From positions 85,624,001 to 85,688,000 of the forward strand of contig NC_058368.1 in NCBI RefSeq assembly GCF_018350175.1: DNA of 64,000 bases, in the 5' to 3' direction. The translations under genes were made by a program, and so were the position numbers. The notes beneath the pieces are model-generated. The model did not search any database and was not told the origin of the DNA. It was given only the letters and a program-made list of their open reading frames with translations. Shown in pieces: positions 1 to 64,000 of the stretch (position 1 is the stretch's first letter; every line of letters starts with the position of its first letter). The DNA is from Felis catus. Lineage: Eukaryota.

Positions 1-1220
1 TCTTTATGAAGGTGTTTATATCTATGCTCATCAGAGATACTGGTCTGTAATTTTCTTTTTCTAGAGTGTTTTTAATGGTTTTGGGGTCAGGATAATGCTG
101 ACCATGTAGAATGAGTTTGGAAATTCCTCTTCTGCTTCTTTTTTTGGAATAGTTTGAGAAGAATGCTATTATCTCTCCTTTAAATGTTTGGTAGAATGCA
201 TCTGTGAAGCCATTTGATCCTGGTGTTTGTTTGTTGGACATTTTTTTTTTATTATTGATTCAATTTCATTGATAGTAATTGGCATATTCAAGTTTTCTAT
301 TTTTTTCTAATTAAGGTTTGGAAAGTTGTATTTTTTAGGTATTTTCCACTTTTTCTAGATTGCCCAACTTCTTGGCATATAGTTTTTCATAGTATTCTCA
401 CATAATCTTTTGTATTTTTGTAGTGTTGGTTGTTATGTCTCCTCCTTTTGCTTTTATTTGAGTCCTCTCTCTCTCTCTTCCTCTCACTCTCTCTCTTCCT
501 GTCTATGAACTTGAGTAAAGGTTTATCAATTTTGTTTCTCTTTTAAAAAAGCCACTTTCTGGTTTCATTGATTGGTTTCATTTTGTGTGTGCATGTGTTT
601 GTATGTGTGTGTTGAGGGTTAATTATCTCTTTCATTTATTTCTTCTCTAATCTTTATCATTTCCTCTGTGCTGGTTTGGAGCTTTGCTCTTCCTTTTCTA
701 GCTCCTTTATTTTTTATTTCTTCTTTGATTTCTTGGTTGACCCAATCATTGTTTGGTAATATGAACTTAACCTGCATGTATTTCTCTTCTTTCTTTCTTT
801 TTTTTTTTTTTAATTTATCTACAGTTTCATATTGTGGTTGGGAAAGAGGCATGATGTGACTTCAATATTTTAAAATGTTTTATGGCATAAAATGTGATCT
901 ATTTTGTGATCTATTTTGAAAAATGTTCTACATTCATTTGAAAAGAATGTGTATTCTGCTGCTTTTGGATGGAATGTTCTGAATATACATTTGTAGGGCC
1001 ATTTGATCCAATGTGTCATTTAAAGACAGAGTTTCCTTGTTGATTTTTTCTTTGGACAATCTATTCATTGATGTAAGTGGGTGCTAAAGTCCCCTATTAT
1101 TTTTGCATTTCTGTCAATTTCTTTCTTTATATCTGCTAATAGTTGTTTTATATATTTTGGTACTCCAAAGTTAGTGCATAAATATTTATAATAAGTATGG
1201 CCTCTTGTTGGCTGTTCCCA

Positions 1221-1322
1221 TTAATAATAATACATTATTATCGATAATAATACATTATTATCGGTAATAATGTGTTATTATCAATAATAATGTATTATTA
1301 TCAATAATAATGTATTATTATT
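1221..1322. repeat. Five 20-bp AT-rich tandem units forming a ~100-bp palindrome
   Basis: 1223-1260 is the reverse complement of 1285-1322 with one mismatch. Confidence 0.9.
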
Positions 1323-1932
1323 ATTTGTCTCTATTTCAGTCTTTGTTTTAAGGTCTATTTTGTCTGATATGTGTATTGCTACCCTATATTTCTTTTTGCT
1401 TCTGTTTTCATGGTACCTGTTTTCCATCCCTTCACTTTAAATCTCCAGGTGTATTTTATCTATATTGCCACACTCTGTCTTCTAACTGCAGCACTTAATC
1501 CATTTCTATTTAAACTAATTTTTGATAGAGATATACTTATTGCCATTTTGTCTGTTGTTTTATGGTAGTTTTTGTGTTTCTATGTTCCTTTCTTTTTCTC
1601 TTGCTCTCTTCCCTTATGGATTGATGGCTTCTTCAGTGATATGTTTAATTTCCTTTTCCTTTTGTGTGTGTGTATTGATTTATGGTTACCATTTGATTTA
1701 TTCATTGATTTATTCATTGATTTATGGTTACCAGGTTTTGATTTATGGTTACCATTTGGTTCATGTATAACACCTTATGCATACAATGGATTATATTAAT
1801 TTAAGCCATTCAAAAAGCACTAAATTTTTACTCCTCTCTCCACATTTTGTGTACATGATGGCATCATTTATATCCTTTTATTTTGTGTTTCTTTTGCCAA
1901 ATTTTATAAATATAACTGATTATAATGCTTTT

Positions 1933-2133
1933 TTTAATGTTTATTTTTGAGACAGAGAGAGGAAGAGTGCAAGCAAGGGTGGGGCAGGAGAAAGGGAGAC
2001 ACAGAATCTGAAACAGGCTCCAGGCTCAGAGCTGTCAGCACAGAACCTGATGCGGGGCTTGAGCCCATGAACCACAAGATCATAACCTGAGCCGAAGTTG
2101 GATCCTCAACCAACTGAACCACCCAGGCACCCC
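1933..2133 (-). mobile_element. Can-SINE (SINEC_Fc-like)
   Basis: tRNA-derived head, (CT)n and A-rich tail. TSD TATAATGCTTTT at 1921-1932 and 2134-2145. Confidence 0.95.
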
Positions 2134-2825
2134 TATAATGCTTTTACATAATGGTTGAATTTACCAGTAAAAGTTTGTTCTTTCATATTTTTGTCACTCC
2201 AGATTATGGTCTTTCCTTTCCATTCAAAGAATTCCTACTAATATTTCCTATGGGGCTGGCTTAGTGATAATAAACTCCTTTATCTTTTGCTTGTCTGGGA
2301 AAATCTATATCTCTCCTTCCAACTTGAATGATAACCTTTCTGGGTCAAGTATTCTTGGTTGAGAGTTTTGTTTACCTTTCAGTACCTTGACTATACCATG
2401 CCATTCCTTTCTGGCTTGCAAAATTTCTGCACAAAAATTATTTGATAACGAGGTTTTTTAGTATGTAACTATTTTGTTTCTTTTTCTGTTTCCTTTTAAA
2501 ATGATCTTTTATCACTGTTTTTTGCCATTTTAATTACTAAGTCTCTTGGTGTGGACCCCGCTGGGTTAATTTTCTTTAGGAATCTCTGTGCCTCCTGTAT
2601 CTGGATATCTGCTTCCTTGTTAAGATTAGAAAATCTTCAGCTATTATTTCTTCAAATGAATTTTCTATCTCTCCTTTTCCCTCTGTGATGCTTATAATGT
2701 GGATGTTATTATGCTTGATGATGTCACTGAGTTCCCTTAACATTTTTTCATTTTTATTATTTTATTTTTTCTGCTGTTCAGTTTGGTTTCTTTTTATTAC
2801 CATCTCTTCCAGGTTGTTGATACAG

Positions 2826-3000
<175 letters not shown>

Positions 3001-5021
3001 TAATCTTTTTTGAATGTCTCACTGATAACTGATATACTCCACTCTTTTCTGAAGTCTACTGTGTATCTTTGTGACCATTACTTTGTTCTCTATCAAACAT
3101 ATTGTTTATCTCTGTTTAATGTAGCTAGTTTGCTGCTGTTTTTCTCCTGTTTGTACATTTGTGACATTGTTACTCTGCCTACTCATTTTGTCCAATTCTA
3201 TGTTTATTTCTAGATATTAGGAAAGTGATCTATGTCTCCTGGTCTTGCAAGTTGTGGCCTTATGATGAAGAGATCTTGTGATGACCTTTAGTGTCTCAGA
3301 ATAAGGTGTTTCAGGGATGTCTCTTGTATGTGTCATACACCCTACTTAGCTGCAGCTGAGCTGTTTGTGTTTTTGGTCCATTTGGGTTCAGTAGTGCAAT
3401 TTGGCTGGTATGGTGTACTGGTCTAGGTTTGATCCCTGTTGTATTAAGGGAACTGCCTGGGGATGCTGTAGGTGTGTAGTAGTGTGGTGTCGACAGTCAA
3501 ATCAGATGAATGCCCTCAATTCACCTGTTAGAACTGTAATCACACTGACATCAGGGCTCTTCTCCTGTGCTGTCTCCTGGGAAAGGGTTTGGCTGGTAGC
3601 GCTGCAATCGCACTGGTGTGTGGGGCTTATTTTCTTTTCTCCCCAGGGCAGGAGACACTTTGGAGTGGCGCTAGTCCCTGCCAGTGCTGCTTGTAGTGTG
3701 TTTCAGGGTAAGGGTTTCTTTGGAGGTAGGCCTATTGAGTGAGGCAGTTTGGATGGGGTGGATAAACAGAAGAATAAGGGGGCAAGGCATGCATGGTAGC
3801 AGGATAGGTTGGGAATGTTTATGCTGGGTCTCAAGCTGGGGGTATAGGGAGAGAAATGGAAATTGCCAGGCCTTTTTTTCCTGAAGAAATCTTCTAAAAT
3901 TTCCTGTACCTTAAGTACACATTCTGAGATTAGTAAATAAATCTCTTTTTTGAATACCCAAAGCTCTTATCCAACTGTTGTTGATGCTATATCTTGATGG
4001 GTTTATTTGTTATATTGTTTCCTTAAGGACAGGGACTCAGTTTCCTATTGCCCTCCAGCTCACCCACAGCTAAACCTACTAATTTTTAAAGTACCCAGAG
4101 TTAAGCTCTGCTGATTATAAAAACCCACAAACTTAGGCCCCACTGATTTTGTAAGCAAAGTGTGAAGATGAATCATCTTCCCAGTGTGGGTCCCACCTGA
4201 CTGGGGTGCATGGTGTGGGGCTGACCTCTCACTTCCCCATGCTTACAATGTCCCCTCCACCCACCATTTTTTGTTAGTCTAGCAAAGGTTTTGGTTCCCA
4301 ACCATATCTCCACCTCTCTCTCTCTCTCTCTCTGTATCTCTCTCTCTCTCTTTCTCTCTCTCTTTTTTTTCTTTTTTTGACTTCTCTATGATTAACTCTG
4401 GAATATCTGATGTGCCAGTTGTTGAGTCATTTTTTGAGTCAGCTTCAGTAATGTGGCTGTTATCTCAGTGCGTGCGTGGAATGAGGTGAGCTTAGGATAC
4501 TCCAACTCTGTTATCTTCCCAGAGTTCTGGACCTAGAGAATCTAAACCTTTATTTACCCTTTTCTTTTGTTGTCAGTGAGGTTGATCCTTTTAACATTTT
4601 ATTTAAAAATACACCAGTACATGAAGTGACAAAGAACTTTTTATGAACTCCTATGTACTTACTACACAGAACTGACAGCTGCATGAATTTTGTGTTACAT
4701 GATTAAAATATATCTGAATGTTGTTTTGGTCTGTTATAATCCATTGTTTTCTTCTTTCTTTTTTCTCAAAGGCTGTTGGTATTTAATACTTACTGTGTAG
4801 AATTAATTTTTTTTTACTTATTTACTCATGACATACATTTTTATAGGTTTATGCAACCATAACTCATACACAGGTTGATCAGTCATCCAGAAAACAATCT
4901 TTATTATGTGTTTAGTTTAGTTAGGCTGCATCCAGTGCACTGGATGAGCAGCATTGAACAATACACAGGTAGCCTTATAGGAGCTTAGGTTTTAGTTTAA
5001 GAAAAATATTACACACAGATA

Positions 5022-5053
<32 letters not shown>

Positions 5054-6617
5054 TAAATTCAGTTAGGCAACATGGATAGTTTAATCACTAATTTAAATGT
5101 CATGGCTGAAACATGCATATTGTAGTATGTGACTTTTGAACTGAGCATTGAATGAAACATATTCAGCCATGATAAAACATCGAAAAAGACCCTGAAATGA
5201 TATTTTCCTCATTGTATCCTATAGTTATAAAAGGGGAATAAACAAAGGGGAGAAAGGATCTCTACTGGGTCAAATTGTGTCCACCCCAAAGGTTTTGAAG
5301 TTGTAGTTCTGCATTATTTGATGATAACTTGAAGCAGGATTCAGAACATGTTAAACATGTGTAATGCTCAAGTTGCATCCTTCCTTGTAGTGTAGGTGAA
5401 GACTTATTTTCAAAAATAAAACCACTTTCTTAGACCCAAGAATATTTTGCCTTCATATATGAAAGAGCACAATTAAATGTGGGTATTTACAGTTGCAGTA
5501 TCTTTAGTAGATTTTAAGCAATGTTTCACCACTAAGAGCTTGCTTAAAATATCTGCATCAAAGAAGCATCTACACTACATCTGTGAGTCCTTCAGAGGCA
5601 GGTGGAGAAGAAAAAGGAGGAGGATGAGATAACACCTCACAATGACCCTGAGGAACTTTTCTGTAGTATGTATATGTACTGTGTGAGTTTCTAGGAATTT
5701 GTACATTTCTACCAAATTGCCCAGTTTGTTAGCATATCACTTTTTAAAGTATTCTTTTGTAAATATTTGAATTCTGTGGTTTTGGTTGTGATCTCTCCTC
5801 TTTCACTTGTGATTTTATTTCTTTGGGTCTTTTCTCTATTGTTTTTGATAAGTTTGGCTAAGGGATTATTAATTTTTATTAATTCTTTCAAAGAACCAGC
5901 TTTTAGTTTTATTGATCTCTTCTACTGCTTTTTGTTTTTGTGTTTGTTTCTGTATTGTTCATTTCTACTCAAATCTTCATTATTTCCCTTCTTATGGTGG
6001 CATTAGACTTCATTTGCTGTTCATTTTCTAACTCTTTTGTGTGGAATGTTATGTTGTGTAATTGGTACTTTTCTTGTTTCTTCATGTAGACCTGTATGTT
6101 AATATACTTCCCTCTTAGGAATGCCTTGCTGCATTGCAAAGATTTTGGGCTCTCATGTTTTCATTTTCATTGGCTGACATGTATTTTTTAATTTATTCTT
6201 TATTTTCTTGGTTAACTCATCTATTCTTTAGTAGGATGTTCTTTAAACTTCATGAATTTGTCATCTTTCCAAATATTTCTTGTAATTTGATTCCAGTTTC
6301 ATAGCATTGTGGTCTGAAAATATTCATGTTATAATCTCCATTTTTTTGTACTGTTGAGGGCTGATTTACGAGCCAGTCTGTCATCTGTTCTAGAGAATAT
6401 TTTAGGTGCAATTGAAAATTATGTGTATTTTCCTGTTTTAAGTTAAAATGTTCTGACTACATCTGTTAATTTAGTTGGTTCAGTGTGTCATTCAAAGCCA
6501 TTGTTTCCTTTTCTGCTTAGATTATCTTTCCATTGGTGTAAGCAGGGTATTCAAGTCCCCTATTATTAGTGTATTAATATCAAAGAGTTTCTTTATATTT
6601 GTTATTAACTGATTTCT

Positions 6618-6850
6618 TTTTTTTTTTCATTTCTTAGTGTTTTATTTATTCTTGAGAGAGAGAGAGAGAGAGAGAGTGCGCGCACATGTGGGGGGAGGGG
6701 CAGAGAGAGAGGGAGACACAGAAACCGAGGCAGTCTCCAGGCTCCGAGCTGTCAGCACAGAGCCTGACACAGGGCCTGAACTCATGAACCATGAGACCAT
6801 GACCTGAGCCGAAGTCAGATGCTTCACCAACTGAGCCACACAGGCACCAC
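6618..6850 (-). mobile_element. Can-SINE
   Basis: Typical body. TSD TATTAA(C/T)TGATTTCT at 6603-6617 and 6854-6868. Confidence 0.95.
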
Positions 6851-7683
6851 TACTATTAATTGATTTCTGTATTTTGGTTCTATAAGTGGAGGAATAAATA
6901 TTTACAATTGTTAGACCTTCTTGGTGGATATAACCCTTAATAATGATATGATGCCTTTCATGTCTTGTTATAGTCTTTGGTTTAAAATCTAGGTTGTCTG
7001 ATATAAGTATGGAAATTCTGGCTTTATTTTGAACATTCATTACCATGATAAATAGTTCTCCATCCCCTCACAATCGATCTGTAGGTGTCTTTAGGTCTAA
7101 AGTCTTTTGTAGGTACCATACGGATGGGTATTGTTTTTTCTCCATTTTGATACCCTATGTCCTTTGATTGGAGCATTTAATCCCGGTACATTCAGACTGA
7201 ATATTGATAGATATTAATAGAGTGGCATTGTGTTACCTGTAACATTGGTGTTTCTGGTGATGTTATCTATTCCTTTCTAGTCTTTGTTGCTTTTGGTCTT
7301 TTTTTCCCTACTCAGAGTTTACTTTAATATTTCTTGCAGGAATGGGTTAGTGTTCATAAACTCCTTTAGTTTTTATTTGTCTGGGAAACTCTTTATGTGT
7401 CTTTCTAAACTAAATGGCATTTTTGCTAGATAAAGTATTCATGGCTGCGTATTTTTCTGATTCATCACATTGCATATATCATCCCACTCCCTTCTGGCCT
7501 TCCCAGTTTCTATGGACAGATCTGCTGTGAGGCTGATCTGTCTTCCCTGGTATATTAAAAACTTTTATTTTTCCTTGCTCCTTTTAGGATTCATTCCTTG
7601 TTTGTGTATTTTGTGAATTTGACTCTGATGTGTCTCGGTGATGACTGACTTTTGTTAAATTTAATGGGAATTCTCAGTGTTAG

Positions 7684-8013
7684 TGTTATGCCCAGAATTT
7701 GTGATCCCCAAATACTGCCAGGGAACTGAGTCCGATGTAAAAGCAAAAGAGCCTTTATTCGAGCTAGCTCGAGCTCAGTCCCCTACCTGCACCAATGCAG
7801 AGGTGAGATACCAGAGAGTGAGTTTCAAAAGGACAAAGGTTTTATTGGGGCCTGGGGGCAGTTGGTTAGGTAATGGCTGTGGCCTCAGCCGATTGGCTGG
7901 ATAAGGGTCGGAGTCCTGTTAGGTGAGCGGAAGGTTACGCAAGGGGAGGAGGTGTGGTCAAGGTGAAGGACACAGAACAAGATGGAGTCAGATGGCATAG
8001 GCCAGCCCTTTCA
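7684..8013 (-). mobile_element. ERV1-like solo LTR (330 bp)
   Basis: TG...CA termini (minus strand starts TGAAAGGG), 5-bp TSD GTTAG at 7679-7683 and 8014-8018, CCAAT, and AATAAA (7754-7759) on the minus strand. Confidence 0.88.
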
Positions 8014-8084
8014 GTTAGATGTCAATTAGTGTTTCCTTCCAAAGATTGGGAAAGTTTTCAGTTATAATATGCTCAAATAAACTT

Positions 8085-11000
8085 CCTTTTAAAAATTTTA
8101 GTTAGGTAATATACAGTGCATCCTTGGTTTCATAAGTAGAATTCAGTGATTCATTACTTATTTACAACACCAAGTACTAATTACAAGTGCCCTCCTTACT
8201 ACCTGTCACCACATCTCCCAACCACCCCCCTCTATCAATCCTCAGTTTGCTATCTATCTTGTGGTTTTTCTACACTATCTTCTCTCCCCTCCCCACTTCC
8301 CCTGTATTCATTTGTTTTGTTTCTTAAATTTCACACATATGAGTGAGACAATATGATATTTGTCTTTCCCTGATTGACTTATTTCAAATAATAATATATT
8401 CTAGCTCATTTCATGTCATTGCAAATGGCAAGGTTTCATTTTTTGATGGCTGAGTAATATATATATATACACACATACACACACCACATCTTCTTTATCC
8501 ATTCATCAGTTGATGGACATTTGGGCTCTCTCTATAGTTCGCTTATTGTTGAAAATGCTGCCATAAATATTGTGATGCATGTACCCCTTCGAATCTGTAT
8601 TTTTCTATCCTTGTGGTAAATAGTGCAGTTGTTGGGTTGTATGGTAGCTTTATTTTTAGTTTCTTGAAGGAACTTCGATACTATTCTCCAGAGTGGCTGC
8701 ATCAGTTTGCATTCACAGCAGCACTGACAGAAGGTTTACCTTCCTCCACATCCTTGTAAGCACCTGTTGCTTTTTGTATGGTTAATTTTAGTCATTCTGA
8801 CAGATATGAAGAGTTATCTCACTGTGGTTTTGAATTGTATTCCCCTATGATATTGATGTTGAGCATCTTTTCATATATCTGTTAGTCATCTGCATATCTT
8901 TTTTGGAAAAATGTCTCTTCATGTCTTCTGCCCATTTCTTAATTGGGGTGTTTGTGTTTGGTTGTTGAGTTTGATATTTTCTTTATAGATATTGGATACT
9001 AACCCTTTACCAGATATGTCATTTGCAAATCTCTTCTCCCATTCCATCAGTTGCCTTTAAGTTTCCTTGATTGTTTCCTTTGTTATGAAGAAAGATTTTA
9101 TCTTGATAAAGTCCCAATAATTAATGTTTGCTTTGTTTCTCTTGCCTTTGGCAATATGTCTAAGTAGAAGTCGCCCAGCCAAGTCAAAGAGGTTGCTTCC
9201 TGTGTTCTCCTCTAGGATTTTGATGATTTTCTCCCTCACATTTGTGTCTTCCTTCCATTTTCAATTATTTTTTTCTACATGGTGTAAGTGTGGGACCCAA
9301 GGAATTTAACAAAAATCCCCTACCCCTGGACAAGCAGAGCAAGACTAACTCCATTTTGTGTTACACCCACCATCTCATGTATAACCCCCACATGACCTAC
9401 TTATTGCTTAAGACACTCCCCCACCCCAGTCAAGCCACTGAGCACACCCTTACTGGAAACCGGCTCATATAGGAATGCGGAGCCCCTAACCGCCAAAGAA
9501 TGTAAACCCCGCATTTTGCCCACCAAACTTGCACGCCAATTCTGACCAGAGTGATAGGCTAGTTCAAACAGTTACTATAGGGTAAATTGTAATTCAATTG
9601 GCCACCTGCCTGTGGACTGACATGACTATGCAACTTTCTGTGTGTGTTACAATCTCATTGGCCACTGACCCCTATAAAACTGCTATGCCTTTTAACCTAG
9701 GGATCCAAGTCCCTGCTCCTCTGTGTCCGGTATACTTGGGCCCAAGCTCGAGCTTCCAAATAAACCCTTGTGCGTTTGCATCGGTATCGGCTCCTTGGTG
9801 GTCTCTCGGATTCGAAATCGGAGGCATTACGGTAAGAATGTAATCTAGTTTCATTTTTCTTCATGTCACCATCCAGTTTTTTCCAACACTATTTGCTGAA
9901 GAGATTTTTATCTAATGGATATTATTTTCTGCTTTGTTGAAGATTATTGAACATATAGTTGTGGGTCCATTTCTGGGTTTTCTGTTCTGTTACATTGCTC
10001 TATATATCCTCCTACTAGCATGCTGTCTTGATAACTACATCTTTGTAATATGGTTTGGAATCCATAATCTCTATGCCTCCAGTTCAGTTTTTTATTTGCA
10101 GGATTCCAAAGCCAGACAAAGACCCCACTAAAAAGGAGAGGGAGGGGTACTAATATCCCTGTTGAACCTGGATGCAAAATTCTCAACAAGATACTAGCAA
10201 ATAAAATTCAACAGTAGATTAAAAGAATTATTCACAATGATCAAGTGAATTTTTTTTCCTGGAATGTGGGTCTGGTTCAATATTTACAGATCAATCAACA
10301 TGATACACCACATTAATAAAAAATTAAAAAAAGAGAGAGATAAGAACCATATGATTCTGTCAGTAGATGCAGAAAAAGCATGTGACATAATTCAGCATCC
10401 ATTCTTGATAAACACCCACAACAAAGTAGGGATAGATGAAACATATTGCAACATCATAAAGGTCATGTATGAAAAACCCAAAGCTACTAAAATCCTTGAC
10501 TTAAAAAAAAATAAATCCTTTCCCCTATAGTCAAGAAGAAGACAAGAATGCCTACCCTCACGATTACCATTTAATATAGCACTGGAAGTCATAGCCTCAG
10601 CAATAAGACAACAAATGGAAATAAAGAGCATCTAATTCAGCAAGGAAAAAATTAAACTTTCACTTTAGCAGGTAACATGATACTCAATGTGGAAAACCCA
10701 AAAGACTCCACCAAAAAATTCTGCAACTAATACATAAATTCAACAATGTTGTAGAATATAAAATTAAGTGCAGAAATATGGTGCTGTTGCACTTCTATGC
10801 ACATAAAATGAAGAAGCAGAAAAAGAAATCAAAGAATCGATCCCTTTTACAATGCACCAAAACCCCATAAGATACTAAGAATAAACCAAACTAAGTAGAA
10901 GAACTGTACTCAGAAAATTATAGAAAACATATGAGAGAAATTGAAGAAAACACAATGAAATAGAAGAGTGTCTCATGTTCATGTATTGGAAGAATAAACA

Positions 11001-11160
11001 TTGTTAAAATGTCTTACTACCCAAAGAAATCACACATATAATGCAATCCCTATCAAAATACCACCATGAAAAATGCATTCTAGTCTAGAAGCTGGACTCT
11101 TTTCAGAGTTAGATCAAGAAATCCTAAAATTTGTATGGAACCACCACAAAACCTGTATAT
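8085..11160 (-). mobile_element. 5'-truncated, 5'-inverted L1 insertion
   Basis: 3' UTR and ORF2 C-terminus on minus (8085 to ~10102). RT region on plus (~10102-11150; WFNIYRSINMIHHINK...HMILSVDAEKA). Flanked by TCAAATAAACTT at 8073-8084 and 11161-11172. Confidence 0.85.
9289..9831 (+). mobile_element. ERV1-like solo LTR (543 bp)
   Basis: Starts TG and ends CG (probably mutated CA). 5-bp TSD GTAAG at 9284-9288 and 9832-9836, TATAAAA at 9673-9679, AATAAA at 9759-9764. Confidence 0.88.
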
Positions 11161-11919
11161 TCAAATAAACTTTCTGCCCCCTTTTCTTTCTCTTCCTTTT
11201 CTAGGATTCCTATTACAGAGATTTTGTTACAATCTAGGGAATCACTGAGTTCACTGAGTCTACCTTTTTTTTTGGCACAATACCTTCCTTTATGTCTTCT
11301 TTTTAGCTTCATTATTTTTCATAATTTTATCCTCTATATCATTGATTTGTTTTTCTGCATTATCAATCCTTACTGTAATGGCATGCAGTTAGGTTATATC
11401 TTGATTATAGTATTTTCAATGGTTATATACTAAACAGTTTTTAGTTATTTTATCTCTGAAGTAAGGGATTCTTTAGTGTTTTCTTTGCTTTAGTGTTTTC
11501 TTTAGTGTTTTCAAGCCCAGCTCATATCCTAATATATATTTTTTAATTCTGTTTCAGACATCACACTTATATTTGTTTTTACTAAATCACTGGTCATTAC
11601 TTCTTTTTCTTTCTTTTGAGATGAATCCCTCCATCTTGTCATTTTCTGTAGGTCACTTGTTTGCTTTCGTGTGTGTGATTTTTTAGGAAAGCCTGCTATA
11701 TATCTGCTCCTGAGAGTAATGCCTGTACTAAGAAGAGGTCCATTTAGAAAGGAGGTTCCTATATGAACTCTGCTATTCTGTTTTGGTTGCTCACACCCTG
11801 AATTCAGTCCTCTGAAGAGTTTCTCCTTGCCTTCAGTGGTGGGGGTAGGTGGTTTGACACCATCCACTGTGTGGAAAATTTTAACTATGTTTGCTTGTTA
11901 AAAGAGGCCAGATCAATAT

Positions 11920-12052
11920 AGAATGGAATGGAATGGAATAAATAAAATAAAATAAAATAAAATAAAATAAAATAAAATAATAAAATAAAATAAAATAAGA
12001 TAAGATAAAATAATAAAACAAAACAAAATAAAATAAAATAATAAAATAAAAT
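11920..12052. repeat. (GAATG)n followed by (TAAAA)n pentanucleotide repeat
   Basis: Directly visible. Confidence 0.95.
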
Positions 12053-15000
12053 AGACCTCATTTCCCTCAGTGCTGAAGGCTTAGAGCACTATGATCAATA
12101 GACTTGGTGCAAGGGGTTTGCACTGGTCTTCCAGGGAAGGTTTTGCTGCACTTATTCTCAGGTGTACATGCTCTAGTGGAGATGCACCTACAGGGTCAGG
12201 GAGGCAGGTCTTGATGTAAACAGCTCCAATCTCTACTGAGGTGCACTGTGTTGCTCATTGAAGTTGGCCAATGCTGATGGGCTGGGGGATGTGAGGAATG
12301 GCCTCACCCCACTCTCTCCTCTTGGAGCGGGATTGTGTGCCCACCACTCTTCAGGAAGCCCTCACATAATAGCAGACAATCACCACTCTTATGTCTCCAG
12401 CTTCTGTCAGATCCTTGCCTTCACCTTGTTTGTGTCTGAGTTCTCTGCTGCCGGGAAGCACAGTACTCTTGCGTTTTATCTCAGGCATATAACTGGACTT
12501 TAAAACTCCAAATTTTATGGACTCACAGGGCACAGACTTGCCCTATTCTTCTAGGGGAGCATCTCACCATGCTTTTGCAATATGCTAGTTTACCCCAGGA
12601 AAGTGGTCACACAACTGCACATTGGTCAGAGTTTATAGTAAAACATAACAAAAAGCCAGCACTAAGGTTTGTTGCCCTCCGCTGATGTCTCTGCCCTTAT
12701 GGTAATGAATAGGGCAGCACGTTGGCACCATCAGTTCTTTAGACCTGAAGAATCTGTGCCATCACTCCTAAATGCACTCCAGAGGGAGGAATTGTTTCTC
12801 CCCATGAGACCAGATAATCCTAAAATCATGCTGCCCAATCCCACATCTCCACCCTCCATTCACAGAGGAACACTGGTAAACCCATCAGGCATGACACTGG
12901 GTGATGGCGTGTACTTCTAAAACTTCAGACTTTGTGCTCTGCTGCTTATAATAACTTGCAATTGTCTGTCCCTCTCCTTTTCCCACCCAATGGATTATGG
13001 GAAGGATTTTCCTTGTGCAATCCCTGCCTGTTGGTTCACTTTGTCTTTCTCTTTCTTGCTTGTTAGCTCACTCTTCTCTCTGAAATCAAGGACTTCTCCA
13101 TTTTTTTTTTTTTTGCACACACAGTTTTTTTCTCTCCCATATCAACTCTTTGCACCTATTACCTTCAATGAGGTAATCATTTTTTTCTACTTGTAGATGT
13201 GCAGTTTTGTTCTCTCAGTCCTCAGTTTGATTTCTTGTGTGCTCAGAATGATTTGTTATATATCTAGTTGTGTTTGAAGGACCAGGCAAGATAAGAGGAC
13301 TTGCCCTATTCTTCTGTCCTTTCCTTATTTTCTTATCTTTAATTAAGCAGAATTTCAGGCATTTCAGCAAATGAAATTGTATTGTGTCTTGTGTAACTAG
13401 AGTAGGTAGTTTTGGCAAATTACTTTTGTCATGAATGTTTCCCTTAGCCCTAAATTTTCCATTTTCTGAATCTTATTCTACAGGACAGTTGGAAAGATGC
13501 CTCCATATGATAGATGTCTTTTCCCCTTAGCATTTATCAATGCCCTCTAGCTAAACGTTAACAGGAAAACACCTGTAATTGAATGAGTCACGTATATTAC
13601 TCACTACAGTAATGTAAAATAAACATTGTAGGGAATTGTGGAGTGTTTGAATGAGAGGGCATTAAAGGGTACATGAGCAAGAAGACTTTTACTTAATTAT
13701 TGTTAAAAGGAGCTATATTTACTTATTATTGTTGTTGTCGTTGTTGTTATTCTTATTTTGTAACAAGAGCAGGAGAGTTTTTACTTAATTGCTGTTGTCA
13801 TGCACTACATGTAGAAGACATTTCAAGCTTATTTTCCCTCCTTAGTTCTTCAAAGACCCCCATATAGCTGAGGATCTTTTTCTTGCTGTTAACTTGAGGA
13901 AGGTGAAATATTTCTATATTTTGGCTTGTCAAGATTCCTTTCTCAGCTGCCAGGCATCCTGTGATACACAATCTGATTTGCACTAATATGTGTTCCCTTT
14001 TGCAGGCAACATCTCAGAGGAGTTCTTTTGCATGGACCACACTTTAACCTTCAGGAAACATGAGATCTTCACCCAGAAAAGCTCTAAGTGCACAAATCAT
14101 GGAATACAGCACTGCTCCCTCAAGCTACAGAGTAGCTACTGGCTCTTCTCTCATGCTTAATATCCCAGACAGAAGGCAAACAGGTCCACTTATGGACCTT
14201 TAGGTTTCATGAGACAGACTAACGTCTTATTTTTTTTTCCCATAAGTTTTAAGTAAGGGGCAGGCAACCATGCCAGCTCTTAAATTTCTGGGACAGTAAC
14301 TCATAATACACCTACAGTTCTTTCCTAAAACCTCCATGTTCTCTTTTGACTTTCTTAAATAGTCCATGCCCATGAGCAGTTAGGTCCATGTAATCAGATT
14401 CAGGCACCTCCTTTAAAATAACCTATGATGATGGGTTTGGTATTTATTTGGAATAATTCACCTTTTTTTATTAAGGATTTCATTTTAACGCTTCTTTATA
14501 TATTAAATATTTATTATAATAAACCCAAATGATCTGTGAGTGACACAAAGAAAATCCATTTCAGCTCAGCCTTTTATATTACTTCAGCTACTTACCTTTG
14601 CAGTGTAAATTATAACAATTTTGTCACACCTTCATCTGAACCACACAGGTCTTCTACTTTCTCACTCAGGCCCACTCTGTCTGCATTCTGTGTGCTATAT
14701 TGAATTGAATCATTTCCAGCTATGTGTGAGGAAAATTCCATCTTTCATGCATTACTTTCTCAGTGAGAGTTTTCATAATGTCGAAATTGAAATGAACTCA
14801 TTCACTACCATCTGTATCTGGATACCTTTAGCTTTTCACAAGTACTTTGAAATTAATAACTATGTGTCAGTGTTTGCCTGTTTATTGGCAGTGCCAGATA
14901 TGTAGTTACAGTTACAGATAGAAAATCTACAGTGTTGTAGATAATGGATATCTAGAACAGATATATACAGTACCTAACAGGCATTTGTTGAGTAGGTGAG

Positions 15001-15501
15001 TAAATTATACAGTTATATCAAATTAAATTGGAGATTGTGGTAATTTAAACATCAAAATAGCATGGAGATGAAAAGGTAAAGAAATGAGTAGCTAGAAAAC
15101 ATAATTACTTAAAACATGTTATGGACTGAACAGTACATAGTCCAGAACTCTCTTTTCAGAACCATCATGCTCCTCTCAGTTTAAGCAAAATCGATAAAGT
15201 ATGGACTCCAGCCAATATCCTGATGATGTGGAGTAGAGTCTATGTTCTCTTCCATGTCTAAATATGAATGAAGGAGAAATCATACCCATTAGGGATCACT
15301 TAAGAATTAAAATTCCTTTACCACTTGGACGTGTAGAAACTTTCTTTGGGTATTATATTTACATTCTGTTGACTTGATTTATTATCAAGTAAATTCTACA
15401 GCATGTAATTCAAATCAAATAATTGTTGTCCATTAAGAAATAGACATTGGAAATTGAAATGATAAAAATTTATAAATTATGACATCAAAATTATTTTTAG
15501 A

Positions 15502-15507
15502 TTTATT
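15502..15507 (-). promoter_or_regulatory. Candidate polyadenylation signal of the B30.2 gene
   Basis: AATAAA on the minus strand about 120 nt after the restored stop. The context is AT-rich, so evidence is weak. Confidence 0.3.
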
Positions 15508-15627
15508 TAAAGGAATTCATCATTTGAATAATTCTAAAATAAAACAAATATATATCTAAATTTAATATTTACAAATTAGGTACATAAGTACCAAGTTTCA
15601 GCAGATTCAAAATAGGACCATTTTTCC

Positions 15628-16192
15628 TCAGTCACAAAGAAGATCTTCTTCCTGGCATTTTATTACTGGCAGAATGGCTAGAGGATGCCCATTTAGACCA
15701 CTGTAGAGGAGGCCAGGACAAAAGTATGGCCTCAGGGCCTCTGTGAAGCAGTTTTTATAGGTGTAGATATGAGACAGGTTGGTCACATTATAAAAGGGAC
15801 TCTTCCAGCCTCATAGTCCAGGAAGATACCAATAATCTCAGGAGATTCCTCAAGGTGGATTGTTAACCATGGATTTGCAAGAGCTTGGTGGCCATTACTT
15901 CTCTTCAAGCACAGTGTCCAGAATCCAGTCTCTGGGGATAGCATGATTTCTCCCTGTCTACAGACAGAATCCTTACAAATACCGATAGTCCATTTTATTT
16001 TATTTTTCACACTCACTTCCCAGTAGTGTCTACCTCTGAAAAAACATTGCTGACCTAATACACACACCAGTTTCTCAAACCGCTGCCTACATTTGGGTAG
16101 TTCCTGAAAGACATCACCTCCTTTTGCTCTTTTGTTGTCTTCATCAATTTGGAGATATGGGTGACCTGTGTCTGGATCCAGGGTAACATTTT
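15628..16192 (-). pseudogene. B30.2 (PRY-SPRY) terminal exon with a 1-bp frameshift near 15796
   Basis: Acceptor ttccatag| is followed by NVTLDPDTGHPYL...RFEKLVCVLG...GRHYWEVSV...WTIGIC...PETGFWTL...IGIFLDYEAGRV. After the frameshift the alternative frame reads FYNVTNLSHIYTYKNCFTEALRPYFCPGLLYSGLNGHPLAILPVIKCQEEDLLCD* (TGA at 15628-15630). The LDP, WEV, LDYE and RPYF motifs are all present. Confidence 0.93.
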
Positions 16193-16454
16193 CTATGGAA
16201 GAACATGTTATTAGTTTTGGCTATGATCAACAATATCAACAATAATTAACACAACATACAACTGCCCTTCCTCCAAATAGGAAATTTCTCTAGCTTTCCT
16301 GAAATGAAGTAGCTCCTTTACCTCAGAGAATGATCTTTGTAGTTACTCAAGCACTTGAGAACTTGATAAGAGAATTTGTCCAGAATGGAAAAAATTAGTT
16401 TCTAAACACACATTTTCTCATCAAAATAATTTTGAATGTGGCCAATTTCACACT

Positions 16455-16635
16455 GCACACTTGTTATGTGCCTTGTGCTGTTTGAAGCATATTTATAAAT
16501 AATTTTCATAACAATGCAATGAAATGGAAAGATATATGTATTTTGTAGTTAAGACAACAAACATTTAGGGAAGTTTATCTAACCATAATTACTAATATAC
16601 ATCAATGTTTGGATTGAAGTCCAGATCTGATTCAA
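16455..16635 (-). mobile_element. Probable MIR relic
   Basis: Degenerate MIR-like phrases (cacttgttatgtgcc...cataacaatgcaatga...ggattgaagtccagatctgattc). Confidence 0.45.
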
Positions 16636-17886
16636 TTTGTGAATTAATGAAAAACAATTATACATATTTTCTTTAAATCTGAATGCTTTGACAATTTAAA
16701 ATTTTTCCTAAATGACCCTATGAAATTTAACCAGACTTACTGAATTACTTTTCCTAAAAGTTTATTCATGTTGATAGAAATTTTCACAGATATGTGAATC
16801 CAAAAATAATTTTTAAAATGTTGAAAGCATATAAACACACAAGCCAGATGTAAAAATGATCCAAACATTTACCCAATTACATAGGATTCTATTAATACAG
16901 GCTAGAAGTGTTTCTGTGATGAATTAACTTCTAATAGTTGTACGTAAAACTAAATTTTACTGGTATTAGTGTAACCACAAAGAAAATTCCACTAGTATTA
17001 ATGTAATATAAAATAACCAAAGACTTATATGTTAGCATTGTAAATATAGGATTATGTGCCCTTAAAGCCACTGCAACTCACTTACTCATGGGCATTTTTT
17101 GAAAGCAATATATGATATCTAGGCTATACTTTTTTTTTCAGTTAGTAAATTTGTTTCTAAAGTTGTCTAATAAATGTGAATATTATGTCAATTAGTTATA
17201 TAAACTGGAGAAATCTCCTAAGAATACTTACCATACATGTCTTTGTAAAAACAGTGTATTATGCCCTGACTTTCTTCCTCAAAGTGTATTTGTGGTAATC
17301 AAATGAAAATACTTTATTTGAAATAATTCATACAAAGCTGTAAAATGTAACACAAATTGTTCTTGTTCCTAATATTAAACAGAGGTCCTAAATTTGACAA
17401 TTTGTTAGAAGTCAAAAGATATCCTAAAGGAGGTAGGAATTTTCAATTTGATAAAGTAAATGAAGGACAACGGATTGTGATCCATAGGCAATTACTATCA
17501 TTGTGTCACTAGCCTCCATCCTAACATAGATGAGTGGCAACCTGCCCTTACCCCATTCCCTGTCAGCTGCCCCCAAAACCATTCCATTCCCCAACTCATT
17601 TCTGGTTCTAAAAAGCACATTTGATGATATCATTTAAGGCTATAATATTTTGCTTCTCTCCATCACTGTATCTCAGAGAGCAGAACCATTTGTGATTTGT
17701 AAGGAGTTATAGCTATAAAGTACCCAACAATAAAGATGACAAAATGGAAATTTTGGAGAAAAAAAAAGGGATTTGTGTGTGTCTTCAGTGTGAGTTTGTG
17801 AGTGTGTTACAGTTTCCCTTGTCTGATGGTCTAGTGTCCTGGCCAAAACGAAGTATCAATATCCAAATATTTCAGTGTGTAGTTAC

Positions 17887-17913
17887 CTGCATAGTGTCGA
17901 GCAAATTTCAATC
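17887..17913 (-). CDS. 27-nt micro-exon preceding B30.2 (GLKFARHYA)
   Basis: Minus strand reads attag|GATTGAAATTTGCTCGACACTATGCAG|gtaact. It is phase 1, in frame with the B30.2 exon, and resembles the xW(R/K)xAxLHA-type exon of butyrophilins. Confidence 0.85.
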
Positions 17914-17915
17914 CT

Positions 17916-17916
<1 letters not shown>

Positions 17917-17943
<27 letters not shown>
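17917..17943. repeat. (TA)n microsatellite abutting a splice acceptor
   Basis: Directly visible. Confidence 0.95.
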
Positions 17944-17946
<3 letters not shown>

Positions 17947-18052
17947 GTAGTTTTGAAATTAAGAATTATCAGTGAATAAAACAGGACAGAGATGAGTGGT
18001 CAAAAGGCAAGTGCATGAGTCAGGGCTAGAGGTGGCCATTTTCATTACTCAC

Positions 18053-18079
18053 CTTCTTCTCCCAGGAGTTTTATCCTTT
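18053..18079 (-). CDS. 27-nt micro-exon (ERIKLLGEE)
   Basis: Minus strand reads cattctttcag|AAAGGATAAAACTCCTGGGAGAAGAAG|gtgagt, with a 139-nt intron to the next exon. Confidence 0.85.
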
Positions 18080-18180
18080 CTGAAAGAATGGGATGTAGTG
18101 AGGTATTGCTTTGAAATATAAATACATTTCTTTTTAAAAATATATTTAAATTCCTATCTTTACAGAGTAATTTTACTTAC

Positions 18181-18201
18181 CAAAATTTTCATGAAGTTTT
18201 C
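18181..18201 (-). CDS. 21-nt heptad micro-exon (GKLHENF)
   Basis: Minus strand reads tttgcattttag|GAAAACTTCATGAAAATTTTG|gtaagt, with a 101-nt intron to the next exon. Confidence 0.85.
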
Positions 18202-18657
18202 CTAAAATGCAAACAGTGACAAATCCTTGTGAGAATTTTTTAGGACTTGTTAACTAGACTCTTTTTCTAATTCTTACACATGTAAATCTTTGGTGTAAGG
18301 AAAAAAAAAGAATAGACAATTGTTGGATTTAAGTTACAGAGTTGGAAAATAAATAATGGTTAAAAAGATTTCCATTTGTTTTGTTTTAACATAATTCAAA
18401 CGATCATAATGCAAATTGTTATCCAGAAATAACCTCTCCCAGGTGTTTCCATTAAGCATATCGACTTCTACAGACTTCCCCAACCAAAAAGTATAAATAT
18501 TGAGAAGCTAGCACTGAAAGCAACGGTGAGATTTGGATATAATTTCTGATTCTCTGCACCTGAAGAATTAAAAACTAAATGAAGCTATTTCTGCTATAAC
18601 GTTTGTTTTGAAATTGCGAATTTGTCCCAATATGAATAACATATTAAGAAGGAATTT

Positions 18658-18860
18658 GGGGTGCCTGGGTGGCTCAGTTGGTTGAGCGACCGACTTCAGC
18701 TCAGGTCATGATTTCATGGTTTGTGAGTTCAAGTTCCACGTCAGGCTCTGTGCTGACAGCTTGGAGCCTGCTTTGGATTCTGTGTCTCCCCCTCTCTCTG
18801 CCCCTCCCCTTCTCATGCTCTGTGTGTGTCTCTCTCTCAATAATAAATAAACGTTAAAAA
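18658..18860 (+). mobile_element. Can-SINE
   Basis: GGGGTGCCTGGGTGGCTCAG-type head. TSD AAGAAGGAATTT at 18646-18657 and 18861-18872. Confidence 0.95.
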
Positions 18861-18984
18861 AAGAAGGAATTTGAGTATGCTATGAATTTTGCGTTTGTTT
18901 ATGTGTGATTTTGTGAGGTAGAAAGTTGTACCCAATTGAGTCTAGAGGTATAGAAATGCATACAATATATAAGCATGCAAAAAT

Positions 18985-19017
<33 letters not shown>

Positions 19018-19084
19018 TTTGCACACATCTTAAAAAGACACTGGGATATACCCATCTGCATCTTATAATAAAACTTTCTGTCCT

Positions 19085-19309
19085 GGGGCATCTGGGTGGC
19101 TCAGGTGGTTTAAACTCCAACTTTGGCTCAGGTCGTAAACTCGTGGTTCATGAGTTTGAGAATTGCATCGGGCTCAGTGCTGAAAGCTCAGGGCTTGGAT
19201 CCTGCTTGGGATTCTATGTCTTCCTTTCTCAATGCCCCTCCCCCCTTCTCTCTCTCTCTCTCTCTCTCTCTCAAAACATAAATAAAAAAAATAAATACGT
19301 AAAAAAAAA
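19085..19309 (+). mobile_element. Can-SINE (diverged)
   Basis: Head ggggcatctgggtggctcag, (CT)n and A-rich tail. Confidence 0.9.
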
Positions 19310-19671
19310 TCTTTATATCCTGCCACATTCACAGTAACTCCAAGCTGTCACCCTCACCAATGCCACCCTCACCAATCCATATTTCTTTTCTGCTATTTTT
19401 TTTATCTTATTTCTATTTTCCCTCATCATTATCTTTTTTTTTTTATTCTCTTCCTTTGCACAAATTTTTGGGCTTGGAGGTGGAGGTAGTGGAAGTACAT
19501 GCTGCTGTGTGTAAACTTTAGTTTCTCTCAAGGTAAAGTGAAATATTACTTTAGTATGTAGGTATTTTCTAAAAATTTAACAAGTATAAAATTTTATAAC
19601 AATTTTATGAGTTTCTATATTTTGAAAAAATGCCACCAAGAAGGTTTTGGACTTCCATGCCCTTAATGTCA

Positions 19672-19954
19672 TGTTATAAAATGAATTTCTTTCTACAAAA
19701 TTCATATGTTAAATTCCAAAACCCAATGTAATATTTGGAAGTGGAGACTTTGGAAAGTAATTAAGTCATTACAATGGAACCCTCATGAATAGGATTAGTC
19801 CCTCATAAGAAGAGGCATGAGTATTTGTTCTTGCTCTCAACTTTCAGTCATGTGAAAGAACAGTGAGAACACGGCCATTTGCAAACCAGGGAGTGGACTC
19901 TTAGACACCAGATCTTCTGGTGCTTTGACCTTATATTTCCCAACTTCTAGAATT
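19672..19954 (+). mobile_element. MaLR LTR fragment (MLT1A-like)
   Basis: Recognisable phrases aaaattcatatgtt...ccctcatgaataggattagt...taagaagag...acaccagatct...ttgaccttatatttccca. Confidence 0.7.
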
Positions 19955-21414
19955 CAACAAAATCAACATATAAAAATCCACAAAATCAATCATACCAAAA
20001 GGAGGAAATATTTACATGTTGGAGAACAAGAAGATGGAGGCACCATAAGAATGTACTGAAGGAAAGGGATGGAGCAATAAGAAATTGAAAACAGTTTCAT
20101 TCCTAGGATGGAAGGCCACTGGGACTGCACATTCTCTTCAGAAGGACATCATACCAGCACCAGGCCTGAGATAAGAATGTTTTGTCTGGCATCAGATGCA
20201 CTCATGAGCCAGTATGGAATACACTGCAGGTACATGACCTGTCAATATGCCAAATACTATGTTGTATGTGCTTGCTGCTATCAGACAAATTGCAAAAATA
20301 AAAAAGGTTTGATCCAGGACCCAGTGCTTAGGCTCCTGGAGAGTCTTAGCCCCCTGATTTGTAATTCTCTCATCATCACACCTTTAGGACCTGTCTCTCT
20401 ACATTTGCAAATCCTCATAAAAGAGTTAATAATCAAAATTTATAAAGAACATACACAATAAGAAAAGCAAACTATAACCAAATTATATCTCTATCAGGTG
20501 TGATCCGTGTAATTGTAAGACATTATCTTAAATTAAGATGATGCTGTTATCTACAACTTGATGGATAAATGAGCTAATTTGAAAAAAAAATCCAAAATTC
20601 TGCATTCAGCATGTGGTATTTAACTTATCTGACATGTCCACAAATAACATTACTTTTCATTACTTTTCATTCATGACATTCTTAATTTAATTGCAAACAT
20701 TTCCTACTTATCTACATTTTCATTGATACTATTCTTTAGACCAAGCACTATTTTCATTGTGATGAATATGACACAGTCTCTCTACCCACAGAGGCTTTGA
20801 CAGGACGCCTGCCAACTGAAACATCATTGTAAAATCAAGGTGTTATAAGAGAATGAAAGGGTCACCAGAGGTATTTCTGCTGACTTTCAGAGGGGTTATA
20901 ATCTATGTGTTTAACTATAGACATCATTTGTTACAAAAATATGTGTATTAATTTATTTTTAAAAAGATTATATATATATATATATATATACCATCAGGTT
21001 TCCATTACCCAGCTACAACTCCTTTAAAATATATTTACATATTTTCAATATCTGAATATCCAAATATTTTACCCCACAATAACAAAAAGAATATCTAATA
21101 CATGTTTTTTCCATAATGTGTTCTATTCTTTTCAAAATTAATTGTAATATTTTCTATGAAAATAAATATTCTTCTATTGCATATTTGAGTGAAGAATGGT
21201 TTTCTTTCTTGCAAATGACATTTAATAAACTAGTTCTTTTAGGATTATTGATAATTCCTTCAATCTGATAAAAGAACACACACAAAAAAACAACCTAACT
21301 ATTGTTCATTTATAAATCCAGCCCAGATTTGATCCTACAGAAAGAAAATAAAAAACTTGAAGGCAGAAAAATGATTATGAGTCAAAAAACAGTTAAAGTA
21401 AAAGTGCAGTTTGT

Positions 21415-22344
21415 GAAGGAGGAGGGAAGATGGCGGCGTAGGAGGACGCTGGGCTCACCGCACGTCCTGCTGATCACTTAGATTCCACCTACACCTGCCT
21501 AAATAACCCAGAAAACCGCCAGAGGATTAGCAGAACGGAGTCTCCAGAGCCAAGCACGGACGAGAGGCCCACGGAAGAGTGTAGGAAGGGCGGCGAGGCG
21601 GTGCGCGCTCCATGGACTGGCGGGAGGGAGCCGGGGTGGAGGGGCAGCTCGCTGGCCAAGCAGAGCCCCCGAGTCTGGCTTGCAAAAGCAGAGGGGCCTG
21701 ACGGACTGTGTTCCCACAACAAGCGGGACTTAGCTTCTGGGAGGTCATAAGTTAACAGCTCTGCTCCAAAAGCGGGAAGGCTGGAGGACAAAGGGAGGGA
21801 GAGCTGCTGAGTCCCCCGATGACAGAGCTCAGTTTGGTGGAAAACAAAGGTGCTCGCCAGCGCCATCTTCCCCACCCATCCCCCAGCCAAAATCCCAAAG
21901 AGAACCAGTTCCTTCCAGGGAACTTGCTCGCTCCCTGCAAACACCCAACTCTGCGCTTCTGCAGAGCCAAACCTCCCGCAGCGGATCTGACTCCCTTCTG
22001 CTGCCACAGGGCCCCTCCTGAAGTGGATCACCTAAGGAGAAGCGAGCTAAGCCTGCCCCTCCTGCCCCCGTGCACCTTGCCTACCCACCCCAGCTAATAC
22101 GCCAGATCCCCAGCATCACAAGCCTGGCAGTGTGCAAGTAGCCCAGACGGGCCACGCCACCCCACAGTGAATCCCGCCCCTAGGAGAGGGGAAGAGAAGG
22201 CACACACCAGTCTGACTGTGGCCCCAGCGGTGGGCTGGGGGCAGACATCAGGTCTGACTACAGCCCCGCCCACCAACTCCAGTTATACACCACAGCACAG
22301 GGGAAGTGCCCTGCAGGTCCTCACCATGCCAGGGACTATCCAAA
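21415..22344 (+). promoter_or_regulatory. L1 5' UTR internal promoter, CpG-rich, with a YY1-type motif
   Basis: AAGATGGCGG at 21427-21436. GC and CpG content are far above the flanks. Confidence 0.8.
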
Positions 22345-23235
22345 ATGACCAAGCGGAAGAATTCCCCTCAGAAGAATCTCCAGGAAATAACAACAGCTAA
22401 TGAGCTGATCAAAAAGGATTTAATAATATAACAGAAAGTGAATTTAGAATAATAGTCATAAAATTAATCACTGGGCTTGAAAACAGTATACAGGACAGCA
22501 GAGAATCTCTTGCTACAGAGATCAAGGGACTAAGGCGCAGTCACCAGGAGCTGAAAAACGCTTTAAACGAAATGCATAACAAAATGGAAACCACCACGGC
22601 TCGGACTGAAGAGGCAGAGGAGAGAATAGGTAAACTAGAAGATAAAGTTATGGAAAAAGAGGAAGCTGAGAAAAAGAGAGATAAAAAATCCAGGAGTATG
22701 AGGGGAAAATTAGAGAACTAAGTGATACACTAAAAAGAAATAATATACGCATAATTGGTATCCCAGAGGAGGAAGAGAGAGGGAAAGGTGCTGAAGGGTA
22801 CTTGAAGAAATAATAGCTGAGAACTTCCCTGAACTGGGGAAGGAAAAAGGCATTGAAATCCAAGAGGCACAGAGAACTCCCTTCAGACGTAACTTGAATC
22901 AATCTTCTGCACGACATATCATAGTGAAACTGGCAAAATACAAGGATAAAGAGAAAATTCTGAAAGCAGCAAGGAGTAAACGTGCCCTCACATATAAAGG
23001 GAGACCTATAAGACTCGTGACTGATCTCTCTTTTGAAACTTGGCAGGCCAGAAAGAATTGGCATGAGATTTTCAGGGTGCTAGACAGAAAAAATATGCAG
23101 CCAAGAATCCTTTATCCAGCAAGTCTGTCATTTAGAATAGAAGGAGAGATAAAGGTTTTCCCAAACAAACAAAAACTGAAGGAATTTGTCACCACTAAAC
23201 CAGCCCTACAAGAGATCCTAAGGGGGACCCTGTGA
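22345..23235 (+). pseudogene. L1 ORF1p, frameshifted
   Basis: ATG at 22345 (MTKRKNSPQKN...). C-terminal fragment RHIIVKL...QPRILYPASLSF...LKEFVTTKPALQEIL. No continuous ORF. Confidence 0.92.
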
Positions 23236-23285
23236 GACAAAGTACCAGAGACATCACTACAAGCATAAAACATACAGACATCACA

Positions 23286-26200
23286 ATGACTCTAAACCCG
23301 TGTCTTTCTATAATAACACCGAATGTAAATGGATTAAATGCGCCAACCAAAAGACATAGGGTATCAGAATGGATAAAAAAACAAGACCCATCTATTTGCT
23401 GTCTACAAGAGACTCATTTTAGACCTGAGGACACCTTTAGATTGAGAGTGAGGGGATGGAGAACTATTTATCATGCTACTGGAAGCCAAAAGAAAGCTGG
23501 AGTAGCCATACTTATATCAGACAAACTAGACTTTAAATTAAAGACTGTAACAGGAGATGAAGAAGGACATTATATAATAGTTACAGGGTCTATCCATCAG
23601 GAAGAGCTAACAATTATAAATGTCTATGCGCCGAGTACCGGAGCCCCCAAATATATAAAACAATTACTCATAAACATAAGCAACCTTATTGATAAGAATG
23701 TGGTAATTGCAGGGGACTTTAACACCCCACTTACAGAAATGGATAGATCATCTAGACACACAGTCAATAAAGAAACAAAGGCCCTGAATGAGACATTGTG
23801 TCAGATGGACTTGACAGATATATTTAGAACTCTGCATCCCAAAGCAACAGAATATACTTTCTTCTCGAGTGCACATGGAACATTCTCCAAGATAGATCAC
23901 ATAATGGGTCACAAAACAGCCCTTCATAAGTTTACAAGAATTGAAATTATACCATGCATACTTTCAGACCACAATGCTATGAAGCTTGAAATCAACCACA
24001 GGAAAAAGTCTGGAAAACCTCCAAAAGCATGGAGGTTAAAGAACACCCTACTAACGAATGAATGGGTCAACCAGGCAATTAGAGAAGAAATTAAAAAATA
24101 TATGGAAACAAATGAAAATGAAAATACAACAATCCAAATGCTTTGGGATGCAGCGAAGGCAGTCCTGAGAGGAAAATACATTGCAAACCAGGCCTATCTC
24201 AAGAAACAAGAAAAATCCCAAATACAAAATCTAACAGCACACCTAAAGGAACTATAAGCAGAACAGCAAAGGCAGCCTAAACCCAGCAGAAGAAGAGAAA
24301 TAATAAAGATCAGAGCAGAAATAAAAAATATAGAATCTAAAAAAACTGCAGAGCAGATCAATGAAACCAAGAGTTGGTTTTTTGAAAAAATAAAATTGAC
24401 AAACCTCTAGCCAGGCTTCTCAAACGAAAAGGGAGATGACCCAAATAGACACAATCATGAATGAAAATGGAATTATTACAACCAATCCCTCAGAGATACA
24501 AACAATTATCAGGGAATACTATGAAAAATTATATGCCAACAAATTGGACAACCTGGAAGAAATGGACAAATTCCTGAACACCCACACTCTTCCAAAACTC
24601 AATCAGGAGGAAATAGAAAGCTTGAACAGACCCATAACCAGCGAAGAAATTGAATCGGTTGTCAAAAATCTCCCTACAAATAAGAGTCCAGGACCAGATG
24701 GCTTTCCAGGGGAGTTCTACCAGACGTTTAAAGCAGAGATAATACCTATCCTTCTCAAGCTATTCCAAGAAATAGAAAGGGAAGGAAAACTTCCAGACTC
24801 ATTCTATGAAGCCAGTATTACTTTGATTCCTAAACCAGACAGAGACCCAGTAAAAAAAGAGAACTACAGGCCAATATCCCTGATAAATATGGATGCAAAA
24901 ATTCTCAATAAGATACTAGCAAATCGAATTCAACCGCATATAAAAAGAATTATTCACCATGATCAAGTGGGATTCATTCCTGGGATGCAGGGCTGGTTCA
25001 ACATTCGCAAATCAATCAACCTGATACATCACATTAACAAAAAAAAAAAAGAGAAGAACCATATGATCCTGTCAATCGATGCAGAAAAGGCCTTTGACAA
25101 AATCCAGCACCCTTTCTTAATAAAAACCCTTGAGAAAGTCGGGATAGAAGGAACATACTTAAAGATCATAAAAGCCATTTATGAAAAGCCCACAGCTAAC
25201 ATCATCCTCAACGGGGAAAAACTGAGAGCTTTCTCCCTGAGATCAGGAACACGACAAGGATGCCCACTCTCACCGCTGCTGTTTAACATAGTGCTGGAAG
25301 TTCTAGCATCAGCAATCAGAGAACAAAAGGAAATCAAAGGCATCAAAATTGGCAAAGATGAAGTCAAGCTTTTACTTTTTGCAGATGACATGATACTATA
25401 CATGGAAAATCCGATAGACTCCACCAATAGTCTGCTAGAACTGATACAGGAATTCAGCAAAGTTGCAGGATACAAAATCAATGTACAGAAATCAGTTGCA
25501 TTCTTATACACTAACAATGAAGCAACAGAAAGACAAATAAAGAAACTGATCCCATTCACAATTGCACCAAGAAGCATAAAATACCTAGGAATAAATCTAA
25601 CCAAAGATGTAAAGGATCTGTATGCTGAAAACTATAGAAAGCTTATGAAGGTAATTGAAGGAGATATAAAGAAATGGAAAGACATTCCCTGCTCATGGAT
25701 TGGAAGAATAAATATTGTCAAAATGTCAATACTACCCAAAGCTATCTACACATTCAATGCAATCCCAATCAAAATTACACCAGCATTCTTCTCAAAACTA
25801 GAACAAGCAATCCTAAAATTCATATGGAACCACAAAAGGCACTGAATAGCCAAAGGAATTTTGAAGAAGACCAAAGCAGGAGGCATCACAATCCCAGACT
25901 TTAGCCTCCACTACAAAGCTGCCATCATCAAGACAGCATGGTATTGGCACAAAAACAGACACATAGACCAATGGAATAGAATAGAAACCCCAGAACTAGA
26001 CCCACAAACGTACGGCCAACTCATCTCTGACAAAGCAGGAAAGAACATCCAATGGAAAAAAGACAGTCTCTTTAACAAATGGTGCTGGGAGAACTGGGCA
26101 GCAACATCCAGCAGGTTGAAATTAGACCACTTTCTCACACCATTCACAAAAATAAACTCAAAATGGATAAAGGACCTGAATGTGAGACAGGAAACCATCA

Positions 26201-27103
26201 AAACCTTGGAGGAGAAAGCAGGAAAAGACCTCTCTGACCTCAGCCGTAGCAATCTCTTACTCGACACATCCCCAAAGGCAAGGGAATTAAAAGCAAAAGT
26301 GAATTACTGGGACCTTATGAAGATAAAAAGCTTCTGCACAGCAAAGGAAACAACCAACAAAACTAAAAGGCAACCAACGGAATGGGAAAAGATATTTGCA
26401 AATGACATATTGGACAAAGGGCTAGTATCCAAAATCTATAAAGAGCTCATCAAACTCCACACCTGAAAAACGAATAACCCAGTGAAGAAATGGGCAGAAA
26501 ACATGAATAGACACTTCTGTAAAGAAGACATCCGGATGGCCAACAGGCACATGGAAAGATGTTCAGCGTCGCTCCTTATCAGGGAAATACAAATCAAAAC
26601 CACACTCAGGTGTCACCTCACGCCAGTCAGAGTGGCCAAAATGAACAAATCAGGAGACTATAGATGCTGGAGAGGATGTGGAGAAACGGGAACCCTCTTG
26701 CCCTGTTGGTGGGAATGCAAATTGGTGCAGCCGTCTGGAAAGCAGTGTGGAGGTTCCTCAGAAAATTAAAAATAGACCTACCCTATGACCCAGCAATAGC
26801 ACTGCTAGGAATTTATCCAAGGGATACAGGAGTACTGATGCATAGGGCCACTTGTACCCCAATGTTCATAGCAGCACTCTCAACAATAGCCAAATTATGG
26901 AAAGAGCCTAAATGTCCATCAACTGATGAATGGATAAAGAAATTGTGGTTTATATACACAATGGAATACTACGTGGCAATGAGAAAAAATGAAATATGGC
27001 CTTTTGTAGCAATGTGGATGGAGTGGAGAGTGTGATGCTAAGTGAAATAAGCCATACAGAGAAAGACAGATACCATATGGTTTCACTCTTAAGTGGATCC
27101 TGA
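23286..27103 (+). pseudogene. L1 ORF2p (endonuclease/reverse transcriptase), disrupted
   Basis: NVNGLN, CLQETH, GDFN and SDH endonuclease motifs; QGCPLSP and FADD RT motifs; C-terminal cysteine-rich region. Stops end at 24257, 25845 and 26466, plus frameshifts. Confidence 0.96.
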
Positions 27104-27403
27104 GAAACTTAACAGGAACCCATGGGGGAGGGGAAGGAAAAAAAAAAAAAAAGAGGTTAGAGTGGGAGAGAGCCAAAGCATAAGAGACTGTTAAAAACTG
27201 AGAACAAACTGAGGGTTGATGGGGGGTGGGAGGGAGGAGAGGGTGGGTGATGGGTATTGAGGAGGGCACCTTTTGGGATGATGACTGGGTGTTGTATGGA
27301 AACCAATTTGACAATAAATTTCATATATAAAATTAAAAAAAAGTGCAGTTTGTCAGTATAAAGACAAAATAAAGCAATAAATCAAAATTAGAGAATAAAA
27401 TTT

Positions 27404-27407
<4 letters not shown>

Positions 27408-27438
<31 letters not shown>
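27408..27438. repeat. Poly(T) tract of about 31 nt
   Basis: Directly visible. Confidence 0.9.
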
Positions 27439-27440
<2 letters not shown>

Positions 27441-30123
27441 CATCACTGAGGGCCTGGTTCTAATTACCGAAAGTTTAGGCAATTGAAGAGATCACTAATG
27501 TAGAACAGTTGATGAATCAGTGATATAAAGTACAGATTTTTATTAACATCTCAATGGACAAAATCAATGGTACCAGTTGCAGAGGCCAAAAGGGGGGCAT
27601 TTTGTTTGTACTTCCTTCTCCATTACCTCCCACTCCACCTTCCACATTGAATTCTTCATTAAGGTTTCTTGATTCTAGCTCCATGGTAGGTTTCATGTTC
27701 CCTCAAGCCCTTCTAACCAACTTCCACCATTCATCACCTTTTGGAATCTTACCCACTGTGGAAGACCCCTTGCTGGTCTCCCAATGCCCACTCCTGAACA
27801 CATCAATGGATTTTCAAATACAGTCTTTTTAAAATGCTAGCCTTATAACTTCTAGGTTAAATACCTACTCACTCAAAATTCCTCAGTTTCTTTCACCACT
27901 CATAGGATGAATATTGAATTCTAAAAGTGACAGTGTCTTCTGTCTACTTCCTCAGTTGTACTTTCTCTTTGTTTTTTGACACCATATTACTTTAATAATT
28001 TATATTCTTGTTTTAATGTTAGGCACATGAAGAAAAGAATACGTGCTTTTTACTTACCTATGTATTATTATTGTAAAGCACAATTTCTTTGATACAAAGA
28101 GCTTTAATAAATAAATGTAGGTTGTTATTGATGATGATCAGGAGGAGGAGGAAGACAACAATGATGACAAATGCATTTTCCCATCAGGATATATCAAACA
28201 TGAGTAACCTACCTTTGTTAACTATAGATAAATGCTTTCATTCTTTCATGTATTACCTTAATTTTTTTAATATAGTGAAACTGTTTGTTGACATTCCTTG
28301 TGTAATGAATTCAAGTTTTTCTTTTCTCCAAAGAAGTATTAATTCAATTCTTGGAAAATGAGTTGAAAATAATTATTGGAAATGTAGTAAATATAGGTAT
28401 AGTGGTTTCAGGTTTGGGTTAATTTGTAGTACTTCTGATTTCAATCAGGATGGGTTTATGTTATATAGACCCATTCAGAGTACTTTTACATTTGATCAAC
28501 AGCTTTCCTTAAATGAGAGTATTTGTCACACAGAAAATCTAAATCTGAATAGGATTTCAAAGTCAAATAAAGCAGGGGCAATATTGCAAACACTATAATG
28601 TGGCATGTGGCTTCTAGGCTATGAATCTCAGAGGCAAAATGAATTCACAGACTTTACATAGGATTTCCTTCTTCCATTAAATGCCAATTTATCCAGGATT
28701 TTTTTTCTCATTAAAGACACCATTAGACTCATACAGTAACTAAGTAATATACATAATTGGTGACTTAAAAGACTAACCATGAACTAGGAAATAAGTAAGC
28801 ATGTACAGACTTTTGAGATCTGTTTATTTAGCTGAGTGTATATCTCAGAGTAGATCCCCCCATAGCTTTTTTTTTCTTTTTTACCACTAACCATATAATC
28901 TGTTCTCTACCTTCAAGAAAATAACATTTTAGAAATAAAAATCTTATCACTGCACCCTTTTTTTTTGTTTAGCATTTTTATGATTTCCTGATTTTCTTGG
29001 ATAATATTCAAAATTCTGTTTCTTGGACAGCATTCAAAATTCTTAGATTGGTAAATAGATGTTACATTTCCCAGTTTTTGTCTACCCATACCCTTGTGTG
29101 GGTTTTCTGAACCACAAACACCTGGCTAATTTTGTCTCCTCTAATGAATCATGTGCTCACCGCCCTCCCCACCCCCCACCCAGAGTTTAGCGCATTTTGT
29201 GCTTTCTGCTGTATACATGCTAATCCTCTCTTTGATCTACCTTTCCTCTTCATTACCACTAGACTTTTTCTGCATTGAGTTTCTTTAGCAAATCCACAGC
29301 CCCATAAGTTAAATCTCACTATTGCCTGTGTTCATGGCATCATGAACCCTCTTCCGTGACACTTATTAGAATATTTATTTTACATTTATTATTTAAATAT
29401 GGAATTTTCATCTGTCCTAAGTTGGCAACTTCCATAATGAAAGAGAGTTTTTGTTTTGTTTTGTTTTGTTTTGTTTTGTTTTTCTGATTGCTTTTTAAGC
29501 ACTGGCTATAAAATAGGTAGTTAATTACTATATGTGCAAATTGTGACTATGCTCAATGAATGGGGCAAATTTAAGACCTGAGTTCCAGCACTCAACAGCA
29601 CAAGTTGAAGCATCTTGCTCTTCTCCATTTATGCCTAAATCTTTCCCTGTCTGAGGAATTTTTATATTCACTTTTTAAAAAGATACTTTAAAAGCAAAAG
29701 ATATTTTAGCTGTTTCTAAATATTTTTAGGCCTGGATTTTGTTTTTTGTTTTTTTTTTTTTGTTGTTGTTGTTGTTTTTTTTAATGAAGAAAGAACATGA
29801 AGTGTGGAATGTTCAAACACAACTTCATTCAAAAACAGATATAACTTATCATTCTCTTTTTTCTTATTTTCCTTACATAAAGAAATAAGCAAAAGTATGT
29901 TAGAACATTTCTTGCTATACCTATTAGTTGAAAATGTGTCCCAGAACATGGTCCTTATTTGAAAACAGAGACCCTGAGACCAAAGATTTGATGAACCAGT
30001 ATCTCTGACAAGTAGAGAGACAGTTAATTTCTGAAAATAATAATAGCACAAGCTAAAAAATATATTATTGACATGTAAATGTGTTTATAAAGATATAAAC
30101 CAGGATGTTAAAAGGGTCACTTT

Positions 30124-30332
30124 TGGAAGCACCTGGGTAGCTCATTCTGTTAAGTGTTCGACTTTGTCTCAGGTCATGATCTCATGTTCCTTGAGTTTGA
30201 GCCTTGTGTTGGACTCTGTGCTGGCAACATGGAGCCTGGAGCTTGCTTGGATTGTGTCTCCTCTCTATGCTACCTCCCACTTGTGCTGTCTTCTCTCTCT
30301 CTCAATAAATAAATAAATAAATAAATAAATAA
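30124..30332 (+). mobile_element. Can-SINE (diverged)
   Basis: Head ggaagcacctgggtagctc, (TAAA)n tail, degenerate TSD aaaaggg...ctttt. Confidence 0.88.
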
Positions 30333-32519
30333 AAGGGACTCTTTTAGATGAGGTCTGAAAGTTGAAAAAATAGATGCCAAAGACCTACAAATTCTACCCA
30401 TTCTTTCCAGGATAAGAGGGAAGTCTGAAACTGGCCTTCAGATCCTCATTTTATCACAAGATCATTTATAATACTTAGAAGCTGATAGGAAGAAAATGAA
30501 GGAGAAAAAAAAAAGGTAATGAGAAATGATTTCCTCAGAGGAATGGTTTGCTTTACCTTACCTTGCATTAAGGAGGCGGTAGCTTTACTCAGCTAAAGCA
30601 GTAGATACCTTATTTGAACAGCCATAAAAACTCAAGATATGTGTCTTGGAGTTTTAGAAATAAGTGGGTAGTTTCCTGATCCACACCTTAAATGTTCCAA
30701 ACCATAAGCTATTTAGTCATACAGTCTTGGAAACCTCCCACATATATCTTAACATTAATCTGAACTTATTGCAGATTTGTCTTCCAGAATGAACTCTACA
30801 TGGGTGCAGACTTAGGATCAATTGCAATTCCCATGGTTTTTTCCTCAATTACATCATAATAACTCATTGTTTTGAGTATTTCAGAGAAGAGTCAGCAAAT
30901 ATCTTCACAAGGACTTTCTGAGAAGTTTCTTATGCAGATAATAATATAGCATGTTTCTTGAACAGTACCAAACTCATTTAACTAAGAACATTTTCAAAAT
31001 AGCTATTTGTTAAACATTTGACCAAATGTGACTATAGGACACTCATTTATATGTGCCTTTACATGATTCATAGGATAACTTGGAAATCATGAGGCTTATG
31101 CAAGAAACAACCTTATTAATCTTATTATTACCTTTTCAAATGAATTTCCCAGTATTATATTTTCCATGTAGATTTTTAGTGTTAAAGTGTCCAGGCCATG
31201 AAATGCCCTTTGTCTCTTCTGCCTCAGTTCTTCTACCTCCTCTCATTTCCCATGAACCTTGCGGTTCCTCCAAAAAAGCGAACTAAAGATAGGACAGAGT
31301 GTGTGTTTGTGGAAAGGAAGGAAAAAAAAAAAAACTTGTCTCACATGAGGATCATCTGTGTGCTTAGATGCTCAAATTCTCACTTTTTCTTTGTGGAGAA
31401 TTTGTTGGATTCCTCAAGGTCCTCCCTCCCAATTCCCTTTTAATCCTTTCATGGAAGTGTGAATACTTAGTAACTCTCTTAGCAACTCCTCCCTCCACAT
31501 GATTGTCCTGAGGTCACATGGAATCTAACTGGAAGTCTCATGGGAAAGTCCATTTCTAGGCCACTCCAGGACAAGATTCTTCACCTTGCCTCACTTGGCC
31601 CAGAGGTGTATGGCCAAAGATATGAGGTTCAGACCTAAATAAGATGAAGTAAATATAAGAGACTAATTTAGATATAAGTGATTCTGTAAAAAATAGGTAT
31701 TATGTGATCTTTAAACACTAGACCAGGAAAGAAAATAGAGCTCATGTTCTCTTTTCCTACAAAATCTAGAAAAAACAAGAAAGGAAACAAACAGAAAAAG
31801 AAAAAAAATCTTTAAAAATCAGTTTTTCCACTCAACATATATTTGTTGATTAGCCACCCTTAGCTCTACATTGATCAGGTTCCCTCAGTAAAGGAGGACA
31901 CATAACTCTGACCTACCACAAGCACAGAGCACCTTGCACATCAATAATGAGAGAATGCATGGCTGTGATATTCCATAGAGTACTCAGATCCCTCTCTGAA
32001 CTAGTGAGAATTCACCAGTTCCCACAGGAAAAGGAGAGTTATTTGGGAAATGATCAAAGAAATAAAATATTTCAGGAATAGGGATAAGCAAGTGTAAAGA
32101 TACAGAGATCAAATTACTATAAAAACATTCTCCTAAGTAACAAGGTCAATAGTTAAAAAACAAAATCAAAACAACAAAAAATAATATCAAAACAGTATAT
32201 CAAATCATATGCATACGATATTTGAACAATTTTACATATCATATAGAAAAATGTAAAGGCTTAATAGACCCAAATATCGGTGGTGATATATTTGGTTGGC
32301 ATCATATATAAAATACAAATTAGCATTAATTATTATTTAGTAATAAAGTCAGTCATTAGAAGAATCCAAAGTAAAGATCAAAATTTAGGTATTGACTTGA
32401 TTTTAGAAATAATAGTAGAAAAAATCTTGAAGTAGTATCTGAATATTTTAATGGGACATTAAAAAATAAAACATCAAAATAACAGGGAAATATTTCAATA
32501 TGGCACAGTATGACTATTT

Positions 32520-32721
32520 AATGTTTATTTATTTTTGACAGAGAGAGAGTCAGAGCATGAGTGAGGGAGGGGTAGAGAGAAAGGGAGACACAGAATCCAA
32601 AGCAGGCTCCAGGCTCTGAGCTGTCAGCACAGAGCCTGACACAGGGATTGAACTCACAGACTATGAGATCATGACCTGAGCTGAAGTCGGACGCTCAACA
32701 GACTGAGCCACCCAGGTGCCC
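32520..32721 (-). mobile_element. Can-SINE
   Basis: TSD CAGT(A/G)TGACTATTT at 32506-32519 and 32723-32736. Confidence 0.95.
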
Positions 32722-32797
32722 GCAGTGTGACTATTTTAAAATGAACATTGGTTACACAACCTATAATTTAAAATGTTACAAAGTACAACATAGTTTT

Positions 32798-33025
32798 GGG
32801 GTGCCTGGGTGGCTCAGTCGGTTGGGCGTCCGACTTCAGCTCAGGTCACAATCTCGCAGTCCGTGAGTCGTGAGTTCGAGCTCCGCGTCGGGCTCTGGGC
32901 TGATGGCTCAGAGCCTGGAGCCTGCTTCGGATTCTGTGTCTCTCTCTCTCTCTGCCCCTCCCCCCCTTCCCCGTTCATGCTCTGTCTCTGTCTCAAAAAT
33001 AAATAAATGTTAAAAAAATTTAAAA
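32798..33025 (+). mobile_element. Can-SINE (CpG-rich, probably young)
   Basis: TSD AAGTACAACATAGTTT on both sides. Confidence 0.95.
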
Positions 33026-34349
33026 AAAAGTACAACATAGTTTCAACTTATAACTAATCATCTATAAGGAGACGGTTTAAAAGAATTTATGCTTTATGAT
33101 ATAGAAATCAATTGCTAATAATTATTGGTGGATCAAATATATTTGTAATGATAAATTTGCCTCTAAAATATAAACAAATACTACTCACCTTCTGTTTAAG
33201 TACGATTTCAGTGTAAAAACAAAATATATAATAAAGATTTCAACAAAATATATATGGAAGAATTTCTAGAGAAACAGACTTTAATCAAATCTTTCAAACT
33301 GTAACTTGGTAACATTTTAGCCAAGTAGTGAAAATAAGAGCTAGAGAAAAGAAAAAAAGGAAGCAGGCGTTGTGTCCATCATCTCAAAAAGGTAATTTCT
33401 AAGAGACTCCAGTGTATCATCAAATATGCACATAACTCCATCATCTACAGTCTCCTTTCTCCAAGAACTAAGTCAGTCCATGTCACTCCATCTGCTGAAT
33501 GTGTGGATCTCATCATAGGGATTCCCTAAACAAAGTTCATCCAGATCACATATGGGGACCAAATTTCAAGAGATTGGGACAGGATCAGAGAATCGTTGAG
33601 AGGGGACATATCCAGAGTCCAGAATAATCTTCAGTAGCCAATTAGTCTTCATTGCTCATCCTAAGAAGAAATCCTGGGCATTGAAAGACATAATTTTTCT
33701 CCAATGCTTAATAAGGGGCATAGACTGATGACAATACAAACACCAGTTCATATCTTGGACATTGGTATGTAGCACATGAGGAAAGATTTTAAACTTTGAG
33801 GGGTCAGAGAAAGTTAGAAAGAATCCTCAAGACATAAGGAAGTTTTGAAAATGCAGAAGTGAAAAAAAAGTTCTTTAAATGCATTTTACATAAGCTTCCT
33901 TTTCTCAATTCCAATGAAAGTGGGAAAACAGGTAAAATACACACTGCAAACTAACCAACAAAAAGTGAGAATAGCTAACATTAGTAAAGATTTGGATGGT
34001 GGGCCAGGTTGTGCTCTGCATTGAAATGTAGCACCATGTGCTTTTTCAGAATTTCTGGTGGGGTTACTGCAGACCTTCCTTTAGTATATTGTCCAGGTAT
34101 TAACCAGCTTCTGTGCTCTGTAGAATCAAAGCAATATTTGCAAACTTCAAAGCAATATTTGAAAACTTCAAGGGATTATACACGTAATGATCCAACAGAG
34201 CACATGGACACTTGAACAACCTATGACTTAATTAAGACAAAAGGGAAGGAAATGTACAATCCCAAATTCCAAATTGCTATTCATTTCCTTATGTATTTGC
34301 TGACATTTTTTTCCCTCTTAAACCTTTCCTTCAAAAAAAATGCCTGACA

Positions 34350-34562
34350 GGGGCGCCTGGGTGGCTCAGTCGGTTGAGCGTCTGACTTCAGCTCAGGTCA
34401 GGATCTCGTGGTCTGTGAGTTACAGCCCCATGTTGGGCTCTGTGCAGATAGCTCAGAGCCTGGAGTCTGCTTTGGATTCTGTGTCTCCCTCTCTCTCTGC
34501 CCCTCCCCCGCTCATGCTCTGTCTCTCTCTCTGTCAAAAATAAATAAACATTAAAAAATTTT
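34350..34562 (+). mobile_element. Can-SINE
   Basis: TSD AAAAAATGCCTGAC on both sides. Lies about 50-70 bp from the 34630 micro-exon donor. Confidence 0.95.
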
Positions 34563-34629
34563 AAAAAATGCCTGACCTTTTGATATTGTGATCAATCTGA
34601 TAAAAATAGGGAAATAAAGAATGACTTAC

Positions 34630-34650
34630 CATATTCTTCCTGGAGTTTAC
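34630..34650 (-). CDS. 21-nt heptad micro-exon (GKLQEEY)
   Basis: Minus strand reads tgtgtttttcttcttaaag|GTAAACTCCAGGAAGAATATG|gtaagt, encoding a KLQEE coiled-coil-type heptad. Confidence 0.75.
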
Positions 34651-35189
34651 CTTTAAGAAGAAAAACACAAATAAGTTAGAGTGTGAAACTAAAAATTCTG
34701 ACAATTCATTGCTCTGTGAAGGTGGTGCAGCACATTACAGATGGAATTTGGAAACTATATATTTTGTGTGTGTGAGCAAAGTGTTGTGCAGCTGGAGAAC
34801 AAATAAATATAATTTTCACCCCCATAGAGCTTCTTGACAGAGTTGTGAGAACCTGTACCATGATTCAGAGAGCTCTGAGTTATGAGCCTCCAACATCATG
34901 AAGGGTGATATTCTCTAGAGAACAATGTGACCTGTTGGGTGAGCATTTACTAGTTCTGAGCTGTCCTTTATTAAAATATCCCCAAAACACATCACTGTAA
35001 CAAGTATTAGCCACATTCTTTTAAACATTTTCAACCTGCTTGAATAATAATCTCTCTGACACCAGTAATTAAAGATATGAAAACTCATTCAAGGAGAATG
35101 AGAGTAAAATATATATCTCCAAAATCATATCTCTATGTTCAGAAGAGTGCTAAATGCTATTATCTTAAACCCTCACTCACCCAGCAAGA

Positions 35190-36335
35190 TTTTTTTTAAT
35201 TGTAGAATAATTGACATGATTTACTTTATTAGTTTCCACTGCACAATGTCATGATCCAGTGTTTATATATTTTATGAAAACTTTAGCAAAATGAGTCTAA
35301 TTATTATTTATCACCATACAAAGCTGATACAGTACTTTTTACTATATTCCTTATGGTGTACATAACATACTCATGTTGTATTTATTTTGTAACTGGAAGA
35401 TGGTATCTTTTAATCCCCTTGACCTGTTTCATCTTGACCTATTTCCCCCACTTACATACCGTATAACAACCAACAATTTGTTCTCTGTACCAGAAACAGG
35501 TTCTGTTTTATTTTGTTTGTTAATTTGTTTTAATTTTTAGATTCTACATGTAAGTGAAAACATATTTTATTTGACTTTCTTCATCTTACTTATTTAACTT
35601 AGCATAGTACCATCTAGGTACACCCATGTTGTTTCAAATGTCAAATGTCATTCTTTTTTATGCCTAATATTCCTCTCTACAGTTACAATATGTACTACAT
35701 TTTCTTATCCATTCAACTATAATTGGACATTTATGTTAATTCCATATCTTGGCCATGTAGGTAATGTTGTGATAAACATAAGAGTGCTAATGTCTTTTTA
35801 AGTTAATGTTTTCATTTTATTCAGATAAATATCTAATACTGGAATTACTGTATAATATGGTAATTCTATCTTTTTTTTGATGAACCTCAAACTGTTTTAA
35901 AACATGGCTGCACCAATTTATATTCCCACCAACAATTCCCAGTATTTCCTTTCCACATCATTGCTATTTGTTGTTTCCTTTTTTTCTTTAATAAAGAGGA
36001 ATAACTTTCCTCTTACACCTTCATTTTATTGTGATATAATTGACATACAACATTGTGTGAATTTAAGGTGTACAAAATAATGATTAGCTATAATATACAA
36101 TGAAAAAAAATTATCAAAATAAGTCTATTTGACATCCATAACCTTCTATACTTATAATTTTTTTCTTGTAATTATAACTTTTAAGATCTTGTGATCAGAA
36201 CTTTTAAGATACACTCTCTTAGCAACTTCCAAATATGTGACACGTGTTGTTAAATATAGTCACCATGCTATATGTGACATCCCCAGAACTTATTTATAAC
36301 TGGAGGTTTATACCTTTTGACCACCTTCATAACAT
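35190..36335 (-). mobile_element. Old L1 3'-end fragments
   Basis: L1MA-like 3' UTR phrases (aattgacat...ttagattctacatgtaagtga...cttagcatagt). Confidence 0.7.
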
Positions 36336-36371
36336 ATCAATAAATGAATTCCAATCATAAGTGAATGACTA

Positions 36372-37400
36372 GGACCTCATGAAGATAAAAAGCTTCTGCA
36401 CTGCAAAGGAAAAAAAAATCAACAAAACTAAAAGGCAACCAACAGAATGGGAAAACATATTGGCAAATGACACATGGGACAAAGGGCTAGTATCTGAAAT
36501 CTATAAATAACTCACCAAACTCCACACCTGAAAAATAAGTAATCCAGTGAAGAAATGGTCAGAAGACATGAATAGACACTTCTCTAAAGAAGACATCCAG
36601 ATGGCCAACAAACACATGAAAAGATGCTCAATGTCACTCCTTATCAGGGAAATACAAATCAAAACTACATTCAGATACCACCTCATACCAGTCAGAGTGG
36701 CTAAAATGAACAAGTCAGGAGACTATAGATGCTGGAGAGGATGTGAAGTGGGAACCCTCTTGCACTGTTGGTGGGAATGCAAATTGGTGCAGCCACTCTG
36801 GAAAACCGTGTGGAGGTTCCTCAAAAAATTAAAAATAGATCTACCCTATGACCATCCAGCAATAGCACTGCTAGGAATTTACCCAAGGGATACAGGAGTG
36901 TTGATGAATAGGGGCACTTGTACCCCAATGTTTATAGCAGCACTTTCAACAATAGCCAAATGATGGAAAGAGCCTAAATGTTCACCAACTGACGCATGGA
37001 TAAAGAAGTTGTGGTTTATATGTACAATGGAATACTATTTGGCAATGAGAAAGAATGAAATCTGGCCATTTGTAGCAACGTGGATGGAACTGGAGATTGT
37101 TATGCTAAGTGAAATAAGTCATACAGAGAAAGGCAGATGCTGTATGTTTTCAGTCTTATGTGGATCCTGAGAAATTTAACAGAAGACCATGGGGGAGGGG
37201 AATGAGAAAATAAAAGTTAGAGAGGAAGGGAGGCAACCCATAAGAGACACTTAAAAACTGAGAATAAAATGAGGGTTGATGGGGGTTGGGAGGGAAGGGA
37301 AAGCAGGTGATGGGCAGTGAGGAGGGCACCTGTTGGGATGTGCATTGGGTGTCGTATGGAAACCAATTTGACAATACATTTAATATTAAAAAAATAAATA
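36372..37400 (+). mobile_element. 5'-truncated felid L1 3' end
   Basis: ORF2 C-terminus ([14 protein letters not shown]) and a 3' UTR closely resembling 26310-27330. Confidence 0.93.
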
Positions 37401-38640
37401 AATCACAGTGAAGGAATAAATCAATAGAAATAAAAGGCCACCTATGGAATTGGGGAAGTTTTTGCAAATTGACATCTGATAAAGAGTTAATGTCTAAATT
37501 ATATAAAGAACATATATAACTCAACACTGCAGAGGGGCGCCTGGGTGGTGCAGTCGGTTAAGCGTCCGACTTCAGCCAGGTCACGATCTTGCGGTCCGTG
37601 AGTTCGAGCCCCGCGTCGGGCTCTGGGCTGATGGCTCAGAGCCTGGAGCCTCTTTCCGATTCTGTGTCTCCCTCTCTCTCTGTCCCTCCCCCGTTCATGC
37701 TCTGTCTCTCTGTCCCAAAAATAAATAAACTTTGAAACTCAACACTGCAGAAATTAATATTCAGTTAAAAATCGCACAATATTGAAAAGTCATTTTTTTA
37801 AAGAAGACATACAGATGACCAACAGATACACAGAAAGATGCTCTACATCAGGGAAATCAGAGAAATACAAATCAAAACTACAATAAGATAACTCCTCACA
37901 CTAGTCAAAATGGTTATAATTAACAACACAGGAAACAACAGGTGTTGGTAAGGATGAGAAGAAAGGGGAATGCTCTTACACTCTGGTGGTTATGCCAATA
38001 GGACCAGCAACTTTGGAAAACAATTTGGGGTTCCTCAAAATGTTAAAAATAGAACTAACCTAAGATCCAGAATTTTTCACTATTAGATATTTACCCAGAG
38101 GTTATAAAAATATTTGAAGGTATATATGCACCTCAACGTTTGTAACATCATTAACAATAACCAAAAAATTGAATAAACCCAAATGTTTATCGATTTATCA
38201 ACTGATGGATAGACTAAGAAGATATGGCAATTATATATGTAATGGAATATTATTCAGCAATAAAAGCAAAGAAATCATGCCAGTTGTAATGACACGAATG
38301 GAGCTAAGATCAATATGCTAAGCAAAATAAGTCAGTGAATGAATGACAACATCATATGATTTCACTCATATTTGGAATTTAAGAAATAAAACACCAAATT
38401 GAGTGTGAGAGAGGTTGGAACAACAAGAAACAGACACTTACCTATTAAAAACATCTGATGGCTACCAGACTTGAGGTGACTAAGGAGATTAGGTTAAATA
38501 GTTGAAGGGGATTAAGGAGTAAACTATTTGTGATGATCACAGAATGTTGAATGTAACTGTTCAATCACTGAATTCCACTCCTGAAACTAAATTTACTCTG
38601 TATGTTAACTAAACGTGATTTAAATAAAACTTGGAAAGAA
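37400..38640 (+). mobile_element. Older L1 3' end
   Basis: Degenerate ORF2 C-terminus and 3' UTR ending in AATAAA. Confidence 0.75.
37534..37735 (+). mobile_element. Can-SINE (CpG-rich, probably young)
   Basis: TSD AACTCAACACTGCAGA at 37518-37533 and 37736-37751. Confidence 0.96.
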
Positions 38641-39294
38641 AAGTTTGCTTTAGCTATTCAAAGTTTTTTCGTGGCTCCATACAAATTTTAGGATTATTTT
38701 TTTTAGTTCTTTGTTAATGGTATTGCTACTTTGATTTGGATTACATTGAATTCCTAGACTGATATGTATTGTGGACACTTAACAACATTAATACTTCCAA
38801 TCCAAGAGCACTATGTACATATTTTCATTTATTTGTGTCTTCTTCAACTTCTTTCAACAATGCCTTACATTTCTCAGAGTACAAGTGTTTCATGTCCATG
38901 GTTAAATTTGTTTCTAGGTATTTTACACTTTTGATTCAATTTTAAATAATTGCTTTCTTAATTGTTCTTTCTGTCAGTTCATTATTAGTGCATGGAAATG
39001 AATTTGGATACCATGTTGTAAAAAGGTTTTGAGAATAGACATACTTGTCTTGTTTCTGATCTTAGAGGAAGAGATTTCGGCTTTTCACCATTAAGTGAGT
39101 TCTCAAATAAACAACTTAAGCTTACTGCCAAAGGAACTAGAGAAAGGAAAGGACAACCAAAAAAAATACTAGCAATAAAATAAATATTAGAGCAGAAATA
39201 AGTAAAAAGAGACAAAAATTGAAAATGTCAATGAAACCAAGAGCTGCTTTATGAGAAGTTAAAAAAATGGTAAATCGATTGCCAGCTCATTAAA

Positions 39295-40340
39295 TAAGAC
39301 ATCCAGATGGCTAGTAGACACATAAAAATGGTCAATATCACTTATCATCAGAGAAATATGTATCAAAATCAAAAGGAAATACCATATCACATCTTTCAGA
39401 ATGGCTAAAATTAACAACTCAGGATACAAGAGATTTTGGTGAGGACACAGAAAGGGGAGCACTTTTGCACTGCTGGTAGGAATGAAAACTGGTGCAGCCA
39501 CACTGGAAAATGGTATGGAAGTTCCTCAGAAAATTAAAAATAGAACTACCCTAAGACCCAACAATTGCACTAGTAGGTATTTATCCAAAGAATATAAAAA
39601 TGCTGATTCAAAGGGGCATATGCACCTCAATGTTTATAGCAGCACTATCAACAATAGCCAAAGTATGCAAAGAGTTCAAATGTCTATTAACAGATGAAAG
39701 GATAAACAAGACATGGCAGGAATATTACTCAGTGGTCAAAAAGAATGAAATCTTGTGGTGCCTGGGTGGCTTAGTCAGTTAAGCATCTGACATTGGCTCA
39801 GGTCATGATCTCACTGTTTGTGAGTTCAAGCCCTGTGTCAGGTTCTGTGCTGACAGCTCAGAGCATGGAGCTTGGTTCAGAATCTGTGTCTCTGTATCTC
39901 TCTACCCCTCCCCTGTTGGCTCACTCTCTCATAAATAAATAAAAAATACTTAAAAAAAAAACCCAAGAATTAAATCTTGCTATTTGCAACAACGTGGATG
40001 GAACTAGAGTGTATTATGCTAAGTGAAGTAAGTCATTGAAAGGAAGAAATATCATATGATTTTACTCATATGTGGAATTTAAGAAACAAAACATGAACAT
40101 GGAGAAGGGTTGGAAAAATAAGATAAAAACAAGAGGGAGACAAACCATGAAAGTCTTAAATATGGAGAACAAACTGAGGGTTCATTGCTGCATGGGTGTT
40201 GGGTAGGGGAATGGGCTAAATAGGGAATGGACTGGGTGTTCTATGCATTTGAGGAATCATTAAATTCCATTCCTGAAATCCTCATCGCATTATATATTAA
40301 CAAACTTGGATTTAAATAAAGATATAAATAGAAAAAGAAA
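39295..40340 (+). mobile_element. 5'-truncated L1 3' end
   Basis: ORF2 C-terminus ([14 protein letters not shown]) and 3' UTR with AATAAA. Confidence 0.8.
39757..39962 (+). mobile_element. Can-SINE
   Basis: TSD AAGAAT(G/T)AAATCTTG on both sides. Confidence 0.93.
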
Positions 40341-40624
40341 AGAAGGAGTGGACACAATAATAAAAATCAGAAAGAAAGGAGAAAAAATAAATGCAAAAGA
40401 TATACAAAGGATTATAAGACAATATTATTAAAATAATATGCCCCAAATTAGATAACCTAGAAAAAAAACAAATTGTTAGAAAAATACAATCTTCTAAAAC
40501 TCAATCAGGAAAAAAAAAAACAAAACGAAATTAAAACAAAACACTCCTTAACAATGAAATTGAATCAGTAATTAAGAACCTTTTAACAATCAAAAGTTCA
40601 GGGCTAAATTGTCTCATTTAATTT

Positions 40625-40832
40625 TCCTTTAATGTTTTTATTTATTTTTGAGACAGAGAGAGACAGAGCATCAGCAGGGGAGGGGCAGAGAGAGGCAGAC
40701 ACAGAATCCGAAGCAGGCTCCAGGCTCCGATCTGTCAGCACAGAGCCCGACGCGGGGCTCGAACTCACGGAGTGTGAGATCATGACCCGAGCCAAAGTCC
40801 GACGCTTAACCAACTGAGCCACCCAGGCGCCT
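40625..40832 (-). mobile_element. Can-SINE
   Basis: Typical CpG-rich body ending ...gagccacccaggcgcc. Confidence 0.93.
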
Positions 40833-42092
40833 CACGGGGAAGTTCTATGAAACATCTAAGGAAGCATTATTAACTTTTCCTCTCAAATTATTCCAAAACA
40901 ATCAGATAGGAAGGAAAACTACCAAATTTATTCCATGAGGTCTGCATTTCCCTGATACTAAAACCAAAGATATGACAAAAAGAAGAAAATTACAGGCTAA
41001 TATCACTGTTGAACATGCACGAATAACTGCAAAATAAACTATCAGCAAACTAAATTCAACAATACATTAAAAAAAGATAATCACTAACCGTGTTTAAGTA
41101 AGATATATTCCAGGAATGCAAGTGTGTTTCCCCATTCACAAATCAATCACTGTGATAAATGTCATTAATAAAAGAAAGGATAGAAATCATATGGTTATCT
41201 CAATAGAAGCATAAAAAATTGTCAAATTAAAATATTCCTCCCTGATTAAAAACTCTCAGTGAAGTAGGTTTAGAGAGAAAAAATGTCAAAATAATAATGG
41301 TGATATTAAATATTCAAACTGATATCATACACAATGGTGAAAAACTGAAAGCCTTTCCTCTAAGATCAAAAATAAGACAAGATATTCAGTCTCACCACAT
41401 TTATTCAGCATTGTACTAATGAAAGACCTAGCTGCCACAATTAGATTAAAAAAAAGGAAATAAAGAAAGAAAACAAAATAAAATTGGAAAAAAAAAACCC
41501 AAAAGACATTCAAATTGAAAATGACACAAATGGAAAAATATGCCATGCTCAATTTTTTGAAGAATTTACATCTTTAAAGTGTTTATCCTACCTAAAGCAA
41601 TCTACATGTTTTACCAATAACACCGTTTAAGAGAACTTGAACACATAATCCTAAAACTTGTGTGTAATCACACACATGCACACGCACACACGCACACACA
41701 CACAAACACACACACCTTAAAAACTAAAGAAATCTTGATGAAAAAGAAAAGTTGGTGGATTCACAATTGTATTTTAATGACAGTCCACAAACTGCAGTAA
41801 TCAAGGCAGTATAATACTGACACAAAAATAGACACATAGATCAATGGAATAGGATAAAGAGCACAGAATTAATTCCATATTTATGTAGTCAATCTATGAG
41901 AAAGGAGGCAGGAATACATCATGAAAAAACAAGACTTTTCAATAAATAGTGTTGAGAATACTGGAGAGATACATGCAAAAGAATGAAACTGGACAACTTT
42001 CTTTCACCATACACAAAAATACAATAAACTTTATATTGATTGAAGACCCAATTTTGATACCAGAGATCATAAATCTTTTAAAAATAAACAGA

Positions 42093-42350
42093 AGCAAGGA
42101 ATGCAAAAATAATATAAAAACAGGGAGGGGGACACAACATAAAATACTCTTAAATATGGGGAACAAACAGAGGGTTACTGGAGGGGTTCTGGGAGGGGGG
42201 ATGAGCTGAATAGGTAAGAGGAATTAAGAAATCTACTCCTGAAATCATTGTTGAACTAATGCTGACTAATTTTGATGTAAATTTAAAAAATAAAATAAAA
42301 ACATAAAAAATGAAAACACACACACATAGACACAAAATAAAAAATAAAAT
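42093..42350 (+). mobile_element. Very short L1 3' UTR insertion
   Basis: 3' UTR sequence and A-rich tail flanked by AAAATAAACAGA on both sides. Confidence 0.7.
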
Positions 42351-43789
42351 AAAAATAAACAGAGACAGTAATCTTGTGGACATTATCTTTAGCATCCTAT
42401 TTATAAATGGGTTGCCTCAGGCAAGGGAAACAAAAACAAAAATAAACTATTGGGACAGCACTAACATATGAAACTTTCAACAGAAAATGAAACCATCAAC
42501 AAAATCCAAAGAGAGAAGGTATTTGCAAATAATCTATCCAAGAAGAGCTTAATATCCAAATGTGTAAATAATTTATACAACACTAGTAAAACCAAAACAA
42601 TCTGATTAAAAAATGGGCAGAGGACCTGAGTAGACAGTTTCCCAAAAAAAACCAGATTGTCAACATACATGTGAAAATATGGTCAGCATCAGTAATCATA
42701 AACAAATTGCAAATCAAAAACACAATGTGATATCACCTTACACCTGTCAGAATGGCTAGTTTCAAAAAGACAAGAAATAACACATGATGACAAGGGTGTA
42801 GAGTGAAGGGAACCCTCATGCACTGTTAGTAGGAATGTAAATTGGTGGAACCATTGAAGATGAAGATTCTGCAAAAAATTAAAAATAGAAACACTATATG
42901 ATCCATAAATCAATTACTAGTATTTACCTCCCAAAATGAAAACAGTATTTTTTAAAAAATTTGTTTCAAGTCTTTATTTAAATTCCAGTTAGTTGAAATG
43001 CAGTGTAATATTGGTTTCAGGGGTAGAATTTAGTAATTCATCACTTATATACACCCATTGCTCACCAGTGCCCTCCTTAATACCCATCACTCAGTGAAAT
43101 GGTCTGCCTGCCCACCTCCTCTCCAGAAACCCTCAGTTTGTTCTCTGCTTAAGAGTCTTTTTTATGGTTTTCCCCACTCTTTCTCTCCATGTTCATTTGT
43201 TTTATTTCTTAAATTCCACGAGTGAAATCATATGGTATTTGTCTTTTGCTGACTTATTTTAGCTTGTGTAATGATCTCTAGCTACATCTGTGATTTTCCA
43301 AATGGTAAGATTTTGTTTTGTTTTATTGTTGGGTGATATTCCATTTTTTTTATATTTCACATCTTCATTACCTATTTATCAGTCAATGGGAATTTCAGCT
43401 CTTTGTGTAATCTGGTTATTGTAAATAATGTTTGTGTACACATCAGGTGCATGTTCCCCTTCAAATCAGTAATTTTGTATCCTTTGGGTAAATAGCTAGT
43501 AAGTTTTTGAGGAACTTCCATATTGCTTTCCAGAGTGGTTGCACCAGTTTGCATTCCCACCAAGTGTGTAAGAGGATTCCCCTTTTTCTGCATCCTTGCC
43601 AACATCTGTAGTTTCCTGTGTTGTTAACTTTAGCCATTCTGACTGGTGTGAGGTGATATCTCAATGCAGTTTTGAAATTTATTTCCCTCTTGATGAGTGA
43701 TGTTGACCATCTTTTTATGTGTGTATTAGCTTTCTATATGTGTGTTTGGAAAAAAATGTATATTCATGTTGTTTGTCCATTTATTTTAT

Positions 43790-44014
43790 TTTAATTTTGA
43801 TTTAAAAAATAATATTTTATTTATTTTTGAGACAGAGAGAGACAGAGCATGAGCAGGGGAGAGGCAGAGACAGAGGGAGACACAGAATCTGAAGCAGGCT
43901 CCAGGCTCTGAACTTTCATCACAGAGCCCAACGCAGGGCTTGAACCCACAAACCGTGAGACCATGACCTGAGCTCAAGTTGGATGCTTAATCAACTGAGC
44001 CACCCAGGCATCCC
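43790..44014 (-). mobile_element. Can-SINE
   Basis: TSD TTTGTCCATTT on both sides. Confidence 0.93.
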
Positions 44015-46314
44015 TCATTTGTCCATTTTTTAACTGAATTATTTGTTGTTGGTTATTGATTCTGATGTTATTTATCAATTTTGGATGCTAACCCTTTACT
44101 AGTTATGTTAGTGGAAAATATTTTCTCCCATTCCGAAGATTGTCTTTTAGTTTTGTTGATTGTTTCCTTCAGTGTACTGGAGATTTTATCTTGATCAACT
44201 TCCAACTGTTTGTTTGTGACTTTGTTCCTCCTGCCTTTGGAGAGAGATCTAGTAAGAAGTTGCTATGGACGATGTCAAAGAGGTTACTGCCTGTGCTCAC
44301 CTCTAGGATTTTAATTATTTCCTCTCTAACACTTATGTCTTTCATTCATTTTGAATTTACAAAGTGGTAAAGCAAAGTATAGCAAAGTGGTCCAGTTTCC
44401 TTCTTTTGTCTCTTGCTTTCCAGTTTTCCCAACACCATTTGTACAAGAGACTATATTTTTTGCATTGGATATTCTTTCCTGCTTTGTCAAAGATGAGTTG
44501 ATCATATAATTTTGGGTCCATTTCCAGTTTTTCTATATTTTCTATTGATCTATGTGTCTGTTTTTATTCCAGTACCATGGTATCTTGATCACTACAGCTT
44601 TGCAATGTAACTTGACATCTGGAATTGTGATGTCTCCAGCTTTTCTTTTCATTTTCAAGATTATATTTGCTATTCCAAGTCTTTTGTCATCCCCCAAAAT
44701 TTAGAAATGTTTGTTCCATCTCCCTGAAAAATGCTAGTGGCATTTTGATAGTATTTGCATTGCATGTGGCAATTGCTTTGGGTACTATACACATTTTGAC
44801 CATATATTTTTTTTTCAATTTATGAGCATGGAATGTTTTTCTATTTTTCAATGTGTCATCTTCAGGTTCTTTAATAAGTATTTTATAGTTTTCAGAGTGC
44901 AAATCTTTTGCCTCTTTGGTTAGTTCTACTCCTACATATATTTTGGTTTTTAGTGCAGTTGTAAATGGGATTGATTCCTTGATTTCTCTTTCTGTTGCTT
45001 CATCATTGGTGTATAGAAATGCAACCAAATTCTGTACATTCATTTTATATCCTGGGACTATGCCTCTTGTCCTAGACATTTGTTTGTTGGGAGATTTTTT
45101 ATTAACAATTCAATCACTTTGTTGGCCATTGCTCTGTTGAAGTTTACTATTTCTTTCTGTTTAAGTTTTCATCGTTTATATTTTTCTAGGAATTTATCCA
45201 TTTCTTTCAAATTGCCCAGTTTGTTGGCATATAATTTTTCATAGCATTCTAATTGTTTATTTTTCTGTAGTGTTGGTTGTGGTCTCTCCTCTTTTATTTG
45301 TGATTTCATTTAATGGGGTTCTTTCTCTGTATTTTTCATAAGTCTGGGTAGGAGTTTATCTTTTTTTTTTTTTTTACAATTTTTTCAACCACTCCTTTTT
45401 CCATTCATCTGACCTACTGTTTTTGTTGTTTCTCTATCATTTATTTCTCTTCTAATGCTTATTATTTCCCTTGTTCTGCTGGCTTTAGGCTTTTTTTTTT
45501 TCTTTTTCTACCTTCTTCAGGTGTAACATTAGTTTGCATATTTGAGATTTTTCTTGCTTCTTGAGGCAGACCTCTACTATTCTACACTTCTCCCTTATGT
45601 CTACTTTTGCTGCATACCACAGGCTTTGGACCACTGTGTTTTCATCATCATTAGTTTCCATTGCTTCTTTGATTTCCTGTTTGACCCATACATTTATTAG
45701 TGGGATGTCCGTTAACCTTCATGTATCTGTGGTATTTCCAACATTTTCTTGTAGTTAACTTCAAATTTCATAACGCTGGTCAGAAATTATGCATGTTCTG
45801 ATCTAAAACTTTTTGTACTTGTTGAAGCCTGATTTGTATGTGATTGTATGTGATTCATTCTGGAGAATGTCCCATGCATACTTTAAAACAATGCTTTTCT
45901 GCTGGTTTAGGATGAAATGTTCTGAATATATCTTTTAAGTCTATCTGATCCATTGTGTCATTCGTAGTCTTTGCTTCTTTGTTGATTTTCTGCTCGCATG
46001 ATCTGTCCATTGTTGTAAGTGGGGTATTAAATTCTCCTACTATTATTGTATTATCATTAATGAGTGCCTTTATGTTTGTTATTAATTGTTTTATATATTT
46101 AGGTTCCTCGATGTTGGGGGCATAAATATTTATTATTGTTAGATCTTCTTGTTGGATAATCTTCTTTATTATGATATAATGCTCTTCTTCATCTCATGTT
46201 ATAGTCTTTGGTTTAAAACGTATTATAACTGATATAAAAATTGCTACTCCAGCTTTCTTTTGACATCTATTGGCATGGTAAATATTTCTGTGTACCTTCA
46301 CTTTTTTTTCCTTC

Positions 46315-46528
46315 TTGTTTTTAAATGTTTTATGTTATTAGAGACAGAGACAGACAGATTGTGAGCAGAGAAGGAGCATAGAGAGAGGGAGACACAGAAT
46401 CCAAAGCAGGCTTCAGGCTCGCAGATATCATCACAAAGCCCGATGTGGAGCTTGAAACCACAAATATGAGAGCATAATCTGAGCCAAAATCGGACACTCA
46501 ACTGACTGAGCCACCCAGGCACTCCCCA
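46315..46528 (-). mobile_element. Can-SINE (diverged)
   Basis: Typical body ending gagccacccaggcactcccc. Confidence 0.9.
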
Positions 46529-46853
46529 CATCCCTTCACTTTCAATCTACTATTGTCATGAGATCTAAAATGAGTATCTAGTAGGCAGCATAAGTGTCTT
46601 TTTTAAAAAATACACTATTGACACACTATTTGTTTTGATTGGAAATAGCAGTTTATTTCAGAGTATTTTAATTGATAAACATGAATTATTTATAGTTATG
46701 AGCTTAGTGTTTATTTTGTCATTGTTTCTGGAGATTGTGCCTGTTCCTTTCTTGCGCTTTTCCCACTGGAGTAGTCCCCTTTGATAACTCTTCCAGGGCT
46801 GCTTTAGTGGACAAGAACTCCTTTAGTTTTTGTTGTTGTTGTTGTTGTTTTTC

Positions 46854-46884
<31 letters not shown>

Positions 46885-49360
46885 TTTTTGTCTGGCAAAA
46901 TCTTTATCTCTCCTTCTATTCTGAATGATAACCTTGCTGGATGGTGTAATATTGGCTGCAGATTTTTCCCATTCAGCACCTCAAATATATTATGGAATCC
47001 TTTTTGGCTTGCCAAGATTCTGTGGAAAGGACTGCTACTAACCTTATTCATCTTCCCTTGTGAATTAGGGACTTCTTTTGTCTTGCTGCTTTTTGTATTT
47101 TTTATCTCTCCATTTTGAATACTTAGATGTAATATGTCTTGGTATTCCCCTGTTTTGTTGATTTTGATGGGAGCTCTCTGTGTCTCCTGGATTTGGAAAT
47201 CTCTTTCCTTCACCAGATTCAGGAAGTCTTCATATATAATTTCCTTAAAGAAAACTTGCCCCCCTTTTCTTTCTCTTCTCCTGGGACTTCTATATACTGA
47301 TATTATTACATTTCATGGAATCACTGAGTTCCCTAAGTCTACTTTCATGATCTAAGATTTTTCATTCTCTTTTTTGATCAACTTCCTTATTTTCCATAAA
47401 TATATTGTCTATGTCACTTATTCATTCCTCTGTTTCTTCCATTCTTGTAGCATTGAATCCCATCAGGTTTGAATGGTGGTTATTGCGCTTTTCATTTCAG
47501 ACTGATTCGTTTTAAGCAATTTTATCTCTGGGATAATGGAATCCCTGGTGTCTTGTATGCTTTTCTCAAGCATAGGTAGTATTCTTATAATTGTTGCTTG
47601 ATTTTCTGAATCAGGCATGTTACTCATATCTGTTTCAGGTAGATTATTGCCCATGACCTTTCCGTGTTCTTTTTTTGGGATGAATTGCTCTGTCTTGGTA
47701 ATTTGTCTAAGTCTGTCTTCTTCTGTGTTTGGTAAGCTTGTTATGTTTCTTTCTCCTGAGTGTAATGGATTTATGAAGAACAGTTCATATTATATCCAGA
47801 GACTTGTGCTTCAGGATATGTCTGTAGTGTGTGCTGCAGACACTCTCTTGCTATGTTATGGATGCTGTATCCTTTAGAAGAGTCCACTCGAGTTTCTCCT
47901 TGCCTCCTATGGGGAGTGTATGGGCCATGGCCAGAGAGTAGTGAATTTTAAATAGGCTGTGCTCCAGTCTGCTTGTTAATAAAGACCTGATTCTATTCCT
48001 AGTATACTTGAAGCTTTGCAGAAGTCTATGATTGGCAGAGGTTATGCATGTGTCTTCTGAGGAGGAGGCCTGCTGTGCAAGTCCTTTGGTATACTTGCCG
48101 GAGAAAAGCAGTATCAGCAGAGTGCAGGGCAGCTGGTTGGGTGTAAAGAACTGACACAGCCAGTGTTAGCTCTGTGCTGTTTACTGAAGTTAGCTTATGC
48201 TGATGTACAGGGGAGGGGGGAAATTACACCTACAGTTCCTTTGTCCCACAGGCCGGGCAGTTTGTGCTCACTGCTCTCAGGGAAGCCCTCACAGAAGAGC
48301 AGATAATTTCTCTTTTTGTGTCACAGGGGTTTTTCAGATTGTTGCTCTTACTCTGTCTGTGCCTGATTTTCGTGCCTGCCTTGAGAAGCATAGTGTACTT
48401 TGTGTTCTATTCCAGACAAGCTCCTGAATTTTAAAGTTCAAACAGTATGGTGGTGGGGACAAGTGCTGGAATTCTAGGGGAGGGTCTCACTGCACTAAGG
48501 TTGATGCAGATTTGACCCAGAAGGGTGGTCTCAACAGATTGCAGGTATGTGGGTTTGGAGCAAAGTGCACTGAAGAGTCGGTGTCCAGGTTAACCGCCTT
48601 CAGAATTTTTCTCTGAGTCTGGGCTGAGGGGTGGGGGAGGGAAATGGCACCCAAAGGCTCTTTTGTCCCTGAGTACACAATGCCATTTTGTTCAGATGCA
48701 CTCCAAAAAGGGTTAATAACTGTGTCCCCAAGTATGTTTCAGGTGATATGCAGATTATGCCATCTGCCTCTGAGTTACCTGCCTGCTTTCTCCACAGGAG
48801 CACTGCAATGCCCCCAGGATTCTAAACTAGCCAGGCCAGAGACATTTAAAACTCCAACTTTTGCATCCTGCTGGTTACATACTCATCAAAATCAGCCTCT
48901 TATTTTCCCAGTCAATGGCTTTGGAGATGTTTTTTGTATGTGATTCCCTGTGCACTCCTCTCTCTACCCTGTCTCCACAAACTGGGTGGTTTCTGTTCCA
49001 AAACACCAGTGATTGGTTTCTCTCCAAAGCACCTCTCTACACCACATACCTACTGCGTTGTGGCCTCTTCTGTCCCTCTAGTATGGCAGTTTGTTCTGTC
49101 AGTCCTCAGATCGATATGTTGGCTATTCAAAATGATTTGATATTTATCTAGCTGTGTTTAAGGAACATGACAAGCTTAGGGTCCTCCTAATACTTGACCA
49201 TCTCAGCTCTTTCCCTTAAAATACTAATTCTAAGAGATATATACAGCTCTACATTTATTGCAGAATTAATATGATAACCAAGATATGGAGGCAAATCAAG
49301 TGCTAATTGAAAAATAAAATAAAAAATGTGAAATATATATAAATATATAATGTTACTTAT

Positions 49361-49575
49361 ATTTTTAATAACACTTTAAATATTTATTTTTTCAGAGACA
49401 GAGAGAGACAGAGTGCAAGTGGGTGAGGGGCAGAGAGAGATGGAGACAGAATGTGAAGCAAGCTCCGGGCTCTGAGCTGTCAGCACAGAGCCTTTAGAGG
49501 GACTCAAACCCACAAACAGAGATCATGACCTAAAGTGAAATCAAATGTTTAACCAACTGAGTCACCCAGGCACCC
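49361..49575 (-). mobile_element. Can-SINE
   Basis: TSD TATAATGTTACTTAT at 49346-49360 and 49576-49590. Confidence 0.93.
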
Positions 49576-50754
49576 TATAATGTTACTTATCTTTAAGAAA
49601 TAAGATCCTGCCATTTTCCTGAACATGCATGTTTCTAGAGGGTATTATGATAAGTGAAATAGGTCAGACAGACCTACACCATATGATTTCACTTATATGT
49701 GGAATCCAAAGAACAAACAAGCAAAAACAGTGAATCAAACAAAAGGTGAACTCTTAAATACAGAGAACATATTGTTGTTGCTAGAGAAGAGGTGGTTGTG
49801 AAGATGGACAGAATAAAGGGGGTTAAGAATTCAAACTTCTACTTCTACTAAGATAAGTAAGCCAAAGATGAAAAGTACAACATAAAGAATACAGTCAGTA
49901 ATACTGTAATAGTGTATGTGACAGATGGTGATTACATTATTTGTGGTGAACATTGAGTAATGTATAGAATGGTCAAATAAATGTGCTGCATATCTGAACA
50001 AATTAAACTGTGTATGTTAGCTTTGATTAAAAAAAATACATTACAAAACCCCAGAATTTGCTTTCTAATCTTGAAAGATTTCTCCAGAGAAGTCACTGAA
50101 ATTTTTTCTGTGTCTAGAAAGTGATACTAGCCCAAGACTACTGTGTGTAAGAGTAAGCCCATAATTCACACTTCAAAATTTCTGCAACAGGGCACTACTT
50201 GTTGTTTCCACTCTCTGACTTCCCCAAAGTTGCATTATCTTTTAAGCTCCAAGTGCCCTGTCTCCCAAAGAACCCTAGACTCATTATGCTAGGCAATGTC
50301 CTAGGGATAGGAGCAAGAATAAAGGTCAATATCTAAATCTTAAAGCATTGCATTCATTGTACCTAAGTGCAGGTAGTGCATCTATCCCAGTCTAAAGCAT
50401 CCAAGGGAGTAAAATTTGAGTTTTCAAAAGGGCTCTGGTCTTTCTTAATGATTTAATATTTTTTAGTACTTACTAATTGTTTTTGCATACATATCGTGAT
50501 TTCTTAAAGCAGAAGAATACTACTTACCTTCGAAAGAAGTCTTGGTCTACTCTTTGATATCTTACCTTTTTCTTAAATTACAATAGCAAAGGATAAATGA
50601 CATTAAGTTCCATGCAGCCTGGGAGCTGCATGTCTTTTTCCTCCATTTGATCTGTTTCTTGTGCATTTAATCCAACAAGTAATCATAAATAAAACCTAAA
50701 TTCTAATCTTTAATGGTTCTTAATATTTTTGTAAATCATCAAGTACATTTTTAT

Positions 50755-50947
50755 ACAACCACATTCTTCATGGTGTGGCCGACTCCTGGCTCCACAACAT
50801 CAGCATTTCTAATCTGGGACCTTGTTAGAAATGCCAATACTTGAATCCAACCCAGAAAAATTGAATCAAAAATTTTGGGGGTGTCTCAGAGATTTGTTCT
50901 CTCCATGAGATTCTGATGGATGCTTGGGCTTGAGAACATTTGCTCTA
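50755..50947. mobile_element. MER5A-like hAT-Charlie DNA transposon relic
   Basis: Phrases catcagcat...cttgttagaaatgc...tgaatca...gattctgatg...ttgagaac...tgctcta. Confidence 0.65.
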
Positions 50948-51274
50948 TCTGGTCCCTAGAAATAACTTGATGAACAGAATGTTGTAGTGTTTCTGCCTTA
51001 GATCTCTGAAACTGACAAAACACAGATACTCTTCAGGGATGTGACTAGAAAAATGCTTATATATAATAAACTGTTCACTAGCTTTTACTTAAGTTCTCAC
51101 CCTGGTCTTTCTTTTTCAATATGGATAAGATTAGTTCTGTGGGAACTTTCCATGCATACACAATCCTGCAAACTTTTCTTTTGGATCCGTGGTTGTCAGG
51201 CACAGCTTGAATCTGTGACCTTTTCCTTTAAATGGAAACGTAAGCTTCTCTGAGAAAGAAGTAAACCAACTCAC

Positions 51275-51295
51275 CATGCTTCTTCTTGAGTGAAC
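51275..51295 (-). CDS. 21-nt micro-exon (xSLKKKH)
   Basis: A long pyrimidine tract ending cccccttttag| precedes GTTCACTCAAGAAGAAGCATG|gtgagt. Open in phase 1. Confidence 0.7.
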
Positions 51296-52391
51296 CTAAA
51301 AGGGGGAAAAAAAAAAAGGAATAGCAGACAAAAATGAATTTATTAGTCAGGACACACCAAGGGTTGAGCTTCTCTTTTGGCTCACAAGAGGATAATTATA
51401 AACACACAATCTGACCTTCTAATCATTATCCAGTGTATAATCTGTGGCATTAGTTACATTCCATTGCTGTGCAATCATTACCACTGTTTCCAAAATACCT
51501 TTTATCACCCCAAGCAGAATATCTATAACTATTAAGCAGTAATTTCCCACTGTCTCCAACCTCCAACTCCCTTTGACTCTAATCTTGGTTCTGTTTCTAT
51601 AAAATTTGATTAGTCTACCTATTTAATATCAGTTAATCATGCAATATTTCCCTTTTGTGTCAGGCTTATTTTATTTGGTATAATGTTTTCAAGGTTCATT
51701 CATGTTGGACCACACACCACAATATAATTTTCTGTTATGAAAGATGAATAATATTTCACTCTTGTTATGTACCATAGTTAATTTACCCATTCATGTGATG
51801 ATGAACATCTGTGTTGTTTCCACATTTTGGCTACTGTGAGTAATGCTGAAATGAACACTGACATAACATAACTCTTCAACTCCCTGTTTTTAATTATTTG
51901 GAGTATATACATAGGAATGGAATTGCTTGATCATATGGTAATTATTTTTATAGCTTTTTGAGGAACTGCCAAATGGTTTCCACAATGGCTTCACCATTTG
52001 AAATTCCCACCAGCAATGTCAAAGGATTCCAGTTTCTCCATATTCTTACCAACACGTGTTATTTTCACTCTCCCCCCTAAAATGTGTGAAGTGGTATCTC
52101 ATTGTTGTTTTGGTTTTCATTTCCCTAATAATTAATACTGTTGAACATCTTTTCATGTACTTATTTGTCATTTATATATCTTCTTTAAAAATACATATAT
52201 TCAAATATTTTACCTATTTTCAAGTTGGGTTGTTTGTTGAACATTTAAAGCTCTTTTATATTCTTTAAGTGCTCTTGATATAAAACCCTTATTTTTTATG
52301 TTTTGCAAATATTTTCTCCCTTTCTGTAGTTTCTAAGTCTCTTGATTATGACCTTTGATGTAAAAATAGTTTCAAAAGTCAACGTAGTTCT

Positions 52392-52512
52392 GGGCACTTA
52401 GATGGCCCAGTCTGTGGAGTGTTGCCACTCAATCTTGTGGTTGTAAGCTCAAGCCCCATGTTAGGTATAGATATTCATTAGAAATAAAATCTTCAAATAA
52501 ATAAATAAATTT
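52392..52512 (+). mobile_element. Short, old Can-SINE
   Basis: gggcactta...ggcccagtctgtggagt...gctcaagccccatgttagg followed by an A-rich tail; no (CT)n. Confidence 0.65.
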
Positions 52513-53899
52513 AAAAAGTCATTGAAGTTCAATTTATGAGTTTTTTTTCTTTGTTGCTTGTGCTTATGGTATCCAATTTAAGAGGGTCATTAAAATTTCC
52601 CCATACTATTTATTGTTTTTTTTAAGCACTTATATATATTTCATTGATATAGTTTGAGTTAATTTTTCTATATGGTATGAGACCGGGGTCCAAATTCATT
52701 ATTTTGATTGTGGAAATCTAGTTGTTCCAGAAACATTGTTAAACTATTCTTTACCCATAGAATGGACTTTTTCAATTTCTTTACATTTTATAAGTCTGTT
52801 GTGATTTTACAGCTTATTTTGAGTCAGTTTAGGTTATTATTGTGTTTTTAGAAACTTGTTCCCTATATATATTGGTTTTCCAATTTTTTGGCATGCAGTT
52901 ATTTATAATATTCTCATAGTAACTTTGATTTCTTCAATGTCACGAATATTGTCCCCCTTTCATTTATGATTTACATTATTTGTGTCTCTTTCTTCTTTTT
53001 TCTTCTCAGTATAGATAAATGTTTCAAAATGATTTTATCTTTAATGTGACAATTTTCAAAATTATTATTTTTCTATTCTTTATTGTTTCCTTTATTCTCT
53101 TAGCTTTTCATTTTGTTTGCTCTTTTTATTATTTTCTTATATTTCTACAGGTATAAATTTATTTGTCTGATGTCTTCTTTTTTAACATTGTTGTTTACAA
53201 CTATAAATTTCTCTACAGCCACTATTTTCTTGCATCCCATAAACTTTGTTATGTTGTGTTCTTTTTCATTTTCATTTATCTATATTTTCTAATTTCTATC
53301 ATAATTTTATTCAATTGTTTGTTCGTTGTTTGGTTTATACATATTTCTAAATTTTGCTATTGATGTTTAAAAAGTTATCATATCATATGACTTCAAACTT
53401 TCAAAATGATATTGGATTTAGACTTGTTTGAGACCTAACATATAGATTAGCCTGGACAAGTTTTCATATGTCTTGAAAAAAATGTTGATTCTATCATTGT
53501 TGGTGAAGACTTTGATATATGTCTGTTGGGTCTAATTATTGGACACTGTTCTTCAAGTGCTCTATTTCATTATTTATATAGTTTCTATATATCCCATCTA
53601 TTATTGAAACTGGTATATTGAAGTGTCTAATTATTATGACAGAATTGACTATTTATTCCTTTAATTTTGTTAATTTTTGCTTTATATTTTGTATATATAT
53701 ATACATTAATATATTTTAATATTTTAACCCTTTCTAACTTTACCTCTAGTTTGTCTGAAATTAGTATACCTACCGCAGCTTTTTGTTGGGAACACTATTT
53801 TCATGGAACACCTCTTTTCAACTTCTCCCCTTCAAACTGTGTCTTTATATCTAAAGTAAATCTCTTACAAACAGTGAATAGCTGGATTATGTTTTATTA

Positions 53900-55358
53900 T
53901 TACATTTTTATTTTAATTCCAGAATAATTAACATACATTGTTATATTAGTTTTGGTGTACAATATTTCAACAATTCTATACATTAATTGGTGTTCATCAT
54001 GATTATTGCATTCTTTAATCCTAATCACCTTTTTAACCTATCCCTCTACCCTCCTCTCTGCTGGTAACCATTAGTTTGTTCTCAATAGTTAAGAGTATGT
54101 TTTCTGATTTCTCTCTCTCTCTCTCTCTCTTATTTTTCCCCCTATGATCACTTGTTTTGTTTGTTAAATTCCACATATTTCCACATATGAGTGAGAACAT
54201 ATTGTATGTGTTGTTCACTGACTAATTTCACTTAGTATAATACTCTGAAGCTCCATCCATGTCTTTACTAATGGCATTATTTCATTTTTTAAATGGCTGA
54301 ACAATATCATATACATATATATATGATACACACAAATGTATATGATGTTAATATCACATCTTTATCCATTCATGTATTGACAGACGTTTGGCCTACTTCT
54401 AAAATCTGGCTACTGCAAATAATGCTGCAATACACATAGGTCATGTAATAACCTATAAACATATGGTCAAATAATCTTTTTATATATTTTTCATGTTTTT
54501 ATTTATTTTTGAGACAGAGAGAGACACAATATGAGCAGGGGAGGGGCAGAGAGAGAGGGAGACACAGAATCCAAGCAGGCTCCAGGCTCTGAGCTGTCAG
54601 CACAGAGGCTGACCTGGGGCTCAAACTCATGGACTGTGAGATCATGACCCGAGCCTAAGTTGGACGTTTAACTGACTGAGCCAACCAGGCGCCCCAATCA
54701 AATAATCTTTGACGAAAGAGGAGAGGATATACAATGAGAAAAAGAGAATCTTTTAACAAATGGACAACATGCAAAAGAACAAAACTTATTTTCTTACAAT
54801 ATATGCAAAAATAAACTCAAAATGGAGGAAAGACCTAAATTTGAGACCTGAAACCATAAAAACACTAGAAGGGAACACAGGCTATAATTTCGCTGACATC
54901 AGATGTAGCAACATGTTTCTAGATATGTCTCCTTAAGCAAAGGAAATAAAAGGGAAAATAAACTATTAGGACTATACCAAAATAAAAAGTGTCTGCTTAG
55001 TGAATCAATCAAGAAAACAAAAAGCAACATATTGAATGGGAGAAGGTATGTGAAAATAACATATCTGATAAAGTGTTAGTATCAAAATATACAACGAACT
55101 TACACCACTCAACACCCAAAAAGCACATAATTCAATTTTTAAAATTCTCATATGAACAAAAATTTCTCCAAAGATGACATCCCAATGTCCAAAAAACACA
55201 TGAAAGCTGCTTGTCATCATTCATCATTAGGGTAATGCAAATCAAAATTACAATGAGATATATCTCACACTGGTCAGAATGGCTATAATAAAAATGTCAA
55301 GAAACAGCAATTGTGGGCAAGGATGTAGAGAAAATGGAACCCTCTTGCACTGTTGGTG
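53900..55358 (-). mobile_element. 5'-truncated, 5'-inverted L1 insertion
   Basis: 3' UTR on minus (53900 to ~54445) and an ORF2 segment on plus (~54450-55358). 16-bp TSD GGATTATGTTTTATTA at 53884-53899 and 55359-55374. Confidence 0.85.
54480..54695 (-). mobile_element. Can-SINE
   Basis: TSD TCAAATAATCTTT on both sides. Confidence 0.93.
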
Positions 55359-56448
55359 GGATTATGTTTTATTAAATCTCTTCTGTCAGTCTTAGCCTTT
55401 GGATTGGAGGGTTCATCCGTTTACATTTGAAGTGATTAGTGATAAATAAACACTTTTTTCCCATTTTTCTATGTATTTTTTGCATGTTTTATAGGTCTTC
55501 TGTTTCTCGTGTTCTCCATTTATGCTTTACTTTATGTTTATTTGATTTTTTGTAGCTCTTAGTTTGCTGTTGCTTTTCTCATTTCCTTCTTTCTATACAT
55601 TTTAAAACTATATGCATAATGTCCACCATAGACCTTATATTTGGCATTGTATATTTATAAAATTTATTTAAAATTTGTACCAATGTCCCTTTAATAATAT
55701 TCAAAACTCTCTTCTAATACACCTCCATTCTCCCTTACTTTATGTTTTTGCTTTCATAAATTACTTCTTTATCATATGCATAATATGTATTCCTTAAATT
55801 AAAATTATCATAGTGTTCCCAGTGACAAAGGCATTTGTCTTTCCAGTCTTATAAGTAAAAAGTGGAACTACATGTGAAATATGCAACAGTAATAGTTTTT
55901 ATATTTGCTCATGTATTTGTATCTTCTAGACATTGTAATTTTTTCTTCAAATGCTATCCAATATTCTTTTACTTTAATCTGAAATACTCCTTTTAGTATT
56001 TATTCTAAAGTAAGTCTGGACATAATTAACTTCCTCAAATTTTGTTAATCTGAAGTGTCTTAGTTTCTCCTTTATATTTGAAGGACATTTTTGCTGGACA
56101 TATAATTATTGGTTGGGAGTTAAAACAAACCTTTTATTTCTTTAGACATGTCATCCTATCTTCTTTCTGACCTCAATGATTTCCAAGAAACCTCATTATA
56201 ATCTTCTTGAATATCTCTTGTAAGTACTAAGTCAATTTTACCTTGCAGCTTTCAAACTGTTATCTTTTTTGGGTTTTCAAAAGTTTGGTTAAAATGTGTT
56301 TGAGTTGGGTTTCTTTAAGTTCATTTTATTTTGAGTGTCTTAAGCTTCTTAGATTAGGTTCGAATCTTTCATAAAATTGAGAAGTTTCAGATATTATTTC
56401 TTTAAATAATTGTTCTATCTTTTTTCCTCTCATATGCTTCATGGTGAC

Positions 56449-57275
56449 TATAGTTCTCAGAATTATCCAGATAAATAGAGCCAATTGGATATATCTATAT
56501 CTATATCATCTATATCTGTATCTATACTTATATATCTATATCTATCTATATATCAAGACCTATCTGTCTATCTATTGGTTCTATCTATTGATATATATAT
56601 ATATATGTGTGTGTGAATATATATATCTAATATCCAATATAATATATAATCTATAAATCTATATCTAAATATATGTATATATTTAGATAGGTATCTAAAT
56701 ATATCTATTGGTTCAATAAATAGACAGACAGATAGATAAAAGATGATAGATAGATAGATAGATAGATCTACCTACAGTGAGAGATTTATTATAGGAAATT
56801 GACTCAAATGATTGAGAAAATTGAAAAGCCCCACAATCTGCCATCTCAAATACTATGTCCCTAAAAGCCCATGGTATAGTTCCACTCAAAACTCAAAAAC
56901 CTGTCACCCAGTGGAGCCAATATTTCAAGTGTCAGTTCAAGCTCAAACACCTGAGAACAGGAAAAACTGATGATGTAAAATATGATACGGGTGCTAATGC
57001 CCAAGAACCAGGAGCTTCAGTGTCCAAGGACAGAAGATGGATGTTCAAGCTCAGAAAATAAATTTACTCTTCATTAGCCTTTTGTTCTATCTGAGGTTTC
57101 TGTAGATTAGATGATGTTCACATCCACAGTGGTGCCAGTGATTGTCTTTCCTCAGGTGATCCATTCAAATGATAATCTCCTGCAGAAACATCCTCACAGA
57201 TTCACTGTGAAATAATACTTTACAAGATACCTGGGCATTTTTAAGCAAAGGTGTGATACATAAGATTAGACAACA
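56449..57275 (-). mobile_element. MLT2-type (ERV-L) 3' LTR containing (TATC)/(TA)/(GATA) repeats
   Basis: MLT2 phrases gagatttattataggaaattgactca and tgcagaaacatcctcacaga. A purine tract (minus aaaggggttg) adjoins it at about 57281-57290. Confidence 0.8.
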
Positions 57276-57589
57276 GATTTCAACCCCTTTCAAACTTGGC
57301 ACCTATATTCATCTCCATAAAGCATACTGAATCCTCAAAGTTAACAAGAAAGTCATAATCCCACCTAACATTATGCATCTATCATGTATATAACCCAAAA
57401 CAAATGAATTCCTTCCACATAACATGATGCAAAGTTCTTGAATGATGCTTACTCTTTCCCTAATACCCTGTAACTCAAATACTAGGATGTAAAATTAACA
57501 ATGCATAAATGCTGATTTAAACTCAATACATCTTACGTTACATGATAAAGAATAGACAAGGAAAGGGAAATATATTTTTTCTTTTTAAA

Positions 57590-57793
57590 AAAATGTTAAT
57601 GTTCATTTATTTTTGAGAGAGACAGAGCGTGAGCAGGGGAGGAGCAGAGAGATAGGGATACACAGAAACAGAAGCAGGCTCCAGGCTCTGAGCTGTCAGC
57701 ATAGAGCCTGACATGGGGCTCGAACTCACAAACCATGAGATCATGACCTGAGCTGAAGTCAGACGCTTAACCGCCTGAGCCACTCACGCACCC
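57590..57793 (-). mobile_element. Can-SINE inserted in ERV-L
   Basis: Typical body and tail. Confidence 0.92.
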
Positions 57794-60011
57794 TGGTATT
57801 TTCTTAATATAAGCATATATACAAAAACATAGTAATAAGATAATGAGGAGACATTTATGGCAATTACAGTCTTCATTTATGTATAAGTCATATGCTTGTA
57901 GCTGATATTAATAATTACCTTCTTCTACCTATTCTGTGTTCCCTTTGTCTTCAACAAGCACCTCAGCTGCTCATTGTTCTCTATATATTGGGTGACCAAA
58001 ATATTCACTTCTAATGGGTGAGGGTCATAAGAGGTCCCTTGAATAGGGCTGTTGTAGTTTCCATTAACCATAATCACAGAGCTTGGTAATACTAAGAGAC
58101 AACCTAAGATATGTACTATATTCTTTACCTCTATTGTAGATTCACAGTCCGATTTACCCTTGTAATGAAGATCAATCACCTCAACCAACAGTGTAACTTT
58201 TTTTGCCTGTTGACTCAGACACATAAGGAACCCAAGTGGCTAGGGAGCATTCTCATCTTCCAGTTCAGTGGAATTATCGTTGTATCTCCCAATGGAAACA
58301 TTCCTCCCTTTGATTTAAAGTCTGCTAGGCCAACAGAGCATAAAGTCATGGGAACAAAAGTTTAAATTTTGCTTATTGTTCACCATAGGTAAACGTGAAT
58401 GGTAGCAAGCACTGCCTCTGCTTTGGTTTCTAGACTTATGAATTATATCAGATTCTTCAGGTGAAATTTGTTCGAGTCCTGTGAGTATTGCCACCTACTT
58501 GGTGTTCTACTTGATGGTTTAAAATTTATTCATTACCTTTCCCTTCCTTGAAATATCACATTGGTCCATAATATTGATGACATGCTGATTGCACCTAGTG
58601 ATAAATTGTAGCAACTATTCTATACTTATTGGTAAGACACAGAGTGGAAAAAATTCTGACTAAAATTCAGGGCTTGTCTAGAAACTTCTAAGGGTTCAGT
58701 GGGCTGAGAAATTTTGAGATCTTCCTTCTAAGGTACATGGTAAGTTCTTGCATCTGAAACATCCTACAACTAAGAAAGAGGCACAACATTCTTTAGGCCC
58801 TTTTGGATTTGGTAGGTGTTACATTCCCCACTTGGGTGTGTTATTTTCTCTCATTTACAGATTCAATAATCTGTGCATTTTGTGTGTGACCCAGAAGTAG
58901 GTCCATGTTGTGCACGTTGTTTTGCCACTACTCTGACTGGTGGGACATTGACATTTCTGTTCTCCTTGAATTAGTGTAGGTTAAGATACATTACCTGGTA
59001 GTCCCAAAAGGTCTGATCTGATTATTTCCTTTTCTGCAATGTATAGTTATCCTGGTAAAAGTCTTAGATCCCTTAGGGAAAGGCTGTGAAAAAGTCTGAC
59101 AGCATCAGTTTTCAGTAGAATGTTGGAGTTCATCCTCAAAAAAACCCAAATTGCCCTTACTTAGGGACTTCTGTCTGTAAATGGACTCAAGTTCAAATTG
59201 AGGGACCGTGACTCTATGTTTTTATGATTTAAGTTAGACTTTTGTTTAATTGACCTAGAACTTTCCTGCTTGTACAAATCAAGTAAAAATTTAGTAGGCT
59301 TCCTATCCAATTTATTTCTAGGACCACCATGTTTAAATACTCAACACCATAAGTCTACATGAGTCAGTCTGATCTAAATGCTGCTTTGAGTCTGCTTTTC
59401 ATTTCAGTAGTCACACCCACTTTGCCTTTGGATTTTGGGTGCCTCCACTTGACCCTTGCCACCTTGGGATTTAATTCCTCCCACTGCATTTAAATTTTTC
59501 AATTAAGTGACTGCATTTACTACTGTGAATTCTGACCTACAAAAAGAGGAATGATCACGGAACTCTTCAAGGATGTCGTTGATGAGGCTCTTCTCATAAA
59601 TTTATTTCTCACAGTTGTGATCTAAGGTATACCTTTTATACCCTCATCGTATGGGTGAATAGGTATTAAAGTACAAGTTCTTTCTAACATTCTAATTTTC
59701 CTAAACCTTTTAAATTCTTCATATTAGATCAAGGCATGTCTGGTATATCCATTTACTCACATTTTTGGTCAATGTTTCATCCAACGAAATAAAGTGTTTT
59801 CTGATCTCTTGAGTTGCAACATTAAATGCAGAATCTCATATAAATAAGCTTGGTTGGCTGCTATAATAAATTTAGCCTGATCTAAACTTATGTTCCTTCT
59901 ACAATTATTCCAGGCCCTTGATATCCTTTCCCATTTACATTATATAAATTTTTGTGTAAATTAGAAACTCAAGTACTTCCTTTGGAATTTATCATACCTC
60001 CCCAGGAGTTA

Positions 60012-60153
60012 CACTTTGCATATCACTTTTAGGGTCCTGCTGGGACTCAAATCTAATTAGAGGATTAGAAGCAAAATCCTTTGCATATCACTTTGCATAT
60101 CACTTTTAGGGTCCTGCTGGGACTCAAATCTAATTAGAGGATTAGAAGCAAAA
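60012..60153. repeat. 65-bp direct duplication with a 12-bp spacer
   Basis: 60012-60076 is identical to 60089-60153. Confidence 0.92.
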
Positions 60154-61691
60154 AAAAAAAAAAATATCTAATTAGAGATTAGGTCCTGAGGAGAATCAGC
60201 ATTACCTTGCAAGGCAATAGCCTCAGAGGAAGCTTTGATTATTTCCTTAGGCAATACAGAGTTAACCACCCTTTGGTGGACCCAGATGACAGTGTGGGTG
60301 GAGATGCTGCTGTTAATGGGGTTATGAAGGGCATTTCTTTTGTGGTCTGGGAGGCCAAGTCTACAAGAGGTGAGGAGAATGATTCTTCTGGGGGTGAAGA
60401 AGTTTCTTCCATTGTTACAAATGTTAATCAGAATTTATGGGCAACATTTTGCCAGGGTCTTGATACATACCCCCTCAATTTATAAAATCTGATTTTTCCC
60501 AAATCAATATTGTAATTTTAATATTAGATTTCTTTGAATGTGACCTTAGGTAACAAGAGAACCAAATGCTCTGGGACATAAAAAACAAAAACAAACAAGC
60601 AAAGAAACTCTGTTGTTGAAATGCGTAATTAGGAATTGGGTACGGAATTACTTTGCTTTAGAAAAGAATGGAAGACATCTGACAGAACCTTACCACAGAT
60701 ATAAAAGTTAAAAAGGAATAATTTAAAAAATGAACGATGCAATACATGAGATTGGAAGCAAGCTTGATGCAATGGAGAAAATTTGCAAGAAGCAAAAGAA
60801 CAAATTAGTGGCCTAGAAGACAAAATTATGGAAAATAATGAAATTGAAAAAGAAGAGAAAGAAGATTTATGGGCCATGAAAATAGACTTAGAGACCTCAG
60901 GGACTGTATCAAATGTAATAACATTTATATCATACGAGTCCCAGAGAAGAAGAGAGAAAAAATGCGGGCAGAAAATTTATTTGAAGAAAAATAGCTGAAA
61001 CATTCCTTAATCTGGGGTCGTAGAAAACTCCCATCAAAAACAAATGAACGAACAAAAACAACAAAACAACAACAACAACAAAAAACAAAACAAAAGCAGG
61101 CCAACACCAAGACACATTGTAAATAAAATTCCAATATATACTGACAAAAGAAGTCCTTAACATACAAGGGAAGAGCCATAATGCTAGGGGCAGTTGTCTC
61201 CACAGAAACTTGGAAAGTCCGAATAAAGTGGCATGATATATTCAAAGCGCTGAATGGTAAAAAATGTGAAGCCCAGAATAATCTTTCCAGCCAGGGTATC
61301 ATTCAGAATAGAAAGAGAGGTAGAGTTTGCAACAAACAAATACTAAAAGCATTCATGACCACTAAACTAGTCCTGAAATAAATATTACAGGGGGTCCTTT
61401 GAGTGGAAAAAAGAGACCAAAATTGACAAAGATAAACTGGATCAGAGAAAATCTCCAGAAACAAGGAGAAACAAGTAACAAAAAGGCAATAAATACATAT
61501 CTATCAAAAATTACTTTGAATGTAAATAGATTAAATGCTCCAGTCAAAAGACATTGGGTGTCAGAATGGATAAAAACAAGACCCATGTATATGTTACCTA
61601 CAAGGTGTATTTTACACCTAAAGATACCTGCAGATTTAAAGAAGGATGGTGAAACATCTATCATGCAAATGGTTATAAGAAGAAAGCCATG

Positions 61692-61907
61692 AGATTGCTG
61701 GAGGGGAAGGGGGTTGGGAGATGGCTGAATCAGTGATAGGCATTAAGGAGGGCACTTAATGGAATGAACACTGGGTATTACATGTAAGTGATGAATTACT
61801 AAATATGTAGATAGAATTACTAAATTCTACTCCAGGAATCAATACTACACTATATGTCAACTAAATTGAATTTAAGTAAATTAAAAAGGTAAATAAATAA
61901 AATAAAA
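61692..61907 (+). mobile_element. Short L1 3' UTR insertion within ORF2
   Basis: G-rich 3' UTR and A-rich tail interrupting the KKAGVAILIS-coding region. Confidence 0.7.
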
Positions 61908-62894
61908 GAGCCAGAGGAGCAATACTTATATCACACAAAATCATCTTTAAAACAAAGACTGTAACAAGAGGTAAGAAAGGCACTATATCATAATAAATGA
62001 CACAATCCAGCAAGAAAGCTTAATGATTATAAATATTCATGCATCCAACATGATAGCATGCAAATATATGAAACAATAATTAACATAAATATATGATAAT
62101 AGTAAGTGACTTTAACTCCCAAGTTAAATCAATGGACAGATGATCTAAAAAAGAAAACAACACTTTGTATCACACACTGGACCAGATAGGCTAAACAGAG
62201 ATATTCAGAATATTTCATTCTAAAACAGTAAAATATCCATTCTTGTCAAATGCTCACGAGACATTTTCCAGAGTAGATACACACTGGGTCACAAATCAGG
62301 CTTCAACAAATATAAAATGATTGAAATCATTCCATGTGCATTATCTGATACCAACACTATGAAGCTAGAAGTCAAACACAAGAAAAAAAAATGAAATAGC
62401 ATAATTACATGGAATTTGACCAATACACTACTAAAAAATGACGGATCAACCAGGAAATTAAAAAAATAATAATAATAAGTAAAAAGGAATGGCTACAAAT
62501 GCCAATGAAAACGTAATGGCCCCAAATATTTGGAATGCAGTCAAAGAATCCAAACAGGAAAATATATAGCAATACAGGCATACCTAAAGAACAACAACAA
62601 CAACAAAATCTGAAATAAGTAACCTAAAGGTGCTAGAAAAAGAAAGAAAAAGAAAGTTTAAAGTCACCTGAATATAGGAAACAATAAAGAATATAGTAGA
62701 AATCAATGGTAAAAGAACAAAAGAAATGATAAAGTAGGTCAATGAAGGAGCTCGTTCTTTCAAAAACATAATGATAAAGCTCTGGTCAGACTTATCAAAG
62801 AAAATAGAAAAGACCCCAATAAATAAAATCACAAATGAGACAGGAGAAATAACCAACACCACAGATAGACAAGCAATTATAAGAGATTATGAAA

Positions 62895-63114
62895 GGGGCG
62901 CCTGGGTGGCTCAGTCGGTTAAGTGGCCGACTTCGGCTCAGGTCATGATCTCGCGGTCCGTGAGTTCGAGCCCCACGTCGGGCTCTGTGCTGACAGCTCG
63001 GAGCCTGGAGCCTGTTTCGGATTCTGTGTCTCCCTCTCTCTGACCCTCGCCTGTTCATGCTCTGTCTCTCTCTGTCTCAAAAATAAATAAACATTAAAAC
63101 AAATTTAAAAAAAG
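62895..63114 (+). mobile_element. Can-SINE (CpG-rich, probably young)
   Basis: TSD TAAGAGATTATGAAA at 62880-62894 and ~63115-63129. Confidence 0.96.
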
Positions 63115-64000
63115 TAAGAGATTATGAAAAAGTATCTGCCAAGAAATCAGACAACCTACAAGTCATGGATAAATTCTTAGAAACATATAAACTACCTGAA
63201 CTGAAATGGAAAGAAATAGAAAATTTTACCAATCAAAAACCAATAAAGAAATTGAATCAGTAATAAAAAAAAAGCCCAACAAACATGTCTAGAGCCAGAT
63301 AATTGCATAGGCAAATTCTATCAAACACTTAAAGAAGAATTAATACCTATTCTCAAATTATGCCCAAAAAATAGAAAAGGAAGGAAAACTTCCAAATTCA
63401 TTCTATGGGGCCAGTTTTACTTTGATACCACAATTGGATAATCAGTTAGCTGGAAACTGAACTACAGGGCAATATCACTGGTGAACATTGATGCAAAAAT
63501 CATCAGTAAAATAGTAGCAACTTGAGCCAACAATACATTAAAAAATATTCACATCACCAAGTGGAATCCATTCATTGGTTGCAAGGGAGGGTCAATATTC
63601 ATAAACAGTCAACATGATACACCAATTTAATAAAAGAAAGAATAAGAATCATATAATCACTTCAATGGATGCAGAAAACACGTTTGACAAAGTAGAAAAT
63701 CCATTCATGATTTAAAAAAAAACTCAGAAAAAATATGTTTAGAGGGAACACATGTCAGCATGATAAAGGCTTTCTATGCAAAAATCCGCAGTTAATATAC
63801 TAAATGGGGAAAAACTAAGAGCTTTTCCTCTATGGTCAGTAATAGGACAGTGATGTCCATTTTCACTACTGTTATTTAACATAGTACTGGAAGTTCTAGC
63901 TTTAGTGATCAGACAAAATAAAGAAATAGAAGACATCCAAATCAGCAATGAAGAAGTCAAATTTTCACTATTTGTAGATGACATGATACTCTATATAGAA

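Follow-up and report, generated by a model that had tools for sequence, protein, structure and literature searches.

A decayed butyrophilin-type gene in a Felis catus olfactory-receptor cluster and a tandem heptad-exon array in its intact neighbour

Within the window, that is, the whole 64,000-nucleotide stretch of Felis catus DNA analysed here, the exons of a gene that we call gene A lie on the minus strand. Five heptad-encoding micro-exons were found at 51275..51295 (the first after the transmembrane exon), 34630..34650 and 18181..18201 (21 nt each) and at 18053..18079 and 17887..17913 (27 nt each), all with an AG acceptor and a GT(A/G)A donor, exactly where a sequence-only reading of this DNA had placed them. 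As that reading also proposed, all five are in phase 1 and the junction to the terminal exon, which begins at 16192, is in frame. At the acceptor of 17887..17913 an (AT)n microsatellite stands in place of the pyrimidine tract. The terminal exon (15628..16192, minus strand, original stop at 15628) encodes a B30.2 (PRY/SPRY) domain, with profile-search scores of 57.1 bits for PRY (cut-off 27.5) and 61 bits for SPRY (cut-off 26.3). The proposed open splice into B30.2 does reach the PRY/SPRY exon in frame, but the domain is not intact: a 1-nt deletion near 15798 had gone unreported, SPRY aligns only over positions 1–82 of 121 with the remainder in another frame, and the spliced peptide stops at 15783–15785, after 174 residues. 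The earlier inventory of micro-exons had likewise missed two decayed ones, both homologues of 21-nt exons of the neighbouring paralogue C: 33189..33208 (20 nt, acceptor TG) and 29850..29872 (23 nt, acceptor AA, donor AT), again on the minus strand. The intron that leaves the window (51296..64000, minus strand) is colinear with paralogue C.

Splice-site pattern is weak evidence for exons this short. When the window was scanned strictly, three of the five micro-exons came up on the minus strand and one look-alike on the plus strand, while a loose scan returned 793 minus-strand candidates in 694 kb, too unspecific to serve as sole proof. Instead, we accept the micro-exons as real on the basis of homology, each of the five being colinear with an exon of C. 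In the order of transcription they match C at 21/21, 19/21, 17/21, 25/27 and 24/27 nt (106/117 in all), compared to ~72–84% identity in colinear intron blocks; this excess of exon over intron identity has a binomial P of 0.0015 at 80% background and 0.015 at 83%. The second, 34630..34650, is identical over its 21 nt to an exon of a further neighbour, paralogue B. Conservation in carnivores was borne out as well, since annotated proteins of lynx, leopard, seal and bear contain the same or close micro-exon peptides. L1 insertions account in part for the long introns: the 16-kb intron is partly explained by a near full-length element on the plus strand (21424..27342, ORF2 in pieces), which is not part of the gene and which, from its motifs, we take to be a LINE-1. 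Over 5933 nt this element matches an L1 from a different intron of C at 96.4% identity.

The Ig and transmembrane (TM) exons, which had been suggested to lie past base 64000 or to have been lost, were found there on the same strand together with a signal-peptide exon, all of them 12–56 kb outside the window. The TM exon (C1:85699821-85699934, minus strand) is open, 114 nt long and hydrophobic, and is 68% identical to lynx protein P0003. The IgC exon (C1:85705526-85705803, minus strand) scores 89 bits against PF22705 (cut-off 27). The IgV exon (C1:85711846-85712195, minus strand) is 74–75% identical to the IgV of its homologues and has lost both cysteines and the core tryptophan; its second half reaches 22.7 bits for V-set, under the cut-off of 26, because the domain is split and decayed. 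The signal-peptide exon (C1:85743744-85743807, minus strand) has an intact ATG and a 3-nt deletion. Gene A extends over ~104 kb of the minus strand, from C1:85743807 to 85639628, and displays the features of the butyrophilin (BTN) family: signal peptide, IgV and IgC, a single TM exon, seven heptad micro-exons (five in phase 1 with splice sites, two dead) and a terminal B30.2.

Set against aligned paralogues, gene A carries three frameshifts: a 2-nt insertion in IgV at C1:85712075, a 4-nt deletion in IgC near C1:85705560 and the 1-nt deletion in B30.2, the last relative to all three paralogues aligned. The IgV and IgC lesions are based on the assembly, whereas the B30.2 lesion is based on the assembly and on contig runs from three studies (X5 and X15 from organism A, X19 from organism B). 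Since bridging contigs without the missing nucleotide were present in 3/3 contig runs examined, the deletion is not an assembly slip. Run X15 had been guessed to be RNA; its depth is flat across introns and it behaves as DNA. Run X5 carries a C>T change at 18202, the acceptor G of 18181..18201, that destroys this acceptor, together with a 4-nt deletion at 18210 (both from one contig, depth 5.7); the acceptor-destroying allele was thus seen in one of the two runs with contigs covering the site. The ATG, the open TM exon and the splice sites of five micro-exons are retained despite these lesions, but the open frame, the IgV disulphide cysteines and the whole B30.2 that a functional butyrophilin would have are all lacking. 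Branch dN/dS values were 0.56 for A, 0.61 for C and 0.45 for B (422 codons, rough three-way split); with A not above C and slightly above B, substitution rates give no independent sign of death.

Taken together, these results indicate that gene A is very probably a duplicated (unprocessed) pseudogene, of which the window carries the 3′ half. The implication of a working hidden immune regulator founders on the three frameshifts, the loss of both IgV cysteines and the two dead micro-exons. Judging by the family, the ancestor of A would have encoded a type I membrane protein with a juxtamembrane coiled coil, built from the micro-exons, that would pair two chains and space the B30.2 domains from the membrane. 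Gene A probably arose by tandem duplication within a birth-and-death cluster (paralogue dS 0.23–0.32), and may have been constrained during a large part of its later history before dying and entering its present decay. Read from its ATG, a transcript would reach its first stop in exon 2 (IgV), at codon 94, and would likely be a target of nonsense-mediated decay. Skipping of the Ig exons would be no rescue, because B30.2 is truncated too and there is no Met in the TM exon or the five micro-exons.

It is improbable that gene A, as a pseudogene that is still transcribed, retains some role, be it as a non-coding RNA, a gene-conversion donor to B or C, or the source of a short secreted or truncated peptide. 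The survival of the signal-peptide exon and of splice sites is consistent with such a role, and conversion could explain why two micro-exons are 21/21 nt identical to B or C exons within flanks of ~80% identity; however, purifying selection in the past is a simpler reason for the conserved exons. Some transcription is conceivable, given that three metatranscriptome runs share 40–82% of the words of 15350-16250 and that X19, labelled as RNA, has one 181-nt contig within the last exon (the RNA-labelled runs X16–X18 and X20, with word shares of 0.11–0.82, were left out of the expression evidence). In the raw RNA run X24, of which ~2% was sampled, 26 reads fell on the locus, none at 99% identity or above, three at 95–99% and 23 at 90–95%. 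The sole splice joint, in two reads, belongs to a 27-nt exon of paralogue B, and no joint of gene A, the splicing anticipated for the micro-exons, was seen among these 26 reads. Both this result and the acceptor-destroying allele at 18202 argue against a residual role.

Even less probable, and already largely refuted, is that gene A is a working unannotated receptor, whose frameshifts stem from errors in the assembly or from a null allele confined to this individual. That the ATG, the TM exon and five micro-exons are intact, and that the micro-exons are better conserved than the introns, would fit a working gene; furthermore, paralogue C, which is intact in lynx, shows two small deletions here, and these could point to indel errors in the present genome. 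The recurrence of the B30.2 deletion in every contig run examined speaks against errors of this kind, and the IgV cysteines and the splice sites of two exons were lost by substitution, not by indel slips. Moreover, among the proteins compared none exceeds 78% identity with a large exon of A, while the exons of B and C are each 82–98% identical to felid proteins. Finally, the chance is negligible that a TRIM gene ends in this B30.2 exon, or that the distal micro-exons are AG..GT matches arisen by chance. Near-equal PDB scores for the B30.2 exon (BTN2A2 130.2 bits, TRIM21 129.2 bits) and the frequency of short AG..GT candidates might suggest one or the other, but the exons found upstream on this strand encode IgV, IgC and TM, and their introns are colinear. 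Of the 20 relatives at E ≤ 1e-30, 19 (66–78% identity) can be recognised as BTN-type from their name, an Ig domain or a heptad linker, the single TRIM ranks last at 49%, and the B30.2 clade contains no TRIM.

A BTN/BTNL-type gene, as first proposed, is thus what both the upstream exons and the B30.2 tree support. In the unrooted B30.2 tree the core clade has support of 99.6/100, or 98.3/99 once three marsupial proteins and the sister group are counted in, and leaves out all 18 reference B30.2 exons from the same genome; the IgC clade (96.5/98) likewise has the own-genome reference IgC exons outside it. In neither tree does gene A group with an own-genome BTN1A1, BTN2, ERMAP, BTNL2, BTNL9 or BTNL10 copy. 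The ERMAP label follows from grouping with named ERMAPs and the BTN2 label from likeness to the PDB alignment, while those that we take to be BTN1A1, BTNL9 and BTNL10 were labelled from features of sequence and neighbourhood. An exon at C13:31.30 Mb appeared as sister in a quick tree of untrimmed rows (SH-aLRT 87), a placement that vanished with trimmed domains. The clade is already annotated in mammals as ‘BTN1A1-like’; the best 120 matches include carnivores, bats, squirrels, moles, hedgehogs, xenarthrans and afrotherians, and no named primate, murid or ruminant members. A literature search found no paper on the lineage, which the main BTN phylogeny (Afrache 2012) may already cover, and the available portions of PMC9875303 and PMC11216403 do not mention the locus; PMC12841164 offers no more than a general introduction to heptad number.

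Gene A belongs to a five-copy cluster surrounded by olfactory receptors, ~230 kb from TRIM58, a neighbourhood that rules out the MHC BTNL2/TSBP1 synteny named earlier as one possibility. In this genome four of the five copies are broken or partial, C among them, and B is the only open copy. The RefSeq proteins named ‘butyrophilin subfamily 1 member A1-like’, such as XP_030170671.1 (Lynx canadensis), XP_047712925.1 (Prionailurus viverrinus) and XP_039741479.1 (Pteropus medius), share the domain order of A and near-identical micro-exon peptides, show best identities of 68–78% over the large exons, and fall in the same clade in both trees. Unlike A, a third and broken paralogue, the felid proteins are open; they are orthologues of B and C, the lynx orthologue of C being annotated. 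Annotation had therefore not missed this architecture, which together with its micro-exons is on record for paralogues in many felids (a 67-sequence cluster). Gene A is an ordinary decayed copy of a known architecture, and in itself the finding matters little.

The same plan of IgV, IgC, TM, short ‘heptad’ exons and B30.2 characterises human BTN1A1, BTN2A, BTN3A, ERMAP and BTNL3/8/9/10, according to available sections of PMC6790196. However, gene A is orthologous to none of those tested, the other BTN-type loci of the cat genome lie outside its clade, and its locus is the olfactory-receptor cluster rather than the MHC. For P0015, an intact member of the family, the best relative among solved structures is BTN2A1 (E 1.6e-100). 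Macaque BTN3A3Like, which the same sections of PMC6790196 describe as having a stop in the IgV exon, and human BTN2A3ps are duplicated BTN pseudogenes like A, but they belong to another subfamily and locus and A has more lesions.

More novel than pseudogene A is the tandem array in its intact neighbour B. This array consists of seven 12.18-kb units, each with two 21-nt heptad exons and L1 remnants; at 14 residues per unit, the seven exon pairs amount to 98 residues, by which the array could at most lengthen the coiled coil. The B product is ~591 residues long, an approximate value in that the IgC and TM boundaries are off by whole codons, with the frame unaffected. Protein models contain no such exon pair in Panthera, one in cheetah, ~1.5 in fishing cat and at least ~3 in Geoffroy’s cat. 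The closest precedent is the chicken BG family, where, going by the title of a 1990 article by Kaufman et al., size polymorphism reportedly comes from heptad-region length. In the part of PMC4046983 available, BG is described as having a single Ig domain and a long tail of heptads whose cytoplasmic coiled coil comes from many 21-nt exons, and no B30.2 is described; in B, by contrast, the repeated unit is a 12.18-kb segment including L1 remnants.

We tentatively suggest, with the balance tilted slightly against it, that the cluster represents an unnamed therian BTN lineage with fast turnover in cats, where A is dead and C is broken in this genome but unbroken in lynx and in big cats, and that the coiled coil of B may be tuned by a copy-number-variable 12.18-kb macrosatellite. 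The locus has been overlooked: a BTN lineage across mammalian superorders that carries automatic ‘BTN1A1-like’ names only. If the B array is real and translated, it would parallel, in a mammal, the length polymorphism of chicken BG, and a macrosatellite would set the distance of a receptor’s B30.2 domain from the membrane. Since BTN pairing and signalling are controlled by the juxtamembrane coiled coil, as set out in the accessible part of PMC10665462, natural length alleles would provide a ready test of spacing effects.

All five minus-strand micro-exons proposed by the sequence-only reading (51275-51295, 34630-34650, 18181-18201, 18053-18079 and 17887-17913) are present; each has an AG acceptor and a GT(A/G)A donor, and they join in phase 1 to an exon starting at 16192. 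Splice sites alone hardly beat chance, since a strict scan recovered only three of the five plus one plus-strand look-alike, and a loose scan returned 793 minus-strand candidates in 694 kb. As judged by sequence comparison, it is homology that settles the matter and places these predicted exons beyond chance. The introns of this butyrophilin-like copy (gene A) are colinear with those of its paralogue C, 500 kb distant, at ~72-84% identity; every gene A micro-exon aligns onto a paralogue C exon, the five together matching at 106/117 nt. The same or similar peptides lie between the transmembrane (TM) segment and B30.2 in annotated lynx, leopard, fishing cat, seal, bear and fruit bat proteins, and PMC6790196 describes several very short 'heptad' exons at this place in BTN genes. 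The A-C comparison also located two decayed minus-strand micro-exons, at 33189-33208 (20 nt, acceptor TG) and 29850-29872 (23 nt, acceptor AA, donor AT). A near full-length plus-strand LINE-1 at 21424-27342, its ORF2 in pieces, is 96% identical to a copy within paralogue C's IgV-IgC intron.

The exon from 16192 gives PRY and SPRY matches, both over the Pfam cut-offs. The claim that the micro-exons read into B30.2 without a stop holds for the joined frame and the domain match, but the frame ends after 174 residues; the final third of SPRY lies in a different frame, ending at 15628. Alignment with three paralogous exons places a 1-nt deletion near 15798, absent from the earlier account. The Ig and TM exons, proposed to lie beyond base 64000 or to be lost, were found there on the same strand: TM at G000:C1:85699821-85699934 (contig coordinates), IgC at G000:C1:85705526-85705803 with a 4-nt deletion, IgV at G000:C1:85711846-85712195 with a 2-nt insertion, and a signal-peptide exon at G000:C1:85743744-85743807, giving gene A an extent of ~104 kb. 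Both cysteines and the core tryptophan are gone from the IgV, and the gene spliced from its own ATG meets a stop at codon 94. With frameshifts in IgV, IgC and B30.2, the idea of a hidden working paralogue had the exons and the family right and the conclusion wrong: gene A is very probably a decayed duplicate in an annotated butyrophilin cluster, which would formerly have encoded a BTN-type receptor and now probably encodes nothing useful. A macaque BTN pseudogene with a stop in its IgV exon also figures in PMC6790196.

The IgV and IgC lesions are read from the assembly; four of 24 listed sequencing runs (X5, X15, X19 and the raw RNA run X24) were compared over 15300-18640. The contigs from X5, X15 and X19, which come from three studies under two organism labels, span 15798 with no base inserted there. 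One X5 contig (depth 5.7) has C>T at 18202, the acceptor G of exon 18181-18201, and an adjoining 4-nt deletion; X15 has the reference base at 18202. X5 and X15 show many intronic variants and small indels over 16255-18375, with a 4-nt insertion after 16411 common to both. Sampling ~2 in 100 of X24 placed 26 reads over 15300-18640, none at ≥99% identity and none a spliced gene A read. The sole joint (two reads) matches a 27-nt exon of paralogue B type, one letter off, and not A; splicing thus occurs in paralogue B, while A went unseen, on thin evidence of expression.

Membership of the BTN/BTNL family is borne out by the upstream exons and by relatives of the B30.2 exon (E≤1e-30, longer proteins), of which 19 of 20 are BTN-type (66-78% identity) and many bear the name 'butyrophilin subfamily 1 member A1-like'. 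The single TRIM ranks last, at 49%, and the grouping with TRIM proteins that was to count against the family assignment did not appear. A 55-row B30.2 tree groups A, B and C with 13 relatives in one clade (99.6/100); with its sister group of 14 and three proteins from marsupials it makes a wider clade (98.3/99), outside which fall all 18 of the genome's reference B30.2 exons. The IgC tree recovers a eutherian clade (96.5/98) and the carnivore copies together (94.3/97), with felid A, B and C weakly grouped (72.5/77). The trees conflict over the proteins of tamandua and golden mole, possibly chimeras or faulty models. A lynx protein query added hedgehog, mole, squirrels, sloth, armadillo, manatee and aardvark at ~48-53%; its best 120 of 208 matches hold no named primate, murid or ruminant members, which is suggestive, not proof, of loss. 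Among the proteins compared, none exceeds 78% identity to any large exon of gene A; paralogue exons are 82-98% identical to felid proteins, which points to a genome from the cat family. The BTN phylogeny in Figure S2 of PMC12841164 might include this clade.

A 560-kb stretch contains five B30.2 copies: A (minus strand), D (an orphan with several stops), B (open), E (a partial orphan) and C. Synteny with MHC BTNL2/TSBP1, suggested for checking, gave other neighbours: olfactory-receptor genes within the cluster and along one flank, and TRIM58 ~230 kb away. The cluster is of the birth-and-death type and lies outside the MHC. Pairwise dS among paralogues is 0.23-0.32 and dN/dS by branch is 0.56 (A), 0.45 (B) and 0.61 (C); we therefore infer that constraint acted on gene A over a large part of its past and that it died late, though with time enough since for three frameshifts and two dead exons to accumulate. 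Paralogue C (G000:C1:86111869-86196291), orthologue of a 67-member felid protein cluster, carries a 2-nt IgC deletion and a 1-nt deletion at the B30.2 start, possibly a recent loss in this species, an allele or an assembly error; its IgV has a Cys-to-Tyr change, and the gene is intact in lynx and other felids. Orphan 3' halves (G000:C1:85763556-85771540 and 85993659-85998448) hold micro-exons and a decayed B30.2, and no Ig exons were found for either. Together with orphan minus-strand signal-peptide-like exons near 86102600 and 85734000, they suggest cluster deletions or inversions.

Elsewhere in this genome, contig C14:34732-234823 carries four BTN-type IgC exons at 60-80-kb spacing, with equal scores that also match one at C13:30.98 Mb (C13:30977232), which may reflect amplification of BTNL in tandem near the MHC or a duplicate left unplaced. 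A pair of near-identical BTN-type genes, presumably BTNL10-like, occupies opposite strands at G000:C1:87681832-87728450 (L034, L035, L105, L106).

Between TM and B30.2 of intact paralogue B lies a tandem array (G000:C1:85887547-85965193, L061-L069) made up of six full 12.18-kb units and one partial unit of 4.6 kb. No substitutions separate units 2-6, which share 99.97-99.98% identity, and ~0.35% divergence sets unit 1 and the partial one apart from them; a 701-base query from the unit (40 of 63 candidates scored) found no further close copies in the assembly. The copy number of seven is an assembly count, which over-assembly of such similar units could have inflated. Two 21-nt exons flanked by AG..GT occur in every unit and would add 14 residues to the coiled coil; a third exon there has a dead donor, and the unit also contains L1 remnants. 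Joining every live exon gives B an open frame of ~590 residues that includes seven 14-residue repeats. At G000:C1:85884346-85884357 the acceptor of a 21-nt micro-exon of B has been lost, and felid protein models agree with a 12-nt exon that uses an internal AG instead; the acceptor of B's first micro-exon (near 85845500) is also dead. Counted as exons in protein models, not genomic copies, relatives have no such pairs (Panthera), one (cheetah), ~1.5 (fishing cat) or ~3 diverged pairs (Geoffroy's cat). These predicted proteins show module repetition that is not confined to this assembly, and the array is tentatively a micro-exon macrosatellite. Titles and abstract openings, with subscription papers thinly covered, yielded no work on this locus or the B array. 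PMC10665462 has the juxtamembrane coiled coil governing the pairing of BTN3A chains. The intact paralogues may regulate T cells, a family-level guess, and the possible macrosatellite of paralogue B, more unusual than gene A, is the lead to follow.
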